From positions 138,063 to 202,062 of IMG/VR virus record IMGVR_UViG_3300037454_000941: a DNA stretch of 64,000 nucleotides, one strand, 5' to 3'. A model generated the notes under the pieces. It made no database searches. It saw nothing but the letters and a program-made list of their open reading frames with translations, and was not told where the DNA came from. The number at the start of each line of letters is the position of its first letter. Position 1 is the first letter of the stretch. This stretch comes from a virus (Duplodnaviria > Heunggongvirae > Uroviricota > Caudoviricetes). A program made the position numbers and the translations under genes. Positions 1-64,000 of this stretch are shown in pieces.

Positions 1-445
1 GCCAAGTAAGTACCTTCGTGAGTTCCGTCTTCTTTGTATGGACTTCAATAGATTTAAGGTCGCCTTTCTTGTGTCCCTTGGCATTTATCTTGTAGAACGA
101 TGGAACAAGTTCTTCTACCTTCACGAATTCAATCTTTTTGCGAATTGCATCAAACCGTAGCTGGTATGCCCTCCATACATCTTCTACTGCCTTCTTCAAG
201 TAGTGGCTGGAAAGCCGGGTGTTGAATGTAGGATTGAAGAAGTTAAACGCCTCGAACTTGGACATGTCCTGAAAGGCGAGCATATTCGAAAAGAACACGT
301 CGGATATGCCGTTCCTTACTGCACGGATTTCCTCTGCCCTATGGATGATTTCTGCTCGCTTAGTGTCGGACAGCATGATAGGATAGAACGCAGCGGAGAA
401 CTGCGATTCGTACCTATCTTTCAATGTCCAACAGTGTTTACTCAT
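1..445 (-). CDS. hypothetical protein, partial (start codon about 443-445, runs off the window edge)
   Basis: Uninterrupted minus-strand reading frame from ATG (complement of 443-445) to position 1; not in ORF track because it is truncated by the window. Confidence 0.35.
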   Translation of the reverse strand, partial: MSKHCWTLKDRYESQFSAAFYPIMLSDTKRAEIIHRAEEIRAVRNGISDVFFSNMLAFQDMSKFEAFNFFNPTFNTRLSSHYLKKAVEDVWRAYQLRFDAIRKKIEFVKVEELVPSFYKINAKGHKKGDLKSIEVHTKKTELTKVLTW

Positions 446-600
446 TATCCATTTGCCTATACCATTCTAATCGTTCTCGCATAAACTTGGGTTCCCGTTC
501 ATTAACAGGAGTGCTACGCCACCAGTCCATAAATCGTTTAGGGCAACGAAGAATGCTGCCATCAGCAAGTTTCATACGACATACGAGCGGCTCCATACCA

Positions 601-966
601 TTATCCTTTCCCAAGAGATGCAATGACCTCATCTTCCAGCTGACTAATAGCAACTATGTCCTCGTGCTCAATGATGCGACCGGCACACAGATGAACTTCA
701 AACATCGAACTCATGCTATATCCCTTGTACCGTTCCGGGTGATTTTGCGAATCCAGCTTTGCCATTATGCCCACGGCGCAGCGATATGCTTCATTGTGCT
801 CTTCGCCAAAATGCTCTGCACAATAATCAACGAACTCACGGCATTCGTTGACCAAGTGCGATGCAATGTTCATCGCATTTTTGTCTTTCATAAGACGATT
901 ATATATCTGCGACCGTACTTCTGACTTAAATGCAGCTGATGCCATATTCATATCTCCTTTAGGCAA
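601..966 (-). CDS. hypothetical protein
   Basis: 121-aa ORF directly downstream of the recombinase gene on the same strand. Confidence 0.4.
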   Translation of the reverse strand: MPKGDMNMASAAFKSEVRSQIYNRLMKDKNAMNIASHLVNECREFVDYCAEHFGEEHNEAYRCAVGIMAKLDSQNHPERYKGYSMSSMFEVHLCAGRIIEHEDIVAISQLEDEVIASLGKG

Positions 967-1600
967 CGCCTATCTGTTTGAGTTCCTTCATCTTCAGCTT
1001 GTTTTCCTTGCTCCGCTTTCCGTACAGCTTGGCGGAGAACACCATAATGATTGACAGGATGTCCTTCACCAGGTCAGACTCGAACGATGTGCCGAGTACG
1101 GTGTCGAGGTATTCAACCTGCACACCATGCGACTCGAAGTATTCGACAAGGAACTCATAGTTGAACCTGGTGAGGCGGTCACACCGTTCGATGACCAGCT
1201 TACTGAACTTGTGCTCCCTAGCCAGTTTCATCAGCTTTCGGAGTTTCTTGCGCTTGTCGTTCATGCCGGAGCCAACTTCGTCCATGATATAGTCTACCCG
1301 ATAATGCTGGGTAGCGCAGTATTCCAACAGTCGCAACTTCTGTCGTTCAAGGTCACCATGCGACTTCTGGTCTGCCGATGATACTCTACAGTAGACCGCA
1401 ACGCCGAGGTCACTGGTTGTTTCCTCCTTGGCAATGCCTTGGTAGGCATCCAGTGCATCGGTATCATACCGGCGATGGCCACCTTTTTCCTTACGGATTG
1501 GCTTCAACCGACCTTCCTCGTCCCAACGGCGCAAGGTGCTCTTGGAAACGCCCAGTATCTCACTTGCCTTGCTGATGCTGACTTTCTTCCCCATCGTCAA
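959..1600 (-). CDS. serine recombinase (resolvase/invertase family) with N-terminal MerR-type HTH; IS607 TnpA-like
   Basis: 213 aa; N-terminal HTH (ISKASEILGVSKSTLRRW) followed by a YCRVSSADQ catalytic-serine motif typical of small serine recombinases. Confidence 0.7.
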   Translation of the reverse strand: MTMGKKVSISKASEILGVSKSTLRRWDEEGRLKPIRKEKGGHRRYDTDALDAYQGIAKEETTSDLGVAVYCRVSSADQKSHGDLERQKLRLLEYCATQHYRVDYIMDEVGSGMNDKRKKLRKLMKLAREHKFSKLVIERCDRLTRFNYEFLVEYFESHGVQVEYLDTVLGTSFESDLVKDILSIIMVFSAKLYGKRSKENKLKMKELKQIGVA

Positions 1601-1754
1601 CCTCGATACCTAGACAGTTGGCCGCATTGTCCCAGAGTTCCTGCATCTGCTCTACTGTAGGAACATAGTCCAGCTCGAACATCATCGGCTGGATGCTCCC
1701 GTCGTCGAACTCGACCTCGTCCTTTGTTACTCGCACTACTTTCATACGCTTCAT
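1560..1754 (-). CDS. hypothetical small protein
   Basis: 64-aa ORF overlapping the recombinase start; weak. Confidence 0.25.
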   Translation of the reverse strand: MKRMKVVRVTKDEVEFDDGSIQPMMFELDYVPTVEQMQELWDNAANCLGIEVDDGEESQHQQGK

Positions 1755-2415
1755 TGTGGTTGTCCTTAATAAAGTTTATAACTATGTGTGAGTAAATTTA
1801 GATAATTTTGGGGAAGAATGGTGAAAATTTTTATTTACAGTTGATAACCCATCCAGGTCCTTCATACAGAAAGGCGGGGCGGGATCGACTCAGATATACA
1901 GGGCTAATTTCAACATCGACAGGAACCACTATCTGTATATCGAGGTCAATCAGTGCCATGATGTCCCAGAAGGTGCGCCGGAGACTGTCGTCACGGTGTC
2001 CTGGACCAAACGGTTCGATGACAATGACGAAAACAAGCGGCAGACGCGGTATGACGGGACCTTCATAGAGTGGCTTACCGGCAAAATGGACGAGCTGGAA
2101 CCCGTGTATGCCGAGCGTTGCAAAGAAAGCATAGATAGGTTGTTGGTCTCGCTGGACAACATTCCCGCGAAGCGATAACTATTGTAAAAATCTTTTTACA
2201 TAAAAATGTGCATTTTACCCTTGAAACTTAGTGGAATTATTTCTATCATTGTATAAAACTTATGGCAAGGAAATAAAAAACCATGAAACAGCAACAGTCA
2301 CACTTGGGTTATTGTCTGATTAGTTTTGCCGCCGCGGCAGAACGTAATCTCGACTGGTCCAAGGAGGGGACCACGTTGCACCGGTAAAATTTCCTATCAA
2401 GGGTGGGTTTGAAAA

Positions 2416-2452
2416 CCAGGTTGCAACAAAAGAGCAACCTGGTTTTTTAATT
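2416..2452 (+). terminator. Rho-independent terminator
   Basis: CCAGGTTGC-loop-GCAACCTGG hairpin followed by TTTTTT. Confidence 0.6.
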
Positions 2453-2462
2453 AACCGCCGCA

Positions 2463-2755
2463 TATGGGGCCCCATGTTCCAAGGAGGCGATTGATCCTGG
2501 CAGGATCGATGTGTGGGATTCGATTTCCCAGGGTTCCATTATCGAAAAGCCCGTGAGGCTTTTCAGCAGATTGACATTTCGGATGACTTATAATTTTGGG
2601 CTCTCATGTTCCTTGGTGGCGACTTACCTTCGCAAGGTAGGTGTGACGAGATCGTTCCTCGTAGGGTCCAGTAACCACATGGGGCCGCATGTTCCAAGGA
2701 GGCGACCTGGCTTTGCAAGCCGGGTGGGTGGATTCGATTTCCACCGGTTCCACTA
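2463..2755 (+). repeat. three tandem structured repeat units (about 75-130 nt each) with T-arm-like hairpins
   Basis: Units begin ATGGGGCCCCATGTTCCAAGGAGGCGA / GGGCTCTCATGTTCCTTGGTGGCGA / ATGGGGCCGCATGTTCCAAGGAGGCGA. Each has a variable hairpin then a stem with loop ATTCGATTT / ATCGTTC. Stem pairs covary (TGGG/CCCA vs GTGG/CCAC). Confidence 0.55.
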
Positions 2756-2895
2756 ATAAAATGGTATAATTTAAGTAATGTATTAGAGATTACCAGGGGA
2801 CAGGTAACTGGCATTACTTGACTTGTCGTTCGAGTCTAACTCTGGTAATTCAAATTATTATAAACTACAATTAGAACATTGCCAGATGTTTTATT

Positions 2896-3570
2896 ATGAA
2901 TTATACTAGAATTTATGCAAGCATTGTATTGCGTGCTCAGTCTGAACGAACTGAACGGTTAGCCTTGAAAAAGCAAGGTAAGTATTTTGAAGACCATCAT
3001 ATTGTACCTCGGTCGTTGGGTGGTCGTGATGTTATTCAAAATATGGCATTATTAACTGGAAGAGAGCATTTCATATGTCACTGGTTATTGGTTAAAATAT
3101 ATCCAGTAAATAGTGATGAACGTGAGAAGATGTTGTATGCGCTGTGGCGAATGTCGACTAAAAATGAGTTTCACGTAGGTCGATATGTAAATTCGCATAT
3201 ATATGAATACTATAGAACTGAATTTGCTAAGCAAGTAAGCCAACGGATTTCATCTGTACAAACTGGAGAAAATAACTCTCAATATGGTACGCACTGGTAT
3301 ACTAACTGTTATACTGGTGAGACGATACGAACGCGGGACCAATTGATATATCCGTGGTATAAAGGCAAAAATTTGTTTCGTGGCGAGAGTCGTAAAATAA
3401 AATATTGGAATGCCAGTACACCATATAGGCACTCCGTTGCAAAGCGTAATCAAACCAGAAAGCGAATTCGTAAAGACGTTCACGGTAACTCATATATCGA
3501 ACGCACGTCTTTTGAAATTATGCAAGAATCAATATGCAAGGCAAAAAGATGGTGGGACGACAACAGATAA
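2896..3570 (+). CDS. HNH homing endonuclease
   Basis: 224 aa; HNH motif FEDHHIVPRSLGGRD...N...H; sits in an AT-rich island between mobile-element genes. Confidence 0.8.
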   Translation: MNYTRIYASIVLRAQSERTERLALKKQGKYFEDHHIVPRSLGGRDVIQNMALLTGREHFICHWLLVKIYPVNSDEREKMLYALWRMSTKNEFHVGRYVNSHIYEYYRTEFAKQVSQRISSVQTGENNSQYGTHWYTNCYTGETIRTRDQLIYPWYKGKNLFRGESRKIKYWNASTPYRHSVAKRNQTRKRIRKDVHGNSYIERTSFEIMQESICKAKRWWDDNR

Positions 3571-3776
3571 CATCGTTTCTACCAATAATTACCAAGTTTA
3601 ACCAGTATCCATTCACATTTTTCATGTAATAACATCTTGATTTTGAATAAAAATAATTGTAGATTGTTATAAACTTAAAGATGTATGCGAGTATGTGGTA
3701 GTTCTTGCATAACCCATTAGAACGGACTTTGAATGCCCGATGGACGCTAACTACCACAATAAGTGTTCATCGGGCA

Positions 3777-3788
3777 TTTGCTATATAG
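3777..3788 (+). promoter_or_regulatory. extended -10 promoter motif (TTTGCTATATAGG) upstream of tnpB
   Basis: variant of the recurrent TTTGCTATATTT motif 4 nt before the ATG. Confidence 0.4.
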
Positions 3789-3791
3789 GAT

Positions 3792-5183
3792 ATGGAACAG
3801 CATTGTGGAAGAAAGATATGCTTGAAACCGAGCAAGGCACAGGTACGGACGATGTACCGTATGTGTGCCGTTTCCCGCCGTGCCTACAACTGGAAACTGG
3901 CAGAACAGAACAAGGCTTACGAGGAGGCCAAGGCCAATACGCCGGAAGGCGAGAAGGTCAAGTGTACCCTTGGGACGCCGAGGGACTGGCATAAGGAATG
4001 GTGCATCTACAAGAAGCTCCCCGACAACAAGTGGATGACGGAAGTCTCCAAGTTCTGTGGCCAGGAGGCTTTAATCGACCTAGGCTCCGCATGGAAGCGG
4101 TTCTTCAAGGGTTTAGCCAAGCATCCCCGCTTCCACCGCTACAATCAGGACAATTCGTTCCGCTGCTCCGGTGGCGTATTCATTGGTCGAGATTTCGTCC
4201 AGCTTCCTACCCTCGGCAGAGTTAAGCTCCGTGAGAAGGACTATATAAAGATACCGAAGGATTCCGAGAAGATACCGCTTGCAATGGCGACGGTATCGGT
4301 CGATGCTGCTGGCAAGTGGTATGTATCATTCGCCTATGTAGCCGACATCGTTCCAGTCCACGAATCCATATCCTCGTTCGAGGAACAGGACATCGTAGGT
4401 GTCGATTTCGGTGTCAAGTACTTGGCAATCACGAGCGACGGTATCGTTTATGCCAATCCGAAAGCCTACCGTCATGCAAAGGCTAGGCTCCGCCGTGCCC
4501 AACGGGCACTATCCCGCAAGAAGAAACACTCCAAGAATAGGGAGCGCTGCCGTAGGCTGTTGGCTAGAATACATCGACGTATAACCAATATCCGTGTCAA
4601 TGCGGCACACCAGCTTACAGCTGACCTTACGAAGCACACCAAGCCGAAGGCCATCGTCCTAGAGGACTTGAAGCCGAAGAACATGTCCAAGAACCATAAA
4701 TTGGCTTCGGCTATCCTCGATGCCAACTTCGGTAGGATGAGACAGTTCCTCGAATACAAGTGTGCTTGGCTAGGCATCTTACTGTTCTTCGCACCGCAGT
4801 TCTATGCATCATCAAGATATTGCTCCCACTGCGGGCAATACTACAACACGGATTTGACCCTGGATGACAGGGAATGGGTATGCCCGGTATGTGGGCATAA
4901 GCATGATAGAGATTACAATGCAGCCAGGAACCTACAGTTCTATGGCCTGTGGCTACTAAACCTAGTAGTCCCGACTAATGACAATGCGGTGAGATACACC
5001 GTAAGTGGAGAAGTTCCCACGAATGCTTGCCCCCACGGCAACGCCCAGTGCGTTACCTATCGGGAAGGTATGGTTTACACCAACCCCAGAGACATGAGGT
5101 TGCAGTTCTTTGAAACACAAGAGCAGTGCATGGCGATGAAGCAAGAAATCACCAATACATATTTAATTGGTAAAAATGTGTAG
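3792..5183 (+). CDS. tnpB: IS605/IS1341-type transposase accessory protein TnpB (RuvC-like nuclease with Zn finger)
   Basis: 463 aa; OrfB/TnpB architecture: central GVDFGVKYLAITSDG RuvC motif, C-terminal CxxC...CxxC zinc finger, NAARN. Confidence 0.9.
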   Translation: MEQHCGRKICLKPSKAQVRTMYRMCAVSRRAYNWKLAEQNKAYEEAKANTPEGEKVKCTLGTPRDWHKEWCIYKKLPDNKWMTEVSKFCGQEALIDLGSAWKRFFKGLAKHPRFHRYNQDNSFRCSGGVFIGRDFVQLPTLGRVKLREKDYIKIPKDSEKIPLAMATVSVDAAGKWYVSFAYVADIVPVHESISSFEEQDIVGVDFGVKYLAITSDGIVYANPKAYRHAKARLRRAQRALSRKKKHSKNRERCRRLLARIHRRITNIRVNAAHQLTADLTKHTKPKAIVLEDLKPKNMSKNHKLASAILDANFGRMRQFLEYKCAWLGILLFFAPQFYASSRYCSHCGQYYNTDLTLDDREWVCPVCGHKHDRDYNAARNLQFYGLWLLNLVVPTNDNAVRYTVSGEVPTNACPHGNAQCVTYREGMVYTNPRDMRLQFFETQEQCMAMKQEITNTYLIGKNV

Positions 5184-5383
5184 AAATGATTTATCGGATG
5201 CGTTTCATGCCGGAAATTATAAAAACTTAGCAGAATTCGGACAAAATGTGAATCGAAGCAAAACATCTATATATCAATTGTTTAATTCATATATACCAGC
5301 ATTTAGTAGTGACCGAACTCATAGGCGCAGGCGTTTTTGTTCTAATATTGATTTGGTTGGTCAGTATGAATAATTAAATTTTT

Positions 5384-5455
5384 GCCCGTATAGCTTAACT
5401 GGAAGAGCCTCGGACTACGAATCCGACTATCGAGATTCGACTTCTCGTACGGGTA
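5384..5455 (+). tRNA. tRNA-Arg (anticodon ACG)
   Basis: hand-folded cloverleaf; acceptor GCCCGTA/TACGGGT, anticodon loop CTACGAA; no encoded CCA. Confidence 0.65.
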
Positions 5456-5463
5456 TTACTTTT

Positions 5464-5537
5464 GGCCTTGTCGACCACGTTGGCTAAGTCACCACCCTTT
5501 CACGGTGGAGAATCCGGATCGACACCGGACAAGGCTA
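5464..5537 (+). tRNA. tRNA-Glu (TTC)
   Basis: acceptor GGCCTTG/CAAGGCT, AC stem CCACC/GGTGG loop CTTTCAC, unusual T-loop ATCGACA. Confidence 0.6.
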
Positions 5538-5541
5538 CTAT

Positions 5542-5615
5542 ATTCGTCTAGCTCAATTGGTTAGAGTACCTGGCTGATATCCAGGCGGTTTCAAGTTCAA
5601 GTCTTGAGGCGAATA
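5542..5615 (+). tRNA. tRNA-Ile (GAT)
   Basis: AC stem CCTGG/CCAGG loop CTGATAT; T-arm TTGAGG... TTCAAGT. Confidence 0.65.
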
Positions 5616-5624
5616 CTAAATTAT

Positions 5625-5700
5625 GCACCATTAGCTCAGTTGGTTCTAGAGCAGTTGCCTCTTAAGCATCGGGTCCAAAGTTCAAGTCTTTGATGGTGCA
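5625..5700 (+). tRNA. tRNA-Lys (CTT)
   Basis: acceptor GCACCAT/ATGGTGC, AC loop CTCTTAA (one stem mismatch). Confidence 0.55.
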
Positions 5701-5712
5701 CTAACAAATTAT

Positions 5713-5788
5713 TGCGGTGTAGCTCAGTCCGGTTCAGAGCAGCGGAATCATAATCCGTTGGTCGAAGGTTCAAATCCTTCTTCCGCAA
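5713..5788 (+). tRNA. tRNA-Met/Ile2 (CAT)
   Basis: AC stem GCGGA/TCCGT loop ATCATAA; T-loop TTCAAAT. Confidence 0.6.
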
Positions 5789-5795
5789 CTATTGT

Positions 5796-5869
5796 GGGGC
5801 CATCGTCTAGTTGGCTAGGACACCAGCCTGTCACGCTGGAAATCACGGGTTCGAACCCCGTTGGTCCCG
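5796..5869 (+). tRNA. tRNA-Asp (GTC)
   Basis: acceptor GGGGCCA/TGGTCCC, AC loop CTGTCAC, T-loop TTCGAAC. Confidence 0.65.
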
Positions 5870-5873
5870 TTAC

Positions 5874-5946
5874 ACTCGGTTAGCTCAGTAGGGAGAGCGC
5901 CTGTTTTACACACAGATTGTCGGCAGTTCGATCCTGTCATCGAGTA
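5874..5946 (+). tRNA. tRNA-Val (TAC)
   Basis: AC loop TTTACAC, T-loop TTCGATC. Confidence 0.6.
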
Positions 5947-5950
5947 CTAT

Positions 5951-6022
5951 AGGGATTTAGGACAGTGGCTAGTCTAGCGCTCTCCAAAAGCGTCTACGGG
6001 AGTTCGAATCTCTCAGTCCCTG
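5951..6022 (+). tRNA. tRNA-Trp (CCA)
   Basis: acceptor AGGGATT/AGTCCCT, AC stem GCGCT/AGCGT loop CTCCAAA, T-loop TTCGAAT. Confidence 0.65.
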
Positions 6023-6029
6023 CTATCTT

Positions 6030-6106
6030 ATTCCACGGTCGGCAAGTGGTATGCCAGCGTGCTGTTAACGCGCCAGATTTTCGGTGGTTCGAGTCCCGGC
6101 AGAGCT
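6030..6106 (+). tRNA. tRNA-like, possibly Asn (GTT), irregular T-arm
   Basis: D-arm GGCA-AGTGGTA-TGCC, AC stem GCGTG/CGCGC loop CTGTTAA, GGTTCGAGTCC present but acceptor/T-stem pairing not resolved. Confidence 0.35.
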
Positions 6107-6113
6107 ACTAAGT

Positions 6114-6201
6114 AACGAGAACGAGATTGCGAGAAACCCGATGGTGACTCAGTTAGTGAGTATCTTGGCGGTTCTAAACCGCCCGCCATCTCGCTCTCGT
6201 T
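6114..6201. ncRNA. atypical cloverleaf-like element (three hairpins inside a 14-bp stem), not a canonical tRNA
   Basis: AACGAGAACGAGAT...ATCTCGCTCTCGTT long stem enclosing hairpins ACTCA-GTTAG-TGAGT and GGCGG-TTCTAAA-CCGCC; no T-arm on either strand. Confidence 0.4.
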
Positions 6202-6209
6202 ACAACATC

Positions 6210-6283
6210 CCCGCAGTAGTGTTAATTGGTTAGCACGCATGCTTGTGGCGCATGAAGTTCGGGTTCGAATCTCGGCTATGGGA
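6210..6283 (+). tRNA. tRNA-His (GTG)
   Basis: AC stem CATGC/GCATG loop TTGTGGC, T-loop TTCGAAT. Confidence 0.55.
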
Positions 6284-6305
6284 CTAACGAAGATAAATAA
6301 ATATG

Positions 6306-6422
6306 GGCTTCAAAGACAGTCGGGTTCTGTGTGACAAGAGACTGAATTTCTCAGCAAGTCTTCAACTGAGTCGATACTACTGAGACTCAAGCGCACGGGT
6401 CTGGTTCGAATCCAGGGAGGTC
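6306..6422 (+). tRNA. tRNA-like, over-long (about 117 nt), possibly interrupted
   Basis: canonical 3' half (TCTGG-TTCGAAT-CCAGG, acceptor GAGGTCC) but the only complementary 5' acceptor (GGGCTTC) is 117 nt upstream; internal hairpins with 11-nt loops. Confidence 0.3.
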
Positions 6423-6435
6423 CACTACTTTTTAA

Positions 6436-6509
6436 TCCACTTCAGTTCAATTGGTAGAACACACGCCTGTTAAGCGTTGAGGTTCTTGGTCCGAATCCAA
6501 GAGGTGGAG
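6436..6509 (+). tRNA. tRNA-Asn (GTT)
   Basis: acceptor TCCACTT/AGGTGGA, AC loop CTGTTAA, T-loop TCCGAAT. Confidence 0.6.
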
Positions 6510-6519
6510 CTATTTTTAT

Positions 6520-6603
6520 GCCGGTGCGCCGACGATGGCGAGTCGGGGGAGACTGTAAATCTCCTGCCTTCGGGCTTAGGGCGTTCGAATCGCTCCACCG
6601 GCA
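6520..6603 (+). tRNA. tRNA-Tyr (GTA), class II
   Basis: acceptor GCCGGTG/CACCGGC, AC stem GGAGA/TCTCC loop CTGTAAA, long variable arm, T-loop TTCGAAT. Confidence 0.7.
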
Positions 6604-6613
6604 CTAAAATTAT

Positions 6614-6686
6614 TCCACCTTAGCTCAGTAGGTAGAGCGGGCGACTGTTAATCGCCTGGTCCCACGTTCGAGTCGTGGAGGTGGAG
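6614..6686 (+). tRNA. tRNA-Asn (GTT), paralog of the gene at 6436
   Basis: acceptor TCCACCT/AGGTGGA, AC stem GGCGA/TCGCC loop CTGTTAA, T-loop TTCGAGT. Confidence 0.65.
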
Positions 6687-6693
6687 CTAATAT

Positions 6694-6769
6694 TGCCGAT
6701 TAGCCAAGCGGTAAGGCGCCGCGCTCTGAACGCGGGATTCTTTCGGTGGTTCGATCCCATCATCGGCAA
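6694..6769 (+). tRNA. tRNA-Gln (CTG)
   Basis: acceptor TGCCGAT/ATCGGCA, AC stem CCGCG/CGCGG loop CTCTGAA. Confidence 0.65.
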
Positions 6770-6779
6770 CTATTTATAT

Positions 6780-6850
6780 GCACCTATGTTGTAGTGGTAG
6801 CAAAACGCATTGCCTGTGCGTGAGCTCCGGTTCGAATCCGGATAGGTGCT
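6780..6850 (+). tRNA. tRNA-Gly (GCC)
   Basis: acceptor GCACCTA/TAGGTGC, AC stem ACGCA/TGCGT loop TTGCCTG, T-loop TTCGAAT. Confidence 0.6.
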
Positions 6851-6854
6851 CTAT

Positions 6855-6942
6855 CTCGATGTGATGGAACTGGTAGACATAACAGGTTGAGAGCCTGTGG
6901 CATATACAAACGTGCATGGCAGTCCGACTCTGCCCATCGAGA
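6855..6942 (+). tRNA. tRNA-Leu (GAG), class II
   Basis: acceptor CTCGATG/CATCGAG, AC stem ACAGG/CCTGT loop TTGAGAG, long variable arm. Confidence 0.65.
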
Positions 6943-6954
6943 CTAAACAACTTG

Positions 6955-7042
6955 CTCCCCGTGATGGAATGGGCATACATATGGGACTTAAAATCCCACG
7001 CGAAGAATAAATCGCATACCGGTTCGATGCCGGTCGGGGAGA
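6955..7042 (+). tRNA. tRNA-Leu (TAA), class II
   Basis: acceptor CTCCCCG/CGGGGAG, AC stem TGGGA/TCCCA loop CTTAAAA, T-arm ACCGG-TTCGATG-CCGGT. Confidence 0.65.
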
Positions 7043-7120
7043 CTATAGGAGAATCGAACATGAAGAAACTTAAATTGAAACGATTATAAAGGTGGCAGCT
7101 GCCTATCAGCTGTGATTTAT

Positions 7121-7213
7121 GCGGGTATAACTCAGCTGGTAGTGCGTTTTACGCCAAGAGTACGCGACTTTTAATCGCGGAGTCGGAATTGGGTTCGAAT
7201 CCCCCTACCCGCA
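7121..7213 (+). tRNA. tRNA-Lys (TTT) with about 15-nt insertion in the D-loop
   Basis: acceptor GCGGGTA/TACCCGC, AC stem CGCGA/TCGCG loop CTTTTAA; D-region carries extra TGCGTTTTACGCCAA. Confidence 0.5.
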
Positions 7214-7217
7214 CTAT

Positions 7218-7288
7218 GCATCATTGAGGTAATGGTAGCCCTGCAGAATTCCACTCTGCCTGTACGAGTTCGAGTCTCGTATGATGCT
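7218..7288 (+). tRNA. tRNA-Gly (TCC)
   Basis: acceptor GCATCAT/ATGATGC, AC stem GCAGA/TCTGC loop ATTCCAC. Confidence 0.6.
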
Positions 7289-7297
7289 CTATTTTAT

Positions 7298-7382
7298 CGC
7301 TCTGTGGCGGAATTGGCGATACGCGGCGCACTCAAAATGCGCTGTCCGAAAGGGCATGTGGGTTCGACTCCCACTTGAGCGA
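7298..7382 (+). tRNA. tRNA-Leu (CAA), class II
   Basis: AC stem GCGCA/TGCGC loop CTCAAAA, variable arm, T-loop TTCGACT. Confidence 0.6.
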
Positions 7383-7391
7383 CTAATCTAT

Positions 7392-7475
7392 CGGCATGTG
7401 GAGTAACTGGTAGCCTCGTCAGATTCAGGTTCTGATGGCCGCAAGGTCGTGAGGGTTCGATTCCCTCTGTGCCGA
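7392..7475 (+). tRNA. tRNA-Leu (CAG), class II
   Basis: acceptor CGGCATG/TGTGCCG, AC stem TCAGA/TCTGA loop TTCAGGT, T-loop TTCGATT. Confidence 0.55.
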
Positions 7476-7481
7476 CTATTT

Positions 7482-7553
7482 GGCCCTTTAGACCAGCGGT
7501 TAAGTCACGGGATTCTCAATCCCGGCACCCGAGTTCGAGCCTCGGAGGGGCTA
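7482..7553 (+). tRNA. tRNA-Glu (CTC)
   Basis: AC stem CGGGA/TCCCG loop TTCTCAA, T-loop TTCGAGC. Confidence 0.6.
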
Positions 7554-7557
7554 CTAT

Positions 7558-7631
7558 TGAGCCTTGGTGCAATTTGGTAGCACGCAAGATTTTGAGTCTT
7601 GATGTTGTTGGTTCGAGTCCAGCCGGCTCAA
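7558..7631 (+). tRNA. tRNA-Gln (TTG)
   Basis: AC stem CAAGA/TCTTG loop TTTTGAG, T-loop TTCGAGT. Confidence 0.6.
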
Positions 7632-7634
7632 TTA

Positions 7635-7724
7635 CCCGAGGTGGTGGAATTGGTAGACACCCCGGACTTAGGATCCGGCGCTGTATTCGCATGCAGCATG
7701 CAGGTTCGACGCCTGTCTTCGGGA
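7635..7724 (+). tRNA. tRNA-Leu (TAG), class II
   Basis: acceptor CCCGAGG/CTTCGGG, AC stem CCGGA/TCCGG loop CTTAGGA, long variable arm. Confidence 0.65.
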
Positions 7725-7739
7725 CTAACGGATTTTTAT

Positions 7740-7812
7740 GCACCCTTAGCCAAGCCTGGTAAGGCATGTGGTTGCAACCCACCGACCGGCGGTTCGAATC
7801 CGTCAGGGTGCT
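7740..7812 (+). tRNA. tRNA-Cys (GCA)
   Basis: acceptor GCACCCT/AGGGTGC, AC stem TGTGG/CCACC loop TTGCAAC, T-loop TTCGAAT. Confidence 0.7.
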
Positions 7813-7821
7813 CTAACTTTT

Positions 7822-7892
7822 ATCGCACTGATGTAATGGTAGCATGACTGTCTCCAAAACAGTTCGTAGGGGTCCGAATCCTTTGTGCGGTG
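7822..7892 (+). tRNA. tRNA-Trp (CCA), second copy
   Basis: AC stem ACTGT/ACAGT loop CTCCAAA, T-loop TCCGAAT. Confidence 0.55.
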
Positions 7893-7907
7893 TTATTTTT
7901 TCTTTAT

Positions 7908-7980
7908 GGGGCTCTGGCAGAGTTGGTCAATGCGCTGGACTGAAAATCCGGAGATTGGGGTTCGAATCCCCGGGGCCCCA
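7908..7980 (+). tRNA. tRNA-Phe (GAA)
   Basis: acceptor GGGGCTC/GGGCCCC, AC stem CTGGA/TCCGG loop CTGAAAA, T-loop TTCGAAT. Confidence 0.6.
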
Positions 7981-7986
7981 CTATTT

Positions 7987-8078
7987 GGAAGTGTCCCATA
8001 ATTGGTTATTGGCCCTCCTTGGAAAGGAGCGTGGTGGGGTAAATTCCCTGCATGGAGGTTCGAGCCCTCCCATTTCCG
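7987..8078 (+). tRNA. tRNA-Ser (GGA), class II
   Basis: acceptor GGAAGTG/CATTTCC, AC loop TTGGAAA, long variable arm, T-loop TTCGAGC. Confidence 0.65.
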
Positions 8079-8085
8079 CGAATTT

Positions 8086-8172
8086 GGAAGCGTAGACCTA
8101 ATTGGTAAGGCCCCCGGCTCGAACCCGGTGGTGAGGAAGTTCCTCATGTAGGTTCAAGTCCTGCCGCTTCCG
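8086..8172 (+). tRNA. tRNA-Ser (CGA), class II
   Basis: acceptor GGAAGCG/CGCTTCC, AC loop CTCGAAC, T-loop TTCAAGT. Confidence 0.65.
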
Positions 8173-8176
8173 CTAT

Positions 8177-8260
8177 GGAAGCGCACGAGATTGGTGACTC
8201 AAGCGGACTTGAAATCCGTGGTTCCGCAAGGGCTTGGGGGTTCGAATCCCTCCGCTTCCG
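8177..8260 (+). tRNA. tRNA-Ser (TGA), class II
   Basis: acceptor GGAAGCG/CGCTTCC, AC stem GCGGA/TCCGT loop CTTGAAA, T-loop TTCGAAT. Confidence 0.65.
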
Positions 8261-8266
8261 CGAAAT

Positions 8267-8339
8267 CAGTGTGTAGCTCAGCCGGTAGAGCGCATGCTTC
8301 GGGAGCATGAGGTCGGTGGATCGTTCCCACCCACGCTGA
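8267..8339 (+). tRNA. tRNA-Pro (CGG)
   Basis: AC stem CATGC/GCATG loop TTCGGGA. Confidence 0.6.
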
Positions 8340-8343
8340 CTAT

Positions 8344-8416
8344 TCCGACATAGCTCAATTGGCAGAGCAGTTCATTAGTAATGAACCGGTTACTCGTTCG
8401 ATGCGAGTTGTCGGAG
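8344..8416 (+). tRNA. tRNA-Thr (AGT)
   Basis: acceptor TCCGACA/TGTCGGA, AC stem GTTCA/TGAAC loop TTAGTAA; A34 anticodon is unusual for bacteria. Confidence 0.55.
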
Positions 8417-8422
8417 CTATTT

Positions 8423-8511
8423 GGAGAGGTAGCCTAATTGGTAAGGCAGGAGAGTGCTAATCTCCCGTGGCCCTCAAAAGCTGCTTGCAGGTTCAATCCC
8501 TGTCCTCTCCG
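8423..8511 (+). tRNA. tRNA-Ser (GCT), class II
   Basis: acceptor GGAGAGG/CCTCTCC, AC stem GGAGA/TCTCC loop GTGCTAA, T-loop TTCAATC. Confidence 0.65.
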
Positions 8512-8518
8512 CTATTAT

Positions 8519-8593
8519 GTTGAAGGTAGCTCAACTGGTAGAGTTCTGGCTTGTGACGCCAGAGGTTGCCGGATCATACCCGGTCCTTCAACC
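8519..8593 (+). tRNA. tRNA-His (GTG)-like, divergent T-loop
   Basis: acceptor GTTGAAG/CTTCAAC, AC stem CTGGC/GCCAG loop TTGTGAC, T-loop ATCATAC. Confidence 0.45.
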
Positions 8594-8640
8594 TATTAGT
8601 CATCCGAAATGTCGCGCTATTACCCAACAAAGGATACATT

Positions 8641-8970
8641 ATGGTGACCGTAGCCCAGATCAACGAATTGCGCAAGGCGACCCAAGTGAGCATGCTTCTT
8701 TGCAAGCAGGCTCTCGAAGCGACCGGCGGCGACTTCGATGCCGCCAGGGAATGGCTCCGAGGCCAGGGTCGCGAGGTCGCCGGGGAGGCCGGCGTGTTCG
8801 GGGTCACCCTGTTCGCTGACGGTGCAACGACCGGTTCCGAGGTGACATCGGGTTACGTGTACAATGACGGCCATACAGCAATCGACATCCGCGGATTCAG
8901 TGGAACCACCCCCACTTGCGTATGGGGCGATTTGAGACACCAAGTAATTTTGCGTCCTGCGAAAAATTGA
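8641..8970 (+). CDS. small protein with elongation factor Ts N-terminal (UBA-like) domain
   Basis: N-terminus VTVAQINELRKATQVSMLLCKQALEATGGDFDAAREWLRGQG matches the EF-Ts N-domain pattern (LRxxTGxxMxxCKKALxExxGDxExAxExLR); start preceded by AAAGGATACATT; embedded in tRNA array. Confidence 0.55.
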   Translation: MVTVAQINELRKATQVSMLLCKQALEATGGDFDAAREWLRGQGREVAGEAGVFGVTLFADGATTGSEVTSGYVYNDGHTAIDIRGFSGTTPTCVWGDLRHQVILRPAKN

Positions 8971-8975
8971 TCTTC

Positions 8976-9051
8976 GCCGGCGTAGCTCAATGGACTTTAG
9001 AGCAAGTGGCTTCTAACCACTAGGTTGCCAGTTCGACTCTGGCCGTCGGTA
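8976..9051 (+). tRNA. tRNA-Arg (TCT)
   Basis: AC stem AGTGG/CCACT loop CTTCTAA, T-loop TTCGACT. Confidence 0.6.
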
Positions 9052-9157
9052 TTTTTGTTATTAAAATGTTGGCAATGTTGACAAACTTTGAAAATAATGC
9101 TATATTATCGGCATCGGACAAGATGTCCATTATTAACAACCAACAAAAGGATACAAA

Positions 9158-9403
9158 ATGACAAAGACCACTGTTGCGTCTGCTCCCAAGATTACCGCCG
9201 CTGCGACCAAGTGCGTGTGTGACAAGGACACCAAGAAGCTCGTCGCCGAAAAGGCAAAGCTCGAAAAGGCCCTCGCCTCCGCCAACGCCAAGGCCGCGAA
9301 GGCTGCCAAGGTTTCCGCTGACAAGCTCGCCAAGGCCCAGGCAATGATCTCCAAGCTGAAGGGCACCGTGGCTGCCCTCAAGGCCGCCAAGAAGGCAAAG
9401 TAA
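9158..9403 (+). CDS. Ala/Lys-rich histone H1-like DNA-binding protein
   Basis: 81 aa, low-complexity AKKAAK repeats; same AAAGGATACA..ATG start context as the 8641 gene. Confidence 0.5.
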   Translation: MTKTTVASAPKITAAATKCVCDKDTKKLVAEKAKLEKALASANAKAAKAAKVSADKLAKAQAMISKLKGTVAALKAAKKAK

Positions 9404-9429
9404 TCCAAATTACTTTTGTTTACATCAGG

Positions 9430-9460
9430 CAACCGGGCGACCGGTTGCCATTGTTGTTTT
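9430..9460 (+). terminator. putative terminator hairpin
   Basis: CAACCGG-GCGA-CCGGTTG followed by a T-rich run. Confidence 0.4.
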
Positions 9461-9462
9461 CG

Positions 9463-9476
9463 GTTGCTATATTTTT
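9463..9476 (+). promoter_or_regulatory. extended -10 promoter motif (GTTGCTATATTTTT)
   Basis: recurrent motif 5 nt upstream of ATG 9481. Confidence 0.5.
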
Positions 9477-9480
9477 AAGC

Positions 9481-10455
9481 ATGAGAAAGATTACCACTAC
9501 ACATACTGGAATTATCGTGTCGGACACCGACATGGAACTGGAATACCTTTACGTGGGCGACTACGGCAAGGAAAACAATATCAAAGCTGATTTCCTGGGT
9601 TACACCAAGAAAATCAAAAAGGTAGAACATCGTCCGGTGGATATTACTGACAAGTTGGTTGTCACGGTATCTACACAGAAGGGATGCTTGGAAAAGTGCA
9701 AGTTTTGTGACTGTCCCAAGTATGGGTTCAAGGGGAACGTGCCGTATTTTCAACTCATGTCCGAGATTATAAATGGAGTGGCATTGTCCAAGATACAGCA
9801 GGGTCAACGTCTTAACGTGCATTTTGCCAGAATGGGTGAACCGACCTGGAATCCTGATGTAATCTCTGTAGCCCGTGACATCGGAACTATAATGAATGGT
9901 GCGCAGAAGTTTATCGAGTATCATCCGGTGGTATCGACCATGCTTCCGAAAAATAACAAGAAGCTTATTCAGTTCCTGCATGCCTGGTGTGAACTAGGAA
10001 ACATGAACTTGTGGAACGGCGGTATCGGCCTCCAATTCTCCATCAACACCCTGGATGAAGCCGACCGTAATGACATGTTCAACAATTGCTCCCTTTCACT
10101 TGCGGAAATTTCAGAAATCGGGAAGCAGCTCCCGATGCCGACGGGACGAAAGTATACACTGAACTTTGCAGTGACCGGTAAGTGCAATTTGGATCCGGAA
10201 ATAATGGGAAGGTATTTTGACAAGGATAAGTTTCTTGTCAAGATCACACCTATCCATGCGACCGAGGAAGCTATCAAGAACGATTTTGCAACTGAATTTG
10301 ACTTCGATGTGTACGAGAAGTTCGAACGTCCTCTGGTCGAGGCTGGGTGGGACGTAATCGTGTTCATCCCGTCATTTGAAGAGGATTCTGACAGGATTAC
10401 ATGTGGTAACTCGCTGATTGCGCTGGGGGCTGCCGATGAAGGTTCTGCTGGTTAA
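9481..10455 (+). CDS. radical SAM enzyme, RlmN/Cfr-like RNA methyltransferase family
   Basis: STQKGCLEKCKFCDC (compare RlmN SSQVGCALECKFCST), RMGEPTWN, C-terminal ITCGNS resembling the RlmN catalytic Cys region. Confidence 0.7.
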   Translation: MRKITTTHTGIIVSDTDMELEYLYVGDYGKENNIKADFLGYTKKIKKVEHRPVDITDKLVVTVSTQKGCLEKCKFCDCPKYGFKGNVPYFQLMSEIINGVALSKIQQGQRLNVHFARMGEPTWNPDVISVARDIGTIMNGAQKFIEYHPVVSTMLPKNNKKLIQFLHAWCELGNMNLWNGGIGLQFSINTLDEADRNDMFNNCSLSLAEISEIGKQLPMPTGRKYTLNFAVTGKCNLDPEIMGRYFDKDKFLVKITPIHATEEAIKNDFATEFDFDVYEKFERPLVEAGWDVIVFIPSFEEDSDRITCGNSLIALGAADEGSAG

Positions 10456-11071
10456 TGGAAGTCCAAGGCAGCATGGGTGTACCGAGCGTGCGCTCATTGA
10501 AGTGCGTGATGCGCTTTCCGGTCTATGTGATGATACCGAACTGATATGGCTGGGTACTCAGGTTTCCTGCTGTACCAACTGCAGGTGTTGCAAGGGTACA
10601 GATGCAACCCGACGGTGCGTCGAGGGCGGCATAGTGAACAAGTTTCTTGATATGCTACCGGGCACTGATGCGGTGGTGTTCGGTTCACCGGTGTATTACG
10701 GTGGCCTAAGTGGCCAGATGGTTAACTTTCTCACTTGGTGCTTCTATTCGTCCCCGAAATCGTTCGTGGGAAAATATGTGGCGGGTATAACTAGCTCACG
10801 CAGGGCCGGTGGGCCGTCGGCGTTGGCATCTTTCAACCAGTTTTTCCTGATGCATAGCATGGTGGTCGTGGGGAGCCAATATTGGAACGAGGTCCATGGG
10901 GATAACCCGGAAGAACTAAAATATGATGTCGAGGGAATGCAGTCGATGCGCAGGCTGGCATACAATATCCACAATGCTGTCCACGGCACTAATGTGGAGT
11001 TCCCGGAAAAGCATATTCACACCAATTTCATTAGCAGGGAATTTTTAAAATTGCAAGAGGAAGGAAAATGA
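10436..11071 (+). CDS. flavodoxin-like NAD(P)H-dependent FMN reductase / iron-sulfur flavoprotein
   Basis: MKVLLVNGSPRQHGCTERAL N-terminus typical of the NADPH-dependent FMN reductase family; overlaps radical SAM gene end. Confidence 0.7.
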   Translation: MKVLLVNGSPRQHGCTERALIEVRDALSGLCDDTELIWLGTQVSCCTNCRCCKGTDATRRCVEGGIVNKFLDMLPGTDAVVFGSPVYYGGLSGQMVNFLTWCFYSSPKSFVGKYVAGITSSRRAGGPSALASFNQFFLMHSMVVVGSQYWNEVHGDNPEELKYDVEGMQSMRRLAYNIHNAVHGTNVEFPEKHIHTNFISREFLKLQEEGK

Positions 11072-11778
11072 AAATCGACATACTCACTGGAAATATCGGT
11101 TCCGGCAAGAGCACCGTGGCCGAAGAGCTCCGCAATATGGGCATCCCGGTCATCAGTGCGGACTGCATGATGAAGGACATCTACCGCAATGACCCGAATA
11201 TTCGCGGCACAGTGACGGCGATTTGGGGTCCCGAGGCCCTGGATCCGGTCATCGGGCTGGGGGAGAAGGTGCGCAATGCGGCCCTCGATGACCCGTCGGT
11301 CTATGAATATCTCACGCGCATCCTCCATTATCCAATGTATGCGAACCTGTGCCAGATTTTACGTGCGCTGGAGATGCTGAGGCCGAAAGTGACCCATGCG
11401 GTAATCGAGTCGGCCACTATCGCCGAATGGATGTTTGCCTGGATAAACCCGGGCATCAAGGTCGGACACACATTCAGGGTGTCCACTTCTAACAAGGATG
11501 CACGCATTGACCGTGTGGTTGAACGGTACAAGAAGCGATTCAGCCTGCATACTGAACGTACGGGTTTCCCCCAATATCCGGAGGAAGTCTACGAAGGGAA
11601 CCGCAAGGTCCTCGCCAAGTATAGGGAGATGGTCATCCGCACGGACGATCTGCAGAACCATGTCAATGCGAAGTGGGAAGGTGATGACCGTATCGGAACG
11701 GTGCACGATTTCCTGAATGACAGCGAGAATGACCCGCTGAGCATCGCATGCAGCATCCGGGATTGTCTTATCGGCTAG
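11068..11778 (+). CDS. P-loop kinase, dephospho-CoA kinase (CoaE)-like; possible nucleotide kinase
   Basis: MKIDILTGNIGSGKSTVAEEL...VISADCMMKD matches CoaE N-terminal Walker A block. Confidence 0.65.
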   Translation: MKIDILTGNIGSGKSTVAEELRNMGIPVISADCMMKDIYRNDPNIRGTVTAIWGPEALDPVIGLGEKVRNAALDDPSVYEYLTRILHYPMYANLCQILRALEMLRPKVTHAVIESATIAEWMFAWINPGIKVGHTFRVSTSNKDARIDRVVERYKKRFSLHTERTGFPQYPEEVYEGNRKVLAKYREMVIRTDDLQNHVNAKWEGDDRIGTVHDFLNDSENDPLSIACSIRDCLIG

Positions 11779-11834
11779 TGTAAACATACGTTAACATTGA
11801 TGGGAATCCGGCACAGGTGCCAAAACATGACACC

Positions 11835-11846
11835 TTTGCTATATTT
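11835..11846 (+). promoter_or_regulatory. extended -10 promoter motif (TTTGCTATATTT)
   Basis: 5 nt upstream of ATG 11852. Confidence 0.55.
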
Positions 11847-11851
11847 AGAAC

Positions 11852-13012
11852 ATGATGGACAAAAAGAAGACAAATGCCAATAAGACTGTGCGACTCAGCC
11901 ACGTTACGGAATTCCGCCCCGAGAAGCCGGTGATGTTTGATCCTCCCAAGTTGATGTTTGTTTGGGACGAAGATGACGTTGTGGAAGGCGACAATGGAGC
12001 GGCCCCGTATTTTGCCAGCGTGATCTACGTTAACCCGCGGATGGTCGGGCATGGCGTTCTCGCAGAGGGTGACGGGGCTTCTGCCAAGAATTTCGGCACA
12101 ACGTGGGACCATTGCGCCCTTATTGAAGAATGTAACAAGGCGCCAAGTTTCGGTTCCACGCTGGGCAAGCGTGATAATTCTGATCCCCGCTACCGGTCAA
12201 TCGACCACATTCCGCTTGCGGTTTATGAATATCTGCAAAGCAGTGACGCTTGCCATGTATCTCATGATGAAATTGTCACCCATCGAGAACTGTCCCAATG
12301 GGTTGGCGAGGGAAAGGGTGAGGTCCTTTACTGCAAGCGTGGCGAGAGCGACGTGTTCCCGCAGTACAGCAATTCGTTCAAGTACAGGGCCGAACGGGAG
12401 AACCTGCCCGTCGTGTGGGCGCGTACCGTATGCGGGGAAGATCTCTACGTCATGGTCAGGAAGTATGGCGACAAGCAACCGTCCCACCCGACCTACAAGT
12501 ACATGGGCCTGGCTGCCGAGGAAACTCCCGATATCATGCCGGTACCCGAGAAAAAGATGGCCACCCTGTCCAACGTGGTCTACTGGATTTGTGACCGCAT
12601 CAGGCCACTCGGGTTCAGTGTCGCCTACGGTGACAGCGAGGTTCTGATTCAAGGGACTGCGGAATGTAACGACAAGAGCCTCAATCTGTGTCCGATGCTA
12701 TGCGAATTCCTGCCCAAGGTAGCTAATGGTACAATGGAGCTCACTGACCGCGAGTACATCCCGCAAGAAGATGATACGGGTGTCCTTGTATACAATCCGT
12801 CCATGGACATGGACACCTACATCAGGACAATGGACCGGATTTTCTTCATCGAGCATTTGATTGTCAGGATGACCGGTCTCGGTAAGGAAAATTTGGGGAA
12901 ATACAGGTTCCCCGTGGAAATCGCGGATTCGCTGTGCAAGGCGTTCCCGTACCTGCGTGAGCACTACCATGAACTGATCCGTACCCCGGACTGGAACGAT
13001 TACACAAAATGA
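11852..13012 (+). CDS. hypothetical protein
   Basis: 386-aa ORF immediately after promoter motif. Confidence 0.65.
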   Translation: MMDKKKTNANKTVRLSHVTEFRPEKPVMFDPPKLMFVWDEDDVVEGDNGAAPYFASVIYVNPRMVGHGVLAEGDGASAKNFGTTWDHCALIEECNKAPSFGSTLGKRDNSDPRYRSIDHIPLAVYEYLQSSDACHVSHDEIVTHRELSQWVGEGKGEVLYCKRGESDVFPQYSNSFKYRAERENLPVVWARTVCGEDLYVMVRKYGDKQPSHPTYKYMGLAAEETPDIMPVPEKKMATLSNVVYWICDRIRPLGFSVAYGDSEVLIQGTAECNDKSLNLCPMLCEFLPKVANGTMELTDREYIPQEDDTGVLVYNPSMDMDTYIRTMDRIFFIEHLIVRMTGLGKENLGKYRFPVEIADSLCKAFPYLREHYHELIRTPDWNDYTK

Positions 13013-13797
13013 GGCCAACAATGACGAAAAACGGAAAAAGAGCCGAAAAAGCCAAGCTAAGAGATCTATTCGCCCCTCATGAAGTCGATGTATCTGGCTT
13101 CTCGCCGGTGGTACAGGCGCGGTTCGCTGAAGCCATTGAGCGCATCAAGGCGGAAAAAGACAAGATGTACTTCCTGGATGACATGGAACGCGCCATGATA
13201 GGCACCGCAATGGTCCAGTATGTGCCGCCCCGTGAGTCGGGTGCGGACAATGAAAAAACGGAATCGCCCGCGCCAATAACCAAATTGGTGGCCGTGTACG
13301 AAAGGGAACTTGCCATCAAGTGCAAGATGGAGAGCTATGGGTCGGACTGGGCGGACAACATCGGAACATATACCGCCGAAGAAAGGGCTGACGAGGGCTT
13401 TATGCAGGGCGAGCTATATACCCTCGCGTGTGATGATTTTGGTTTCAACACGCTCAGGTCGTTGCCGTATAAGCATGAGTATGCGCCGGTTATCTTCGAG
13501 GCGTTCCATGAAGGCGATGAACGCAGTGACCTTGATCAGTTTGACGAACCTGTCGTGGCTCATGGCGATAGTCGGTTTGACGATGCGCTTATCGGGACCT
13601 ACGAGAATGGAGACGGGGATATTGCCGCCGTATATGACATCGGCCTCCTCGGCGACAGGTTGGACGACCTCCTCAAAACGTTGGGGGATGGCCCGAAGCC
13701 CCTGTTGCTTAATCACTTCAAGGTCGATGACGGGCAGTTCGAGACCTTCCGCAAGACCGTTAACGAAGAAGAAATGGAGAAGCTGATGTATGCCTAG
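13009..13797 (+). CDS. hypothetical protein
   Basis: 262-aa ORF, 4-nt overlap with upstream gene. Confidence 0.6.
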   Translation: MRPTMTKNGKRAEKAKLRDLFAPHEVDVSGFSPVVQARFAEAIERIKAEKDKMYFLDDMERAMIGTAMVQYVPPRESGADNEKTESPAPITKLVAVYERELAIKCKMESYGSDWADNIGTYTAEERADEGFMQGELYTLACDDFGFNTLRSLPYKHEYAPVIFEAFHEGDERSDLDQFDEPVVAHGDSRFDDALIGTYENGDGDIAAVYDIGLLGDRLDDLLKTLGDGPKPLLLNHFKVDDGQFETFRKTVNEEEMEKLMYA

Positions 13798-14413
13798 ATA
13801 TGAGAAGCCCGAGTACGAAGGCGATTCCCGCCCGGAGACACAGAAGCATATCGATACCGTGAATGAAAACGGCAGGAAGTTCTGTGACAAGCTAATGGAA
13901 CGCCTGGGACGCCATGATGCATCCAAGCTGGTTGCGCCCGAGCACAAGTATTTCGACAAGGGCACCCCGGAGCTCGAAAAAAGCACGTATGGGGAAAAGT
14001 CATACGACGATGCCAAGGGCAAAATCAAGGAGGGCCTCAAGCACCATTACGCCAACAACGATCACCATCCGGAGCATTTCGGCGAAGAGGGTATTTCGGG
14101 CATGAACCTGTACCAGCTTGTCGAAATGTGGCTCGACTGGACCGCCGCGGTCAGGCGTCACGCGGACGGGAACATCTTCAATAGCATCATGGTGAACCGG
14201 TTCAAGCGCCCGGAGTTCCATATGGATGACCAGATTTTCAAGATCTTCTTGAATACGGCGACCGAGGATTTTCCCGAGCAGATGGACGGGGCCAACGACG
14301 ATTTCCAGCGGTATCTCATGGAGGAGATGCACAAGAGCGGAACCGGTGACGGCGATGCCGACAAGAGCACGGAGAAGGAAAAATCCGATGAGGAACAGAA
14401 GCCCGAGGAATAG
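13790..14413 (+). CDS. hypothetical protein
   Basis: 207-aa ORF, acidic C-terminus. Confidence 0.6.
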   Translation: MPRYEKPEYEGDSRPETQKHIDTVNENGRKFCDKLMERLGRHDASKLVAPEHKYFDKGTPELEKSTYGEKSYDDAKGKIKEGLKHHYANNDHHPEHFGEEGISGMNLYQLVEMWLDWTAAVRRHADGNIFNSIMVNRFKRPEFHMDDQIFKIFLNTATEDFPEQMDGANDDFQRYLMEEMHKSGTGDGDADKSTEKEKSDEEQKPEE

Positions 14414-14699
14414 CCGGAAGTACATCGAGTTTGACAGCAAACCGGAACTGGTGACCGTGGGGGAACTGTCTGATACGTTGGGCAATCCCGGCGAGCCGGT
14501 CGTAATCCCGTTGCCGATTATCATCAATCTGGGAGGCACCGATCGAGTGGCTACGCATGTCACCATCGTAAAGGGCGATGACGGAAAATTCATCTCGGTA
14601 TTTGCACACGTGGAAAATGGAGTGATCGCCCTTATAACCGAGATCGGTGAATCGGAAGATTCGGGAAGAAAGCTGTCTGGCAATGAAATAATCAACTGA
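14388..14699 (+). CDS. hypothetical protein
   Basis: ATG at 14388 in-frame with track ORF 14346..14699. Confidence 0.45.
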   Translation: MRNRSPRNSRKYIEFDSKPELVTVGELSDTLGNPGEPVVIPLPIIINLGGTDRVATHVTIVKGDDGKFISVFAHVENGVIALITEIGESEDSGRKLSGNEIIN

Positions 14700-14708
14700 G
14701 GAATTTGC

Positions 14709-15290
14709 GTGAGTAATACTTGTACATGCCCATGCTGTAGACATGGCAGGGGAGAACTGACCGAATATGAATACGGGTGGTATCTGCGCGGCTGTATAGA
14801 GATAGCCGCGATGGTACCACAGTCCGTCCTTGACTATTGCAAGGATACGACCAGGTCGGCCAAGGAAGAACAGGATTTCGAGATGGACCTGTGGACCGAC
14901 GATTCGGGAAACCGGATTATCCTGAAGGAAATTGCCGAACAGTGCCGCAAGAACAAGCTGGAAGTCCCGGAAGCGTTCGAGAAGCCTGATGAGCCCATCA
15001 AGATTACCGTATTTAACGGGATGACACAGCGAGAGCGCGGGTGGTATCTGAAAGGTTGTATCCAGACGGGTGCTTTTATTCCCGCTGTAATACTGGACAG
15101 GTGCAAGCTCGAATCGTCTTCTAGTGAAGAACGGGATTTTGTCGGCAAGCTACTTGGGAAACTTGCATCCGTCCGTTTCCAGTTAAAGAACTTGGTTGCC
15201 GAAATTACGGAACACCCGGAGCCGGCATTCCTGCATCCGGAAGAATATACACTCCCAAAGGAGAATTTTAATGCCAAGACAGGTTGTTGA
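14709..15290 (+). CDS. hypothetical protein with internal duplication (GWYL[RK]GCI...ILD[YR]CK twice)
   Basis: 193-aa ORF with GTG start; two homologous halves. Confidence 0.45.
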   Translation: MSNTCTCPCCRHGRGELTEYEYGWYLRGCIEIAAMVPQSVLDYCKDTTRSAKEEQDFEMDLWTDDSGNRIILKEIAEQCRKNKLEVPEAFEKPDEPIKITVFNGMTQRERGWYLKGCIQTGAFIPAVILDRCKLESSSSEERDFVGKLLGKLASVRFQLKNLVAEITEHPEPAFLHPEEYTLPKENFNAKTGC

Positions 15291-15927
15291 GCACGGGATC
15301 TACCGCCATTTCAAGGGAAAATTCTATATCGTCGAAGGAATTGCTAAGCATTCCGAGACCGGCGAGCCGATGGTAGTCTACCGCCATCTATACGGTGACC
15401 GTTCCCTTTGCGTGCGCCCGATGGACATGTTCCTGTCGGAAGTGGACCGCGAGAAGTACCCGGATGCGGAACAGCAGCACCGCTTCGAGCTTGTCGACGA
15501 GTACGGCGTAATCGCAAAGCCTACCGAGGAGGAGAATGAGCTGGAGAAAACCATCAAGGACACTACCTACATCAGCTTGACTGACTGGCTAGTCCTGTAT
15601 TTCTACATGCTCGACAACCGGCTGTGTAAGGATGGCGAGTTCGTTGATACCCTGAATGAACTGAGCGGGTTCAGGGAGGCGTTCATGCGCATCGGTTGGT
15701 GCCGATTTAACAAGAACATTGTTCTCAGCTACGGCCCGGAACACCTGGCACGGCTCTCGAAACAGGTTTTCGAGGTGGATACCGATACCGGGTACGTCAC
15801 GTGTAACCTTGAACGTGAACAGATGCAGCATTTTATAAACAAGTTGCCCGGCATCGTGTTCGAAATCACCAATGACGCTTTCCACCATGTGGAACAGATG
15901 AGGATTATCCGCGGTACCACCAAGTAA
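15271..15927 (+). CDS. DUF1653 domain protein
   Basis: N-terminus GIYRHFKGKFYIVEGIAKHSETGEPMVVYRHLYGD matches the DUF1653 signature; AAAGGAG RBS. Confidence 0.7.
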   Translation: MPRQVVEHGIYRHFKGKFYIVEGIAKHSETGEPMVVYRHLYGDRSLCVRPMDMFLSEVDREKYPDAEQQHRFELVDEYGVIAKPTEEENELEKTIKDTTYISLTDWLVLYFYMLDNRLCKDGEFVDTLNELSGFREAFMRIGWCRFNKNIVLSYGPEHLARLSKQVFEVDTDTGYVTCNLEREQMQHFINKLPGIVFEITNDAFHHVEQMRIIRGTTK

Positions 15928-15974
15928 CAATGACCGGTTCCTGTGCGGAACCCATCTAAGTACCCGGTTTATCG

Positions 15975-16008
15975 GGGCTTCCGACGCGGAGAATTAAAAC
16001 TTAACGGG
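15975..16008 (+). repeat. intergenic motif copy 1 (GGGGCTTCCGACGCGGAGAATTAAAA)
   Basis: near-identical to the motif at about 16272-16305. Confidence 0.4.
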
Positions 16009-16029
16009 GCCTAGACCCAAAGGGGCACT

Positions 16030-16227
16030 ATGTTAAAAACCATGTTCTACAAGAAACTCAAGACCTATAAGGCGAAAGACCTGCACCCAAACTGCGAGGT
16101 TGTCAAGAAAAAGAAGGTGGATATAGCTGTCAAGGAAATCAACCGCATCCTGTTTGACTACAAGTGGGACCTTGAACAAATCATGAGCCGGGTGTCCCGT
16201 TCGCTCGCCAAGATGACCGAAAAATGA
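16030..16227 (+). CDS. hypothetical small protein
   Basis: 65-aa ORF between the two motif copies. Confidence 0.4.
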   Translation: MLKTMFYKKLKTYKAKDLHPNCEVVKKKKVDIAVKEINRILFDYKWDLEQIMSRVSRSLAKMTEK

Positions 16228-16271
16228 CAGAGGCCCCGCGCCATATCCGACACCAGGCAGCCCATCGTTGG

Positions 16272-16305
16272 CTTACCGGGGCTTCCGGGACGAAGAATTA
16301 AATCT
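16272..16305 (+). repeat. intergenic motif copy 2 (GGGGCTTCCGGGACGAAGAATTAAAT)
   Basis: direct repeat of the 15975 motif. Confidence 0.4.
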
Positions 16306-16338
16306 ACAAGTGCAAACCATTGAATATGCTAATAGGAA

Positions 16339-16977
16339 GTGGATGGAACAATGATTGGAAATGAAGAGCAGCACTATCCGATATTACCCGGAATGGAACT
16401 CCCGCACAATATCAAGGTGGAGGTTCACAAGGGCGAACTCGAACACCTGAGACAGACCATTTCTGACTTCGGGCATATAGTCGAGGAGAACGATCGTCTT
16501 AGGGAAAAGGTCGCCTCCTTGCAACGCCAGATTGCCACGGGCACTCCATGGAACCCGTGGATCCCGGTCGAGGACAACCCGCCGAAGGTTTCTGATGGGT
16601 TGTTCTATATCATGTGGGAGGATGGGTGCTTAGATACCGGTCTCGTGGCACCGAGCACTGGAGAAATTGTTCCACAGACGCCCAGGTCGCTCTATGAACT
16701 GACCGGTGACGAGGGACATTCGATTGAATGGTGGATGCCCGCGCCACCGCGTCCCGAAAAGATATCGCCACCGGCTGAAATGCCTACAAAAACTCCGGAA
16801 AAGGCATATGTGGTTGTCTTGAAGATGATGGACTCATGGTGCCTTGTTGGAAAGAAGGTTTTCACAAAATTCGAGGATGCCGAGAGGTTCCGTTTGCGGG
16901 CACAGGAAAAGACTCAGAAAATACTGGATACGGAAGAGGTCAAGCTCCTGGATAGTTACACCCCGCCACAGAAATGA
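16339..16977 (+). CDS. hypothetical protein
   Basis: 212-aa ORF. Confidence 0.6.
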   Translation: MDGTMIGNEEQHYPILPGMELPHNIKVEVHKGELEHLRQTISDFGHIVEENDRLREKVASLQRQIATGTPWNPWIPVEDNPPKVSDGLFYIMWEDGCLDTGLVAPSTGEIVPQTPRSLYELTGDEGHSIEWWMPAPPRPEKISPPAEMPTKTPEKAYVVVLKMMDSWCLVGKKVFTKFEDAERFRLRAQEKTQKILDTEEVKLLDSYTPPQK

Positions 16978-16983
16978 GCATGC

Positions 16984-17010
16984 AGGTTGCCGCAAGGCAA
17001 CCTTTTTGCT
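16984..17010 (+). terminator. Rho-independent terminator overlapping next promoter
   Basis: GGTTGCC-GCAA-GGCAACC + TTTTT. Confidence 0.55.
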
Positions 17011-17016
17011 ACATTT
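17005..17016 (+). promoter_or_regulatory. extended -10 promoter motif (TTTGCTACATTT)
   Basis: 5 nt upstream of ATG 17022. Confidence 0.55.
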
Positions 17017-17021
17017 GGGAC

Positions 17022-18257
17022 ATGAAGATTGAAGAAAAGTACATTTCCGAGACAGTCAAGAAGGGTATCGGCTTGCTCGCCGAAATCCATAAGCGCGGAC
17101 ACGAGGCATACATTGCCGGTGGCGCCGTGCGCGACCTCGTAATTCGCCAGTTGCACATGGTGCCGGGTTCCGAAAATGAAGTTCCCGTGCATGACGTGGA
17201 CATAGCGACCAACATGCCCATCGAGGACCTGAAACTTGCCTTCCGCTGCGACTCCAATAACGGGGAAGCGCATGGCACGATCCTGGTCCATTATGATGGC
17301 CTGGTGTTCGAGGTGACCCAGTTCCGCGTCGATGGCAACTATTCCGACGGTCGCCACCCGGATTCGGTGAATTTCACCAAGTCCTTCAAGGAAGACTGCG
17401 CCCGGCGTGACTTTACCATTAACGCTATGGGTCTGGACAAGGACCTCAATGTCATCGACTATTTCGGCGGTATCGACGACCTGGTATTCCGTCGTCTCCG
17501 TGCAGTGGGCAACCCGTATGACCGCATGACCGAGGATTCCCTCCGTATCATTCGCGGTATGCGATTTGCCGCCCGTTTCGGTTTCGTGATTGACGACCTT
17601 ACCAAGTTGGCCATGCGCAGCCGCCTGCACCACATCAAGAGCGTGGCGATGGAGCGCATCCATGACGAATTGCACAAGTGTGCCGAGTATGGCGTGCTGC
17701 CTTTCGCGAACATGATTGGGTACCTGTCCGAGTATGGCATCGGAACAATTTTCCAGGATGTCGGCTTCTGCTTTGACCGTCAGCGCATGCTCGTGGAATC
17801 CTTGGTACACGGAAACGTGGATGCCGATACAATCATGTCGGTATTCATCTGCATGCTGCCGAAGAAGAGCATGGAATGGCTCCGCTGCACCCGTAAGGAA
17901 ATCCGCATGGCCGAGCGCATCAGGGATGGTCTTATTGGCATCATGTCCGGGAAGTTCGGTCTTGCCGATGAGCAGTTGCTCTATTCCGTTGAACTGGCCG
18001 CTTCCCCGGAATTCAGGCTCATTACCAACCTGTACCGCGAACTGAACCCGTATGGTACCGCCCTGGGTGATGGTGCGGCGACGATATGCGATGTCATTGC
18101 GCGTTGCAGGAAGGGCGAACCCGAATACGGAAAGCAGGTTGCCGCGGAAGGTATCCAGGAAGGGCCTGAATTTGGCAAGCGCCTGCGGGAAGTCATCCTC
18201 GCCGATTACAAGCGCATCAAGGATGGCTGGGACAAATCATGCAATAGGATGTGGTAA
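17022..18257 (+). CDS. cca: tRNA nucleotidyltransferase (CCA-adding enzyme)
   Basis: GGAVRDLV...DVDIATN head domain, RRDFTINA, DRMTEDSLRIIRGMRFAARFGF motifs of class II CCA enzymes/poly(A) polymerases. Confidence 0.85.
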   Translation: MKIEEKYISETVKKGIGLLAEIHKRGHEAYIAGGAVRDLVIRQLHMVPGSENEVPVHDVDIATNMPIEDLKLAFRCDSNNGEAHGTILVHYDGLVFEVTQFRVDGNYSDGRHPDSVNFTKSFKEDCARRDFTINAMGLDKDLNVIDYFGGIDDLVFRRLRAVGNPYDRMTEDSLRIIRGMRFAARFGFVIDDLTKLAMRSRLHHIKSVAMERIHDELHKCAEYGVLPFANMIGYLSEYGIGTIFQDVGFCFDRQRMLVESLVHGNVDADTIMSVFICMLPKKSMEWLRCTRKEIRMAERIRDGLIGIMSGKFGLADEQLLYSVELAASPEFRLITNLYRELNPYGTALGDGAATICDVIARCRKGEPEYGKQVAAEGIQEGPEFGKRLREVILADYKRIKDGWDKSCNRMW

Positions 18258-18259
18258 TT

Positions 18260-18598
18260 ATGGCAAAACCCACATGGACAGAAATTAGTGAGTTCAAGGA
18301 CTGGATGGTCGAGCGCGGTTATGAAACCGACCGTGGCCGCAGACGCTTCAAGAAGGGAAAGGATGGGATTTCGTTGGAATTCTGGATTGGCGAGTGTGCC
18401 AACGGTTCATTCAAGTGCCTCAATGCGCAGGTTCAACTGAATTTCGTTGACACATGGTTTCATACTGCCGGCATATTCCGTACCGGGGCGTTCATGCCGT
18501 GCAAGACACTCTCGCATGAGTATGTGCTCATGTGCGAACTCCAGCACCGCAAGATTGAACTGGAACCGAATCCTTCTTCGCCAAGGCAAATAACCTGA
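18260..18598 (+). CDS. hypothetical protein
   Basis: 112-aa ORF. Confidence 0.5.
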   Translation: MAKPTWTEISEFKDWMVERGYETDRGRRRFKKGKDGISLEFWIGECANGSFKCLNAQVQLNFVDTWFHTAGIFRTGAFMPCKTLSHEYVLMCELQHRKIELEPNPSSPRQIT

Positions 18599-18613
18599 TT
18601 GCCGAAACGACCG

Positions 18614-19486
18614 ATGAAATCAAGAAAATTAACCGCGGAGCACAGAATGCCTAACGACATCAGAAAGTACAACATCGGCATCTTCGAGAACACGATGGGC
18701 AAGATTAACGATGACCCTATGCTCGGGGATATCATCAAGAAGTCCATCTTGAACCAGGTGTTCCACCTGAAACCGGTGGATATCAAGTCCATCGCCCCGA
18801 TTTACGACGAGGATTGCCCGGTTACGGTCTCCCGCGACCGTTCGATTGACAGTGCCTTGAGGTGGAAGAAGGCCATTCCAGGTGGCAAGGTGGCCGTCCT
18901 CAACTTTGCGAGCGCGACCCGTCCCGGTGGCGGTGTGGTTACTGGGTCCTCTGCCCAGGAAGAGTGCATCTGCCGTTGCACCACGCTCTACCCGTGCCTT
19001 ACGACCCAGGAAGCGGATATCCGTTTCTATGACCCACACCGCAAGAACGTGGGCCCGTTGCACAACGACGACATCATCTATACGCCGAATGTCGCAATTC
19101 TCCGTAACGATGATTACGACTGGCTCCCTGAGCCGGTGTTCATCGACGTGATTACCTGCGCCGCGCCCAACCTGCGCGAGAAGAACATTTCCAAGTACAA
19201 CCAGGAACGTGAACCCGCGCCGGATATTTCTCCCGAGGAATTGAAGGCACTCCATGTGTCCCGTGCCCGTCAGATTTTGAACTCCGCGGCGCAGCAGTTT
19301 GCGGATGTGGTCATCCTCGGCGCGTTCGGATGCGGTGCCTTCCGTAATGACCCGGAAGTTGTCGCGGCTGCCTACAAGGAAGTCGTGCCGGAATTCCGTA
19401 AGCGCTTCAAGGCAATCGAGTTTGCCGTATATTGCCGTGGAGCGGACACCGAAAACTTTGAAGCGTTCCAGAAGGTGTTCGGATGA
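18614..19486 (+). CDS. bacterial-type poly(ADP-ribose) glycohydrolase-like protein (DUF2263 / macrodomain family)
   Basis: PARG signature GGG-X7-QEE present as GGGVVTGSSAQEE, preceded by VLNFASA. Confidence 0.7.
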   Translation: MKSRKLTAEHRMPNDIRKYNIGIFENTMGKINDDPMLGDIIKKSILNQVFHLKPVDIKSIAPIYDEDCPVTVSRDRSIDSALRWKKAIPGGKVAVLNFASATRPGGGVVTGSSAQEECICRCTTLYPCLTTQEADIRFYDPHRKNVGPLHNDDIIYTPNVAILRNDDYDWLPEPVFIDVITCAAPNLREKNISKYNQEREPAPDISPEELKALHVSRARQILNSAAQQFADVVILGAFGCGAFRNDPEVVAAAYKEVVPEFRKRFKAIEFAVYCRGADTENFEAFQKVFG

Positions 19487-20013
19487 TCGATTGCAAAGGT
19501 AATACTCTCGAAGCAATTGAGAAGGACTGTTCCCAACCGGGGTGGTATGCTATCTATTCGGATGGGCGCCCCAATGAGGCCGTATCTCCTGCCGTAATCG
19601 CCCAGGCGCGGCTCATTCAGCCGTTTGTCCCCATCGAAATGGAGCTTTTCCCGTGTCCGGACGGTTCCGTACAGTGGGAAGATGCCGACCATACCCTCGA
19701 AGTGTATGCCGACAAGTTCAAGTACGATGACGAGGAAGTGTCCTTCGGGGATGCGGTTGAAAAATTGAATGCTCTTGATTACAATGAGCGCGAGTTCAAG
19801 CTGGAACTTACGTTTCCAAAGGAATTCCGCGAACATTTCCAGCGTGACCAGTTCAAGGACTCGCTTGGGAGGCTCGCGTTCGATGCACGGGAGCTCTTCA
19901 AGGAAAAGATGCTGCACAAGCCGAATACGCCGTGCACGTTGAGTGGTCTTGAAGAGGTTGAACTCATTGAGAAAATCAGGGATGCGGTCGCGTCCGGGAG
20001 GATAGTCAAGTGA
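19483..20013 (+). CDS. hypothetical protein
   Basis: 176-aa ORF. Confidence 0.55.
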   Translation: MIDCKGNTLEAIEKDCSQPGWYAIYSDGRPNEAVSPAVIAQARLIQPFVPIEMELFPCPDGSVQWEDADHTLEVYADKFKYDDEEVSFGDAVEKLNALDYNEREFKLELTFPKEFREHFQRDQFKDSLGRLAFDARELFKEKMLHKPNTPCTLSGLEEVELIEKIRDAVASGRIVK

Positions 20014-20255
20014 TTGAATGGATCCAGGATAACAAGTGGCGCATCGTAATCCCGGAAGGGACGATGCACAAGTTCCGCGTTGACAACAAGCCGTATGTTG
20101 TGAACCTCATGTGCAACAGTTTCAATGCGTTCCGCAACTATCTGCAGACAGGACGCCTTGGCTTGTTCGATGGCCTGTCCGCAAAGGATTGGGAAACTGT
20201 AAGGAAGATAGCCATCGGCAGGCGGGACATTCCGTTGAAAGTCAACCTTGCGTAA
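20010..20255 (+). CDS. hypothetical protein
   Basis: 81-aa ORF. Confidence 0.45.
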   Translation: MIEWIQDNKWRIVIPEGTMHKFRVDNKPYVVNLMCNSFNAFRNYLQTGRLGLFDGLSAKDWETVRKIAIGRRDIPLKVNLA

Positions 20256-20290
20256 GATTTAACATAATGCGGTTTCCAAATGACCGCATT

Positions 20291-20303
20291 TTTGCTATAT
20301 TTT
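20291..20303 (+). promoter_or_regulatory. extended -10 promoter motif (TTTGCTATATTTT)
   Basis: 4 nt upstream of ATG 20308. Confidence 0.55.
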
Positions 20304-20307
20304 GAAC

Positions 20308-21654
20308 ATGAACGATAATAGCGAAATTTTCAAGAACAACATACCCGAACTCCCGCCATTCTCGAAGGAACTCGAACACTACTGGGAAGAACAGGTGACC
20401 AACGGTGCCATGTCCGAAACCGAGAAGAGGGTCCATGAAAAGGGTATCCTCCTCATCAAGGTGGCCGCGGGTTCGCAGTCGTTCGGTCTTGCCACCGAGA
20501 CTTCCGATGTGGACATTCACGGTGTGTATATCCTGAAATGGAGCGAGCGCATCAAGCACGATGCCCCGAGCCAGATTGCCGACGAGAAGAACAACGAGGT
20601 CTACTGGGACATCACGAAGTTCCTTACCGAGTTGAACTCCGCCAATCCCCAGGCCCTCGAAATGCTCTATGCTCCGAAGCATTGCGTATTTGTGGGCCAG
20701 TCTATCCTCGAAATCCTCCGAAAGAAATTTGACTTCCTCACCATGCGTTGTGACAAGTCGTTCTGCGAGTATGCCCGTGGCCAGGTTGACCGTGCGAAGG
20801 GCCTGAACAAGAAGGTATTCGATCCGCAGCCGGAGAGGCGCCCGCGTTTCGTCGATTTCATCTATGTCCTCGATGGCAACCTCGCCACTCCCCTCATGGA
20901 ATGGATTAAGGCCAATTATCGCGGCAAGCCGGAAGAAGTCCAGCGTTGGTTCTCCATCGCCCGGATCGACCATGGCGATTGCATCTACGCGGTGTATTTC
21001 CAGAAGAAGTCGCTGTCCATCAGTATCCGCGAATTCGTCCGGAAATGCCTCTCCAAGGTATTCAAGGGTGTCCGTCAGCTTCCCGAGCACAAGTGGCGTT
21101 GGGGCTATGGTGTCGTCCGTGACATCGAGCGCAGCGATGATATTCAACTCAACTCCATCCCGAAGGGTTTGAGCCCTGTTGCCCATATCTTTGTGAACCG
21201 CAACGACTTTGCGCGTAAGTGCAAGAAGTGGCACGAGTATTGGGACTGGGTCAAGGCCCGTAACGAGGAACGCTACAACACCACCTTGAAGCATGGCCAG
21301 GGCTACGATGCGAAGAACATCATGCACTGTGTCCGTCTGCTCCTTACCGCCTACGGTATCGCCACCGAGCATACCGTCCCGGTCTACCGTGCCGACAGGG
21401 ACCTCTGCAACAAGGTCTGCATGGATTACAACAAGCATCCGTACAGCAATGACCGTGACTTCCTCCTGGCAATCAAGAACGGTGACTGGACGTTCGATGA
21501 CATCATCGACTACATCGGCGAGCTTGGCAAGGAAGTGAACAAGGCGTTTGCCGCATCCGGATTGAAGGAAAGGGCATATACACCGGAAGAAATCGACAAG
21601 TTCTCCGTGGAACTTGCCGAGAAGTTGCTTCCGATGGATTGGGCTAATTTCTAA
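20308..21654 (+). CDS. pol-beta superfamily nucleotidyltransferase (predicted nucleotidyltransferase, PF10127-like)
   Basis: GSQSFGLATETSDVDIHGVYI = GS...SDxD nucleotidyltransferase motif. Confidence 0.65.
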   Translation: MNDNSEIFKNNIPELPPFSKELEHYWEEQVTNGAMSETEKRVHEKGILLIKVAAGSQSFGLATETSDVDIHGVYILKWSERIKHDAPSQIADEKNNEVYWDITKFLTELNSANPQALEMLYAPKHCVFVGQSILEILRKKFDFLTMRCDKSFCEYARGQVDRAKGLNKKVFDPQPERRPRFVDFIYVLDGNLATPLMEWIKANYRGKPEEVQRWFSIARIDHGDCIYAVYFQKKSLSISIREFVRKCLSKVFKGVRQLPEHKWRWGYGVVRDIERSDDIQLNSIPKGLSPVAHIFVNRNDFARKCKKWHEYWDWVKARNEERYNTTLKHGQGYDAKNIMHCVRLLLTAYGIATEHTVPVYRADRDLCNKVCMDYNKHPYSNDRDFLLAIKNGDWTFDDIIDYIGELGKEVNKAFAASGLKERAYTPEEIDKFSVELAEKLLPMDWANF

Positions 21655-21670
21655 CAAAAAAGGAAACAAT

Positions 21671-22384
21671 ATGAGAAACAATGATAATGCAGATATCAAT
21701 GAACGTGTTGGTGAAGTGCTTTCCAAGTATGGCATAGCACTAATCTGTGACGATCAGACCATGGTGTCCAAGTTGATCCGCGGCAACCAGACGGTGGGTG
21801 AACTCGACTACACCACGGATGTCGCCAGTGGGGCGAGGAAGATGGTGATCAATTTCGAAGATGCCGGTCTCTTTTACATTGCGGAGGGTGGCTCGGACAT
21901 GGAAGCGGACCTGGCGTATCTCGAAGACAAGCTCCCCGAGATGTTCGTGGGCGGTGGCTTGAAAGTCAAGGTACAGTACCTCAACGACCGGGTGAAGCGC
22001 CTCAGCATGAACGCCAAGGGTGACTGGGTGGACATGTACGCAGCCGAGACGGTTGAACTGAAGCAGGGCGAACACAAGCTCATCCACCTCGGCGTGGCCA
22101 TGAAGCTCCCGGAAGGCTACGAGGCCCATCTTGTGCCGCGTTCCTCCACCTTCAAGAAGTGGGGTATCATCCAGGCCAACCATGTCGGCATCATCGACAA
22201 CTCCTATTCCGGTCCGGAAGACTGGTGGAAGATGTCCGTCATCGCCATGCGCGACACCGTCATCAACAAGGATGACAAGATTTGCCAGTTCCGCATCGTG
22301 GAACGCCAACCGAAGCTCTCCTTCGTTGAAGGCAAGATGGAAGGCGAGTCTCGCGGTGGGTTCGGTTCAACGGGTTCCAAGTAG
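21671..22384 (+). CDS. dut: dUTP diphosphatase (dUTPase) with N-terminal extension
   Basis: dUTPase motif 3 GIIDNSYSG and motif 5 RGGFGSTG at C-terminus; RBS AAAAAGGAAAC. Confidence 0.75.
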   Translation: MRNNDNADINERVGEVLSKYGIALICDDQTMVSKLIRGNQTVGELDYTTDVASGARKMVINFEDAGLFYIAEGGSDMEADLAYLEDKLPEMFVGGGLKVKVQYLNDRVKRLSMNAKGDWVDMYAAETVELKQGEHKLIHLGVAMKLPEGYEAHLVPRSSTFKKWGIIQANHVGIIDNSYSGPEDWWKMSVIAMRDTVINKDDKICQFRIVERQPKLSFVEGKMEGESRGGFGSTGSK

Positions 22385-22387
22385 CCG

Positions 22388-22672
22388 ATGTATCTGTATC
22401 GTCACAGGGTAATCCACCTAAATGAATTCTACAGGGTCTTGGGGGACCGGGTGGTGAAATTCACCCTGGTCCGTGACTCGTACCGGTTCTTCAACGGGCT
22501 TATAGTGTATGAGACCAATTCCCTGCGTGACGATTTGGACCTGGATACGGTTCCAATGAAAAAGAGGTATGAGATGGCGATGCTGCTCAATGAGGCACGA
22601 TATGCTATCCTGTCCACGCATTGGAAAGCAATGGTATACAACCCTGATAGGTTCATCAGAACTTGTCGATAA
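22388..22672 (+). CDS. hypothetical protein
   Basis: 94-aa ORF. Confidence 0.35.
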   Translation: MYLYRHRVIHLNEFYRVLGDRVVKFTLVRDSYRFFNGLIVYETNSLRDDLDLDTVPMKKRYEMAMLLNEARYAILSTHWKAMVYNPDRFIRTCR

Positions 22673-22692
22673 CTAAACCCGGAGAGGAAACC

Positions 22693-23094
22693 ATGAAGTT
22701 CACTAAACTATCAACCGAAAAACAGATTGCTATATTTGAGAAGGTAAAAGCCATTTTTGGTGAATTCAAGGGGTTGGTCTGTAGGACGGCTGAACCATGT
22801 GATGGCATGGTTGGTGAATACAATATCGCCGCGTGCATTAAGCATCCGGCATTTATGGACGGGTCGGCGCTAATTGCAGTCTACGATGGCATTAGTGGAA
22901 AGCTATCGGTATATGATTACCTAAAAGTATGCTATGGCGGTCTGGGTTTCGGGTCGTGCGGAAAGGATCTTGATGTCGTTCGTGATCATGATGAGATCGT
23001 GAATAGAATCAATCAGGCCCTGTTAATTGCGTCCGCGCTTAAAGAAATTCCCATGGACATCAAATCCGTGGAAGCCCGGAATGCTGCGCGTTGA
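22693..23094 (+). CDS. hypothetical protein
   Basis: GGAGAGG RBS then ATG. Confidence 0.55.
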   Translation: MKFTKLSTEKQIAIFEKVKAIFGEFKGLVCRTAEPCDGMVGEYNIAACIKHPAFMDGSALIAVYDGISGKLSVYDYLKVCYGGLGFGSCGKDLDVVRDHDEIVNRINQALLIASALKEIPMDIKSVEARNAAR

Positions 23095-23105
23095 TAAGGT
23101 AAAAC

Positions 23106-23339
23106 ATGGATAACTCTGAATTATATAGGTCCATATGCAAACTACGGATAGCGCATGCCAAACTGAAAAAACACCTGGCATTTGAAAATTCTGACTATAA
23201 AAAATATGACGATTATATGCGGGAGCATTATTTCTGGAAGCATGCAGAAGAATACTGGCGCGCTAAATTATTAAGTTCTTGTAGTGTGCTGTCCATGAAA
23301 TCAAGTTTGCAAAAGGATGTCCAGCAACTATCCGCATAA
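23106..23339 (+). CDS. hypothetical protein
   Basis: 77-aa ORF. Confidence 0.4.
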   Translation: MDNSELYRSICKLRIAHAKLKKHLAFENSDYKKYDDYMREHYFWKHAEEYWRAKLLSSCSVLSMKSSLQKDVQQLSA

Positions 23340-23514
23340 TGTGGATCCGGAAGGTGTGCACATGCTGAAGAAGCGTGTAATGCGTTCGGCTCCGTTCACC
23401 TGCCCACGCGGCGCGAACCGGTATCTCGCAATGGACCACGCGACACACCTGACCGTGGAAGATATGCGTTTCGTTTTGTTCCCGGTGCGAGGCTAGTTGC
23501 CATATGGTTCCCGG

Positions 23515-23526
23515 TTTGCTACATTT
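23515..23526 (+). promoter_or_regulatory. extended -10 promoter motif (TTTGCTACATTT)
   Basis: 5 nt upstream of ATG 23532. Confidence 0.5.
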
Positions 23527-23531
23527 GCGGC

Positions 23532-24257
23532 ATGAATAGTATGCATACGATGAGTGACAAAGCCGACAGGTTGATTGATATCCTTGGAGCCGAGGATCCG
23601 GTACAGTCCATTCTCGACAATGGGGACCTGTTCCCGTTTGTCGAAAAGGAAATGATGGGGGTGGCTCATCCGAAGGTGCACTGCGAAGGGGACGTGTGGG
23701 AACACACTGCCCTCGTGATCCGCAGTTTGCGCCCAGGCCACGACTGGGTGGATGTCCTCATCGCCCTTTTCCACGATGCCGGCAAGAAGCGTGCGCTGGA
23801 AAGGAACCAGGGCAAGAACATGGCCGGGCATGAACTTTTTAGCCTGGACATATTCAACGAATGGATCCTGAAGGAAGTCGGGATGATGCTCCCGCCGATT
23901 GCACCGCTCAGGTGGGTAATCGAGAACCACATGAACGTGATTAACCTTGGCCAGGTGAAGTCGGAATACAAGGTCATGAAGATCGTGACCGACCAGAGTT
24001 TCCCCAGGCTCTGCACGCTCGGGTATGCGGATACCGCGGCCACTCTCGGGCCGGACATGAAGCCCATCCATGATTTCAAGAAGGAAGTGCTGGATGTGCC
24101 GAAGGTATCCGCTGGCTCGGCATGTACCAGCCGGCACCCATCGCGGTGGAAGAGGATTTCTACATCAATGGTGTCCCGGCGGTCTTCCTCAGGGAAGCGG
24201 TGGAGTTCGGGCTCAAACTGCAGATTAACGGAAGGATTACCGACCGTCAGTCGATAA
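23532..24257 (+). CDS. HD-domain phosphohydrolase (possible frameshift near 24100)
   Basis: AHPKVHCEGDVWEHT...ALFHDAGK HD motif; C-terminal 50 aa look like out-of-frame junk while overlapping ORF 24122..24352 continues plausibly. Confidence 0.6.
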   Translation: MNSMHTMSDKADRLIDILGAEDPVQSILDNGDLFPFVEKEMMGVAHPKVHCEGDVWEHTALVIRSLRPGHDWVDVLIALFHDAGKKRALERNQGKNMAGHELFSLDIFNEWILKEVGMMLPPIAPLRWVIENHMNVINLGQVKSEYKVMKIVTDQSFPRLCTLGYADTAATLGPDMKPIHDFKKEVLDVPKVSAGSACTSRHPSRWKRISTSMVSRRSSSGKRWSSGSNCRLTEGLPTVSR

Positions 24258-24351
24258 TCAACGGCGTACTCGGCGACAAGGCTTTCCGCAAGAGGATCGA
24301 CGAGTGGTGCAATATCAATGTCAAGATTGCCGAAGAAAGGAAGATGCACTG

Positions 24352-24633
24352 ATGGAAACGATTTACCTTGACAAGAAACACCGCGCAAAGAAAGATGGGT
24401 TTGTCTGGATTCCCCAGTGGAAGGGCCTGTTCTTCTGGCATCCGTACACCCTGTGGACTGCCGACACGTGGATGGGGGATGTCGTCATGTACAGCAAGAG
24501 GGCGACCCCGCCGTCATTCGACACCGGGGAGAACGCCATCAGGTTCATCGAGCGAGTGCTTGCTACAGGGAAGGACAGGGTTTTCCACCTTGATGATGAG
24601 AACGAATATTTACCTGGATTAAGGAGCTGGTAA
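24352..24633 (+). CDS. hypothetical protein
   Basis: ATG 24352 in-frame with track ORF 24304..24633. Confidence 0.45.
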   Translation: METIYLDKKHRAKKDGFVWIPQWKGLFFWHPYTLWTADTWMGDVVMYSKRATPPSFDTGENAIRFIERVLATGKDRVFHLDDENEYLPGLRSW

Positions 24634-25862
24634 TGAAACTCAAAAAGATTGCAGTATTCGGCGGTGCATTCGACCCGCTGACCGTCGGCCACGAAGCCAT
24701 CATCAATTCCCTTCTCGAACAGTACGAGACGGTACATCTCTATATCACCAACAACGACGAGAAGCACTATTCTGCTTCCTGGGAAGACCGACGTGGCATG
24801 GTCTCCGCCGCTTTCGGAAACGCGGTCGGTCGCACGCTCGAAGTGTTCCCCCAGAACACGCGGACATACGAGCTTCTTCAGTCCGGCTACAAGCCCGAGG
24901 ATATCGACCTTATTCTCGGGTACGACGAAATTGTCGCCCTGACGAACAAGACCTGGAAGAATTCCGATGAACTCCTGGGCACATACACCATCCGCGTGGT
25001 TCCGCGCGATTTCAATATGGTAAGGGAAGGCGAGTTTGCCAAGTTCGGGAATATTACGGGACTGACCCTCTGTGTGCCCGACGTGGCATCCACGGAGGTA
25101 CGCAACAAAATGTACATGAACCCCATGTACAATGGCAGCGACGTGTCCCTGTCGGTCGAGAAATATATCCGTATTAAGGGTCTATATCACCAGGTGCAGC
25201 CGCTCCGCCACTGGTTTGATGAATGGGCCGAACTGGCCAAGTACGAACCGGGCGACTACCCGAAACCATCGGTTACCGTGACCATGGTTGTCATCAACGC
25301 TCTCCGCGATGACCGCCTGGGTCGGCAGGACCAGGTGCTTCTTGTGCGCCGCAAGAAGTTCCCGTTTGCCAACTTCTGGTGTCTTCCGGGCGGGTTCACC
25401 AATCCCCATGAGAGTGTGGAGGAAAGCGCTGCCCGCGAACTGAAGGAGGAGACCGGTATTTCGATTGATGACCGGGCGTTCCACCAGTTGAAGGTGTATC
25501 TCCCGGATGACCCGCGAGCCGATCTCCGATACAGGGCCGAGCTTGAACAGAAGGTTCTTGATGCAAAGCGCCAGAAGCTGTATGACGACATCGCCAATGC
25601 AATTCCCGGATTGATCGATCCTGTCGTCAAGAAGATGAAACAGGACGAAATCGTGGCGGAACAGACCAAAATCGACACCATCCGCAACCACTGGGTGTAC
25701 GACGTGGCCCTCTATGTCAAGGGTTCTCTGTTCCCGCACGTATACGGCGCGGACGATGCGCTTGAAGCCACCTGGGTACCGCTGGAAGATGCCAGGAAGA
25801 CCAAGCTGGCCTTCCACCACAACAAGATTCTCGAAGACTATATCGCGGCTGTAGGGGGGTAG
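24633..25862 (+). CDS. bifunctional nicotinamide-nucleotide adenylyltransferase / Nudix hydrolase (NadM-Nudix-like)
   Basis: N-terminal IAVFGGAFDPLTVGH (GxFxPxHxGH) adenylyltransferase; C-terminal Nudix box LPGGFTNPHESVEESAARELKEETGI. Confidence 0.85.
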   Translation: MKLKKIAVFGGAFDPLTVGHEAIINSLLEQYETVHLYITNNDEKHYSASWEDRRGMVSAAFGNAVGRTLEVFPQNTRTYELLQSGYKPEDIDLILGYDEIVALTNKTWKNSDELLGTYTIRVVPRDFNMVREGEFAKFGNITGLTLCVPDVASTEVRNKMYMNPMYNGSDVSLSVEKYIRIKGLYHQVQPLRHWFDEWAELAKYEPGDYPKPSVTVTMVVINALRDDRLGRQDQVLLVRRKKFPFANFWCLPGGFTNPHESVEESAARELKEETGISIDDRAFHQLKVYLPDDPRADLRYRAELEQKVLDAKRQKLYDDIANAIPGLIDPVVKKMKQDEIVAEQTKIDTIRNHWVYDVALYVKGSLFPHVYGADDALEATWVPLEDARKTKLAFHHNKILEDYIAAVGG

Positions 25863-25863
25863 T

Positions 25864-26139
25864 ATGGTATACGAAGGTGGCGTCGACACGTTAGAAAAGA
25901 GGATTGTTGCCACTGACGGTGTCGAATATGCCGAATATTACCTTCCGGACGGGCTGTCCAAGGTTTGCCTTTTCAGGATTGAAGCCAAGGTGCCTTCCTG
26001 GGTCAAGATGAGCCAGGAAGAATGGACCAACGGCCAAAAGCTGTGTCTTGAATCCAGGATCCGCGGGAAGTGCTGGTTAGATGAACTGAAAGGAAAGGTA
26101 TGGGGCGGCGATATCATGAAGCCGACGCTTGTGGAGTGA
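25864..26139 (+). CDS. hypothetical protein
   Basis: 91-aa ORF. Confidence 0.45.
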   Translation: MVYEGGVDTLEKRIVATDGVEYAEYYLPDGLSKVCLFRIEAKVPSWVKMSQEEWTNGQKLCLESRIRGKCWLDELKGKVWGGDIMKPTLVE

Positions 26140-26142
26140 ACA

Positions 26143-26349
26143 ATGGCAGCGGAAACGAACGAAATCCCATTGAAGTCAATCAAGGCGAAGTATGATCCGG
26201 AACCCGGTTCCATACTGTATGCCCGTGGTTCCATGGATACTGATGTTGTTCTGGAAACGGACTTCTACTTCAAGGCCGACGTGGACCAGTACGTTGGAGG
26301 CCTGCTGAAACATATTGCCGAACTTGAAGCAAGGTTGGGGGAGAAGTGA
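26143..26349 (+). CDS. hypothetical protein
   Basis: 68-aa ORF. Confidence 0.4.
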   Translation: MAAETNEIPLKSIKAKYDPEPGSILYARGSMDTDVVLETDFYFKADVDQYVGGLLKHIAELEARLGEK

Positions 26350-26666
26350 CCGAAGAAACCTTCAAGATATGCGTAAGGGCGTATTTTCCTGATGCCGAGT
26401 TCGCGAAGTTGCCCGGTGGCAATGGATATCCCGTTGTTGAGGTGATGGTTGACGGGGAGTGGTTCCACACGATACACTGGGAAGACGGCAAGGCCCGCAA
26501 GTTCGGCTATGAATACATGGGCGAAAAGAAACTCCTGGGCTACCTGAAACAGGTGAATAAAACCAAACAGATGTATGACAGGTCACGTATCGTGCTTCCG
26601 CTGGATGCGTATGGCAGTCGTCACATCGCAATGATGCATTTTATCATGCAGCGAGGTAGAGAATGA
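26346..26666 (+). CDS. hypothetical protein
   Basis: 106-aa ORF, overlapping stops/starts. Confidence 0.45.
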   Translation: MTEETFKICVRAYFPDAEFAKLPGGNGYPVVEVMVDGEWFHTIHWEDGKARKFGYEYMGEKKLLGYLKQVNKTKQMYDRSRIVLPLDAYGSRHIAMMHFIMQRGRE

Positions 26667-27040
26667 GTGAACTTACTGAACTGACTGTATCCGGAAACGG
26701 TACTTGCATCCTGAGCTTCCAGGACGGGTTCATGTGCGGTACGATGGGTACGATTACCCGAGAGAAGATTCTCAATTACATCGAGAATGATGTGTATGAC
26801 AACGACAACCCCAGGAGCAAGAGGGTAAAGTTCGTCAAGGCTCGGTGGCAGAAGGTGCTGGATGATTTCGAGGCCGGCACTTTGAAGGACGGTCATTATC
26901 CTCTGTTCTTCGAGGACAAGCCCAAGCTCGAAAAGCTGATTACCAAGTTCCGCGGCGACCTGTTTAAACTGGGGTACCGGCTGGATGGCGGGTTCTCCGG
27001 ATGCATTGTCGAGGCGGAAAATGACATTCAGGGAATATAA
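26663..27040 (+). CDS. hypothetical protein
   Basis: 125-aa ORF. Confidence 0.5.
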   Translation: MSELTELTVSGNGTCILSFQDGFMCGTMGTITREKILNYIENDVYDNDNPRSKRVKFVKARWQKVLDDFEAGTLKDGHYPLFFEDKPKLEKLITKFRGDLFKLGYRLDGGFSGCIVEAENDIQGI

Positions 27041-27341
27041 GACAAGGCTGACGGGAATTTGGCGGGAATTCTTCGGTGATATGTCTATCCAGACAACTGA
27101 CATCGCGAAGGAACTCCGGATGATGGGTAAATTCGTGTGGTCACTGTGGGTTGGAGTATTCCTCATTCTTGTTTATTGTGCCGTACTATCCACGCCAATC
27201 ATCATAATGGCAGCGGTCTTTGACATGGGGAAATTCATGACATCACTGATTGGAATACCATGCATGATGGGATTGCTTGTCCTCACCGCGCCGTTCCTGG
27301 AACCGGTGCTCGACTGGTACTGTGACCACATACTGAATTAG
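26985..27341 (+). CDS. hypothetical membrane protein
   Basis: hydrophobic segments. Confidence 0.4.
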   Translation: MAGSPDALSRRKMTFREYKTRLTGIWREFFGDMSIQTTDIAKELRMMGKFVWSLWVGVFLILVYCAVLSTPIIIMAAVFDMGKFMTSLIGIPCMMGLLVLTAPFLEPVLDWYCDHILN

Positions 27342-27366
27342 CAAGTAGTTGCCGTTATCGTCGCCC

Positions 27367-27378
27367 TTTGCTATATTT
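27367..27378 (+). promoter_or_regulatory. extended -10 promoter motif (TTTGCTATATTT)
   Basis: 5 nt upstream of ATG 27384. Confidence 0.55.
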
Positions 27379-27383
27379 ATGGC

Positions 27384-27923
27384 ATGACGGAAATTTTCAT
27401 CGACATCGAAAATACGCTTATTGACGACCTGTGCAGCTGTAACCTGCTGCAGGAAAATACCAAGCGTATCGCCGACTTCATTGAGGCGAGGATCGAAATC
27501 CATCCGGCGGATCTGACCGCTAAGGTGAACCTGTTCACTTGGGGATGGAAGACCAAGGATGAAATCCGTGACTACATAGTCAACTGGCTTTTCGATGCAC
27601 TGGGCGTGCCCCAGGAAAACCGTGGGTTCGTATGGACCAAGGACGATTCCATCGAATGCGCTTACAGGAATGGATGGGTAAACACCAAGGACGAAGTTGA
27701 AATCGAGGACCTTCATGTTCCGGGAGCAATGAAGCGCTACGGGCTGGACAAGCAGACGTGCTTCATCAAGCAGGCGATGGAATATGCGGAATTTCCGGGT
27801 GGTGGGGGCAACGATGCCTACATTCTGATTGACGATACCAATCCCCCGTGGAATGAAACCCGGACATATTCTACCAATGACAGTGACCTTTCAATAACAT
27901 TCTATCACCCGGAGAAGTTTTGA
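27384..27923 (+). CDS. hypothetical protein
   Basis: 179-aa ORF. Confidence 0.6.
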   Translation: MTEIFIDIENTLIDDLCSCNLLQENTKRIADFIEARIEIHPADLTAKVNLFTWGWKTKDEIRDYIVNWLFDALGVPQENRGFVWTKDDSIECAYRNGWVNTKDEVEIEDLHVPGAMKRYGLDKQTCFIKQAMEYAEFPGGGGNDAYILIDDTNPPWNETRTYSTNDSDLSITFYHPEKF

Positions 27924-28318
27924 TGAACAGTTTAATCGGAAAGATGAACGAGAATTTCAGACCATTGAAATTCACCGCGGAAGAAATTGCCGAGGCAATT
28001 TCCCGCGCAAATGATAAGTACGGCGTGGAAGTATCCTACTGCCCCTCCGAAATCAAGTTTTACCCCAAGGACAAGAATTCCCTGAAAGATTCGGTGAAAC
28101 TGACCGTCGAGGAGTTCATCAAGGATCCGGGGAAAATCTGGCACATGGAATTGATGCCGGACATCACGTCGGAATCGGAATCGGAATGTCTGGAACTGCG
28201 CAACCACGTGCGTTGGGCGGGTATCCCGTTCACCGTGATGCTCGACAAGGTAATAGAATGCCTGGACTATGAGCCGGTTTTATTGTCGGCAGGAAAGAGC
28301 CTGGAGGAAAAATGTTAA
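27920..28318 (+). CDS. hypothetical protein
   Basis: 132-aa ORF. Confidence 0.5.
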   Translation: MMNSLIGKMNENFRPLKFTAEEIAEAISRANDKYGVEVSYCPSEIKFYPKDKNSLKDSVKLTVEEFIKDPGKIWHMELMPDITSESESECLELRNHVRWAGIPFTVMLDKVIECLDYEPVLLSAGKSLEEKC

Positions 28319-28695
28319 AGAAAATTGTCAATAAGCTGACTACCATCTGCGCCAACATCGCTAGTGATACCGTTAGGGTGAATGGAAAGACCTACAAGGT
28401 TCCTTCTGGATCCAGCATCACCATTGAAGGTGACAATGTCCACATCGGTGACCAGGTAGTATCCATCCACGACAAGATCATCAACATTTCCATCCAGGGG
28501 AATGTTGGTGCTGCGATGACCACGTCGGGTGACATCCACGTGACCGGCAATTCCGGCACCATCCAGAGTACAAGCGGTGACATTTCGGTCGGTCACGACT
28601 CAATGGACATCCAAACCACGTCGGGGGACGTGGAAGTGGGTGGAAAGGTCGAAGGAAACGTAACCACCGTATCCGGCTGTATCACACATCACTAA
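28312..28695 (+). CDS. hypothetical protein with beta-helix-like TSGD(I/V) repeats (bactofilin-like)
   Basis: repeats TTSGDIHVTG / STSGDISVGH / TTSGDVEVGG. Confidence 0.5.
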   Translation: MLKKIVNKLTTICANIASDTVRVNGKTYKVPSGSSITIEGDNVHIGDQVVSIHDKIINISIQGNVGAAMTTSGDIHVTGNSGTIQSTSGDISVGHDSMDIQTTSGDVEVGGKVEGNVTTVSGCITHH

Positions 28696-28770
28696 ACATG
28701 TGTATTTGGGGAGTCACGATTAAACCCCAATGCGAACACCCACATTTAAACTCAAATGAGTATAGGACGC

Positions 28771-29235
28771 ATGATGAACAAAAAGATTGTAATTGTTGAT
28801 GTTGACGGAACGATTGCTGACTGCACCGAACGCGCGGAGAAATTTCTTGGAGACAATCCAGACTGGGATGCCTTCTATGACGCGTGTGATCAGGACAAGC
28901 CCATACAAGTCATCTGTGATCTTGTTGCGCTTTTAAGTACGCATTTCCACATCCTCTTTGTCACTGGCCGCAGGGAATCCACGGACAAAAAGTCGCGCGA
29001 TTTTATCCAGAAGTACATATTTGGCGATGGCCGCCACGTAAACATTCTTTATCGCAAGAATGATGACGAGCGGCACGATATGTACGTGAAGCCTGAATTG
29101 CTGGATGCGTACTTGAAGGAAAATTGTCTCGAGAAGAGTATCGTGGAGTTCATTCTTGAAGATAGAAACTCTATGGTAGCCAAGTGGCGCGAACTTGGCT
29201 TCACGTGCCTCCAGACGCAGGAAGGGAACTTCTAA
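28771..29235 (+). CDS. HAD-superfamily phosphatase (polynucleotide 3'-phosphatase / nucleotidase-like)
   Basis: IVIVDVDGTIAD motif I near N-terminus. Confidence 0.65.
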   Translation: MMNKKIVIVDVDGTIADCTERAEKFLGDNPDWDAFYDACDQDKPIQVICDLVALLSTHFHILFVTGRRESTDKKSRDFIQKYIFGDGRHVNILYRKNDDERHDMYVKPELLDAYLKENCLEKSIVEFILEDRNSMVAKWRELGFTCLQTQEGNF

Positions 29236-29255
29236 CCATTAATTCAGGGGGCAAT

Positions 29256-29702
29256 ATGCCATGTGGAAGAAAGAAAGATGACAAGAAGACACAAGATGGA
29301 CTTTTCCGCATCTTTCCGGAACCGCTTCCGGAAATTGGACCGGAACATCACGTATTCTTCTTGAAGGTGTCCGAATCCATCACCGGGGATGGATTCCAGA
29401 GGGTGAACAATGTTGAACATATCGTTGGGGTATTCATAGGCAGGGATGCCCTTGAAGAATATGTCCAAAAGAAATGGAACATCTTTCTCGGGATGGACTG
29501 GGAACTGTACAAGCGTCAGCTGCATTATGTAGCTGGATTGACCCTGGAGATGCATTATGGATTTGATTCGTCAATGCCGTTTGACACCGTCGATGCGTAT
29601 GTCGGAATGGAGTACGAGAATCATCGGCCCGCTGTAACGCCACGCGAGCTCGGACAGATGTTATCCGGGCGGAGTCTCGAGGAAATTCACTGGAATGTTT
29701 AA
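29256..29702 (+). CDS. hypothetical protein
   Basis: ATG 29256 in-frame with track ORF. Confidence 0.5.
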   Translation: MPCGRKKDDKKTQDGLFRIFPEPLPEIGPEHHVFFLKVSESITGDGFQRVNNVEHIVGVFIGRDALEEYVQKKWNIFLGMDWELYKRQLHYVAGLTLEMHYGFDSSMPFDTVDAYVGMEYENHRPAVTPRELGQMLSGRSLEEIHWNV

Positions 29703-29715
29703 CGTAGGATGGAAA

Positions 29716-30153
29716 ATGAAACGTCGATTAATGAAGTTCTTCAAGTGGTTAGATTTGTCCGTCAGGCCAATATTAAATCCGGACCACGTAGCGTCGGTGT
29801 GTGCCTTTCTTATCTATGCGTCCCTGCTGTTGTTCACCGCTTGTTGTTTAGGCGCATTGTATAAATACAGTGTATTACCCATTACGGTTGACTACGTGAT
29901 CGGAATAGGGAACGCGCTTTTCAACGTAATCGGTTGCTACTTTTTGTACCTGAGCTATAAGAAAGGACCAAGCAAAACTGGGCGACTGGATGTCGGCGTA
30001 TGGTGCGCGGTAGCAATGGTATTATCGATACAGATCGGTCTTGCTATCTGTATTATGGGAATACTAAACAAGATCATTGGCGGCATTTCATGCTTGGTTG
30101 CCAAATTCATGAAATGGCTTTCAACGGCGGAACCCGGCAAAGGAAAATACTAG
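29716..30153 (+). CDS. hypothetical integral membrane protein
   Basis: multiple hydrophobic helices. Confidence 0.5.
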   Translation: MKRRLMKFFKWLDLSVRPILNPDHVASVCAFLIYASLLLFTACCLGALYKYSVLPITVDYVIGIGNALFNVIGCYFLYLSYKKGPSKTGRLDVGVWCAVAMVLSIQIGLAICIMGILNKIIGGISCLVAKFMKWLSTAEPGKGKY

Positions 30154-30264
30154 CACCCAAGCCCCCATACGTTGACGGTATGGAGGCATCACTTTTGTAA
30201 TGTTTCGGCTGAACTTGTGCCCATGCGTCGTTAAGTGCGAATGCCGGTTGCCAGGTTCCGCTTT

Positions 30265-30276
30265 ATTGCTATATTT
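30265..30276 (+). promoter_or_regulatory. extended -10 promoter motif (ATTGCTATATTT)
   Basis: about 75 nt upstream of the GGAGGA-led gene at 30351. Confidence 0.45.
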
Positions 30277-30350
30277 CACTAGTCTGGCCCATGTAGTGGC
30301 CATAACCCACACCAAGGTATCACTTGGGTGGACAATCCAGGAGGAAAACA

Positions 30351-30755
30351 ATGGATATCATCACAATCATCGCAATCGTATTGTTCATTCTCGGAGTAAT
30401 CTGCAAGATTCTTGCCAACCGCACGCCTGACTACAAGATTATCGGCGACCTTGCTAAGCTCATCGCATGCGGCCAGTACGAAGCTACAGTTAAGTTCGCC
30501 AAGTCAAGCGACAAGAAGCGGCTCGCCAAGGAACTGAAGCGGCTCATGAAGGATGCCGAAAAGAAGGACCGCAAGGGCGTAAAGATCAAATATGCCGGCA
30601 ATATGACACAGAAGAACCGTTTCCGCTTCGCATATGAACTTTATCTGCTCTTTGTTGGCGAATTGAAGGTGAATAAGGAATTTCTCGACAAGTGCGAACT
30701 TTCCGAAAGCCACAAGTATGACATCGACCACTTGAAGGAATGTATCCGTGATTAA
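30351..30755 (+). CDS. membrane-anchored hypothetical protein
   Basis: N-terminal TM helix, GGAGGA RBS. Confidence 0.55.
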   Translation: MDIITIIAIVLFILGVICKILANRTPDYKIIGDLAKLIACGQYEATVKFAKSSDKKRLAKELKRLMKDAEKKDRKGVKIKYAGNMTQKNRFRFAYELYLLFVGELKVNKEFLDKCELSESHKYDIDHLKECIRD

Positions 30756-31602
30756 GTCGGTAAAATTCCGTGACGGCTACCCGGTCGAGATTCGTGGGCA
30801 GGAAGGTGAGAACCATGAGCCCGGGGAGTGTCTCCTGAAGGGCCGCACCTTCAAGTTCACCCCCGGCCTCAATGTCCTCTTCGGACCCAACATGACCGGG
30901 AAGAGCACGATCTTGAAGACCATCGCGATCCACGGGCTCACGAGGTCCGCCTGGTCAAACCTGGACTTCATGGGTTACGAGGTCGGGAAGACCTTCGAGA
31001 CCCGCAACATGCAGGGATACTTTGACAAGCAGCTCAAATTCAACGCCAAGGTGGACATCGACGGACCGGTGTACTGGATGAATGATGAGGATGTCACCAG
31101 GCACCAGGACGGGAAGGGCAAAGGGTGCGGCTATGGACATGGCATGTTCGACTATGCGACCGAAAGCGTGATGACCATGGAGGGTTTCCGCCAGTCAGCT
31201 GGCGAGAAGGAAATGGTCCGGCAGTACAACACTCTCGCCAACATCTACGAGGGCAAGTGGGCTTTTTCCCTGGAAAAGTTCATGGAAGTCTACGAACAGC
31301 GCAAGGGTGCCGGGTTGAAGTATGTCAACACGATGCTCCGTTACGCGAAGCGCACTGTGCTGAAGGGCGGGCGACCGACAATCCTCCTGGATGAGCCGGA
31401 GCGACACCTCGGGTTCGAAAATGCGGACAGTGTATTCTCCGGGTTCCTTCCCCAGCTGGCCAACGAGTGCGGCTACCAGATTATCGTCGCCAGTCACTAC
31501 ATGATGCTGCCCTTCATGAAGGATTACAACATCATCTGGCTAGACCGTGACGAGAAGGCCTACAAGTCCCGTATTGCTGGTTTGGTTGCCAACGGGAAGT
31601 AG
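30748..31602 (+). CDS. P-loop ATPase (ABC/AAA_21-like ATPase domain only)
   Basis: Walker A GPNMTGKST, Walker B ILLDEPERHLG. Confidence 0.75.
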   Translation: MIKSVKFRDGYPVEIRGQEGENHEPGECLLKGRTFKFTPGLNVLFGPNMTGKSTILKTIAIHGLTRSAWSNLDFMGYEVGKTFETRNMQGYFDKQLKFNAKVDIDGPVYWMNDEDVTRHQDGKGKGCGYGHGMFDYATESVMTMEGFRQSAGEKEMVRQYNTLANIYEGKWAFSLEKFMEVYEQRKGAGLKYVNTMLRYAKRTVLKGGRPTILLDEPERHLGFENADSVFSGFLPQLANECGYQIIVASHYMMLPFMKDYNIIWLDRDEKAYKSRIAGLVANGK

Positions 31603-31646
31603 GAATGCTACATTTTGGGTATCAAAAACAAAAAAGGAAAAACACA

Positions 31647-32453
31647 ATGAAAAAAATCATCTCCATCTTCGCCCTGCTCATTCTCGTAATGTTCACGGGC
31701 TGCGCAAAAATCGACCAGACTGAACGCGGCGTCGTTCTTCACGGCGGTTCCGTATCCGGTACGGTTGAACCGGGCTACACGGCATACATTCCGATCTACA
31801 CCGAAATCGTGCACATGCCAGTCAAGGTACAGCTTGAATCCATGCGCATTGAGGCCGGCTCCCAGGACATGCAGCAGGTCACTGTCGGCGTGAACGTCAA
31901 CTATCATATCGATCCGGTCAAGGTTGCCGAAACATATTCCAAGTATGGTCGTGATGTTGTCGTGACGGCTCTTCAACCGAAAATGCGTGAAACCATTACC
32001 GGAGTGACCCCCCAATACAAGCCTGAGGAAATGTTGCAGAAGCGCGAAGAAGTTCGCCTCCGTATGGAAAACGCACTGCGCTCCAAGCTCGATTCGGCTG
32101 AATCGCACATCATTCTTGATGGTTTCACCATTTATGAATTCAAGTTCCTCGATAAGTTCAACCAGGCAATCGAAGACAAGCAGGTTGCTGAGCAGAATGC
32201 TGAAAAGGAGAAGAATGTTAAGCGGATGGTCGAATATCAGCGCGACCAGAAGGTTATTGCCGCACAAGCTGACTCATCAATCAAGGTCATGAATGCACAG
32301 GCTGACTCGATTGCAATCACCAAGGTATTGAAAGCACTCAATAACCCGAATGCGAGGATCTATATCGCCAAGCAGTGGATTGATGCATGGAACGGCGAAC
32401 TGCCGAAGGTCGGTGGCATTGACAAGATCATGCCCATTGTCGACATGAAATGA
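31647..32453 (+). CDS. SPFH/band-7 (prohibitin/stomatin-like) lipoprotein
   Basis: signal peptide with lipobox FTGC; coiled-coil C-terminal region typical of SPFH proteins. Confidence 0.75.
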   Translation: MKKIISIFALLILVMFTGCAKIDQTERGVVLHGGSVSGTVEPGYTAYIPIYTEIVHMPVKVQLESMRIEAGSQDMQQVTVGVNVNYHIDPVKVAETYSKYGRDVVVTALQPKMRETITGVTPQYKPEEMLQKREEVRLRMENALRSKLDSAESHIILDGFTIYEFKFLDKFNQAIEDKQVAEQNAEKEKNVKRMVEYQRDQKVIAAQADSSIKVMNAQADSIAITKVLKALNNPNARIYIAKQWIDAWNGELPKVGGIDKIMPIVDMK

Positions 32454-32488
32454 AAAAATTCTGAAAAATCATCAAATGTAGCTGAAAA

Positions 32489-32500
32489 TTTGCTACATTT
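32489..32500 (+). promoter_or_regulatory. extended -10 promoter motif (TTTGCTACATTT)
   Basis: heads an ORF-free GC-rich segment followed by tRNA-Gly. Confidence 0.5.
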
Positions 32501-32505
32501 GGATT

Positions 32506-32790
32506 GTAGTCGGTCGTTCTGCCCCAAGAATCAGGGGATACCTGGCAGGGATCATGACTCAGCCATGGTTGAGCGGCACGGAGCCATTCCGCGAAGTGGT
32601 ACTGCGCCATCGCAGTCGTACCGATGGCCGAGCACGCCTAGCTCGCCCCTCGTATACCGCGAATAGGACATTGCCAGCGGACCGGTGACGCACCGGTGCG
32701 CGGGGAGGGGAACATAGCGGCGCCCGCCCTGGGGTAAAGGGAAAACGGTTGAACCGCCCGTTATCGTGGAAGTGATTCTCCACGAAGGTT
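32506..32790 (+). ncRNA. candidate structured ncRNA (class unknown), co-transcribed with tRNA-Gly
   Basis: about 285 nt GC-rich, no ORF over 40 codons, long-range complementarity (ACCGGTGACGCACCGGTG hairpin, GGGG...CCCC blocks); lies between a promoter motif and a tRNA. Confidence 0.4.
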
Positions 32791-32793
32791 TAT

Positions 32794-32868
32794 GCGGGAG
32801 TAGCTCAGTTGGTAGAGCGCGGCATTCCCATTGCCGAGATTTCGAGGGTTCGAGTCCCTTCTCCCGCT
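32794..32868 (+). tRNA. tRNA-Gly (CCC)
   Basis: acceptor GCGGGAG/CTCCCGC, AC stem CGGCA/TGCCG loop TTCCCAT, T-loop TTCGAGT. Confidence 0.65.
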
Positions 32869-32887
32869 CGAATACGTGGAGATAACT

Positions 32888-33148
32888 ATGGCGTTGATTA
32901 AAACACCGGAAAAGAAGACCTGGACGGAGTTCCGCGAAAGCGGTCTTCTTCTTTTTGTAAATACATTTTTACACATCTTCGGATGGGTAATTGTCATCGA
33001 GATGGATGATGATGGAAACGAGAGCGCGTATCCGGCCCGCACGTCCTGGCGAGGGTTCCCCGAGGATGCGATGGACCGGGCGTACAAGCGAGTGACCAAG
33101 ACGATGGAGGACAACCTCCCTCAACTGCTCGAAGATACCAAGGAGTAG
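32888..33148 (+). CDS. hypothetical protein
   Basis: 86-aa ORF after GAGATAACT RBS-like. Confidence 0.45.
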   Translation: MALIKTPEKKTWTEFRESGLLLFVNTFLHIFGWVIVIEMDDDGNESAYPARTSWRGFPEDAMDRAYKRVTKTMEDNLPQLLEDTKE

Positions 33149-33151
33149 GTC

Positions 33152-33964
33152 ATGGCCGTAGATTTCGATGAACTCAATTTCAGCGACGTTGGCGAGAACC
33201 GCAAGGATGCCTTCTATAGATGGGCATTGTCCTATGATTTTTCACATACGCCTTGGTCTTCATTCCCTGATTCTTTCAAGGATGTCAAGTACCTGCGTTT
33301 CCGTTGGAATCCGCAGACCGAGAAGGGTTTCGAGGTTGCCGTTATAGCCGAACCGGACAAAGGTACCTACAGGGTATGCAACGTGACCCCTACCGTGATG
33401 TCCAAGTTTACCCCCACCGAATACAATGCCTGCCTTGCAATGTTCATTGACAATGTACTCGACAGGTACAATGCCGAGGAAGGTAACCATCTCCTGATCA
33501 ACCACGAAAAATTCGGCGGCAAGCTGACATACACGCACGGTGGTGACATCAAGGACAATTGGACGCATCAGGACGACCTGAACATGCTGAATGCCATGAT
33601 GCGAGAACTGTGCTATGGCCGACTCGAACTCATGGTCGATGTATATAACCGTCATTCACATGAAATCATGTCAATGGAAAGTTTCTCGCATATCGTTGAC
33701 CAGATTGTCGATATCATCACCGGGCAACTTCTGCGCCCCGGGGACTGCGACCTGGTCATGGCAACTCAGTGCTTTGTGGCCACGTGCATGAAGAAGCAGG
33801 TGCCGGATTCCAACCGGTTCGACGTGTTCCTTAGTGACGGGTTCCAGACTCAGCTCTCGACACTGCTTAACGTGGACTATGCCGCATTGGATGCAGCAAT
33901 TCGGGTTGGTAGCATTCACGTGGATCTCAAAACACTGTTCACCGAATCGAAGAAGGATGGGTGA
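33152..33964 (+). CDS. hypothetical protein
   Basis: 270-aa ORF. Confidence 0.6.
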   Translation: MAVDFDELNFSDVGENRKDAFYRWALSYDFSHTPWSSFPDSFKDVKYLRFRWNPQTEKGFEVAVIAEPDKGTYRVCNVTPTVMSKFTPTEYNACLAMFIDNVLDRYNAEEGNHLLINHEKFGGKLTYTHGGDIKDNWTHQDDLNMLNAMMRELCYGRLELMVDVYNRHSHEIMSMESFSHIVDQIVDIITGQLLRPGDCDLVMATQCFVATCMKKQVPDSNRFDVFLSDGFQTQLSTLLNVDYAALDAAIRVGSIHVDLKTLFTESKKDG

Positions 33965-34194
33965 CGATGAATTTAGAGGAGTTTCCCAAATTACCAAAAT
34001 TTAAAGTCGTAGACGGGTTTGGGTGTGAATGGACCGAGCACCAATTACGCATCGGTATATGGGCATTCGCAGTGATCGTCTTGATGGTCCTCCTGGTTTT
34101 GGGACTCTCAGCCATCACGACAAACATATTCGACCCATCGAACTTTGAGCGCATAGGGGATACAGACACATGGAAATTAAAGTTAGAGAAGTAG
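33961..34194 (+). CDS. hypothetical membrane protein
   Basis: 77 aa with TM helix. Confidence 0.4.
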   Translation: MTMNLEEFPKLPKFKVVDGFGCEWTEHQLRIGIWAFAVIVLMVLLVLGLSAITTNIFDPSNFERIGDTDTWKLKLEK

Positions 34195-34718
34195 AGAAGA
34201 TCCTCGAATTCATTGCCCTAAATGGCTATGATGCCGTCACCAAGGCAAATGAGGGAATTGATTCCATCAAGAAGTGGCAGCAAGTATCCATTGACGAGAT
34301 TCACCAGTTTGCATCCGTAATCAAGCGAATTGAGGAACCCGCCGTCAGGAAGATGTTGAAATCCGAGCTGCATTCCAGAAAGTTGCTTTACAAGAATTCC
34401 CTGCGGGCTATGATGAAGCGGCGCAGATTCTACAAGGCCGTGAAGGACTTCTTCTCATGGCAGCAGTATACCTATTATAGGCAATGCTTCAATATTGCTC
34501 AACCTGACCGGGCAGAACTTGCCGATACGATAGGATGGGAGGAAATATATGGTGATCTCAGGATGTTCATCCTTACCACTCCGTTCAAGCTGTATGGCAA
34601 ACCCATGCAGTTCATTGGACACCGCCTACCGCCTTGGATGGAGACTGCCCTGAAGCTCGATGCGGGATATGAGATCCATGCGGTAAAGTTTATTCCTAAG
34701 GACGAAAATAAGGCATAA
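34170..34718 (+). CDS. hypothetical protein
   Basis: 182-aa ORF. Confidence 0.55.
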   Translation: MEIKVREVEKILEFIALNGYDAVTKANEGIDSIKKWQQVSIDEIHQFASVIKRIEEPAVRKMLKSELHSRKLLYKNSLRAMMKRRRFYKAVKDFFSWQQYTYYRQCFNIAQPDRAELADTIGWEEIYGDLRMFILTTPFKLYGKPMQFIGHRLPPWMETALKLDAGYEIHAVKFIPKDENKA

Positions 34719-34719
34719 C

Positions 34720-35166
34720 ATGGGAATTAACTACTACCTGAAAAAGAAGAACCACCTGGCCGATGCAGCCGCCCGGCATGGCACCGGCCTCCATATCGGA
34801 CAGTCGGCCTACGGATGGGCATTTTCCCTCCACGTGGTACCCGGTATCGCGGAGAACCTGGAAGACTGGAAGGACCTGTGGTCCTCCCGTCCCTTTGTCA
34901 TCGTGGATGAATACGGGAACAAGGTTTCCAAGGAAGAAATGCTGTCCATCGTGACCGAGCGCGGAACCCTGTCACCCGAGCACGAGTATTCCAGCCATAA
35001 ACGTAGGAGCCCGGAAATCCCCAAGGACGAATGGGACAAGGATACGCACCTGCGACGGCATATTCCCGAGGTCAGGGCCGATGAAAGGGGATGCGTGGAA
35101 TATAAGGAATTGAACAAGATCAATTGGGGGTTGGGATATGACCTCCTGGTTGGGGAGTGGAGTTGA
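34720..35166 (+). CDS. hypothetical protein
   Basis: 148-aa ORF. Confidence 0.5.
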   Translation: MGINYYLKKKNHLADAAARHGTGLHIGQSAYGWAFSLHVVPGIAENLEDWKDLWSSRPFVIVDEYGNKVSKEEMLSIVTERGTLSPEHEYSSHKRRSPEIPKDEWDKDTHLRRHIPEVRADERGCVEYKELNKINWGLGYDLLVGEWS

Positions 35167-35168
35167 TT

Positions 35169-35330
35169 ATGGGATATACTGCGAAAGATTTGTATGAAGC
35201 GCTCGGGAAGATGATTGCCGACGGTCATGGCGACAGTTCGGTAAAGACAACGGACCAGGGCGGCAATGAGGGCGATGTTCTTGGGGTGTTCGTCAACGAC
35301 CTCGGCATCGTGGAAATTGAAATTGCATAA
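35169..35330 (+). CDS. hypothetical small protein (53 aa)
   Basis: fills the gap between genes, start 3 nt after previous stop. Confidence 0.3.
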   Translation: MGYTAKDLYEALGKMIADGHGDSSVKTTDQGGNEGDVLGVFVNDLGIVEIEIA

Positions 35331-35342
35331 CAGAGGTACAAC

Positions 35343-36716
35343 ATGGCACAGAAAGTAACCGAAAAGAAGAAACTCTCCCTTGCAATGCCGAACCGCAAGG
35401 GTCGTCGTAAGCCGAGCGCGAAGCTCATCACTCCTGCGGCGGCGAAACAGTATCGCCGCAATGATCCGAATAAATGGTGTGTCGATTACCTCACTAAGAC
35501 CGACACGTATAAATTCGGTATGGCCCAGCTTGTGTTCCACAAGCGCCGCAACGAGCGTTCCTACTGGGAATTCAAGCTCCGCTCCACCGGCGTGGACCTG
35601 ACCCCGTATTTCGACGAAATCAACCGTGAACTCGACCACCTCTGTACCCTCCGGTTTACCGAATGGGAAATCGAGGGCATTCGCAGGGTCATGCCGTGGC
35701 TTTCCGACGATTTTATCGAAAGTCTTAAAGATTTCCAGTTGAAGCGCGAGTATATCCATTGCGAGAAGAACCCGGCATATAACGGTGGGCTCCATATTTG
35801 GGCAGGCACCGCAGACCACAAGTGCATCCCGGCCATTCAGGCGACGTGGTTTGAAATCTATGTCCTCAAAATTATCCAGAACCTCTATTTCGATGACCTC
35901 GAAATTGACTGGGATGCCTCCAAGACGGCCCTGCGCGAAGCGGTCGCCAAGTGGAATGCCGCTCTCCGCCGGGGTGTGAAGTTTACCATTTCCGATTTCG
36001 GTGTCCGTCGTTCCATCGACGATGACTGGAACGAGTACATGGTGAAGTACATGATTGACTGCTGCCCGGCTTTCGTTGGCACATCCAACGTGTACCTGGC
36101 CATCAAGTGCGGCTGCAAGGCAATCGGGACATTTGCTCACGAACTCTATGCACTGTACCAGGGTATCGACACAATCCCCCTGCACCTGACCCAGGCTGCC
36201 GTTCTGAACGACTGGGCCGACGAGTTCCGCGGCAACCTCGGTATCGCGTTGTCCGACAACTTCGGATTCAAGGCGTTCCTCCGCGACTTTGACCGTTACC
36301 TGGCCAAGCTCTATGACGGATGCCGTCATGACTCCGGCGATCCGTTCGTGTGGGGACACATGCTCATCAACCATTACCGCCAGAACAACATCCCGTCCAA
36401 TACGAAGTGCGGATGCTGGTCCGATAGCCTCGACGTTGACCACTCCATCGCGATTGCTACCGAGTTCCACGAGGACATCAATGTCGCGTTCGGTATCGGC
36501 GGTTTTCTCGCTTGCAAGCTCGTACGTTTCAAGGGTGGCAAGACGCGGGATGCCCTCCGCATGATCATGAAGCTCATCATGTCCAATGGCAGATACTCGG
36601 TGAAACTCTCCGACTCTCCGGGCAAGGTGAACTGTCCCGATCCTAAGGTGGTCGAACGTGCGAAGGAAGCCTTCCACTACGAGCCCATTCCAGAAAACAA
36701 GGATGCCCTGGATTAG
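35343..36716 (+). CDS. nicotinate/nicotinamide phosphoribosyltransferase family protein (NadV/PncB-like)
   Basis: NAPRTase-family motifs TDTYKF, FTISDFGVRR (FxxFGxRR), AFVGTSNVYLA (GTSN). Confidence 0.75.
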   Translation: MAQKVTEKKKLSLAMPNRKGRRKPSAKLITPAAAKQYRRNDPNKWCVDYLTKTDTYKFGMAQLVFHKRRNERSYWEFKLRSTGVDLTPYFDEINRELDHLCTLRFTEWEIEGIRRVMPWLSDDFIESLKDFQLKREYIHCEKNPAYNGGLHIWAGTADHKCIPAIQATWFEIYVLKIIQNLYFDDLEIDWDASKTALREAVAKWNAALRRGVKFTISDFGVRRSIDDDWNEYMVKYMIDCCPAFVGTSNVYLAIKCGCKAIGTFAHELYALYQGIDTIPLHLTQAAVLNDWADEFRGNLGIALSDNFGFKAFLRDFDRYLAKLYDGCRHDSGDPFVWGHMLINHYRQNNIPSNTKCGCWSDSLDVDHSIAIATEFHEDINVAFGIGGFLACKLVRFKGGKTRDALRMIMKLIMSNGRYSVKLSDSPGKVNCPDPKVVERAKEAFHYEPIPENKDALD

Positions 36717-36718
36717 CG

Positions 36719-37297
36719 ATGGATATGAAGATGAGCAAGCTCGGGCCGCTGAACGATCTGTTCAGCAAGGACACCGTTACAATCACCTCTCCAGACGGAG
36801 AGGTTGTCCCCATTAAGTCGAACCGTCTCGCCAAGGTTAACCCGGAGAAGGTGGAGGCCCGCAAGGCCCTCGACCGTGCCCGCGAGGCACTGCGCGAAGC
36901 CGAGGAGCACTACCGTTCAGTGTCGAAGGATGACGAGGCTGCCCGCATCAAGGAGCTCGATGACTTCTACCATGGCAAGTGGGCCCTGGAATATGACCGC
37001 ATGTCCATGATGATTGGTGAAGGGCCGATAATCAAGGAAAATTTCACCATTACTAAGGTGGAGAAGGTCACCGGCATCGGCAACGGGTTCGTCTCGGTAA
37101 AGGGCAAGATGCTCCGGGTGGCCGAAAGTGACAAGTGCGATGTCCTTAGCGGTAAGAAGCAACTGGCCCTCTATACGAAGACAGGGAATGACCTCCGTAT
37201 TACCCGTGTTGACCAGGTTCTCACCGAGAACCAGCTCGACAAGACGCTCGACAAGGTACGGAATAACTTCTTCGGCAAGTTGGGTTCTATATGGTAG
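36719..37297 (+). CDS. hypothetical protein
   Basis: 192-aa ORF. Confidence 0.55.
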   Translation: MDMKMSKLGPLNDLFSKDTVTITSPDGEVVPIKSNRLAKVNPEKVEARKALDRAREALREAEEHYRSVSKDDEAARIKELDDFYHGKWALEYDRMSMMIGEGPIIKENFTITKVEKVTGIGNGFVSVKGKMLRVAESDKCDVLSGKKQLALYTKTGNDLRITRVDQVLTENQLDKTLDKVRNNFFGKLGSIW

Positions 37298-37608
37298 ACG
37301 AGGTATCCCTGTGTCCAATCAACTGGTCCGAATACCAGGGCAAGGTGGACGAAGCACTTGGAATCATATATGATTCCGGTCTCGACAAGGATACCAAGGA
37401 GAAAATCCGGGAACTCATCGAGGTGGAACGGATATGTGGACATCCGGATCCCGATCCGGCAACGGGCTGCCTGGTCGCCAGGAACGTTACCTGGGCCGAC
37501 GCACTCAACTACGTGGATGCGCTTGCGCCATCAACGGCATCCATTCCGGAAGTTGACTGGCTTCGTGCGCAGGTAAGGAAGCTAGTTGATGGAACTGTGC
37601 TGGAGTAG
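37291..37608 (+). CDS. hypothetical protein
   Basis: 105-aa ORF. Confidence 0.45.
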   Translation: MVDEVSLCPINWSEYQGKVDEALGIIYDSGLDKDTKEKIRELIEVERICGHPDPDPATGCLVARNVTWADALNYVDALAPSTASIPEVDWLRAQVRKLVDGTVLE

Positions 37609-37692
37609 AATCATACAGCTATTTGAATTCCTAATTCAACTGCATAACGTACAATACCGCAAGCCGCCCTTTTCGGGGCGGCTTTCTGCTCA

Positions 37693-38103
37693 TTATGCGG
37701 ATAGGCAGGCTACCGAATCTTTCCGGTTGGTTACCGGACGTACTCGGACGAATCCGGTGGATGTGTTGGCGCTCGTGCATTTGCTGCCGCCACCGCCGGC
37801 CTCCAGCATGAGTCCATTGCCCAGGGCAACCGCGACGTGAGTTATTTTCTTGGTCGATTGCCCAAAGAACAGCAGGTCACCGTCCTTGGCTTTCGATACA
37901 GGGATGGATTTCCACTTGGCTTTTTTGGTGAAATGATCGTAAATTCCTTGGGATGTGACATCCGGGCCGGAATAGATTCCTAGTGCCCAGAGACCTTCCA
38001 GTACCAGGCCAGAACAGTCGAATCCGGCGGAGCCTCCGCTTCCGTTCCCGCACCAGATATACGGTCGCCCAATGAAGTGTGTCAAGTATTCGGTAAGTGT
38101 CAT
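37693..38103 (-). CDS. NlpC/P60-family cell-wall peptidase (endolysin candidate)
   Basis: Cys-His catalytic pattern GFDCSGLV ... ITHVAVALG. Confidence 0.7.
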   Translation of the reverse strand: MTLTEYLTHFIGRPYIWCGNGSGGSAGFDCSGLVLEGLWALGIYSGPDVTSQGIYDHFTKKAKWKSIPVSKAKDGDLLFFGQSTKKITHVAVALGNGLMLEAGGGGSKCTSANTSTGFVRVRPVTNRKDSVACLSA

Positions 38104-38170
38104 TTTAACTCCGCGTTTCGCGAAGTTTTATAAGAACGGCGCACCCCGGTAGAGGGGTGCGCCGAGGATG

Positions 38171-38401
38171 CTATTCGGCAGTTTCCATCACCTTGACGGC
38201 CTTCGGGGATTGCTCCCCGTCGGCAACCTCGGTAATGGGGCCGAACATGGCCAGTGTCTCTATGGTCTTATGAACCCCATCGAGGAGGCGACGGGAGGAA
38301 ATCCTGCCCTCCGCCTGGTCAATTTCGTCCATGAGGTCCTCGAGATGCCTGGTCAGCGCGCACTTGGCGCGTTCCAACGCTGCTTTCATGGTATCCGTCA
38401 T
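38171..38401 (-). CDS. hypothetical protein (lysis cluster)
   Basis: 76-aa ORF in minus-strand cluster. Confidence 0.4.
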   Translation of the reverse strand: MTDTMKAALERAKCALTRHLEDLMDEIDQAEGRISSRRLLDGVHKTIETLAMFGPITEVADGEQSPKAVKVMETAE

Positions 38402-38730
38402 TGTACCACCTCCGAACCCTGCATCTTCGCGACCAGCGCGGCGGCATCATCGGAAGTGAACGTGAATCCGAAGTAGGAGATTTTGGGCACGTTCCGGAAC
38501 GCTTCGTCGAGCGCGAGCCTGAGGAGGTCGACGTTGACTTCGCCATTACTCACGATGCCCGCCATTTCGAGCCACGGCTTCACCTTGTTCACCAGGACAG
38601 CCGGATTGTTCTTCAGGGCGCCGAGGGCCGCGAAACCGAGGAAACGGTCGCCCATTTTCTGGATAGAAGACACGTTGTCGGCCATGAACCCGATGAACCC
38701 GTCAACCGCCTTGTCAATCGTTATATGCAT
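38398..38730 (-). CDS. hypothetical protein (lysis cluster)
   Basis: 110-aa ORF. Confidence 0.45.
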   Translation of the reverse strand: MHITIDKAVDGFIGFMADNVSSIQKMGDRFLGFAALGALKNNPAVLVNKVKPWLEMAGIVSNGEVNVDLLRLALDEAFRNVPKISYFGFTFTSDDAAALVAKMQGSEVVQ

Positions 38731-38740
38731 GGGTTACTCC

Positions 38741-39232
38741 TTAGCCATTGCTGGACGTGCTGGAAGTTGGAGTGGTTACCGTGCCGCCCTGCGTGGTGAC
38801 CGCTGCAGGAGGGAACGGGCTGACGAAAGCCGGTCCCCAACCGGGGGCGACGTTGCCATTCGGGATCATAGGCTGGACCAACCTGTTGACGGTGTTGCTC
38901 ACACAGCCGATCTGCTGCATGAGGATCTGCTCGCGGAGGGGTTCCGCAACCTCGATGGCCGCGACGCGCTGCTTCAGGTCCCCGACCTCGCGGGAGAGGA
39001 CCTTGATCTCGCCATCAGCGTAGCGTTCAGCCTTCAACTGGGCAATTTCGGTGTCCTTGGCGGAAAGCTGGTAACCGGCGGTGGCCGTCGGGTTGGAATT
39101 CCCGAATATGCCGCCGAGGTTGCCGCCACCGAGGATACCCGATGCCAGCGTGGTGCCGATGATGCCGAGCGTGAGCCCGGCGTTTCCTACACCCTTGGAA
39201 GTGAAGGAGTCGTTGTCATTGTATGTTGCCAT
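38741..39232 (-). CDS. hypothetical Gly-rich / coiled-coil protein (possible holin or spanin-like)
   Basis: Gly-rich N-terminal segment then coiled coil; first in the minus-strand cluster. Confidence 0.45.
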   Translation of the reverse strand: MATYNDNDSFTSKGVGNAGLTLGIIGTTLASGILGGGNLGGIFGNSNPTATAGYQLSAKDTEIAQLKAERYADGEIKVLSREVGDLKQRVAAIEVAEPLREQILMQQIGCVSNTVNRLVQPMIPNGNVAPGWGPAFVSPFPPAAVTTQGGTVTTPTSSTSSNG

Positions 39233-39436
39233 ATCGTACCTCTTGGTAAATGGTGAGCTGAAGTGCCCACACGTTAACTTGTTTATAAATGGCATTGCAT
39301 ACAACGTAATCAATTTTTGTTATCTTGTATGTAACTGAGTGGAGAAATGGCGTTAATTTGTTTAAAATGCCCATTTTTAGTATTTTTGTTAAATTATATT
39401 TACATTGTATTTTCGGTCCTTCCCTACAAAAAATGT

Positions 39437-39673
39437 ATGAAAAGAGCTAATTTTAATGTCGCTGTGGCAATCCAGTCACAGTATAACCCGAGGCCACCTA
39501 TGGTAAAGATGACCTTTTTAAATGCAGATGTCTATCCACCGGTCCCCGAGACAGTGGATGTTCCCGACCACCTTGTAGAATCGCTGCGTGACGTAGTGTA
39601 CATATGCGACGATCCGAGTGACTACATCGAGCCGTACCCTTATGACTGGATTGACTACGACGATAACGTCTAA
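39437..39673 (+). CDS. hypothetical protein
   Basis: 78-aa ORF after AT-rich divergent region. Confidence 0.4.
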   Translation: MKRANFNVAVAIQSQYNPRPPMVKMTFLNADVYPPVPETVDVPDHLVESLRDVVYICDDPSDYIEPYPYDWIDYDDNV

Positions 39674-39680
39674 TCAAGCG

Positions 39681-39706
39681 GCCCGGGTTCCAACCCGGGC
39701 TTTTTT
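39681..39706 (+). terminator. Rho-independent terminator
   Basis: GCCCGGG-TTCCAA-CCCGGGC + TTTTTT. Confidence 0.7.
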
Positions 39707-39732
39707 GTGCCCGGTTGCCGGTGCCGTAATTT

Positions 39733-39744
39733 TTTGCTATATTC
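39733..39744 (+). promoter_or_regulatory. extended -10 promoter motif (TTTGCTATATTC)
   Basis: precedes small ORF 39784. Confidence 0.5.
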
Positions 39745-39783
39745 GGAGCCGTAGATTACAGTGAGCCCAACGGAGGTAATGGC

Positions 39784-39957
39784 ATGAGGCGAATCGCAGT
39801 GAAACTGGTATACATTGGGTCGGACGGCAAGAATCGTTCCCATCGTTATGGGATACCCATGGCCAAAGTCAATCGCTCGAGTGAGCTGATGAAGGAACAT
39901 TGCTCTAAGATGGGCTGGACATTCGTATCCTGTACGGTCGCAGGTTCGGAAAATTAG
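39784..39957 (+). CDS. hypothetical small protein (57 aa)
   Basis: ORF between promoter motif and the next SD-led gene. Confidence 0.3.
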   Translation: MRRIAVKLVYIGSDGKNRSHRYGIPMAKVNRSSELMKEHCSKMGWTFVSCTVAGSEN

Positions 39958-39966
39958 GAGGAAGAT

Positions 39967-40236
39967 ATGAAGAAAATTATTCTGACCATTGCAATCATGG
40001 CTGCGTGTGCCTTCGCTGACACTAAGGGTGAGTTCGAGCTGAAGGTTGAACAGCATAACTGCCGTGTTGAACGGTGGCTTGAAAACGACTACGAAAGCGG
40101 GGTGAAATGGCGATATTATGCAAAAGTGGCCTGCGCGGATACTGCCCGTATGCCCATGCGCATCGCCGGCTTGAAGTTCCTGGATGTGTCCATGAACCTG
40201 AAGGGCGAATACATCTACACTTATGGAGATGAATAA
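39967..40236 (+). CDS. small secreted protein (signal peptide)
   Basis: AGGAGGAAGATATG RBS; N-terminal MKKIILTIAIMAACAFA signal peptide; paralog at 49283. Confidence 0.55.
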   Translation: MKKIILTIAIMAACAFADTKGEFELKVEQHNCRVERWLENDYESGVKWRYYAKVACADTARMPMRIAGLKFLDVSMNLKGEYIYTYGDE

Positions 40237-40832
40237 TGCGCCGCCTCTTCATTATCAGGAAGGACCTGAACCTGGCGCCGGGCAAGCTGGCTGCCATGGT
40301 CGCCCATTGCGCCGAGGGGTACTGGATTAACCTGCTCATGACATATGCTCGCCTGGGAGGTATCCAGGACAACGAGTTTGACACGTTGCCGGTCGGAACG
40401 GATGATGATCCGAACTACTGGATGCTCTACCGCCACCCGGCTCTGAGCAAGGCTGCCCGGGAAGCGCATGAACGTGGCGAGAAGGAGTTCAGGTGGAGGA
40501 GAATGGATGCAAGGCCGAGCGTGACGGTGGCGATGGAGATCCCGAAGGACATTTGGAATGACTATGTGAACGGCATCTTCACCAAGACCATATGCGAGGC
40601 CAGGAACCTGAATCACCTGATGAAGGTGGTGGACCTTGCCAAGCAGGCCGGCATGGTTGAAGGGATTGATTACGGTTTCATCGACGATGCCTGCAAGACT
40701 GACCTTACGCCGGAGTTTACCGACGAGAACGGTCAGGGACGTTGCAGGGTAGGCATCTGGTTCAAACCGCTGTCCGACGAGACCAGCCACGTCCTGAGCA
40801 AGAAGTATCAGTTGTACAAGGGGCGCGAATGA
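40236..40832 (+). CDS. peptidyl-tRNA hydrolase, PTH2-like
   Basis: N-terminal IIRKDLNLAPGKLAAMVAHCAEG resembles PTH2 signature (DLxxGxGKxAAQxxHA). Confidence 0.55.
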   Translation: MRRLFIIRKDLNLAPGKLAAMVAHCAEGYWINLLMTYARLGGIQDNEFDTLPVGTDDDPNYWMLYRHPALSKAAREAHERGEKEFRWRRMDARPSVTVAMEIPKDIWNDYVNGIFTKTICEARNLNHLMKVVDLAKQAGMVEGIDYGFIDDACKTDLTPEFTDENGQGRCRVGIWFKPLSDETSHVLSKKYQLYKGRE

Positions 40833-41023
40833 TGTTCCCCTGTATTGGTATGACGCTGTCCATAATAGATTGCATACTGTTGGGAATCGCCGCGGTGCTG
40901 GGTTACCAGTACGATATTCCGCAGTTGAGTGCCGTCATCGCGGTGCCATTCGTCGCATCGGCCATATGTCTGTGGCGAAACGCTAAGGACTTACGCGACG
41001 AAATCCGAAGAAGGAAGTGTTAG
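40829..41023 (+). CDS. small hydrophobic protein
   Basis: MMFPCIGMTLSIIDCILLGIAAVLG, in-frame with track ORF 40742. Confidence 0.4.
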   Translation: MMFPCIGMTLSIIDCILLGIAAVLGYQYDIPQLSAVIAVPFVASAICLWRNAKDLRDEIRRRKC

Positions 41024-41024
41024 C

Positions 41025-41540
41025 ATGGGCGAAACGGTTGATTTCGAGAAGATTTTCAACATCCTCCGCGATGAATATGGAACATTCATTGGGCTGGCTG
41101 AAGACGGAGGCGAAACGATAAAGATTCGCCGGGACCCGGACGAACCGAGTAAGTGGACATGTACCTTGGTCGCAGACGGGGAGGCGTACGTTAACGGGCA
41201 CTGGATTCCGTTGGATACTGTTACCGGGGCCGACATTGAGTCCATGAAGGCATATGTGTTTGAATGGCTTATCGGGCCGGGCGGTATTCCGAGCGATCGG
41301 GTGTATGAAAACCGGGTGTTCACTGAACAGATTGATACGTGCGACTGCCCGTATATCCCTAGCTTCACTCATATTGCACTTAAGGAACTGCGTCATGACG
41401 CTGCATACCTACTGAAAAATCGCGAATACTTGTCCAAGTTTTTCAGTAACGCGGAGTTAATGCACGCGGCCAGGTTCATGGAAAAACTGGACAAGATACC
41501 CATGGCGCCATTTGTTGAAAAGTTTGCCCGGACCAAGTAA
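41025..41540 (+). CDS. hypothetical protein
   Basis: ATG in-frame with track ORF 40929. Confidence 0.55.
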   Translation: MGETVDFEKIFNILRDEYGTFIGLAEDGGETIKIRRDPDEPSKWTCTLVADGEAYVNGHWIPLDTVTGADIESMKAYVFEWLIGPGGIPSDRVYENRVFTEQIDTCDCPYIPSFTHIALKELRHDAAYLLKNREYLSKFFSNAELMHAARFMEKLDKIPMAPFVEKFARTK

Positions 41541-41564
41541 TTTGGTTGCCAGGCGCCGCATCAT

Positions 41565-41576
41565 TTGCTACATTCG
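41565..41576 (+). promoter_or_regulatory. extended -10 promoter motif (TTTGCTACATTC)
   Basis: about 55 nt upstream of AGGGAGG-led ATG 41633. Confidence 0.45.
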
Positions 41577-41632
41577 GTTAAACGAGATTTCAGGCGAACT
41601 ACGATGTATGATGGTTCGCGCAGGGAGGAAAT

Positions 41633-42163
41633 ATGTCTGAAATGACGAGCAACGAAGAAAAACTCAAGACGCTTGCTAAACGTAAGGATGAGCTGGAAAA
41701 TATGCTGGATATCAGGGAGATTGCGCTAACCAAGGGTATTCCTGATGCAATTCGTCGTCTTACCGAGGTGAGTAAGGAATTGGAGGAACTCGATAGCGAG
41801 TTCAAGGTGATCGCGGCCAAGGAAAAATATGACGGGAAGTGGATCAAGGTTGACGATCGGTCATACGGACACGTTGAAACGGTGTTGAGGTATTGCCCTC
41901 GCGTCGGGAACATGGAATTTGGGAAATACGAAGTGAAGTTCTCCCATTACATCGAACTTTCCAGGCAGCAGTGTTATCTTGCGCTTGACCGAGGCGGGTC
42001 AACATGGCCGATTTCTCTTGATGAAAGTACGGAGACTGTTTCGGTCGGCACAATTCGTCGCATTCTTTCCGAATGGGAAGCCGTGTATGATGAACAGCGT
42101 AAGAAGTTCAAAGCCTCTCTCGACCTGGACATGGGCGATGGGTTGGATGATAACGAGGAATGA
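41633..42163 (+). CDS. hypothetical protein
   Basis: 176-aa ORF. Confidence 0.6.
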   Translation: MSEMTSNEEKLKTLAKRKDELENMLDIREIALTKGIPDAIRRLTEVSKELEELDSEFKVIAAKEKYDGKWIKVDDRSYGHVETVLRYCPRVGNMEFGKYEVKFSHYIELSRQQCYLALDRGGSTWPISLDESTETVSVGTIRRILSEWEAVYDEQRKKFKASLDLDMGDGLDDNEE

Positions 42164-42169
42164 TCACGC

Positions 42170-42616
42170 ATGATTCAAGTATGGGGTTTCGGAAAGGAAG
42201 AACTTGATTCGGTCGAGCAGTTTCGGCACCGGCTGCCTGAGATTGGACGGAAACACATCAAGGTGAACGCATCCATATCGTCCGTGCCTGCTGCGACAGG
42301 GGAGATCAGGCGAATGTTTTGTCGTCCGTTCGAGGATTCGGATGAGTGTGAGCGGTATTACGAATATTCAGTTAGCCTTGGCGAGAGACGGATCGTAGTT
42401 GAAACCGAGGATATCCTGACCCCCAATGGTGCCGGCACATTGCCATCGTTCACCAAGCGCTGCATGGACGCGGTCGACGGGCTGGCAATGCTCGCAACCG
42501 GTGGCGATGAAGAAAAGGCGTTCATCCTACTCGAAGCCGATCGCGAGGCGACTCGGTCATACATTAGGAAAGCCGTTGCATCCATAGTAGGACATGCTAC
42601 GGGCGACAAGACATAA
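42170..42616 (+). CDS. hypothetical protein
   Basis: 148-aa ORF. Confidence 0.5.
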   Translation: MIQVWGFGKEELDSVEQFRHRLPEIGRKHIKVNASISSVPAATGEIRRMFCRPFEDSDECERYYEYSVSLGERRIVVETEDILTPNGAGTLPSFTKRCMDAVDGLAMLATGGDEEKAFILLEADREATRSYIRKAVASIVGHATGDKT

Positions 42617-42685
42617 TAAGCCGTTCGGGAAGTGGCGGCATTCATCGGGTTGCCGCCCGAGCGGCAAAAATTCTATATATTGGAT

Positions 42686-43156
42686 ATGAAGAACATCGCA
42701 AATCATATTTTCCGGAACAAAGTCAGGCTATTCAAGGCAGCGGGCCAGGAACAGCTCGAAGATGCCATTAACGATTTTGGCAAGGAACATGACATCGTGT
42801 CTGTCAATGTGAACGCCAGTGACCACTGTCTGGTTGGAAGCGGCTTCATCCGCCCGTCTGACTACGTATTGGTTTGGTACGCTGCGGTAGTATACCGCTT
42901 TGATGTGACTGAGAAGGAAATCCAGCGGGACATCCAGAAGCATCTCAATGACAAGGTCAGTATCTTAAAGAAAAAACTTGACTCCATGGCCGGGGATTAT
43001 TCCGCCCGTATCGTTATCTTGGGTGGGCGGAGCGAGACTGCTTATATCAAAGAGCAGATTGATGCATATCTGCTTTCCGACGAATACAAGAATACGTGCG
43101 CAATGATTCGCAAGAAGCACGAGGCCGGTATTGATCTCGTGACGAGGGAGGAATAG
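42686..43156 (+). CDS. hypothetical protein
   Basis: ATG in-frame with track ORF 42632. Confidence 0.5.
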   Translation: MKNIANHIFRNKVRLFKAAGQEQLEDAINDFGKEHDIVSVNVNASDHCLVGSGFIRPSDYVLVWYAAVVYRFDVTEKEIQRDIQKHLNDKVSILKKKLDSMAGDYSARIVILGGRSETAYIKEQIDAYLLSDEYKNTCAMIRKKHEAGIDLVTREE

Positions 43157-44245
43157 ATGTTATCGTTTGGAGAATGCAAGAAAATCTCTGAAAGTGGTGA
43201 ACCATGTCAGATGCTCACCCCGGATGGAAAGTGGGTCAAGTTTGATGAATCTCAGGTCATCACTAAGTTCCGCAGAGCCCCGAGATTATTTAGCAATAGC
43301 GGCCCCAGGGTCCTCATGTACGCTTTGCACCGCCTCGAAGAGCTGGTTGAGGGACATTTCCGTAACCGCAGCAACTGGATCGATCTTCCAGCCGTCGGAT
43401 ACAAGACTGACTGGACTGTCACCGGTGGTTCTAAAGGAAAATTGGGTGGATATGTTCCCCGCGATTATCCGAGTCTCGAGGACCAGGTATACCAGGCCAG
43501 GGGACACACATTGCCGGATGGTGTCAATATGACGGATGTCCGTCTCCGCGACATCTTCAGGACGTATTTCCGTATCGTGAAGGATGGCAAAGACTACGTT
43601 GTTGAAATGCGCAATCTTGAATATGCCCTCAATAGATGGATTGAGGTATTTCGGGTCACTAAAGATTACTTCAAGCCGAACGACAACTTCAACTGTACTA
43701 CCGATAAGGCCGGCAATGGATGGAGCTGGTGCATTGACTGCGATGGACTGAGATTGAATTACCATGTGCCAAAAGCATGGAAATCGAAGATTGCACAGTA
43801 CCTGGATACCTTCTCTAACTTCTCATGGGAACATTGTAAGCGCATGGTCACGAAACAACGAATCCAGACCGTTTCACGTATCCATCCATCCGGCACCGAG
43901 GTTCTTAACAACATCGCCCTTTATGTGTGCAACTATCTGTCCATTATCAGCCAGGTGGATATGCATATGAAGGAGTTCAGCGACTTTATTGAGACCAATA
44001 TGGCAAAAAGTGATGACCCGACTCACCACGTGTCCAAGCCGGAGTGGGTACCCGACAATCGTAGTCTGGTCATATACAATCAGTTCGATGAATTCGCTAA
44101 TTATCGAGATGCTTCGCTCGGAAAGCGAAAACATGATGCGGAAGGGAGACTTGACCATACGCAGGCGAAGATGATTCTTCTCCGGTATTTCAATCAAAAA
44201 TATCATGGCACTATCTATGCAGTGCGTGACGGCGAGGGGAATTAA
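43157..44245 (+). CDS. hypothetical protein
   Basis: 362-aa ORF. Confidence 0.65.
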   Translation: MLSFGECKKISESGEPCQMLTPDGKWVKFDESQVITKFRRAPRLFSNSGPRVLMYALHRLEELVEGHFRNRSNWIDLPAVGYKTDWTVTGGSKGKLGGYVPRDYPSLEDQVYQARGHTLPDGVNMTDVRLRDIFRTYFRIVKDGKDYVVEMRNLEYALNRWIEVFRVTKDYFKPNDNFNCTTDKAGNGWSWCIDCDGLRLNYHVPKAWKSKIAQYLDTFSNFSWEHCKRMVTKQRIQTVSRIHPSGTEVLNNIALYVCNYLSIISQVDMHMKEFSDFIETNMAKSDDPTHHVSKPEWVPDNRSLVIYNQFDEFANYRDASLGKRKHDAEGRLDHTQAKMILLRYFNQKYHGTIYAVRDGEGN

Positions 44246-44248
44246 AAC

Positions 44249-44572
44249 ATGACCATCCAATCATTCATCATCCGTAATGCGGCCAACCTCCGGTGCCGGT
44301 TCAAGACGCGCCAGCGTGACGCCAAGGAGGCCAAGCACAACGTGCGCATGGAGTTCTACCGTGTTGTACAGATCGAACTCAAGAAATTCGTGAACTGGGC
44401 GTACTCCAAGGCGAGCGAGGAAACGAGGCGTGAATTGGACACGCTGTATCGACCGGAGGGTGACTGCACGATCCGATGGATCGGCGGTCCGTCGGGTTGG
44501 ATGAACGACATCCATGCCAGGACCAGACAGGTACCTAACGGCGGTAGCGGCTGCACAATCAAGGAGGCCTAG
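44249..44572 (+). CDS. hypothetical protein
   Basis: 107-aa ORF. Confidence 0.45.
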   Translation: MTIQSFIIRNAANLRCRFKTRQRDAKEAKHNVRMEFYRVVQIELKKFVNWAYSKASEETRRELDTLYRPEGDCTIRWIGGPSGWMNDIHARTRQVPNGGSGCTIKEA

Positions 44573-44573
44573 T

Positions 44574-44915
44574 ATGGACGGAAAGCAATTCCTCAAAGAA
44601 GCCAAGGAAGCATACTCGGAAAACTACCAGGTGGACTTTTCCAATTTTACCGTGGAGGAGTTTAAGCGGTCAATCTACCATTATACCGGAAGGTGTGATA
44701 CGGCCATTAACTACATGATTGCTCTCCTTCGTCAGAAAAACAGGGAAGAACGTAAGCAATATGAAGTCCTCACTCTCCATGGTGGCCGACAGGCTGACGT
44801 GGACAATGCATTGAAAAGGGCAAAGGAAGAAACGGATTCATGGGATGTAGTGCGGTGTCTCGATTTGCCAGTAGTTGCCTTCTTCGTCGTAATATTCTCT
44901 GCCGATGCTCATTGA
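44574..44915 (+). CDS. hypothetical protein
   Basis: ATG in-frame with track ORF 44514. Confidence 0.45.
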   Translation: MDGKQFLKEAKEAYSENYQVDFSNFTVEEFKRSIYHYTGRCDTAINYMIALLRQKNREERKQYEVLTLHGGRQADVDNALKRAKEETDSWDVVRCLDLPVVAFFVVIFSADAH

Positions 44916-44945
44916 TGGCCTCCTTTGTGCATGAAATATAGTAAA

Positions 44946-44957
44946 GTTGCTATATTT
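44946..44957 (+). promoter_or_regulatory. extended -10 promoter motif (GTTGCTATATTT)
   Basis: upstream of AAAGGAG-led ATG 44975. Confidence 0.5.
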
Positions 44958-44974
44958 CAGCCAAAGGAGTTATC

Positions 44975-45169
44975 ATGAAAGGATCCGAACTTGTTGCCGA
45001 GATACAGGAACTGATTAAGAAGCATGGCGATTTCGACGTCGCCAGGGCCGTGCGCGAGGAAGGTGCGCTGTATGATACGTTCGAGCCCATCAGCGGTGTG
45101 GACGTAGGACAGGAATATAACGCCTACCGCGGGGAGAATGTGGGCCCGAAATACATCGTAATCGGTTAG
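44975..45169 (+). CDS. hypothetical small protein
   Basis: 64 aa. Confidence 0.5.
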   Translation: MKGSELVAEIQELIKKHGDFDVARAVREEGALYDTFEPISGVDVGQEYNAYRGENVGPKYIVIG

Positions 45170-45409
45170 TTTCTTACGTGGAGCTTACAGAAAACTTATT
45201 TAATTCTTATTTCTTCAAAAAGCGGTCAAAAACCCTTTACAGCCGGAAATAAATTTGCTAAACTTATAGTCACAAGGAATACTTATGAACCAGAGAATTA
45301 CGACAATCATTACGAAGAAGCCCACCGGCTGGATGAAACCAGGCCGCGGTTTCGATGGTATTGATGGAATGATTCAATGTGTTCACCGGTAGTCCAAGTA
45401 CCCAGTTTT

Positions 45410-45460
45410 CTGCAGAAGAAAGGGGTCCCGGTGAAAACACCGGGACCCCTTCTGCATTCG
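45410..45460. other. long near-perfect hairpin (about 20-bp stem)
   Basis: TGCAGAAG(AAA)GGGGTCCCGGTG-AAAA-CACCGGGACCCCTTCTGCA. Confidence 0.6.
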
Positions 45461-45552
45461 CTGGTAAGCGCCGGGAGCCGTCGGACGGACAACTCGAGTA
45501 AGGTCGCCCGCTCCTCCCGGCGCCGGGACAGTCAGCACATGTCCCACCCCCT

Positions 45553-45624
45553 AGCCCTCGGGTGTGACTGGTAGCATCGCAGACTCCAAATCTGCAGGAT
45601 GGCGTTCGAAGCGTCAGGGGGCTG
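45553..45624 (+). tRNA. tRNA-Trp (CCA)-like, third copy
   Basis: acceptor AGCCCTC/GGGGGCT, AC stem GCAGA/TCTGC loop CTCCAAA, T-loop TTCGAAG. Confidence 0.45.
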
Positions 45625-45628
45625 TTAC

Positions 45629-45701
45629 GCATCTGTAGCTCAGTTGGTAGAGCGCATCCTTGCCATGGATGAGGTCACCGGATCGAAGCCGGCCAGATGC
45701 T
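45629..45701 (+). tRNA. tRNA-Gly (GCC)
   Basis: acceptor GCATCTG/CAGATGC, AC stem CATCC/GGATG loop TTGCCAT, T-loop ATCGAAG. Confidence 0.6.
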
Positions 45702-45710
45702 CGAAATTAC

Positions 45711-45781
45711 GCGCCTATGGTGTATTGGCTGCATCGCTGCCTTCCAAGCAGCGGGATCCGTTTCGACTACGGATAGGCGCT
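45711..45781 (+). tRNA. tRNA-Gly (TCC)
   Basis: acceptor GCGCCTA/TAGGCGC, AC stem GCTGC/GCAGC loop CTTCCAA. Confidence 0.6.
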
Positions 45782-45788
45782 TTAAAAT

Positions 45789-45859
45789 GCTTCTATATGC
45801 TAATGGTAGACGAGCGGACTCTTAATCCGTGGGTTCTGGTTCGAGTCCAGATAGGAGCA
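45789..45859 (+). tRNA. tRNA-Lys (CTT)
   Basis: AC stem GCGGA/TCCGT loop CTCTTAA, T-loop TTCGAGT. Confidence 0.55.
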
Positions 45860-45866
45860 CTAACAT

Positions 45867-45938
45867 TCCGGCGTAGCTCAGTTGGTAGAGCGGCCCCTTC
45901 ATACGGGGTTGGTCGCAGGTTCGAGCCCTGCCACCGGG
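45867..45938 (+). tRNA. tRNA-Met (CAT)
   Basis: AC stem GCCCC/GGGGT loop TTCATAC, T-loop TTCGAGC. Confidence 0.6.
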
Positions 45939-45951
45939 ACTAACAATCAAC

Positions 45952-46027
45952 TTCGATGCGTGGTGTAATTGGTTAGCACGCCGCTCTGATAAGGCGGTAG
46001 TTGTTGGTTCGAGTCCAGCCGTATCGA
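45952..46027 (+). tRNA. tRNA-Ile (GAT)
   Basis: acceptor TCGATGC/GTATCGA, AC stem CCGCT/GGCGG loop CTGATAA. Confidence 0.55.
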
Positions 46028-46041
46028 CTAAGGAGTAAGAA

Positions 46042-46076
46042 TATGAACAGACGAAAACGTAATACCTCGCGAATTT
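46042..46076 (+). other. tiny SD-led ORF (MNRRKRNTSRI, 11 codons) inside tRNA array
   Basis: AAGGAG 6 nt upstream of ATG; similar tiny basic ORF (MKKLKLKRL) at 7058-7087. Confidence 0.25.
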
Positions 46077-46081
46077 GACTT

Positions 46082-46154
46082 CACGGGTGTGGCGAAATTG
46101 GTATCGCAATAGACTTTTAATCTATGGGCTGCGGGTTCGATCCCCGTCACCCGT
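46082..46154 (+). tRNA. tRNA-Lys (TTT)
   Basis: acceptor ACGGGTG/CACCCGT, AC stem ATAGA/TCTAT loop CTTTTAA, T-loop TTCGATC. Confidence 0.65.
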
Positions 46155-46159
46155 ATAAC

Positions 46160-46234
46160 TGGGGCCATAGTTCAGTTGGCTAGAACGCCGGCTTGTCACG
46201 CCGGAAATCGCGGGTTCGAGCCCCGCTGGTCCCG
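46160..46234 (+). tRNA. tRNA-Asp (GTC), paralog of 5796
   Basis: acceptor GGGGCCA/TGGTCCC, AC stem CCGGC/GCCGG loop TTGTCAC. Confidence 0.65.
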
Positions 46235-46238
46235 CTAC

Positions 46239-46312
46239 GGTGCCGTAGCTCAGTTGGACAGAGCAGCCGTCTTCTAAACGGCCGGTCGAATGTTCGACTC
46301 ATTCCGGCATCA
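46239..46312 (+). tRNA. tRNA-Arg (TCT)
   Basis: AC stem GCCGT/ACGGC loop CTTCTAA, T-loop TTCGACT. Confidence 0.65.
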
Positions 46313-46321
46313 CGAATTTTT

Positions 46322-46394
46322 CGGCGTATAGCGCAGTTGGTAGCGCACATGCTTCGGGAGCATGGGGTCGCTGGTTCGAGTCCAGCTACGCCGA
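46322..46394 (+). tRNA. tRNA-Pro (CGG)
   Basis: acceptor CGGCGTA/TACGCCG, AC stem CATGC/GCATG loop TTCGGGA. Confidence 0.65.
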
Positions 46395-46404
46395 CTAGAC
46401 TTTC

Positions 46405-46477
46405 CGGGGTGTAGCTCAGATGGTAGAGCGCCTGCTTTGGGAGCAGGATGTCGCAGGTTCGAGCCCTGCTACCCCGA
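46405..46477 (+). tRNA. tRNA-Pro (TGG)
   Basis: acceptor CGGGGTG/TACCCCG, AC stem CCTGC/GCAGG loop TTTGGGA. Confidence 0.65.
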
Positions 46478-46480
46478 TAT

Positions 46481-46553
46481 GCCGTCGTAGCTCAGTTGGT
46501 AGAGCAGCGCACCTGTAATGCGCCGGTCGCTGGTTCGATGCCGGCCGACGGCT
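46481..46553 (+). tRNA. tRNA-Thr (TGT)
   Basis: acceptor GCCGTCG/CGACGGC, AC stem GCGCA/TGCGC loop CCTGTAA. Confidence 0.6.
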
Positions 46554-46556
46554 TAT

Positions 46557-46629
46557 GCCGGGTTAGCTCACTTGGCAGAGCGGCGCATTCGTAATGCGCA
46601 GGTCGCAGGTTCGAGCCCTGCACCCGGCT
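46557..46629 (+). tRNA. tRNA-Thr (CGT)
   Basis: acceptor GCCGGGT/ACCCGGC, AC stem GCGCA/TGCGC loop TTCGTAA. Confidence 0.65.
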
Positions 46630-46637
46630 CTCGCTTT

Positions 46638-46649
46638 TTTGCTATATTT
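46638..46649 (+). promoter_or_regulatory. extended -10 promoter motif (TTTGCTATATTT)
   Basis: 5 nt upstream of ATG 46655. Confidence 0.55.
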
Positions 46650-46654
46650 CAGGC

Positions 46655-47494
46655 ATGAAGCAATCCGAATTTACCAGACTACTTGACTGTTTTGTCGTGC
46701 ACGAAGGTTCGTCCGACAAGAAACCCCTCGAAGACTACTGCCATACCGGCCTCCTCGTCGACGCAAAGGGCGACCCGGATGCCGAAATCAGGCATGTCGT
46801 CACCGGCGTCAGCCTCCGCAAGGAACTCATCCTCCGCGCCATCGAACAGAAGGCCGACGCAATCATCGTCCATCACCCGAACGGCTTCTGGAAATCCGAG
46901 AAGGACAAGCGCCTCATCGGTACCCACGGCGAATACATGCGCCTCCTCATCCAGAACGGCATCAACCTCTACGGCTACCACCTCCACCTCGACCGCCATT
47001 ACCTGGTGGGCAACAACTTCACCATTGGCCGTCTCATCCAGTGCGAAGATCCGCAGCACCGCATGACGTTCACCCCGTTCCTCGACGGCATCGGCGTGAT
47101 GTTCGACGGTTGCCCGGCGAAGGAAACAATCGACAACGTGTTCCCGAACGGCTGGAACGTGGCGGGGGACCCTGAAGCTGTGAAACGCTTGCTCGATCCG
47201 TCCGTCGACAAGAAGTTCGCCGTATGCTCCGGCAGCTGCGGCCCGTCCGGCCTCGAAGAGGCCGAAATGCTCGGCGCCGACGTGCTCGTCACCGGGGAAA
47301 TCCGCGAATCCATGCCGATCTACGCCGAAGAGCACGGCATGGCGATTATCTACGCCGGCCACCACCGTTCCGAAATCTTCTGTGTCCAGTTCCTCGCCGA
47401 CTACATCATGGGCGCTGGCCAGTTCGAGGGCATGGGTGACAAGCGCTTCGAAGGCGTCACCGCGGAATTCATCGACATCGACAATCCTGTATAA
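46655..47494 (+). CDS. Nif3-family dinuclear metal center protein (YqfO/YbgI-like; GTP cyclohydrolase I type 2 homolog)
   Basis: RAIEQKADAIIVHHP ... GHHRSE motifs of the Nif3/DUF34 family. Confidence 0.7.
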   Translation: MKQSEFTRLLDCFVVHEGSSDKKPLEDYCHTGLLVDAKGDPDAEIRHVVTGVSLRKELILRAIEQKADAIIVHHPNGFWKSEKDKRLIGTHGEYMRLLIQNGINLYGYHLHLDRHYLVGNNFTIGRLIQCEDPQHRMTFTPFLDGIGVMFDGCPAKETIDNVFPNGWNVAGDPEAVKRLLDPSVDKKFAVCSGSCGPSGLEEAEMLGADVLVTGEIRESMPIYAEEHGMAIIYAGHHRSEIFCVQFLADYIMGAGQFEGMGDKRFEGVTAEFIDIDNPV

Positions 47495-47985
47495 TGACCG
47501 AAGAACAGTTCATCGCCATCCTCCCGCTGTTCCGCGGGACGCCCAAGCAGGTAAAGGCTGCGCTTGCGCCATACCCGGAAATCCACCGTATCGACATCGG
47601 CGTGATTCGCAAGATTCTGGGTTACACCGGCGAGCCGACCAAGACCAACGGGACGCCCGAAGTCCTTGCCGAGATGGTGGACAGGTACCGCAACGGGGAG
47701 GGGACGCTGCGCGGCCTCGCCGTCGAGTACCACGTCGCGCCCAAGACGTTCCAGCGGGCCTTGCACAAGGCGGGGTTCGACACCTCCAGGCAGGATACGT
47801 GGACCACCATAAAGGAAAAGCGCTTCCTGAAATACATTTCCGACGGGATGAGCTATACCGCGATCGCAAAACTGTTCAACATTAGCGTCTCGGCGGTGTC
47901 CCAGAAGGCCCACCGTCTCGGGGTTCCCAATGTCAAGCCGGGCCATCCCTGCAAGTTCAAGGGTGTGCGGCTGAGCAAGAAATAA
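47494..47985 (+). CDS. HTH DNA-binding protein
   Basis: C-terminal MSYTAIAKLFNISVSAVSQKAHRLG helix-turn-helix. Confidence 0.5.
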   Translation: MTEEQFIAILPLFRGTPKQVKAALAPYPEIHRIDIGVIRKILGYTGEPTKTNGTPEVLAEMVDRYRNGEGTLRGLAVEYHVAPKTFQRALHKAGFDTSRQDTWTTIKEKRFLKYISDGMSYTAIAKLFNISVSAVSQKAHRLGVPNVKPGHPCKFKGVRLSKK

Positions 47986-48033
47986 CTATTCACTCTCTAA
48001 CGGGCTGCTCGGAAGGCAGCAAAGGATAACAAA

Positions 48034-48861
48034 ATGGATATTCAGCTCCAAAAGCACAACGAAAAGGTTCCTGACAGCATCATGGAACATGTCCGCCGGG
48101 TCCCGACAAAGAACCTTTCCGAGCTCAACGCGGAACTCGCTCCGCTCGGCTTCGCCGCAATCGAAGTCGTCCAGGGCAAGGTTGACTGGAAGAACGACAC
48201 CACCCCGTATCCGAAGCCGGACCACTACATGGAAATCTTCGAAATCCATGACTATGTTGACCGCATGGTCGGCATCGCGCTCGAAAAGCCGGACGACGCC
48301 CGCGACCTTGTCACCAAGCTCCGCGGACTTCGCGAAACGCTCAAAAGCTGGGGTGCGAACGAAGGGGTCATCCGTTATGCACTTCCTTCCGCATGCAGGG
48401 AACGCGTCGCAAGCGATGCCGGCTTCATCAACAATATCACGGTCAAGGACATCCTGGTCAAGATTGAAGAGCTCCGCAAGGTCGCGGTACAGCTCCGCGC
48501 TCTCGACGGCGTGAAGGCTGCCGATGAAATGGCGTTAAAGTTCGCCGGCAAGTGGATCAAGCTCCATGAAAACTGCTATGGCAAGGTAAAGGACGTGGTG
48601 TCGTGCAACAACGACACTTTCGCCCAGGTTACCGGCGAAAAGTATGGCGTCGAACTCGATCTCGTTGTCGAACGGAGCAATACGGACAATTATCTCTCCC
48701 TCGACGACAAGAACGACATGGCATATCCGGTCTGCCTTGAAGATGCAGTGGAAGTCGCCCCGCACGACGTCCGCCAGATGGTGTGGGAATGGGAATCCCG
48801 TTTCGACCAGCACCGCAAGGATTTCCGCGACAAGTTCGATGCGGCCTGCGTGGGGAGGTAG
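48034..48861 (+). CDS. hypothetical protein
   Basis: 275-aa ORF. Confidence 0.6.
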   Translation: MDIQLQKHNEKVPDSIMEHVRRVPTKNLSELNAELAPLGFAAIEVVQGKVDWKNDTTPYPKPDHYMEIFEIHDYVDRMVGIALEKPDDARDLVTKLRGLRETLKSWGANEGVIRYALPSACRERVASDAGFINNITVKDILVKIEELRKVAVQLRALDGVKAADEMALKFAGKWIKLHENCYGKVKDVVSCNNDTFAQVTGEKYGVELDLVVERSNTDNYLSLDDKNDMAYPVCLEDAVEVAPHDVRQMVWEWESRFDQHRKDFRDKFDAACVGR

Positions 48862-48863
48862 TC

Positions 48864-49316
48864 ATGCTTAAGTCGAAGCTCGGCGTCATGGACACGCAGT
48901 CCGGCGAAATCAAGTGGACCGGCGAGCAGGACGTCGCGGAAACGGTCGAGTTCCTGGTCGAGAAGGGCGAGATGAAGGCTACATTCTGGCCCGACAAGGG
49001 TCCGATGTCGTCGGTCAAGGAGTTGCTTGACGCCTTGAAACCGTTGCGCGAACGCGTCCTTTCCCCGCGAGGGACGATCGAAGTCCTTACCAAGGGCAAG
49101 ATGACGTGCTACAAGTACGGCGTCCCCCGCAAGGAAGACGGCAGGGAAGTGCAGGACCTGACCATGACGGTGATTACGGGCAAGGTGGTAATCAGTGTCG
49201 GGGACCGCATCCGCCCGATCCGCGCAATCGAAAAGAAACAATTAAAGGCCGCCATGCGGCAAAGGATAGCAAGGAGAGAACCATGCTTAAGAATACCATT
49301 ATCATCTGTGCGCTAG
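48864..49316 (+). CDS. hypothetical protein
   Basis: ATG in-frame with track ORF 48783. Confidence 0.5.
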   Translation: MLKSKLGVMDTQSGEIKWTGEQDVAETVEFLVEKGEMKATFWPDKGPMSSVKELLDALKPLRERVLSPRGTIEVLTKGKMTCYKYGVPRKEDGREVQDLTMTVITGKVVISVGDRIRPIRAIEKKQLKAAMRQRIARREPCLRIPLSSVR

Positions 49317-49591
49317 TCGCAGCATCGGCATTTGCCGACCTTTGTGCCGATTTCGTCGTGGTCAACATCGCCACGAACGATACGACCCTCCACTTCTCCC
49401 AGAAGGGCCTCAACAAGGGCGACGTTACCAACGGCGACTGCCATTACGAAACCGACTGGTTCGGTAGCGGCGTGCAGTGGCGATGCGAGAACATGTACCT
49501 TATCAAGGACGGCCAGTCCCTCTACATCCCCAAGCGCAACGGGGAGTTCTCGCAGAAGCAGTTCACGTTCGCCTGCGAAAGCATCTGGTAG
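49283..49591 (+). CDS. small secreted protein (paralog of 39967)
   Basis: AAGGAGAGAACCATG; signal peptide ...CALVAASAFAD. Confidence 0.5.
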   Translation: MLKNTIIICALVAASAFADLCADFVVVNIATNDTTLHFSQKGLNKGDVTNGDCHYETDWFGSGVQWRCENMYLIKDGQSLYIPKRNGEFSQKQFTFACESIW

Positions 49592-49611
49592 GACTTATCC
49601 GATAGAGAGAG

Positions 49612-49636
49612 AAACAACAAGCCCCGGCTTCTGCCG
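49612..49636. terminator. bidirectional Rho-independent terminator between convergent genes
   Basis: AGCCCCGGC-TTCT-GCCGGGGCT flanked by A/T runs. Confidence 0.6.
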
Positions 49637-49647
49637 GGGCTTTCATG

Positions 49648-50463
49648 TTATTTGACGCGCTTGATGAACTTTTCCTCGTATTTGTCGAGCAGTGCCCGTT
49701 TCTTGTCGTCGATGGGGTAGCGTTCGCAGCCCTTGGGCTTCATGAACCTGACCAACGCGCGGATGAAATCGGGCGTCACCGTCTCGTAGTGCCTGAACGG
49801 GGATTTGAACCTATCCAGGAGCCTCTCGAAGGCGTCCACGGTATACTTGCTGTCCTCGGAAGCGGCTTTCCATACAGTCTGCATTTCCCCGAGGACGTTG
49901 TTGGTGTCGTGGTAGCCGTACATGAAGCCGAGGTCTTTCAGCTTGCCTTCGTAGGGGTCGTCGAGCACGCAGTTGGTGTCGTCGACGATGTAGCGGACGC
50001 AGTCGCGGTATTTCCCCTTCGTGTCGAACGCCATGCCCTGGATTTCGACGAACTCGATGCGCCTGACACGGACGGTGTGGTCCTCGCGGTCAATCTCGAC
50101 GTCGGGGAAGAAGTTCTCTCCCCACCCGTCCGAAATCTGCCCGTTGAGGTACTTGACGACTTCCTGGGTGAACGAGTAGAAGTTCGCCATCTCGTCCGCG
50201 GTGACGGTGAAGCATACGTAGAGCTGCTTGTCGCGGGCGCTGACGTGGGTCGTGATTTCCCTGATTACGTTGCCCTTGCTGGTGTCCCCTTCGTGGAGGC
50301 AGTCGGCGAGCGAGGGTGCGCAGGAGAACGCGATGACTTCCTTGTCGCATTCGAGCTCCTCGATTATTTCGAGCAGTTTCCAGTGGGGCGGGTCGATTTC
50401 ATCGTCGTCGGACCTGCGGGTGAACGTGAGCGGGGCGAAAAATTTGAGTTGGTGCTGTATCAT
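49648..50463 (-). CDS. hypothetical protein
   Basis: minus-strand ORF; its ATG lies about 20 nt downstream of a minus-strand TTTGCTATATTTT motif (complement of 50481-50493). Confidence 0.6.
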   Translation of the reverse strand: MIQHQLKFFAPLTFTRRSDDDEIDPPHWKLLEIIEELECDKEVIAFSCAPSLADCLHEGDTSKGNVIREITTHVSARDKQLYVCFTVTADEMANFYSFTQEVVKYLNGQISDGWGENFFPDVEIDREDHTVRVRRIEFVEIQGMAFDTKGKYRDCVRYIVDDTNCVLDDPYEGKLKDLGFMYGYHDTNNVLGEMQTVWKAASEDSKYTVDAFERLLDRFKSPFRHYETVTPDFIRALVRFMKPKGCERYPIDDKKRALLDKYEEKFIKRVK

Positions 50464-50480
50464 TGTAAAACCTCTGCAAT

Positions 50481-50514
50481 AAAATATAGCAAACTCGCGC
50501 ATTTTGCTATATTT
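50481..50514. promoter_or_regulatory. back-to-back divergent promoter motifs (minus-strand TTTGCTATATTTT; plus-strand TTTGCTATATTT at 50503-50514)
   Basis: two copies of the motif in opposite orientation 10 nt apart. Confidence 0.5.
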
Positions 50515-50580
50515 CATGGCATGGATATTTACTTAATTACGGCGAGTGCGCACTGATGCTCGAACCGGCATGAGGCATAT

Positions 50581-50994
50581 ATGGAAGCACACAACATTCT
50601 TGTCACTGTCCATGGCCATGAATACAGCGTCAAGCAGAAAAACGGTGGTTGGTGCGTATTTCCGACCCCGTTGCATGCGGACGATGAAATCGAAGTCCTG
50701 CGCAAGGCCAACCGGACGGTCAACGGCTATTACGAATCCCTCCAGGGTTCCATCATTTACATGGAAGGACTTGGCTCGGCAACCCGCATCACGATGCAGG
50801 TCGCCAAGCTGATCGGGGATCTCCTTGCCAACATCGTCATCGACGAGGACCCGACCCGGTCCGGGTACGACACTGCATATTCCCCGAAAATCGTGTTCCA
50901 TAATCGGGAAGATTTGCTTGTGTATGTGGAAAAATATGCTCCATTTGCGATGGAACTGATAAAGCAGCTTGGAAAAGATTATAAGCTGCAATAA
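50581..50994 (+). CDS. hypothetical protein
   Basis: 137-aa ORF. Confidence 0.55.
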   Translation: MEAHNILVTVHGHEYSVKQKNGGWCVFPTPLHADDEIEVLRKANRTVNGYYESLQGSIIYMEGLGSATRITMQVAKLIGDLLANIVIDEDPTRSGYDTAYSPKIVFHNREDLLVYVEKYAPFAMELIKQLGKDYKLQ

Positions 50995-51010
50995 ATTTCG
51001 CTCTTTTTGG

Positions 51011-51040
51011 TTGACATTCGTAGTTTAAATTGCTACATTT
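51011..51040 (+). promoter_or_regulatory. sigma70-like promoter (TTGACA-18nt-TACATT) overlapping the phage motif AATTGCTACATTT
   Basis: heads the ORF-free 51050-53810 region. Confidence 0.5.
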
Positions 51041-51049
51041 AGGTCAGCC

Positions 51050-51465
51050 GGAAAGACCGGTGGTTTGGCCGTGAGCCATATCGGAAGATTGACATTCTGG
51101 AAGTGTTTTAAATTTGCAGCGGTGGTACGGGTATTTAACCGGGTTAACTCCCCTATGATTTTACCTGCCCGTACCGCCGAAAAGTTTGAAAGTGGCCGCC
51201 TGCAGCGGCATCGTAGTTCCTCGTCGTACCAAAACATGGCATGGTCTTGATAGTAAAGAGTGCAGGGTTGCATGCGACCCGGGTATTCTCCCATGTACTG
51301 GGCGTGCAAACTGTACGCCGACGTAACGACCTAAGCCCCTCGGCTGGGGGCGTTGTTCCTGGACTGACCGTAGTACGTTGGAAAGGGGACGATCGTAGAA
51401 GTAGGAAGAGTCAGCCCCCTCTGGGAGATCTTGCCGTCAAAGGCGCCGTGAGGCAAAGGGGCACC
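51050..51465 (+). ncRNA. candidate structured ncRNA segment A (unknown class)
   Basis: no ORF over 65 codons; 11-bp long-range helix GGTGGTACGGG...CCCGTACCGCC; GC-rich; ends at tRNA-Pro. Confidence 0.4.
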
Positions 51466-51467
51466 TA

Positions 51468-51543
51468 CGGGATGTAGTTCAGCCTGATTTAGAACGCTCG
51501 CTTTGGGAGCGAGAAGTCCCTGGTTTAAATCCAGGTATCCCGA
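51468..51543 (+). tRNA. tRNA-Pro (TGG)
   Basis: acceptor CGGGATG/TATCCCG, AC stem CTCGC/GCGAG loop TTTGGGA, T-arm CCTGG-TTTAAAT-CCAGG. Confidence 0.6.
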
Positions 51544-51554
51544 TATATAACGCC

Positions 51555-52025
51555 GATGGGACGATTGAGTTTCCTGGATACTCGTTCGACCGGTTCCTTG
51601 CGGCGATAGGAAACTAGTCGCATGTTTGGTGAGATGTTTAGTTTCGACTGGGCATCGGACCATCAGCTACCCAACGGGGAAACCCGTTGAAATTGAAGGA
51701 AACTTTGATTTCATAGTTGATTAGACTCAGTAATGCATAGCAATATGCTGAACTACGTTAGGAAGGTCATGGCACCCTGGGATGTACGGTCAAGTCCCCC
51801 GCCCTGCCGTCCGTGGTTAAACAGTCCTGATGGGTAGGGACAGTGCTGCGGGCATGACAAGCCTTCCTAACATTGTCGATGACCACCCACAGGGGCAACC
51901 CCTGCATTACCCGATTAAGTTCGGGTTCCCGTAAAGGGCCAACGCCGGGACGCCGCTCACACATCTTCAGTGGGTGAGTTCCCGCCCCGGCAAAGGTTTT
52001 CTATATTGAAACAGGTGGACTATGT
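51555..52025 (+). ncRNA. candidate structured ncRNA segment B with tmRNA-like 5' motif
   Basis: contains GGTGAGATGTTTAGTTTCGACTGGGCATCGGACC, similar to the tmRNA 5' end GGGGGTGCTTGGTTTCGACTGGACATCTGACC; GNRA loops (GGGAAACCC); no canonical tmRNA 3' end found. Confidence 0.35.
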
Positions 52026-52028
52026 ATT

Positions 52029-52387
52029 TGGGGGTGCTTGGTTTCGACTGGACATCTGACCTCATAGACCTCGCCCGAAGTTGGTCTGTGGCTTCGTAAA
52101 AACGGACTGAAAAAATAAATGCTAACGATGCATTCGCCTGCCGCATGGCTGCCTAATCGGTAGTTATGCTGCTGCCTGGGACAAGCGAGAGGAATAAATC
52201 CTGGGACCAAGTGCATATCTCTCAAATCTAGGTCGGAGTTATGGATTGGATGGCCTACCTTACCTTAATCCAGACCCCTCACTGGTTAGATCACCTTGGG
52301 CAACAGGTCAGGGCCCGAATAGATTGATGGCGATATGGTTGAACTGGAATGGCGTTTAGGACAGGGGTTCGACTCCCCTCACCTCCA
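52029..52387 (+). ncRNA. ssrA: tmRNA (ssrA), one-piece; tag reading frame GCU AAC GAU GCA UUC GCC UGC CGC AUG GCU GCC UAA (ANDAFACRMAA)
   Basis: 5' GGGGGTG..GGTTTCGACTGG and 3' GGGGTTCGACTCCCCTCACCTCCAC give a tRNA-like domain with a 7-bp acceptor (GGGGGTG/CACCTCC, one GU); internal short ORF ending in AA-stop. Confidence 0.75.
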
Positions 52388-52389
52388 CG

Positions 52390-53808
52390 AATTTATGTCC
52401 TTCCACCGGTAGGACCGCCCTTCAGCACGGGGTAGAGTGCGCATACGGTTTCGAGTGTTGCCGATGCTGCATGAAGGTGGTGGACCAAAGTATGACCTGA
52501 GGACCCATCCAGGTGGGATGGGCGTGGCAAGATGCTTCGTAACAGATTCGCAAGGTCAGAGGCTCCCGTAAGGGTTACCGTCGAATATAGGTTAATGAAG
52601 ACGGGTAAAATCGAGAATATCCGGATTATTCCAGCCCAGGATATGCCTAATAATTTCTCTCCTGCCCCCTTCGAGGGTACGGTTGCGCCGTGGGCTGCGT
52701 ACCAGTCACGGCTGCGTAAAGCGGTAGGCCGGCGCTATATCCGGCAGTGTGTTTGAAAAATGGATACTGAGCATGGTTTCTCGTAGCATTACGCCCGAGG
52801 GTCGCGCCCTCTAAGGTATCCGCAGTTTCCGAAATTCGCAGACCAGTGCAGGATGCGCATCCGGCTGGCCGGGACACGTAGGGGACGGAAGAAAATGCTA
52901 CTATCCATTGAACGCGGTCGTCTAAATGAGCAGGCGTTAATATCGCCTGTGCTTAGGACTCCGGCGCCATCGTGGCCACCAGGCATTAACAGGTGTGGCA
53001 AACAGCGCGGGCAATATAGGGACAGATCCTATCCGCGAAACCTATGGAACGCCTTATTATTAAGTACGGTGAGAGTCCGGGCGGCGGGGCAACCCGCAGC
53101 CGAAGTAGGAAATTTTAAGATTCCGGGATGTTCTATAAAACGTCATCGGTGAAGATTGTTGGGGAACATCGTCTGGTCGAGGGCGAAAGCCTGTGGAGAC
53201 CCACGCCTAACCGCGCCGATGGCAAACTTTTAACGCCGCAGACCAAGATACGCCACCGTGTATGCATTTTACGCGTTTCCTTTATCACACGGAAGTATCG
53301 CCCCACCGGGCTACGGTCGCGGTATCAGTTTAGCACCGTATGGCCAAGTTGCTCATGGGCATCTCGAGAAGACCCATGGGTGACGCCCCGACTAGGAGCT
53401 GGGCCGCGGCCACAGTCGCATGCCGACTAGCACCCTCGGGGGAGCGATCCGAAACGAGGCGCCTCTGTGAGCGAAAAATGTGTGAAAAAGCATGCGGCAA
53501 GGGGCGAGACCTCCACTGGTAAAAACCTTGGCCTCGCCCCGGCGCTTTTGTTGCTTCCCGTTGCCAGCGGGGGGAACAGACGGTACCTGGCTCCGTGAAA
53601 ACCAGGTTATGCCCGGCACCAGGCAAACCGGACGGTGCCCATTGGCGATGTCCCTGCCGGAATAAGGGATGGCGGTGAAGGCAAGATATCCGCACGCTGT
53701 GGTAAATCCTTCTCGTACAGAGGGACGAGGGGTAATACACGGCAACCGAGGTGGCATCTCGGTTTCTTCCATGTGGGGGCTATCCGATGGCCATCGGATG
53801 CTCCTTTC
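52390..53808 (+). ncRNA. candidate large structured ncRNA segment C (about 1.4 kb, unknown class)
   Basis: GC-rich, many GNRA tetraloop hairpins (GGGCGAAAGCC, CCGTAAAGGG, GCGTAAAGC, CCGTGAAAACCAGG); only short ORFs in all frames; flanked by tmRNA and tRNA-Thr. Confidence 0.4.
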
Positions 53809-53810
53809 CT

Positions 53811-53883
53811 TCCGGGGTAGCTCAGTTGGCAGAGCAGTTGCTTTGTAAGCAAACTGTCGGGAGTTCGAGCCTCTCCCCCGGAG
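53811..53883 (+). tRNA. tRNA-Thr (TGT)
   Basis: acceptor TCCGGGG/CCCCGGA, AC stem GTTGC/GCAAA loop TTTGTAA, T-loop TTCGAGC. Confidence 0.65.
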
Positions 53884-53960
53884 CTAGTAGAGAGGAATGG
53901 TAAAAACTTGCTGGCCTTCCTATAAACTGCATATATGAATGATAAAACACATATATGTAA

Positions 53961-54194
53961 GATTTCTTAGATTTTGCATGGCCGGCACGTAAAATTGATA
54001 TTGAAGTTGATGGCGAACAGCATTACACTACTAAAGGACTGGAACACGATAAGATAAGAACCGAACGCCTTATGCAAAGTGGATGGAGGCTTGTTAAACG
54101 CATAAGATGGTCACAGTTCCAAAAGTTAAATAAAGATGAGCGAAAACAATTTATAAATGAAATTTTTACACTTCTAAATAATGATGCGAGTTGA
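53961..54194 (+). pseudogene. DUF559 (Vsr-like) endonuclease-domain gene remnant, lacks start
   Basis: frame translates ...IDIEVDGEQHYTTKGLEHDKIRTERLMQSGWRLVKRIRW... (DUF559 core) but opens right after a TAA with no in-frame ATG; AT-rich. Confidence 0.45.
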
Positions 54195-54257
54195 TGCAGT
54201 GGTTAGCAAGCAAGGCCCATAACCTTGAAGTCGGGAGTTCGAATCTCTCACTCGCTA
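54186..54257 (+). tRNA. tRNA-Met/Ile2 (CAT)
   Basis: acceptor GCGAGTT/ACTCGCT, AC stem CAAGG/CCTTG loop CCCATAA, T-loop TTCGAAT. Confidence 0.6.
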
Positions 54258-54450
54258 TAGTATTGATTTTTGAGATAGAACAAGGTCTAAGCAGAAAGTC
54301 GCGGGTCTTTAGTTCCAAATGACTAGAACACCGACCGGGGCAACCCTCGTTGGAGGTTCTGGGTTCAAGTCCCAGTTGATCCGAATAGCGGCGCGAGCTG
54401 TCGAACGAGTAGGCTAGGTCACAGTGAGAAAGGACTGTTTGAAAGTGTAA

Positions 54451-54524
54451 GGACGAGTAGCTCAATTGGTGAGAGCGGCGGACTCATAACCCGTAGGTTA
54501 CTGGATCATGCCCAGTCTCGTCCA
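54451..54524 (+). tRNA. tRNA-Met (CAT)-like, divergent
   Basis: acceptor GGACGAG/CTCGTCC, D-arm GCTCAATTGGTGAGAGC, AC loop CTCATAA with imperfect stem, T-loop ATCATGC. Confidence 0.4.
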
Positions 54525-54535
54525 TTAGTCCCCAT

Positions 54536-54945
54536 GGAGATGAAGCAGGTGCCCGTGTCAAGGTAGATCCTGTTGGGCCATCCCGTAGCATAAGTGGGCA
54601 ATAAGTAACCGGAAGCGACAGGGCAAGCCGGGTAATGCGCCATGTGGACATGCAGTTTAATATGAAACATATTCGGTATATCGTACCTGAGGTGACGTAA
54701 ACAAGCCAGCCACGAGAGGTGGATAGATTCCTCGGTACTCCGGGCTGTCGTATTGTTCGGAGGGAAGGCCATTTGCTTGTTAGTCGCAGGTACGGTATAC
54801 CGGAATGAAAAACTCTGGTATCGGCGGAGATGATGTAAGGGAACTCCCGCAGGTAGATCCTTTGGGGAGCGTGCAGTAGCATAAGTTGCGGAATAAGTGC
54901 TTGGGTACCGTTCGGGGAAGCCAAGTAATGCGCCGCCGATGCCTT
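54536..54945 (+). repeat. two tandem copies of a structured element of about 110 nt upstream of the tnpB element
   Basis: shared blocks GGAGATGA, CAGGTAGATCCT, GTAGCATAAGT, AATAAGT, AAGCC, GTAATGCGCC with divergent intervening segments; copies at about 54536-54650 and 54825-54945. Confidence 0.5.
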
Positions 54946-54949
54946 TTGA

Positions 54950-56430
54950 AATTGGTGACAAATAGGCGGTCGCAAGCTCACGCCCTTTAGGGCGTGGGTA
55001 AGACCCGCCGATAGTAAATGTAAGAAATAAATAACATTTGAAAGCCTCATAATTATTGTATATTTGAGTTAAGATACTATAAACTTTAATTGAAGTCAAG
55101 AAATTTATTATGGAAGCAGTAAGAAGCGAAAATACGAAGGCCAAGATACGGGCAAGCATGTCCGCGACGAAGGCCAGACGACAGGCACAGGTCTGTCGCG
55201 TATTTGAGCTTAAAGTATCCATAAGGCATAATCCGAAGGAAACCTTCAAAAAATTAGCCCAATGTTTCAAGGAAGCTAAATGGGTAATCAACGACATGCT
55301 GTCATTATCCAAGGACAATCCCGACAATAGCATGTTCGACTACAAGTACACAGAGCACAAAGATGTAGTCCACTACGACAAGGACAAGAACCCGATAACG
55401 GATACGGTCACATTGCCATCGGTGCTTCATCGTGCTACAGTAGCTCAGAAGAAGACGGATATTGTCAACCTTGCCAAGGCCAAGAAGAAAGGCATCAAGG
55501 TCGGTGCGTTGAAGTTCAAGTCGGAAGTCAACTGCCTACCAATTATTACCGGATTTACGCAGATTCTGGACGGATGTCGAATAACCATTCCTGGCTTTCG
55601 TAAGCTCCGTGTACACGGCCTTAATCAATTACATCAATTCGAGAAGTGTGAACTTGCCGATGCCAAGCTGATTAGGAAGGCATCCGGCTACTACGTGAAG
55701 ATTAGCGTAATGCTACCGAAGGAGAAGAGGATTCCTACCAACCGCAACGTTGGTCTCGACTTCGGAATAAAGGATTCCATAACGACATCGTACGGTGACA
55801 AGTACAAGTGTAATGTGCGAGAAACAGACCGCCTAAAATTCCTGTCGCGGAAACTTAATCGTAGAGGGAAGAAAAAGAACGAGAAGGGGTCGAAGCTGTA
55901 TTACAAGTGTCTTCGTCAACTGAATCGTGAGTATGAACATATTGCCAATGTCCGCAAGGACATTGCCAATAAAATCTACCACAAACTGGTAACCGATTAT
56001 GATGTTATCTACTTTCAAGACGAGCAGATAAAGAACTGGCATAAGGGCTTGTTCGGAAAACAGGTGCAGTCATCGTGTCTTGGCACATTGAAGCAGAGGC
56101 TAGTTGCATTGGAAACAAGTGGCCGTAGCTTCAAGATTTCCAAGTGGGAACCGACTACCAAGCTATGTCCAGTATGCGGTACTATCAACCATCCTACTCT
56201 TGCCGACCGTATCTATAAGTGTGAATGTGGTTATACGATGGATAAGGATGTTCATTCTGCCCGTGTAGTCTTGATGATTGGCTCATCAAAAAGAGCTGAG
56301 TGCTTGGAACAAGCCTCGCCGGAGCTGAGTCCGCTACCGACTTGCAATCCGATTGCAACTAGGCAAGACTTGGCGTCGATGACACAACACGAAGCTCACC
56401 GCCTTTAGGCGGTGGGTAGTTCACAAGGAA
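54950..56430 (+). mobile_element. IS200/IS605-family tnpB-only element with subterminal hairpins
   Basis: LE-like hairpin GCAAGCTCACGCCCTTTAGGGCGTGGG (about 54972-54998), tnpB, RE-like hairpin AAGCTCACCGCCTTTAGGCGGTGGGTAGTTC (about 56391-56422). Confidence 0.55.
55110..56408 (+). CDS. tnpB: TnpB (IS605/IS1341-type RuvC-like nuclease with Zn finger)
   Basis: 432 aa; GLDFGIKD RuvC motif, CPVCG...CECG zinc finger, HSARVVL. Confidence 0.9.
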   Translation: MEAVRSENTKAKIRASMSATKARRQAQVCRVFELKVSIRHNPKETFKKLAQCFKEAKWVINDMLSLSKDNPDNSMFDYKYTEHKDVVHYDKDKNPITDTVTLPSVLHRATVAQKKTDIVNLAKAKKKGIKVGALKFKSEVNCLPIITGFTQILDGCRITIPGFRKLRVHGLNQLHQFEKCELADAKLIRKASGYYVKISVMLPKEKRIPTNRNVGLDFGIKDSITTSYGDKYKCNVRETDRLKFLSRKLNRRGKKKNEKGSKLYYKCLRQLNREYEHIANVRKDIANKIYHKLVTDYDVIYFQDEQIKNWHKGLFGKQVQSSCLGTLKQRLVALETSGRSFKISKWEPTTKLCPVCGTINHPTLADRIYKCECGYTMDKDVHSARVVLMIGSSKRAECLEQASPELSPLPTCNPIATRQDLASMTQHEAHRL

Positions 56431-56915
56431 CGGATGGGCAAACGTGATATACACATGAATAGTCGCAGAAAGAATGGGAGCAAATCATCTCGCCGCAAGG
56501 GGGACACCCGCTCACCTGGCTACCCGTCAGGCGCTTTGGAGTAATAGCCTAAGAGCATAAATGCACAGCCCAGATGCAAGGTCGAACCTTGTCGTCACTT
56601 TTTCAGACGATTGATATCGAATCAGACGGTTGACATCGACTGGAAATTCCGGTACCGGGACAGCCATCCCTTTGGCCGGAATCGGTTTCGGCATACGTTA
56701 GCCGACGTACACACCTGACAGGCGTGGCCCGGACGAGAACGGGGTGGGGCAATCCGGATTGTACGATCCGGTAAGGATGGCGAACCTTAAGTTGCGTACC
56801 GTCCTGTCAACAGCATGCACAATCGTCTAACTACCACAGGATACCCGGGGAATCCTCCGGGAGACGCGGTCCGGAATCCGCATTGTATGCTGTTCACAAG
56901 TTTGGTGTAATAGCA
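56410..56915 (+). ncRNA. candidate TnpB-associated omega/right-end RNA region (unverified)
   Basis: about 500 nt ORF-free GC-rich sequence from the RE hairpin to the next tRNA; TnpB guide RNAs derive from this position. Confidence 0.3.
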
Positions 56916-56919
56916 GTCT

Positions 56920-56992
56920 TCCGGGGTAGCTCAGTTGGTAGAGCGGCTGCATCGTAAGCAGCGGGTCGGGGGTTCGAGTCCCTCTCCCGGAG
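56920..56992 (+). tRNA. tRNA-Thr (CGT)
   Basis: acceptor TCCGGGG/TCCCGGA, AC stem GCTGC/GCAGC loop ATCGTAA, T-loop TTCGAGT. Confidence 0.6.
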
Positions 56993-57000
56993 CTAAACTC

Positions 57001-57073
57001 GTCCTGTTAGTTAAGGTGGATATAACGGGTCCCTCCTAAGGACCAGTCTCACGTTCAAGTCGTGAACGGGATA
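57001..57073 (+). tRNA. tRNA-Arg (CCT)
   Basis: acceptor GTCCTGT/ACGGGAT, AC stem GGTCC/GGACC loop CTCCTAA, T-loop TTCAAGT. Confidence 0.6.
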
Positions 57074-57094
57074 CTAATTTCATAGGAGAATGCA

Positions 57095-57307
57095 ATGCAA
57101 GGAAATCAAGTGAACAATGGGAATGCGAGCCAGATAAAACCGGAGCGCAAAGTCGAGACAATGGAGGAGAAGTGTGCTCGGTGGGAAAAACAGGCCAAGA
57201 TGGCAAAGAAGTTCGCGATTAATAGTGGGCTTGATCTGAAGAAGATTGCCCGTGAGCGCACTACAAACGAACTGGTGAAACGACGGAACCATGAGTTTTA
57301 TGTCTGA
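57095..57307 (+). CDS. hypothetical protein
   Basis: 70 aa, TAGGAGAATGCAATG RBS. Confidence 0.5.
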   Translation: MQGNQVNNGNASQIKPERKVETMEEKCARWEKQAKMAKKFAINSGLDLKKIARERTTNELVKRRNHEFYV

Positions 57308-57347
57308 TCGGAAACGCTTCCAGGAATGCAAAATTAAGTGTCCATGA

Positions 57348-57380
57348 AAAGGCATCCCGTTGCCACGGGATGCCTTTTTT
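57348..57380 (+). terminator. Rho-independent terminator fused to next promoter
   Basis: AAAGGCATCCCGT-TGCC-ACGGGATGCCTTT + TTTT. Confidence 0.65.
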
Positions 57381-57390
57381 GCTATATATT
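57378..57390 (+). promoter_or_regulatory. extended -10 promoter motif (TTTGCTATATATT)
   Basis: 4 nt upstream of ATG 57395. Confidence 0.5.
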
Positions 57391-57394
57391 GTAC

Positions 57395-58078
57395 ATGAAA
57401 TACGACATGTTACAAAGGTCTGTGGCCAAACGTATCCTCGATGCTTTCTATGGGCGTTCCTTTTTCATAAATAAAAAGTATGAGGGGTACCGTAAGGTCA
57501 ACAAGTATTGGAACTCTGACCGCGAACGTTTCGCTGGCCGGTTCTTCAAGCAACTTGAGGGGAAATACTTTGCCTTGATGGACATCGAGATCGTCGCCTT
57601 TACGGATGGCAACTATGCAACATGGTTGGATACTCCGCAATCCGTATTCGGTGATGATTCGCAGGTGTACTATTTTCCTAACGGAGGGACCCCCGTCAAA
57701 AAAGCCGTCAAGAAGTTCCTCAGGGTAGACTATGTACATGCGGAGAACGAAGCAAGCGGTGACGGGTATGTCGCAGTTGGGTGCCATGATCATCTAGGGA
57801 ATAATTTCCGCCTGCGCATTAACAAATGGACCCTGCCTAAGTTCCAGTTCAAGGAAATAACGCAGGATGAATTCGACGCCGTTGCCGCGGTGTTCCAGGA
57901 TGATCGCGATACCAGGCCGTTCAAGGTTACCCGTTACCTTACCGTTGAGGAAATGAAGGAACGGGGCCTGTTCGAAGGCAGCTCGGGCGCGATTAAGGAA
58001 ACCGTCATTGTTGACGCGAAGGACGCGGATGACGCATACACCAAGCTCAGCAACACCATAGAGGTCGAAACATGCTGA
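57395..58078 (+). CDS. hypothetical protein
   Basis: ATG in-frame with track ORF 57338. Confidence 0.6.
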   Translation: MKYDMLQRSVAKRILDAFYGRSFFINKKYEGYRKVNKYWNSDRERFAGRFFKQLEGKYFALMDIEIVAFTDGNYATWLDTPQSVFGDDSQVYYFPNGGTPVKKAVKKFLRVDYVHAENEASGDGYVAVGCHDHLGNNFRLRINKWTLPKFQFKEITQDEFDAVAAVFQDDRDTRPFKVTRYLTVEEMKERGLFEGSSGAIKETVIVDAKDADDAYTKLSNTIEVETC

Positions 58079-58302
58079 AGTACCTTGTGGGAACATTTAA
58101 TGAATCCGAGGCGGCATTCACCCCGCCGTTCCGAATAGTCCATGCGGTCGATCGCGACGCGGCGTGTTCTCAGTATAACGAACGGTTCGAGAATGGCCGC
58201 GTCCTGGCACTGATGTCATTATGCGGGCCGGTGTGTAGGGATAAATACTGCACCCATGCTGCGGCAGTTGCTGCCGTAGCCGAGGCGGAGGAAATGACGT
58301 AA
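58072..58302 (+). CDS. hypothetical protein
   Basis: 76-aa ORF. Confidence 0.4.
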   Translation: MLKYLVGTFNESEAAFTPPFRIVHAVDRDAACSQYNERFENGRVLALMSLCGPVCRDKYCTHAAAVAAVAEAEEMT

Positions 58303-58562
58303 TGCCCTATTTAGCATCAATAGTATACAAGGCCGAGAACGACGGGCAGAAGTACATCACGTTCCTCGGTTTGCCCGGAAACGATTCGGACGACCACGAC
58401 GAATATTTTGCCAAGCAAGTCTGCATGCGCCATGGATGGGTGCACATCTCGTCGAGAAAGGAATCCCATTCTTCGCGAGCCCTTACCAAGGACGAGCGGG
58501 AAGCCGGAATCATACGAAAGCCGCATGCATTCTTTGTTGCCGGCACCGACATCGATTTGTAG
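58302..58562 (+). CDS. hypothetical protein
   Basis: 86-aa ORF. Confidence 0.4.
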   Translation: MPYLASIVYKAENDGQKYITFLGLPGNDSDDHDEYFAKQVCMRHGWVHISSRKESHSSRALTKDEREAGIIRKPHAFFVAGTDIDL

Positions 58563-58572
58563 GAGGATGACG

Positions 58573-60024
58573 ATGCTCGACCAGGCGGCGATACAGGACA
58601 AGTTGTCCCGGGCTGCATTGGACATGTCCAGGAAGACACCTGAGCTTCTCGGGCTGTATGTCACTTTGGAGAAGAAGATGACATCGGATACCAGTATCAC
58701 GATGCGTGTCGGGTGTAGGGACGGGAAGCCGTTTCTGGTATATGGGGACTGGTTTGTCAACATGTTGGAGCCTACCTTGCTTGGCATGGTGCTTCACATG
58801 AACTGTCTGAGGATAGCGCTCCATCACTGTGACAAGAGGGTGCGCCAGCCGGAGGCCCTGTATCGCCTGGCAAGCGATCTGGTGGTACGTGAATATTCCC
58901 AGTCGATTGCCGACGTGGACGCGGGGGACAATTCGGCCATATTGTCGCAGGTGATGCCTAGCATATGGGCGTATTCGGGTGTTTTCGATAAGTTTGACTT
59001 TGATCCGGCCAGGGACCTTACCTTGGAGAAAGTGTTCGACATGTTGTGCCAGGCCGACGTGGAATCCGAGAATGAAACCGACAGGGAATCGGAGAATGGT
59101 CCTGCAAATGGTGACGGGGAGGGGACCGGAGATCCGGGGAGCGACACCGGCGAGGACGGGAATGATGATGCCGATAGACCCGGCGGTGATTCCGACCCAT
59201 GGGACGATGACGCCGATGGGGGTGAAGGCGGAGAAGGGGACAATCCATTCGGGGAGTCATTGGACGAGGGGAACGGCCACGGGGAAACCGCCGAGCCGAG
59301 CCCAAGTTACATGGCGATGCAGCAGATGTTCAGCCCGGAAACTGCAGCGGCTGACCTTGCCGAGTGGGGTAGGGATGACGAGGCGAGCGCCGAAATACGG
59401 AACGCGATCCCCATGCAGTCCACCGGGGGGCACGCGGGAACCCCCGGAAGGGTACAGCTCGCCATCCGGACCGCGAACAGGGTGAGGGTCGATGCCGCTC
59501 GGGTGTTCAGGATGTTCATATCGAGTAATTTCAGTCCGTCGTTCACCGCCTCATGGTCTATGCCGAACCTGATGCTTCGCCGGTTTGGACCGATTGCCCC
59601 TGGACATGTCAGGAAGAGGGACCGCCCGCATATTCTCTTTGCCATAGACGTGTCCATGTCGATGGTTGCCGAGGGTCTGATTGAACAGTGCATATCTGCG
59701 GTCGGCGGGTTCATAGGGAAGTCAAAAATGGACCTGTGTTCATGGGACGGGGAGTGCAGCGAGATAGCTAGGGACGTGAAGGACATCGATACGAGCCGGC
59801 TGTATGGAGGCGGCTGTACGGATCCGCAGTGCGTCTTGAAGCGGGTTGAACGCGAGCACCTATCATATGACGGCATGGTGTTCCTTACCGACTGTGAGTT
59901 CGACTGGCCTGCCCCGGTACATCCCGAGAGGATTTGTATAATTCGTACCCGGGGAAGCAGTGGCACGATACCGGCATGGTGTAAGTGGAAGATGGAAATG
60001 GATGACCTTTTGCGGGCCGTCTAG
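58573..60024 (+). CDS. DUF2201-type protein: N-terminal putative metallopeptidase-like domain, acidic linker, C-terminal VWA-like domain
   Basis: GGAGG RBS; long D/E/G-rich linker; C-terminal ILFAIDVSMSM (VWA MIDAS-like); partner of downstream MoxR ATPase. Confidence 0.6.
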   Translation: MLDQAAIQDKLSRAALDMSRKTPELLGLYVTLEKKMTSDTSITMRVGCRDGKPFLVYGDWFVNMLEPTLLGMVLHMNCLRIALHHCDKRVRQPEALYRLASDLVVREYSQSIADVDAGDNSAILSQVMPSIWAYSGVFDKFDFDPARDLTLEKVFDMLCQADVESENETDRESENGPANGDGEGTGDPGSDTGEDGNDDADRPGGDSDPWDDDADGGEGGEGDNPFGESLDEGNGHGETAEPSPSYMAMQQMFSPETAAADLAEWGRDDEASAEIRNAIPMQSTGGHAGTPGRVQLAIRTANRVRVDAARVFRMFISSNFSPSFTASWSMPNLMLRRFGPIAPGHVRKRDRPHILFAIDVSMSMVAEGLIEQCISAVGGFIGKSKMDLCSWDGECSEIARDVKDIDTSRLYGGGCTDPQCVLKRVEREHLSYDGMVFLTDCEFDWPAPVHPERICIIRTRGSSGTIPAWCKWKMEMDDLLRAV

Positions 60025-60041
60025 GACAAAAGTGGAAAACA

Positions 60042-60053
60042 TTTGCTATATTT
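60042..60053 (+). promoter_or_regulatory. extended -10 promoter motif (TTTGCTATATTT)
   Basis: 5 nt upstream of ATG 60059. Confidence 0.55.
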
Positions 60054-60058
60054 GAATT

Positions 60059-61315
60059 ATGATTCGTTGTACGATAGCCGAATTTAAGAAATTCCTGAAG
60101 ATTGTCCCGACCGACAAGCCCATATTGCTGATAGGCGACACTGGCATCGGGAAGACCACGATATGCCGGCGCGCCGCGGAAGAGGCCGGCGTCCACTACG
60201 CGTATGTCCCCTGCATGTCCATATCGGATACGGTGCTCCTGTCCGGCATACCGGATGTTTCCGGGACGCATACCGTGTACAAGCCGATGGAATGGTATGA
60301 ACCCGGTGTCGTCACCTTGCTCCTCATTGATGAAATCAACCGCAGCGAGGCCATCATCAATTCGCTGATGGAGCTCGCCACCGATCAGCACATAGGCAGT
60401 GTCAAGCTGGCACCGGGTTCCCGGGTCATCGCCGCGATGAACCCGTCAACTGAGAACTACCAGATGGTGAAGGAACTTGAACTGTCCCACATGTCCAGGT
60501 TTTTTGTCATCGAGCTTGCCCCTACGGTCGACGAATTCCTCGACGTGGCCGAGGAGGAAAAGATCCATCCGGTAATCTTGAAGTACATCAGGATGCATCG
60601 TGAGGCCGCGCTCGATCCGAATCCGGATGGCGCAAAGCGCAGGGAGAGGCGCTTCTACACCAACCTGGATGCGACCCGCCGTGGCTGGTACACCATGTCG
60701 GCGACGATTTACAACGGCGAAAAGGCTAACGAATTCGACCCGAACTCGGAGGAAGGCCGTAGGATGCTTGCCTTGACTGTCGCCGGCTATGTCGGCCCGG
60801 AATTTTCCGACTCCTTCTCCGAGATGTACTATGCCACCAAATATTCGCTGAGCGTGGAGGATATGAGCAGGCGTTCCGACCCTGACATCACCCCGTACAT
60901 GCTGATGGAAGCCGGCGATGACAGATGGAAAAGCGAGCTGCCCAACAAGGTAGCCGATTTGTGCAGGAATCGACCGTTGGAGGCCGCCCGGTTGGTCACG
61001 TCCGTGGCGCAGTACATCGCAAGTAAGTTGACCGTCCTGGTGAATACGACAACGAACCGTATATCTAAGATAGGGATACGTTACGCGATAAATTTTTATA
61101 AGTTCGTCCATTCGTGTACCCCGGAGATGGCCGCTCAGATGTATTTTTCCCACGTCAAGCCGTTGATGGCGAACCGAAAGGATGACTCCGAGGTGCTATG
61201 GGTAGACGTGATGGTGGCCGGGTGTCCGGAATTGCGGAAATTGTTCGAGGAGATCAGGAAGCCCCCAAAGAAATGTTCACAAAAAAGCGTGGGCAGGAAG
61301 ATGCCGTCCCTTTAG
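60059..61315 (+). CDS. MoxR-like AAA+ ATPase (AAA_5 family)
   Basis: Walker A GDTGIGKTT, Walker B LLLIDEINRS, sensor AAMNP. Confidence 0.75.
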   Translation: MIRCTIAEFKKFLKIVPTDKPILLIGDTGIGKTTICRRAAEEAGVHYAYVPCMSISDTVLLSGIPDVSGTHTVYKPMEWYEPGVVTLLLIDEINRSEAIINSLMELATDQHIGSVKLAPGSRVIAAMNPSTENYQMVKELELSHMSRFFVIELAPTVDEFLDVAEEEKIHPVILKYIRMHREAALDPNPDGAKRRERRFYTNLDATRRGWYTMSATIYNGEKANEFDPNSEEGRRMLALTVAGYVGPEFSDSFSEMYYATKYSLSVEDMSRRSDPDITPYMLMEAGDDRWKSELPNKVADLCRNRPLEAARLVTSVAQYIASKLTVLVNTTTNRISKIGIRYAINFYKFVHSCTPEMAAQMYFSHVKPLMANRKDDSEVLWVDVMVAGCPELRKLFEEIRKPPKKCSQKSVGRKMPSL

Positions 61316-61635
61316 GGCGGCATAGGAATGCCCACGAAAGCACTTGCATTTTGAAAAGATATAAACTATATTGTACATGACGCTGAAAGTCTTGCTGAAA
61401 TAAAAGGCACTCATCTAAAAGTCCAAAAGAGGCTCGTGGCTTGGTGAGGAAACAGTTTGATTGGATTCGGTAGCCACATACATAACGAGTTCAAGATGCA
61501 TTATGAGTATAGCGGATTGCTGAAATGCAGTCTAACCATCCCGACTCGTATGCCTATGCATACTTGACGGGCAGGCCGCAAGTCAACCGGCCAATCGTAT
61601 GTAAGTCTCCTACGTGGAAACGCGCTGGAGCTTTA

Positions 61636-61670
61636 CAAGCTCACCGCATTTAGGCGGTGCGTAGTTGACA
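61636..61670 (+). repeat. solo copy of IS605-type subterminal hairpin (CAAGCTCACCGCATTTAGGCGGTGCGTAGTTGACA)
   Basis: near-identical to the RE hairpin at 56391-56422. Confidence 0.55.
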
Positions 61671-61696
61671 TACAAATCAACAAGAGGATAACAATC

Positions 61697-61993
61697 ATGA
61701 AAAATCCATTTAAGGCAGTATTGTCCAACAACACAGCACGTTCCGCGGCCATTGTCGTGGGGTCCGCGGTGGCCTACATCGCGCTCGCCAAGGGATTTGG
61801 CGTATTCCGCAAGAAGTTCGGCAAGTCCCCGAAGCTCAAGCCGCTCTTCGATGCATTCGGTGGTCCTCGCGGCGAAGAAAATGCTCAGTCCAATGCCGTG
61901 CATGGCATTCGCCGCGCCGCCGAGAATGCTTGCGAGGTGACCGACTGTGCTCGTCCGAAGGCCGAAGGTACTTGCGAGTGCGCCGGCTATTAG
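61697..61993 (+). CDS. hypothetical protein
   Basis: 98 aa; lies between two IS-end hairpin copies. Confidence 0.5.
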   Translation: MKNPFKAVLSNNTARSAAIVVGSAVAYIALAKGFGVFRKKFGKSPKLKPLFDAFGGPRGEENAQSNAVHGIRRAAENACEVTDCARPKAEGTCECAGY

Positions 61994-62011
61994 TTGCCGG
62001 ACTCCTGAGTG

Positions 62012-62023
62012 TTTGCTATATTA
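62012..62023 (+). promoter_or_regulatory. extended -10 promoter motif (TTTGCTATATTA)
   Basis: upstream of AGGAG-led ATG 62049. Confidence 0.45.
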
Positions 62024-62048
62024 ACGGCAAACAACCAGGAGAAACTCT

Positions 62049-62672
62049 ATGTTAAATTTATTCAAGCGCCAGTGGTTACCGACATACGTGAGGGACATGC
62101 TGAATAGCACGTTCCCTTCTTCTGTATTCAAGGTCGAATTCCGCATTGATGGCAAGATGGTTGACCTGGACGACGTGAAGGGAAACGAACGTCACATTGA
62201 CGAGGGTACGGTTACTTACACTGACACGAACGGGGACAAGACGGTGGCCCGCCTCATGCTGTACAACGGTAAGGTGACGGAGGGCACAATTCGTTGCGCG
62301 AATGACACGTTCATACTACTGGGCATCGAACCCGGTGTCCGCGAATTGCCGACGGTGGGTAAGCCCGGGGATGTTGAGAAATATCGGGAAAAGCTGAAAC
62401 GGAAACTATCGGATGCGATTGGTTACTGTCCGGGGTCCTTCCTGGACCGCAACCAACAGTATCCGGTCACCGATATACCCAGGTGGGGTCGCGGTCGACT
62501 GTTGAACCTGTTGGCCAACATGGGTACGGAGGGTATCACCGCGTTCGTGTCCTTTGACCTGGATGATGCATCATTGAGCCAGCTGGAAAAGTTTAATGAC
62601 GAACTGGAGCTGGCCATGCTGGTGGAAGACTCGCCGAAGCCTGAGCTGATTGATGCCGCAGGCACGGTATAA
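62049..62672 (+). CDS. hypothetical protein
   Basis: 207-aa ORF. Confidence 0.55.
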   Translation: MLNLFKRQWLPTYVRDMLNSTFPSSVFKVEFRIDGKMVDLDDVKGNERHIDEGTVTYTDTNGDKTVARLMLYNGKVTEGTIRCANDTFILLGIEPGVRELPTVGKPGDVEKYREKLKRKLSDAIGYCPGSFLDRNQQYPVTDIPRWGRGRLLNLLANMGTEGITAFVSFDLDDASLSQLEKFNDELELAMLVEDSPKPELIDAAGTV

Positions 62673-62680
62673 TGACGTGA

Positions 62681-62725
62681 TGCATTTGTGAACTACCCAC
62701 GCCCTAAAGGGCGTGAGCTTGCGAC
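62681..62725 (-). repeat. inverted copy of IS605-type LE-like hairpin (complement reads GGCGGTCGCAAGCTCACGCCCTTTAGGGCGTGGGTAGTTC)
   Basis: matches 54966-54998 in reverse orientation. Confidence 0.55.
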
Positions 62726-62789
62726 CGCCTCTTTGTCAAATTTGTACAAAAAACACCGGGAACTCCCGGTGTTTTCTGTGTGAAGTCAT

Positions 62790-63686
62790 CTAGCGGGTGA
62801 GACGATCTACCGAATTGAAGCAGATTGCTTTGATGGAATCGTCGGAGAGGTGAGAGGAGTCCCCGAACACGCTCTCGAAGCAGGCTCGGAGGTCAGACGT
62901 GGTAACTGATTCCTCGGCCACCTTGCCGCTCATCATGAAGTCCTTCACCGCACCGGCTGCTTTCTTGAGGCCGGCCTTGAGACCGCTCAGTTTGCCCTTC
63001 TTCGGTTCAGCGGACTTGGTTTCCGGCTTGGTGTCCGGTTTCTTCTCGTCTTTCTTGTCCTCTTTTTTGTCATCCTTCGGGGCATTCTTTGCGCTGTCGG
63101 CATCTTTCTTGCCCTGCTTGTCGCCCTTGAACTTCTCGCCGAAATTCTTGCGATCTTCATCGTACTGCGCCCTCTTCATGGCCGGGGTAATGAACCCGCC
63201 CGGTCCGCGGCGGCGCTTGACTTTCCCCTGGTTCTGGTCGTCCCACATGAGACCGCCATCCTCGCTGGCCAGGTATTCTTCGATAGTGGGGCGGAGAACG
63301 TTCTCGACCCAGGCATCCAGTTCACCCGGGGCAATCTCCGCATAGCGTTCAAGGGTGTGCTCAGCCGACTTTACGCTGCGCTTGAGGGTGCCAACCTGGC
63401 GCCTCCACTGTTTCTCCATGGAATGGATATCCGCGTTGTGGGCGGACAGTTCCTCCGGGGTCATCGTCTTGGCTTTAGGACCGGCGTGGGTCCCGCCGAA
63501 GGTGTTCTGGCCGAGCGATGCCGATGTCCCGTTGGGAATCCTTACATCCATAGTTGCGCCAGTGCCTTCCAGCTTGGCGAACATGCCCCTGGCCGAGTTG
63601 ATCAGGTCGCGTTCCTTGTCGGTAGTGGCCACGCTTTCCAGCTGGGCCGTAAATTCTAGGAGTCGCTTGTAGTTTTCGAGTTGCAT
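62790..63686 (-). CDS. hypothetical protein with Lys/Asp-rich low-complexity C-terminal half
   Basis: 298-aa minus-strand ORF. Confidence 0.55.
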   Translation of the reverse strand: MQLENYKRLLEFTAQLESVATTDKERDLINSARGMFAKLEGTGATMDVRIPNGTSASLGQNTFGGTHAGPKAKTMTPEELSAHNADIHSMEKQWRRQVGTLKRSVKSAEHTLERYAEIAPGELDAWVENVLRPTIEEYLASEDGGLMWDDQNQGKVKRRRGPGGFITPAMKRAQYDEDRKNFGEKFKGDKQGKKDADSAKNAPKDDKKEDKKDEKKPDTKPETKSAEPKKGKLSGLKAGLKKAAGAVKDFMMSGKVAEESVTTSDLRACFESVFGDSSHLSDDSIKAICFNSVDRLTR

Positions 63687-63755
63687 GGATTACTCCGTAA
63701 AAGTCATGTTCCGCTATAGCTTATATGGGTGGCGTAATTGCCATTCGGGGCATTT

Positions 63756-63767
63756 TTTGCTATATTC
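63756..63767 (+). promoter_or_regulatory. extended -10 promoter motif (TTTGCTATATTC)
   Basis: 5 nt upstream of ATG 63773. Confidence 0.5.
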
Positions 63768-63772
63768 ATCGC

Positions 63773-64000
63773 ATGGAAAAGAACAAGAAAGACCGCAGGA
63801 TGGCCAAGACGAACGCCAAACTGCTGAACGAGGTCGGCGAACTGTCCAGGGCGCTGAGCGAGGTTAAGCGGGGGCGATGTTTCTATATGCTCACTAGCGA
63901 GAACACCCGCAAGCTGGGTGGGGTGCATACGATCACGGGACTGAGGAAATTCTTTTGCCGCAAGGCAGATGCGCTGTCGTACATGAATTCCCTAATTGCC
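63773..64000 (+). CDS. hypothetical protein, 3'-partial at window end
   Basis: open frame MEKNKKDRRMAKTNAKLLNEVGELSRAL... continues past 64000. Confidence 0.4.
   Translation, partial: MEKNKKDRRMAKTNAKLLNEVGELSRALSEVKRGRCFYMLTSENTRKLGGVHTITGLRKFFCRKADALSYMNSLIA

Follow-up and report, generated by a model that had tools for sequence, protein, structure and literature searches.

The tRNA cluster of phage T4 is tightly spaced and co-transcribed, as the clusters described here appear to be. Several T4 tRNAs lack an encoded CCA and undergo 3′ trimming by RNase BN/Z followed by CCA addition. T4 has 8 tRNAs and uses the CCA enzyme of its host, compared to about 57 tRNAs and an enzyme of its own in the phage DNA analyzed here. 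Jumbo phages carry up to 67, 68 (for all amino acids), or 70 tRNAs, with numbers that increase with genome size, and also have tmRNA together with genes of the EF-Ts type and for a CCA-adding tRNA nucleotidyltransferase; jumbo phages of animal guts can carry genes for NAD+ synthesis (PMC7162821, PMC11662467, PMC13037316). In T5 and other phages, large tRNA sets are unexplained by codon bias, and a role of phage tRNAs in replacing host tRNAs that defence nucleases cleave has been proposed or demonstrated (PMC10264068, PMC11464382, PMC11555353).

The window, a stretch of 64,000 nucleotides from an IMG/VR virus record, harbors 57 tRNA genes: 53 canonical ones, one tRNA-Lys(UUU) whose D loop carries an insertion, and three tRNA-Ala genes whose D stem is unusual and rich in G.U pairs. 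In total, they present 39 anticodons and serve 20 of 20 amino acids. The preferred reading, held at a probability of roughly 0.68, is that they form a near-complete replacement tRNA pool that sustains late phage translation independently of codon bias in a phage that still depends on its host. As part of the same reading, the source would be a jumbo phage of ~200–250 kb from the ruminant or animal gut, and the window its accessory (host-takeover) region.

ARAGORN called 53 tRNA genes and one tmRNA in the whole window, every one on the plus strand, with 33 tRNAs in array A, 13 in array B, and seven scattered. The Rfam tRNA model scored 44 of the 53 at or above its gathering score (39–71 bits), recovered one further tRNA under laxer filters, and missed eight. 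The arrays, the scattered genes, and the elements between them are:

5383-9051, + strand: tRNA array A, 33 canonical tRNAs and tRNA-Lys(UUU) (ARAGORN, Rfam)
6029-6108, + strand: truncated Asn-GTT remnant (17 bits), 3′ acceptor strand missing
6112-6204, + strand: 93-nt long-stem structured RNA (folding z-score −6.9)
6210-6284, + strand: tRNA-His, in a gap of array A
6305-6425, + strand: 121-nt tRNA-like RNA that has a T arm and an acceptor stem with G3:U70 and carries a branched insert where the anticodon arm would be
7121-7213, + strand: tRNA-Lys(UUU) with an 18-nt D-loop hairpin insertion (Rfam only, 43 bits)
32794-32869, + strand: tRNA-Gly(CCC), isolated (ARAGORN; Rfam 62 bits)
45552-46630, + strand: tRNA array B, 13 tRNAs (ARAGORN, Rfam)
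51468-51543, + strand: tRNA-Pro(UGG) (ARAGORN)
51620-51661, + strand: imperfect ~45-nt copy of the tmRNA 5′ end, within 51468-52390
51662-51890, + strand: HEARO/IscB omega-RNA scaffold, no IscB gene with it
52030-52390, + strand: tmRNA (ARAGORN tag ANDAFACRMAA; Rfam 111.7 bits)
53811, + strand: tRNA-Thr(UGU) (ARAGORN)
54185, + strand: tRNA with CAU anticodon and a 1:72 mismatch (ARAGORN)
54451, + strand: second tRNA with CAU anticodon (ARAGORN)
55110-56408: TnpB gene, flanked by five scattered tRNAs (family scans)
56920, + strand: tRNA-Thr(CGU) (ARAGORN)
57001-57074, + strand: tRNA-Arg(CCU), the last scattered tRNA (ARAGORN)

An earlier, sequence-only reading had described about 40 tRNAs in the 3.7 kb of array A. 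The array is indeed dense, with spacers of 2–14 nt, but holds 33 tRNAs by ARAGORN plus the Rfam-only tRNA-Lys(UUU). The 13 tRNAs of the second array, the seven scattered genes, the tmRNA, and the class II Leu, Ser, and Tyr tRNAs were all recovered as reported. Among the isoacceptor paralogs, three Trp-CCA, two Asp, and two Pro-CGG tRNAs are present, while the supposed third Asn-GTT is the truncated remnant beside two intact copies. This remnant opens a block (6029-6426) of degenerate or atypical elements that fills a gap of array A and is missing in the relative L081. The description “exceptionally large” is apt in a relative sense only, as the complement is large but published jumbo phages reach the higher numbers given above. 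Both arrays end with a T run behind the final tRNA, terminator-like in array A, and no promoter-like site lies inside either array on the plus strand.

None of the intervals in the sequence-only reading contains a tRNA-Ala, and the near-complete amino acid coverage it claimed is reached through a trio at 2466-2752 that neither ARAGORN nor the Rfam tRNA model detects. The trio and its downstream neighbors are:

2466-2538, + strand: non-canonical tRNA-Ala(GGC) (alignment to tRNA-Ala of relatives)
2598-2670, + strand: non-canonical tRNA-Ala(CGC) (same alignment)
2681-2752, + strand: non-canonical tRNA-Ala(UGC) (same alignment)
2896-3570, + strand: HNH endonuclease ORF (family scans)
3792-5183, + strand: TnpB RNA-guided nuclease gene (family scans)

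The canonical tRNA-Ala genes of the relatives L081 and L082 align with the trio. All three genes possess G3:U70, A73, and an anticodon arm with a 6-bp stem and a 7-nt loop, and their D stem reads U.G/G:C/U.G/U.G. In a covariation analysis of eight family members, 98.9% of the cells are paired and 15 of 22 pairs show double changes. The trio also occurs in three further relatives (L138, L145, and L139), and the odd D arm is conserved and common to phage Ala and Trp tRNAs of unrelated environments. The HNH and TnpB genes constitute an insertion (2896-5183) that separates the trio from array A; in relatives, the Ala genes lie 0–0.9 kb from tRNA-Arg(ACG).

The statement that no tRNA encodes CCA is borne out in all 53 trailers. 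The discriminator is followed by CTA in 34 genes, TTA in 7, CGA in 5, and CCA in 0, and a C/U-U/G-A pattern, mostly CUA, is thereby found in 46 of 53. Relatives at 58–75% protein identity show the same trailer pattern. RNase Z from B. subtilis cleaves poorly when the trailer starts with CC or CCA (PMC7479834). Four proteins were examined alongside the tRNA set:

8641-8970, + strand: 109-aa EF-Ts N-terminal (UBA-like) domain protein, inside array A
9445-10455: radical SAM protein, best match phrog_24834 (2e-90), a PHROG family with no assigned function
16974-18257, + strand: class II tRNA nucleotidyltransferase, CCA-adding type (Pfam, NCBIfam, and PDB matches)
40236-40832, + strand: Pth2-fold peptidyl-tRNA hydrolase-like protein (Pfam PTH2, AlphaFold/Foldseek)

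The nucleotidyltransferase, previously placed at 17022-18257, is confirmed at the family level by Pfam PolyA_pol (E 6e-29), NCBIfam PRK13299 (E 1.1e-64), the CCA-adding enzymes 6ibp and 1miv as best PDB matches, and the class II motifs GGAVRD...DVD, EDxxRRDFTINA, and EDSLRIIRGMRFAARF. Because its NCBIfam equivalog score of 219 lies below the cut-off of 290 and the C-terminal half of the protein diverges, CCA addition is a predicted activity, with A-adding or poly(A) activity as alternatives.

The EF-Ts N-domain mini-protein proposed by the sequence-only reading also stands at the level of family and fold. A three-helix EF-Ts N-domain is followed by a novel six-strand beta domain that has no PDB match and takes the place of the EF-Ts core. 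Residues 4-47 match TIGR00116 tsf (E 1.7e-9), EF-Ts entries are matched in the PDB, and the AlphaFold model (pLDDT 85) finds 4pc7_C by Foldseek (rmsd 0.9 Å over 42 residues). EF-Ts structures (1efu, 4pc7, and 7vmx) superpose on residues 1-45 with an rmsd of about 0.9–1.1 Å and 33–38% identity. The matched domain of EF-Ts touches the G domain of EF-Tu in EF-Tu:EF-Ts complexes, and the 109-aa protein likely docks on EF-Tu. The core and dimerisation domains for nucleotide exchange, and with them the whole catalytic core, are missing, and TGAG of the conserved TGAGMM motif is changed to TQVS. The family comprises ~25 clusters with near-invariant N-terminal 45 residues and is embedded in a tRNA array in all cases.

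The proposed PTH2-like protein is likewise supported at the fold level, with a Pfam PTH2 score of 29.8 bits (cut-off 23) and Pth2 chains as the sole PDB matches of its family profile. Its AlphaFold model (pLDDT 89) shares the fold of Pth2/Bit1 (2zv3, 1rlk, 1xty, and 1q7s), and the top 14 Foldseek matches are all Pth2/Bit1 (TM 0.65–0.74, on target). The N-terminal motif (V/I)RxDLxxxxGKxxAxxxH and a D-x-x-x-T in the second half are kept, and a ~65–70-residue insertion follows the first helix. The protein scores below the NCBIfam equivalog cut-offs, and its hydrolase activity is putative. The RlmN/Cfr-like methyltransferase label of the radical SAM protein is not supported, and the gene belongs to a phage radical-SAM family: the protein reaches 33 bits where the cut-off is 290, its only PDB sequence matches, to RlmN, are confined to the CxxxCxxC cluster region, and the mechanistically required Cys118 of RlmN is a threonine.

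From the genes, their structural conservation, the trailers, and the protein families and folds, a processing route, expression, binding partners, and a selective benefit can be inferred. The two arrays would yield polycistronic plus-strand precursors that end at the T runs and are cut by host RNase P and RNase Z. The near-universal N73-C-U-A trailer may serve to avoid CC, which blocks bacterial RNase Z, and since no gene encodes CCA, the class II enzyme of the phage would build the tRNA 3′ end. Ribosome rescue by tmRNA, peptidyl-tRNA recycling by the Pth2-fold protein, and the likely EF-Tu docking of the EF-Ts N-domain protein would aid the same purpose, namely to keep up phage mRNA translation late in infection, when host tRNAs are unrenewed or destroyed. 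Host ribosomes, aminoacyl-tRNA synthetases, and factors would still be needed. A point against a replacement pool is that the codons ATA, CCC/CCT, CGG, and GTC/GTT are without a reader in the window under strict wobble rules.

Compared with the orthologs in L081 and L082, 235 changed stem pairs are compensatory, 50 preserve wobble pairing, and 76 are broken. The excess of compensatory over disrupted changes argues for functional tRNA genes instead of pseudogenes, and by this sequence comparison the tRNAs are under structural selection. Degenerate members (the truncated Asn, the Lys with its D-loop insertion, and the tRNA-like RNA without an anticodon arm), IS elements in and near the arrays, and the lack of any identified phage structural gene, capsid and terminase included, in the window could suggest mostly decaying pseudogenes or selfish repeats, or a bacterial or plasmid array. 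This reading is highly improbable in view of the compensatory substitutions, the Rfam scores of 39–71 bits, the PHROG matches of several window proteins, and viral-classed contigs of 203–424 kb that keep the array order. A 98%-identical CCA enzyme is encoded on a 203 kb IMG/VR contig, and an identical EF-Ts-like protein on contigs of up to 224 kb. The phage probably infects a member of the Clostridia, the sole hint being a window TnpB that is 67% identical to that of a Clostridia MAG.

Classical codon compensation, in which tRNAs are carried for phage-frequent codons that the host decodes poorly, is unlikely. The GC3 of phage genes (0.66) could differ from that of a lower-GC host, and tRNA number grows with genome size in jumbo phages, but the set is near-complete and unselective, the number of gene copies shows no correlation with the codon demand of the phage (rho 0.11, p 0.51), Trp has three tRNAs, and rare codons have their own (CTA, 4%; TTA, 4%; AGA, 5% among Arg codons and served by two tRNA genes). 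The same untuned “one of everything” set would also suit counter-defence as the main driver, where spare or nuclease-resistant tRNAs stand in for host tRNAs that anticodon nucleases and similar defence systems (PrrC/RloC-type, PARIS AriB, retron effectors, and bacterial Schlafens) have cut, and damaged 3′ ends are mended by the CCA-adding enzyme. Same-anticodon paralogs are 58–83% identical and therefore divergent isodecoders, not recent duplicates, which favors this explanation, as do the conserved odd D arm, the precedents in T5 and other phages, and neighboring genes of counter-defence flavor (PncB and NadD-Nudix for NAD salvage, a PARG-like macrodomain protein, and the RNA-repair-associated nucleotidyltransferase RlaP). 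It is a tentative alternative, as a tRNA-targeting defence cannot be assigned to the host, the anticodon loops are canonical in appearance, and an RNA ligase/Pnkp repair pair is absent from the window; moreover, it does not exclude the replacement pool, being one version of a host pool that is destroyed. The sequence-only reading had seen a “full toolkit” and a “near-complete bid for translational autonomy”. A large tRNA set with tRNA-maintenance genes remains of this, and the 20 amino acids served, the tmRNA, and the CCA, Pth2-like, and EF-Ts-like proteins are in its favor. However, seven family scans of ~50 distinct window ORFs revealed no aminoacyl-tRNA synthetase, ribosomal protein, complete IF/EF/RF, or SmpB, and the EF-Ts-like protein is devoid of its catalytic core. 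Autonomy is therefore overstated, and a step to a self-sufficient translation system is very doubtful.

The replacement pool resembles what is described for huge or jumbo phages with genomes >200 kb, tens of tRNAs, and the same accessory inventory (Al-Shayeb et al. 2020, PMC7162821), with the difference that the window is without synthetases, ribosomal proteins, and full-length factors. Compared to T5-type systems, neither a matching defence nor resistant anticodon-loop variants were identified here. The features of this lineage are the N73-CUA trailer, the Ala trio with its G.U-rich D arm, and the array-embedded EF-Ts N-domain-only protein, none of which was found described in the literature searched. 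Near-complete tRNA sets of this kind are well documented in giant phages, and this one is no step to independent translation.

The window encodes a full decoding set of 57 tRNA genes with 39 anticodons, which covers all 20 amino acids. This total comprises the 53 tRNA genes called by ARAGORN in the 64 kb, which lie on the + strand together with one tmRNA, and additionally three non-canonical tRNA-Ala genes and one tRNA-Lys gene. The ARAGORN calls are distributed as follows:

5383-9051, + strand: array A, 33 tRNAs (ARAGORN)
45552-46630, + strand: array B, 13 tRNAs (ARAGORN)
32794, 51468, 53811, 54185, 54451, 56920 and 57001, + strand: seven single or paired tRNAs (ARAGORN)

The Rfam model of the canonical cloverleaf tRNA (RF00005, gathering threshold 29 bits) accepts 44 of the 53 calls and the gene at 7121-7213 at 39-71 bits, and tRNA-Leu(UAA) at 6955, also an ARAGORN call, reaches 46 bits in Rfam with laxer filters. 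Besides the three Ala genes, eight of the ARAGORN calls are missed by the Rfam tRNA model. The cloverleaf is complete in the ARAGORN folds of all eight, half of which are class II tRNAs (Tyr, Leu, and two Ser), and the Glu-UUC gene among them has an odd T loop. The gene at 7121-7213 is a tRNA-Lys(UUU) that was missed by ARAGORN and scores 43 bits in Rfam. An extra 18-nt D-loop hairpin, GCGTTTTACGC, sets it apart from its orthologues in the related loci L082, L091, and L094, which are canonical, as is a second tRNA-Lys(UUU) at 46083. Among the CAU tRNAs, a 1:72 mismatch is present only at 54185. The two tRNA-His genes (6210-6284 and 8520-8593) share only 59% identity and differ in type: the bacterial identity set (G at -1, C73) is seen in the gene at 8520, and the one at 6210 combines C at -1 with A73.

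The sequence-only reading, which had counted about 40 tRNAs in array A, is borne out in part, but its counts needed correcting. Forty is an over-count, as array A holds 34 usable genes plus degenerate elements, and the third Asn-GTT gene it listed is a truncated remnant (6029-6108) whose 3′ acceptor strand is missing. Its claim of nearly complete amino acid coverage holds for all 20 when the Ala genes are included, but no tRNA-Ala lies inside the intervals it named. Inconsistent extra calls in the array gaps (Ser-ACT, a minus-strand Ala-GGC with a 75-nt intron, and mt-Leu) came from ARAGORN with lowered thresholds, introns allowed, or mitochondrial mode, and were judged spurious.

The alanine genes were located by comparison with the related loci L081 and L082, whose version of the array opens with canonical tRNA-Ala genes, three or four in number, followed immediately by tRNA-Arg(ACG). 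Alignment to these loci gives three Ala-derived tRNAs upstream of array A:

2466-2538, + strand: Ala-derived tRNA
2598-2670, + strand: Ala-derived tRNA
2681-2752, + strand: Ala-derived tRNA

Their anticodons are GGC, CGC, and UGC, presented in 7-nt loops on 6-bp stems. G1-G2-G3:U70 and A73, the alanine identity set, are kept in all three genes. The D region common to the trio reads CAUGUUCC(AA/UU)GG(A/U)GGCGA, with a D stem composed of U.G, G:C, U.G, and U.G. The invariant D-region CAUGUUCCAAGGAGGCGA marks a tRNA sub-type with a 6-bp anticodon stem and a variable loop of 3-4 nt. The D-region 18-mer of the trio is found in six IMG/VR contigs and 63 metagenome stretches that stem from very different metagenomes. 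It is borne by 39 distinct tRNA-like genes (2466-2752 in the window and others in the compared loci L097-L165), which include about 30 Ala genes with G3:U70 and A73, five Trp-CCA genes, and one gene with a UCA anticodon. The trio recurs in three relatives: L138, which is a 334.6 kb contig, L145, and L139.

All three genes are rejected by ARAGORN and the Rfam tRNA model, and one is weakly touched by the Rfam tmRNA model (19.6 bits). A derivation from tmRNA fragments was rejected on account of the complete Ala anticodon arms and the covarying stems. In an alignment of eight members of the Ala family, 98.9% of the cells are paired and both sides have changed in 15 of the 22 pairs; none of the shuffles and slid registers came near this level of pairing. 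The trio and its kin are predicted on these grounds to be real tRNAs of an unusual sub-type. The notion that AAGGAGG in the D loop mimics a Shine-Dalgarno sequence is weakened because the CGC copy has TTGGTGG instead. ARAGORN detects only 12 of the 39 sub-type genes, and standard tRNA finders can overlook an entire amino acid when, as for these Ala genes, the D stem is unusual. Such missed genes bear on published claims about the amino acids covered by phage tRNA sets.

The array A genes were further compared one by one with the L081 and L082 genes of matching anticodon. Of the stem pairs that differ, 235 have changed on both sides and are still paired, 50 have changed on one side and are still paired, and 76 are broken, some of the latter being alignment slips between very divergent copies. 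At the level of sequence, array A carries the signature of structural selection, not of decay. Individual orthologues are between 49% and 100% identical (array A against 7173-10413 of L081 and 554-4769 of L082). Genes that are 97-100% identical stand beside neighbours at 50-65% with the anticodon order kept, which suggests that single tRNA cassettes have been swapped. Same-anticodon paralogues in the window are only 58-83% identical and are therefore not recent duplications. A block of about 560 bp around 6029-6426 is missing from L081 and harbors the following elements:

6029-6108, + strand: truncated Asn-GTT remnant
6112-6204, + strand: 93-nt RNA closed by a long stem that encloses three hairpins, z-score -6.9
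6305-6425, + strand: 121-nt tRNA-like RNA that has A73, a T arm, and G3:U70 in its acceptor stem

The tRNA-like RNA has a two-hairpin branch in place of the anticodon arm, and its 25-nt 3′ part has no exact match in IMG/VR. The hairpin of the 93-nt RNA has no match with ≤2 mismatches among the 165 loci.

A shared feature of the set lies in the three bases after the discriminator, which were read after registering every gene on its 7-bp acceptor stem. CTA is found in 34, TTA in seven, CGA in five, and CCA in none of the 53 genes, and about one CTA would be expected by chance. The C/U-U/G-A trailer is thereby present in 46 of the 53 tRNAs (e.g. 5456-5459 and 5539-5541), and the tmRNA has CGA. 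The same pattern occurs in the related loci L081-L084, in which a marker protein is 58-75% identical; in L024, a phage array that is more distantly related, the trailers are rich in T/A. Spacers between the tRNAs measure 2-14 nt. The last tRNA of each array is without the trailer motif and is followed by a terminator-like T tract (9033-9106 and 46613-46640), and no promoter-like site was found on the + strand within array A. After array A, at 9078-9106, there is a near-consensus promoter-like site (TTGACA-17-TATATT, with TG). According to the summary of Pellegrini 2003 in PMC7479834, bacterial RNase Z makes its cut after the discriminator, and trailers opening with CC or CCA inhibit it strongly. 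Taken with that summary, the CUA trailer would lift the block. From this we infer that the arrays would be transcribed polycistronically, that RNase P and RNase Z would then cut the precursors, and that subsequent CCA addition would be obligatory for the phage tRNAs.

A CCA-adding-type enzyme, as had been proposed from the sequence alone, is supported at 16974-18257 by class II motifs and PDB matches. The class II head-domain motifs A-E (GGxVRD...DxD, RRD, the EDxxR nucleotide template, and ED/LRxxRxxRF) are intact, with GGAVRD, HDVDIAT, EDCARRDFTINAM, and EDSLRIIRGMRFAARF in the protein. Pfam PolyA_pol scores 101 bits, and in the PDB the protein comes closest to CCA-adding enzymes of the bacillus type (E 2e-45). 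The top NCBIfam model is PRK13299 (CCA tRNA nucleotidyltransferase, E 1e-64), which reaches 219 bits against an equivalog cut-off of 290 and covers the N-terminal half only. Poly(A) polymerases also match, more weakly, and homologues occur in 285 GenBank phage records. The protein is classed, from its motifs, as a class II nucleotidyltransferase with predicted CCA-adding activity.

The tmRNA is confirmed by a full-length Rfam match (RF00023, 111.7 bits against a gathering score of 47, model positions 1-374), an internal reading frame for the tag ANDAFACRMAA* (ARAGORN), and the acceptor GGGGGTG/CACCTCC, which yields G3:U70. It would have to rely on SmpB from the host. Next to it lies a further RNA element:

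within 51620-52390: orphan HEARO (IscB omega-RNA) scaffold, Rfam 121.6 bits against 83

Directly upstream of the HEARO RNA there is an imperfect copy, about 45 nt long, of the tmRNA 5′ end, which sits at the place expected for the omega-RNA guide or target. An IscB-sized ORF is absent from the approximately 140 bp between the HEARO RNA and the intact tmRNA. The block looks like the relic of an IscB element that may once have targeted the tmRNA gene.

The other proteins named as a translation toolkit fared differently. The Pth2-like protein (40236-40832) stands, with hydrolase activity predicted from its fold and from a Pfam PF01981 score of 29.8 bits against a gathering score of 23. The top 14 Foldseek matches of its AlphaFold model (pLDDT 89) are all Pth2/Bit1 with a probability of 1.00, and the family profile finds only Pth2 chains in the PDB. 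Over 1,300 metagenomic proteins make up the family, and many of them are encoded by contigs 100-450 kb in length. The N-terminal GK...H motif and the invariant D151/T155 are retained, and an insertion of approximately 65-70 aa could alter the substrate.

The EF-Ts-like protein (8641-8970, 109 aa) has the EF-Tu-contacting N domain but lacks the nucleotide-exchange core. Its residues 1-45 form the EF-Ts N-terminal UBA-like domain (tsf positions 4-47, E 1.7e-9; Foldseek matches 4pc7_C and 2cp9, rmsd 0.9-1.1 Å), and residues 53-106, a beta domain, match neither EF-Ts nor any other PDB entry. Nucleotide exchange by EF-Ts resides in the core domain (the Asp80/Phe81 region in E. coli). Without this domain the protein is therefore not an EF-Ts and cannot be an exchange factor; binding to EF-Tu is a reasonable guess. 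The approximately 25 clusters of its family, all of about 109 aa, lie inside tRNA arrays in every case, with a nearly invariant N-terminal domain and a variable remainder.

The RlmN/Cfr label for the radical-SAM protein at 9445-10455 is not supported. It scores 33 bits against the RlmN/Cfr equivalog cut-off of 290 and belongs to the phage family phrog_24834 (2e-90). The RlmN alignment spans only residues 64-144 around the iron–sulfur motif, with Thr at the position of Cys118, which together with Cys355 constitutes the extra catalytic cysteines of RlmN in E. coli. A flavodoxin-like FMN reductase follows this gene directly after array A (9445-11071), and the compared loci L090-L094 have three consecutive radical-SAM genes at that position instead. 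The toolkit itself is real, but the translational autonomy read into it is not: the approximately 50 distinct window ORFs scanned yielded no synthetase, ribosomal protein, complete factor, or SmpB.

Mobile elements are present around and between the tRNA genes:

959-1600, − strand: IS607-type serine transposase
2896-5183, + strand: HNH endonuclease and TnpB, an insertion that separates the Ala trio from array A
55110-56408, + strand: second, divergent TnpB, between scattered tRNAs

Five intervals (18599-19486, 20302-21654, 24633-25862, 35343-36716, and 46655-47494) harbor takeover-type genes: a PARG-like macrodomain, an RlaP nucleotidyltransferase, a NadD-type adenylyltransferase fused to Nudix, the nicotinate phosphoribosyltransferase PncB, and NIF3. 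PncB passes the TIGR01514 cut-off. These neighbours fit a host-takeover or counter-defence region. PHROG family matches occur among the window proteins, and no virion gene was identified within the window. A megablast search of 5000-12000 against GenBank phages returned no relative, just a 68-nt tRNA-sized match. A 203 kb IMG/VR contig carries a 98% identical CCA enzyme and a syntenic array; an identical EF-Ts-like protein is found on contigs of up to 224 kb, and a contig of 250 kb has one that is 88% identical. Jumbo phages have genomes above 200 kb, and the window is probably part of one. IMG metagenome series, presumably of rumen samples, are the source of many related contigs. A Clostridia MAG from buffalo caecum has, on a contig that may itself be viral, a TnpB with 67% identity to that at 3792-5183, and the nearest relatives of the CCA enzyme are from Firmicutes; together these matches weakly hint at a Clostridia host.

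Different purposes can be considered for so large a set. Codon usage was counted in 47 + strand genes (11,261 codons, GC3 0.66). Under strict wobble, all codons are read in the window except ATA, CCC/CCT, CGG, and GTC/GTT, which could be covered by modified U34 or a lysidine tRNA. The tRNA copy number does not follow the codon demand of the phage (Spearman 0.11, p 0.51), and dedicated tRNAs exist for very rare codons, some of them duplicated. A complete replacement pool is a better fit to this pattern than selective codon compensation. The pattern is in keeping with the upkeep of translation after host shut-off and also with the evasion of tRNA-cleaving defences (PMC10264068, PMC11464382, PMC11555353).

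It seems quite unlikely that the CUA trailer, the EF-Ts mini-protein, and the G.U-rich D-arm jointly form a phage-controlled tRNA supply line, as opposed to a passive assortment of genes. In such a system, the N73-CUA trailer would make every phage tRNA reliant on the phage CCA-adding enzyme. The mini-protein, co-transcribed with the array, would dock on host EF-Tu and favour phage tRNAs, or alternatively shield EF-Tu from host abortive-infection systems. The G.U-rich D-arm, shared by Ala and Trp tRNAs from metagenomes of rumen, marine, and other origin, would be an adaptation that a phage factor recognises or that evades a host nuclease. The CUA trailer, the array-embedded EF-Ts N-domain protein, and the G.U-rich D-arm sub-type were not found described in the literature searched.

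The window offers a clean, well-conserved full decoding set whose maturation would have to proceed via CCA addition. It is therefore useful for testing whether giant phages hoard tRNAs for host-pool replacement, defence evasion, or codon matching. Animal-gut jumbo phages carry a mean of 23 tRNAs, with 68 tRNAs for all amino acids in one of them, and many encode NAD+ synthesis genes (PMC11662467). A survey of jumbo phages reports up to 70 tRNAs (PMC13037316). As the phenomenon is already established in jumbo phages, the main finding leaves the current understanding unchanged, and, given the published counts of 68 and 70, the window is rich in tRNAs but nothing out of the ordinary for this class.

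Follow-up and report, generated by a model that had tools for sequence, protein, structure and literature searches.

The 64,000-nt stretch of viral DNA analysed here (the window) is huge-phage DNA with 53 tRNAs and a tmRNA, and it raises the question of why one short motif stands directly in front of so many of its genes. Exact TTTGCTAYAT occurs 16 times in the window as against 0.14 expected from shuffles, none of which reached 16, and 15 of the 16 copies lie on the plus strand, which carries nearly all genes. Along the window, the promoter motif is met about once per 2–3 kb. An independent repeat finder retrieves the same sites (families D5, D7–D11, and D14), and a generic σ70 consensus scan, blind to the motif, flagged 17 of them; where a scan match has TG ahead of the hexamer, it is nearly always a motif site. 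An earlier note had listed copies of the motif, and it is indeed present at every coordinate given, two of which are off by one (41564 instead of 41565, and 51029 instead of 51028). Further sites lie at 9101, 31609, 42674, and 52002. There are also further weaker variants: TTTACA-17-TAAACT with TTTGC before the hexamer (45236–45264 (+), ahead of a small ORF and of the second tRNA array) and TTGCAT-17-TATATT without the TG (61344–61372 (+), heading a 380-nt stretch without ORF). The motif recurs in every related contig examined. The recurrent motif is a real promoter family, and probably it forms the core of one σ70-class family in this huge phage that includes leaderless first cistrons.

One copy does not belong here. 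The tnpB gene at 3792 had been said to carry a variant of the motif, and a look-alike is present, i.e., TTTGC-TATATA at 3777..3794 (+), followed after 4 nt by the ATG and located upstream of tnpB on the left-end hairpin of an insertion sequence. A tnpB of a Clostridia MAG, 67% identical, has TTTACTTGTATATG at the equivalent place, indicating that the look-alike travels with the insertion sequence. It is a separate case outside the phage promoter family; it is no evidence for the phage promoter class and is left out of the family count.

The matrix of the 24 aligned sites of the window reads gTTGCCa at −36..−30, a 17-bp spacer, TTTGC at −17..−13, TAYATTt at −12..−6 (the hexamer TAYATT occupying −12..−7), and C(−1)A(+1). 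T−15, C−13, T−12, A−11, A−9, and T−8 are invariant, G−14 is found at 21/24 sites, C at −1 at 14/24, and A at +1 at 17/24. The counts at −35..−31, taken at exactly 17-bp spacing among the 24 sites, are T19 T17 G14 C17 C17, and TTG(A/C)(A/C) stands 16–18 bp upstream of the hexamer in 12 of the 21 exact sites (background, 2.3%). The previous description of the motif as an element without a −35 is refuted for the phage of the window, which has a clear TTGCC(A/G) at 17-bp spacing; in two distant relatives (L010 and L015), the −35 element is found in 0/13 sites. The alignment shows a σ70-class promoter anatomy complete with its −35. T−15 and G−14, separated from the hexamer by one base, are shared with the extended −10 promoters of σ70/σA (TGn, “TRTG” at −16), which have them as T−17 R−16 T−15 G−14 (PMC7403470), and so is the canonical spacing between −35 and −10; in contrast, −16 here has T in place of a purine, C−13 never varies, TAYATT stands in place of TATAAT as the hexamer, and cellular promoter sets are conserved far less tightly. 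The motif is most likely bound by a bacterial-type RNA polymerase holoenzyme carrying a group-1-like σ, for which the host primary σ is the simplest candidate.

The Bacteroides primary-σ consensus is −33 TTTG and −7 TAnnTTTG, and TAYATTT agrees with the first seven positions of the latter, with a TTG near −35. The radical-SAM gene has its closest phage match in a Bacteroides phage (47% identity), the closest RlaP matches in the phage database are an uncultured 635-kb phage (29%) and then Prevotella Lak phages (∼30%), and the only named cellular matches of RlaP are Bacteroidota. We nevertheless consider it very unlikely that the sites are Bacteroidota-type primary-σ promoters in a Bacteroidota host: the defining final G is found in just 6/24 sites, i.e., at background, and the invariant TTTGC directly upstream of the hexamer is foreign to the consensus. 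Moreover, 47% of first start codons have Shine-Dalgarno (SD)-like sequences (13% of internal control codons), as against 4/33 in a Bacteroides phage, and neither that phage nor a Dysgonomonas contig holds a single exact copy of the motif.

An ATG lies exactly 6 nt past the hexamer (5 nt past the 12-mer) at 10 of the 24 aligned sites: 11852 (GTGCCA-17-TTTGC-TATATT, 11817..11852 (+); 386 aa, first start codon of its ORF), 17022 (TTGCCG-17-TTTGC-TACATT, 16987..17022 (+); CCA-adding enzyme), 20308 (TTTCCA-17-TTTGC-TATATT, 20273..20308 (+); RlaP-type nucleotidyltransferase), 23532 (TTGCCA-17-TTTGC-TACATT, 23497..23532 (+); 241 aa), 27384 (TTGCCG-17-TTTGC-TATATT, 27349..27384 (+); 179 aa), 42686 (a degenerate copy, TTGCCG-18-AATTC-TATATA, 42650..42686 (+); 156 aa), 46655 (TTTGC-TATATT without −35, 46620..46655 (+), directly 3′ of a tRNA-Thr; NIF3 family, in an operon that extends to the gene of the conserved HTH protein at 47494), 57395 (TTGCCA-17-TTTGC-TATATA, 57360..57395 (+); 227 aa), 60059 (AGGACA-18-TTTGC-TATATT, 60023..60059 (+); AAA ATPase, first start codon of its ORF and also the start of the database gene call), and 63773 (TTGCCA-17-TTTGC-TATATT, 63738..63773 (+); its ORF exits the window end). 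At one site of the 24, the ATG (9481) lies 7 nt past the hexamer, i.e., the near-leaderless start of a radical-SAM-like gene (TTGCCA-17-GTTGC-TATATT, 9445..9481 (+)). The statement that the ATG mostly follows the motif after about 5 nt is thus right for roughly half of the sites (10–11/24) and not for the remainder. Among exact TGCTAYATT sites of the window and six related loci, 15/42 have an ATG exactly 6 nt past the hexamer and four more at 5 or 7 nt, where chance gives about 0.7 per single offset.

The leaderless ATGs, which open ORFs of 156–448 aa, several as the first start codon of their own ORF, lack SD-like sequences, and no SD-led start lies nearby as an alternative; RlaP homologues start within a few residues of the window RlaP Met1. 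With C-A at −1/+1 and the hexamer at −12..−7, transcription should begin at the A of the ATG, so that the leaderless reading holds, by geometry, for 10–11 genes and not for the remaining sites, and about half of the transcription units (∼45%) should be leaderless. Please note that σ70 holoenzymes are able to initiate 6–9 nt past the hexamer; some mRNAs could therefore gain 1–2 nt or begin inside the ATG. The leaderless reading is favored by the agreement of the window geometry with published “TA-led” genes of Actinobacteria and Deinococcus-Thermus, in which the start codon comes ∼12 nt after the first T of TANNNT (PMC3160421) and SD sequences are absent (PMC3160421, PMC12340547). When a −35 is added at the correct spacing in Deinococcus, expression rises, which parallels the full promoter of the window phage. 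The “TA-led” genes are cellular and have a loose TAnnnT, whereas the 12-nt core of this phage is nearly invariant, and the extended TTTGC is not in the cellular pattern. Firmicutes and Bacteroidetes are the likely gut hosts, and leaderless genes are reported to be rare in both (PMC3160421), so efficient translation of the leaderless mRNAs is not assured.

At other sites, SD-led starts lie 18–80 nt past the motif (seven to nine cases): 9158 (TTGACA-17-TATATT with ATGC before the hexamer, 9078..9113 (+), with 11/12 consensus matches and the TG present in the σ70 scan; SD AGGA), 30351 (TTGCCA-16-ATTGC-TATATT, 30248..30282 (+); AGGAGG), 31647 (TTGCCA-17-AATGC-TACATT, 31586..31621 (+); AGGA, SPFH/Band 7 protein), 39784 (TTGCCG-17-TTTGC-TATATT, 39715..39750 (+); GGAGG), 41633 (TTGCCA-17-TTTGC-TACATT, 41546..41581 (+); GGAGG), 44975 (GTTGC-TATATT, 44928..44963 (+); AGGAG), 62049 (TTGCCG-17-TTTGC-TATATT, 61994..62029 (+); AGGAG), 50463 on the minus strand (TTTGC-TATATT, 50476..50511 (−), hexamer 50488–50483; GAGG, 271 aa), and probably 50581 (TTTGC-TATATT, 50485..50521 (+), the divergent partner of the preceding site; GAGG), the ATG 7 nt 3′ of this last site opening just 11 codons. 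The site at 44928..44963 (+) is likewise one half of a back-to-back pair; its minus half (TTTAC-TATATT, 44928..44964 (−), hexamer 44940–44935) may serve AAGGAGG and ATG 44912, a just 24-codon ORF, or an antisense RNA. The two minus-strand sites in the set of 24 (hexamer T at 50488, exact, and at 44940, one mismatch) thus both point at minus-strand ORFs, as halves of such pairs.

RNA genes are also among the targets. TTTTC-TATATT (51979..52014 (+)) lies 22 nt upstream of the tmRNA gene (52030–52390), and the promoter TTGACA-17-ATTGC-TACATT (51011..51046 (+), site 51034) is followed by 430 nt without ORF, a tRNA-Pro (51468), and a HEARO RNA (51662–51890). Site 32494 (TTTGC-TACATT, 32471..32506 (+)) has neither a −35 nor a nearby start codon; its target is uncertain, and a tRNA-Gly(ccc) lies 300 nt 3′ at 32794. 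This distribution bears on whether the motif could act in RNA, as an SD-independent U/A-rich initiation signal 5 nt before the AUG of polycistronic transcripts. In 10–11 genes without SD, the motif does hold the position of a ribosome-binding site, and huge phages without canonical SD have in some cases been linked to phage S1-like proteins (PMC7162821). However, a −35 at a fixed 17-bp distance, which has no role in RNA, co-occurs with the motif, about half of the copies are separated from the start codon by 18–80 nt that include a proper SD, and several follow terminator hairpins directly, the T-run overlapping the motif, where upstream transcripts would stop. The copy before the tmRNA gene and the divergent back-to-back pairs also fit a signal in DNA rather than in RNA, which makes such an initiation signal highly improbable.

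All of the exactly spaced leaderless genes (10/10) are first cistrons. There are 61 plus-strand genes, 44 of them internal cistrons, and 33 of these 44 have SD-like sites; the remaining SD-led genes, without the motif, are internal cistrons. Two temporal or translational classes of genes had been proposed for the window. Two modes of translation initiation do coexist because of operon position, leaderless starts belonging to first cistrons and SD sites mostly to internal ones. Distinct temporal promoter classes find no such backing: the same promoter type serves leaderless genes, SD-led leaders, and RNA genes, and nothing in the content of the window points to separate temporal promoter classes.

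How the promoters adjoin the preceding unit also varies. Terminator-like hairpins with T-runs adjoin the promoter at 9428–9449 (overlapping the −35 element of the 9445..9481 promoter), 16984–17003 (containing the −35 element of the 16987..17022 promoter), 20266–20290, 39680–39701, and 63726–63747. By folding, hairpins also adjoin sites 42674, where TTGCCGC-CCGA-GCGGCAA takes in the −35 element, and 57383, where the hairpin GGCATCCCG/CGGGATGCC, followed by T6, has the −35 in its loop. Only about 8/24 sites have a hairpin upstream of the motif, and the overall upstream folding energy shows no difference from controls (p = 0.14). At about one-third of the sites, the preceding unit ends in an intrinsic terminator that overlaps the −35 and spacer and whose T-run extends into TTTGC, making these sites compact terminator–promoter junctions.

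T4-type phages have mobile promoter/stem-loop cassettes, in which a stem-loop and an early promoter stand between small genes, and the junctions seen here resemble them; the window also encodes a highly conserved HTH protein. It is extremely improbable, though, that the copies lack promoter function and are either left over from a cassette, mobile or recently duplicated, or operators of a DNA-binding protein. Outside the σ70-relevant positions, the copies are unlike each other, and where two phages have orthologous copies, spacer and discriminator have diverged but −35/−10 have not; every copy points the same way as the gene it precedes, and the spacing to the ATG is fixed. Compared with the T4-type cassettes, hairpins are found at just ∼1/3 of the window sites, and there is no sign of mobile junctions.

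In the related 200–450-kb phage contigs, the motif and its ATG spacing recur, including in one orthologous gene pair. A 68-aa gene, 59% identical from Met1 between L007 and L014, starts in both at hexamer T +12, and its 5′ DNA is conserved just at TTGACG, TTTGCTATATT, and CATG. Independent database gene calls start at hexamer T +12 in L007, L010, L013, and L015, one further call of L015 (7590) starting at +13. A core of 12 nt that hardly varies, C−13 included, is held more strictly than housekeeping promoters usually are, and this core persists across phages with proteins just 44% identical and −35 elements that differ or are absent, leaving room for a phage-specific factor.

The promoters would then be read by a phage-directed holoenzyme, i.e., through a phage σ70-family factor or a protein retargeting host RNA polymerase; TTTGCTAYATT would be a clade-specific recognition sequence, and the leaderless mRNAs could belong to a phage-favouring expression channel. 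We regard this as possible, yet rather unlikely. The 11–12-nt core is identical among phages sharing RlaP at just 44–48% identity, with −35 elements of TTGCC, TTGAC, TTGCA, or none (L010 and L015), and the invariant C−13 is foreign to generic extended −10 promoters. A 163-aa protein with three HTH modules (47494–47985), 80–99% identical across the clade, has weak Sigma70_r4_2 matches; some huge phages are reported with σ70 and AsiA-like proteins (PMC7162821), and gp39 of Thermus phages retargets host RNA polymerase to extended −10 promoters (PMC3950348). However, no PDB structure matches the HTH protein significantly and nothing ties it to the motif, the window and the annotated genes of ∼150 kb of related loci yielded no σ, anti-σ, or RNA polymerase subunit, and the geometry (−35, 17-bp spacer, TG, −10) is fully canonical for a primary σ.

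From the enrichment, the promoter anatomy, the fixed ATG spacing, the lack of SD sites or alternative starts at the leaderless ATGs, and the conservation in the clade, we infer how a σ70-class family may work here. Transcription would begin 7 nt past the hexamer; at 10–11 sites, the start nucleotide would be the A of the ATG, giving the first cistron as a leaderless mRNA, on which ribosomes would bind the 5′-terminal AUG to initiate, and the downstream cistrons would use SD sites or start/stop coupling. Elsewhere, the same promoter would give a 20–80-nt leader with an SD, or an RNA gene such as tmRNA.

Among phages, lambda PRM-cI is the classic mRNA beginning at its own AUG (cited as a reference in PMC12340547), a single leaderless gene there and a recurrent design here. 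The jumbo phages phiKZ and AR9 are alike in having their own recurrent short promoter motifs; these serve phage multisubunit RNA polymerases and lack the −35/−10 architecture, unlike the σ70-like promoters of the window. Many units of the window phage are predicted to be leaderless, whereas phiKZ showed no leaderless transcripts (PMC8244752) and AR9 has 5′ UTRs of 26–491 nt (PMC5312081). Closest in design are the Thermus phages phiYS40 and P23-45, with TG-extended −10 promoters and a bacterial σA-type holoenzyme, as would be used here; most middle and late transcripts of phiYS40 are leaderless (PMC3594737). L010 and L015, with extended −10 and no −35, closely match this class, whereas the window phage, with its clear −35 at 17-bp spacing, stands outside it; just ∼45% of its units would be leaderless, and its promoter stands before SD-led leaders and RNA genes as well, no temporal segregation being seen. 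No gp39-like factor was identified here. The phages are unrelated (200–450-kb gut/rumen phages here versus 80–150-kb Thermus phages), and Thermus is rich in leaderless genes, whereas the host here appears to use SD sites. The leaderless-promoter layout is thus one known from Thermus phages (phiYS40 and P23-45) and not from giant phages of the gut or rumen.

The sequence TTTGCTAYAT is present in the window in 16 copies against 0.14 expected by chance, 15 of the 16 being on the + strand, and the same sites were recovered by a repeat finder and by a motif-blind sigma-70 scan. All of the positions at which the earlier note had placed the motif do carry it. Briefly, one mismatch was allowed, the context of each copy was checked, and the resulting 24 sites were aligned on the hexamer TAYATT; sites are named here by the first T of the hexamer, and two of them (50488 and 44940) lie on the minus strand. 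The aligned core consists of T-16 (21/24), T-15 (24/24), G-14 (21/24), C-13, T-12, and A-11 (24/24 each), a pyrimidine at -10, A-9 and T-8 (24/24 each), T-7 (22/24), and T-6 (18/24), followed by preferred start-site bases, C at -1 in 14 and A at +1 in 17 of the 24 sites. The sites thus have a sigma-70 -10 element of the form TAnnnT with conserved T-12, A-11, and T-7, together with a TG at -15/-14, separated from the hexamer by a single base, that characterizes an extended -10 element; a generic sigma-70 scan marked this TG at 17 sites. All 24 sites are intergenic and in sense orientation, each pointing toward a gene, or an RNA gene, that follows on its own strand.

Upstream of the core, a second block was found at -36 to -30 (G 16, T 19, T 17, G 14, C 17, C 17, and A 12 of 24, i.e., gTTGCCa), and its spacing to the hexamer is exactly 17 bp. 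The string TTG(A/C)(A/C) stands 16 to 18 bp before the hexamer at 12 of the 21 exact sites in the window, compared with 2.3% of random positions. Judged from this anatomy, the motif appears to be the core of a complete sigma-70-class promoter with an extended -10 element, and transcription is predicted to start about 7 nt downstream of the hexamer. The earlier note was right in its promoter reading, except that it had the -35 element missing: TTGCC(A/G) or TTGACA is found at 17 bp in the majority of the window sites, and, a spaced -35 element being detectable at most of them, the class of extended -10 promoters without a -35 was rejected for the window. Please note that one additional exact copy, at 22731, is outside the 24-site set; it falls within an ORF and lacks a -35, and its status is uncertain.

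The position of the ATG relative to this promoter is the most informative feature. At 10 sites, the ATG comes exactly 6 nt after the hexamer, which places the hexamer at -12 to -7 relative to the A (ATGs at 11852, 17022, 20308, 23532, 27384, 42686, 46655, 57395, 60059, and 63773, all +), and in one near-leaderless case, 9481 (+), it is one nucleotide further, with the hexamer T at -13. Leaderless genes of the so-called TA-led type are recognized by a -10 box that begins about 12 nt before the start codon (PMC3160421), which is the distance found for the 10 genes and, within one nucleotide, for the eleventh. The ORFs opened by these 11 ATGs are 156 to 448 aa long, that at 63773 continuing past the edge of the window. 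The start codon is ATG in 11/11, A is found at +4 in 10/11, and an SD-like 4-mer within 18 nt upstream is found in 0/11, because the promoter fills that space. Several of these ATGs are the earliest start codon in their ORF, and a search within about 40 codons downstream of all 11 found no in-frame SD-led alternative start. When the window and six non-redundant related loci were counted together, the ATG was at offset 6 in 15 of 42 exact sites and at offset 5 or 7 in 4 more, with about 0.7 expected by chance per offset. Homologue N-termini, the identity from Met1 in two related loci, and independent gene calls agree with the leaderless starts. We infer that the 5' end of the mRNA would coincide with the start codon and that the protein would begin there; the leaderless layout proposed in the earlier note thus stands, with its fixed 6-nt spacing at 10 sites and its missing SD.

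The same promoter type is also located upstream of genes with 18- to 80-nt leaders and good SD sites, whose starts are at 9158, 30351, 31647, 39784, 41633, 44975, and 62049 on the + strand, at 50463 on the - strand, and probably at 50581 (+). Site 52002 precedes the tmRNA gene, site 51034 heads an ORF-less stretch running to a tRNA-Pro and a HEARO RNA, and at two places the sites form a divergent back-to-back pair (44940/44951 and 50488/50508). A ribosome-binding signal acting at the level of RNA was rejected on the fixed-distance -35, the copies far from starts, the copy before the tmRNA gene, and the divergent pairs, and a mobile or duplicated cassette was rejected as the copies have no similarity beyond the functional positions. 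The copy before tnpB, which the earlier note had counted as a variant, is a look-alike of the motif at 3777, but it was not accepted as a member of the phage promoter family because it is carried by an insertion sequence.

Among the + strand genes beyond 9.1 kb, 17 of 61 are first cistrons behind a promoter, 10 of them leaderless and 7 leadered with an SD. Internal cistrons account for the remaining 44, of which 33 carry SD-like sites and most others overlap the stop codon before them. An SD-like 4-mer was found ahead of 47% of first start codons in comparison with 13% of internal control codons. Since a single promoter type serves all units of the window and SD sites are mostly on internal cistrons, the mixture of SD-led and leaderless genes follows operon position and is not evidence of two temporal promoter classes, as had been suggested at first sight of the sequence. 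The placement of the promoters would make about 45% of the transcription units leaderless.

At about 8 of the 24 sites, a hairpin with a T-run abuts or overlaps the -35 and the spacer. Among these hairpins, the TTGCC of the -35 belongs to the stem at 9468, 17010, and 42674 and to the loop at 20296 and 57383. Taken as a whole, the folding energy of the upstream regions was not different from that of control windows (p = 0.14), and a terminator hairpin before every promoter was rejected, this being true for about 8/24 sites only.

The motif and its spacing to the start codon were also found in related phage contig loci, which are ordered here by the identity of their RlaP to that of the window: L007 (78%, 2 exact TTGCTAYATT sites), L009 (72%, 1), L013 (56%, 3), L014 (48%, 2), L015 (45%, 7 in 21 kb), and L010 (44%, 6 in 21 kb). 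L017, a 446-kb contig found through a different protein, has 5 sites by the shorter core TGCTAYATT. At least one ATG at leaderless spacing was found in each of L007, L010, L013, L014, L015, and L017. Independent database gene calls begin at hexamer T +12 in L007 (4922), L013 (12475), L010 (14806 and 19184), and L015 (16807), and one further L015 call (7590) begins at hexamer T +13. The -35 element differs by lineage: it is of the TTGAC/TTGCA type in L007, L013, and L014, and the TTGACA-like element seen at 16 to 18 bp in the window is absent from L010 and L015 (0/13), so that "extended -10 only" is accurate for those two. The control sequences, Bacteroides phage Versailles and a Dysgonomonas contig, contain 0 exact copies. 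We regard the predicted promoter family as real and clade-wide.

The strongest single test, in our view, comes from a 68-aa gene with orthologues in L007 and L014. The two proteins share 59% identity beginning at Met1, and each has its start at hexamer T +12; of the DNA upstream, only TTGACG, TTTGCTATATT, and CATG were kept, the spacer and the discriminator having diverged. The database call for the L014 orthologue (11370-11576) is 21 codons short. For the gene at 57395, the database call in the related locus L001 (1042-1782, equal to window 57338-58078) begins at an upstream GTG, and the coding region would then include a terminator hairpin and the promoter. The leaderless or leadered state can flip between orthologues, as in RlaP, which is predicted to be leaderless in the window and, behind the same promoter type, leadered with an SD in L010. 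A megablast of 22.6 kb against the INPHARED phages gave no match, a search of IMG/VR with the AAA ATPase protein only found no relatives, and close relatives of the window are thus missing from INPHARED and, as judged with that one protein, from IMG/VR. A literature search with the motif string yielded nothing but unrelated matches to eukaryotic primers.

The gene affinities that bear on the host are mixed and ambiguous. That of tnpB is to a Clostridia MAG (67% identity), and those of the radical-SAM and RlaP genes are to Bacteroides and Prevotella phages and Bacteroidota. The SD usage of the window (47% versus 13% at the internal control codons) argues against a Bacteroidota host. The last position of the Bacteroidota -7 box TAnnTTTG is T in 7, A in 6, G in 6, and C in 5 of the 24 sites, and the Bacteroidota primary-sigma promoter (-33 TTTG/-7 TAnnTTTG) was rejected as its final G is not conserved. 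Judged by their architecture, the promoters would be read by a holoenzyme carrying a group-1-type sigma, the host primary sigma being the simplest reading.

That a phage-directed factor reads the promoters instead seems to us rather unlikely. The core is tighter than in cellular promoter sets, C-13 is invariant, the core is retained while the -35 element changes or vanishes, and sigma-70 and AsiA-like proteins were reported in some huge phages (PMC7162821), all of which would fit such a factor; against it, no sigma factor, anti-sigma factor, or RNA polymerase subunit was found in the window or among the annotated genes of the related loci. No RNA-polymerase-binding protein was recognized by Pfam, PHROGs, or NCBIfam. 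One 163-aa protein (47494-47985) is predicted to have three tandem three-helix HTH modules (AlphaFold, pLDDT 79). It is 80 to 99% identical across the phage clade, whereas RlaP drops to 44 to 48%, and its homologues are confined to this clade. Its matches to Sigma70_r4_2 (a sigma-region-4-like HTH), HTH_28, and GcrA are all weak, and its model has no significant fold match in the PDB, so we claim no role for it; the sole candidate for a sigma factor was rejected as such, and it is kept as a candidate clade-specific DNA-binding regulator, a lead only.

The window has a G+C of about 51%, lower (about 45%) in its first 5.4 kb, and nearly all genes are on the + strand. It encodes 53 tRNA genes, in two large arrays (5383-9051 and 45552-46630) plus singles, a tmRNA (52030-52390) whose tag, ANDAFACRMAA, is unusual in lacking the common ALAA ending, and a HEARO (IscB omega-RNA) with a strong match (51662-51890, 121.6 bits). 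No IscB/HNH ORF adjoins the HEARO RNA; a tRNA-Pro lies upstream of it and a promoter and the tmRNA gene downstream. The 430-nt ORF-less stretch 51040-51467, starting at promoter 51034, has no Rfam match, and a permissive Rfam search of 51000-57100 gave only the HEARO RNA, the tmRNA, and tRNAs. Protein genes include a CCA-adding enzyme, an RlaP-type nucleotidyltransferase, NAD-salvage enzymes, a PARG-like protein, a dUTPase, and a PTH2-like protein, and RlaP homologues occur on 218- to 436-kb contigs with similar gene content; given this RNA-gene and enzyme set and these large contigs, the window belongs to a huge phage, and the source is a metagenome of the gut or rumen type. NAD salvage is represented by an NMNAT-NUDIX fusion (24633-25862) and an NAPRTase (35343-36716); the PARG domain (18599-19486) is of the microbial type, and the peptidyl-tRNA hydrolase match of the PTH2-like gene (40236-40832) is weak. 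RtcB, RNA ligases, Thg1, and NADAR are added in the related loci, and the auxiliary set suggests an investment in RNA repair and ADP-ribose metabolism.

Mobile elements are represented by an IS607-type MerR-HTH serine recombinase (959-1600, -) and two TnpB genes (3792-5183 and 55110-56408). TnpB genes are also in L010, L011, L013, L014, L015, and L018 and not in L007, L009, or L017; IS607/TnpB elements, by this recurrence, appear to be frequent residents of the phage clade. The 34-nt repeat AAGCTCACCGCCTTTAGGCGGTGGGTAGTT has three copies (54974-55007, 56392-56425, and 61637-61670), two of them flanking the start and the end of the tnpB at 55110-56408, and the third in an ORF-less 380-nt region (61316-61696) with its own TTGCAT-17-TATATT promoter. 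The repeats probably represent either ends of an IS or guide-RNA scaffolds of TnpB, one possibly being a solo copy. The twin 26-nt element CGGGGCTTCCGnnnCGnAGAATTAAA (15973-15998 and 16277-16302; none expected by chance) stands about 35 to 40 nt upstream of the gene starts 16030 and 16339, both of which have neither an SD nor the TTTGCTAYATT promoter, and may be a second regulatory signal.

The middle and late mRNAs of Thermus phage phiYS40 are mostly leaderless (PMC3594737), and the extended -10 middle/late promoters of P23-45 are spared by gp39, which displaces sigma-4 (PMC3950348, PMC7403470); these two phages provide the closest analogues of the window's promoters. The geometry is the same as in the pattern of a -10 box adjacent to the ORF in Deinococcus-Thermus and Actinobacteria (PMC12340547, PMC3160421). 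Jumbo-phage promoters of the phiKZ/AR9 type, by contrast, are short, AT-rich, and without a spaced -35, which the window has, and RNA-polymerase-like genes, such as the beta/beta'-like genes of that type, were not seen in the window or in the parts of genomes that the related loci cover. Leaderless transcripts are absent in phiKZ (PMC8244752) and the UTRs of AR9 are 26 to 491 nt long (PMC5312081), therefore about 45% leaderless units here would be a different strategy. Promoters and leaderless genes were outside the analysis of the huge-phage survey (PMC7162821). We rate the window promoters as an added case of an already known type, the leaderless layout of phiYS40 and P23-45.

For annotation, this means that SD-based gene callers misplace starts in this phage clade; the rule that hexamer T +12 is the start fixes such calls and delimits transcription units. 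The motif is a compact signature for clade members in metagenomes and, given a host, a candidate strong-promoter part. In evolutionary terms, one sub-lineage keeps the 12-nt core together with a -35 and another keeps it alone, which allows forms of one promoter that do and do not depend on a -35 to be compared in nature. The question is raised whether phages of the clade bias host translation to 5'-AUG mRNAs, as phiYS40 is thought to do via IF2/IF3. A wider reading, that promoter core, phage specificity factor, leaderless first cistrons, and their preferential translation jointly form a clade-wide semi-orthogonal channel, is in our view unlikely. The core TTTGCTAYATTt would then possibly be read via the 163-aa three-HTH protein or an unseen sigma factor, the host may be remodelled by the 53 tRNAs, the tmRNA, the CCA-adding enzyme, and the PTH2-like protein, with changes in initiation factors also possible, and the scope may be the whole clade of 200- to 450-kb gut/rumen phages. 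If true, the paradigm set by phiYS40 would also hold in hosts that normally make little use of leaderless translation.
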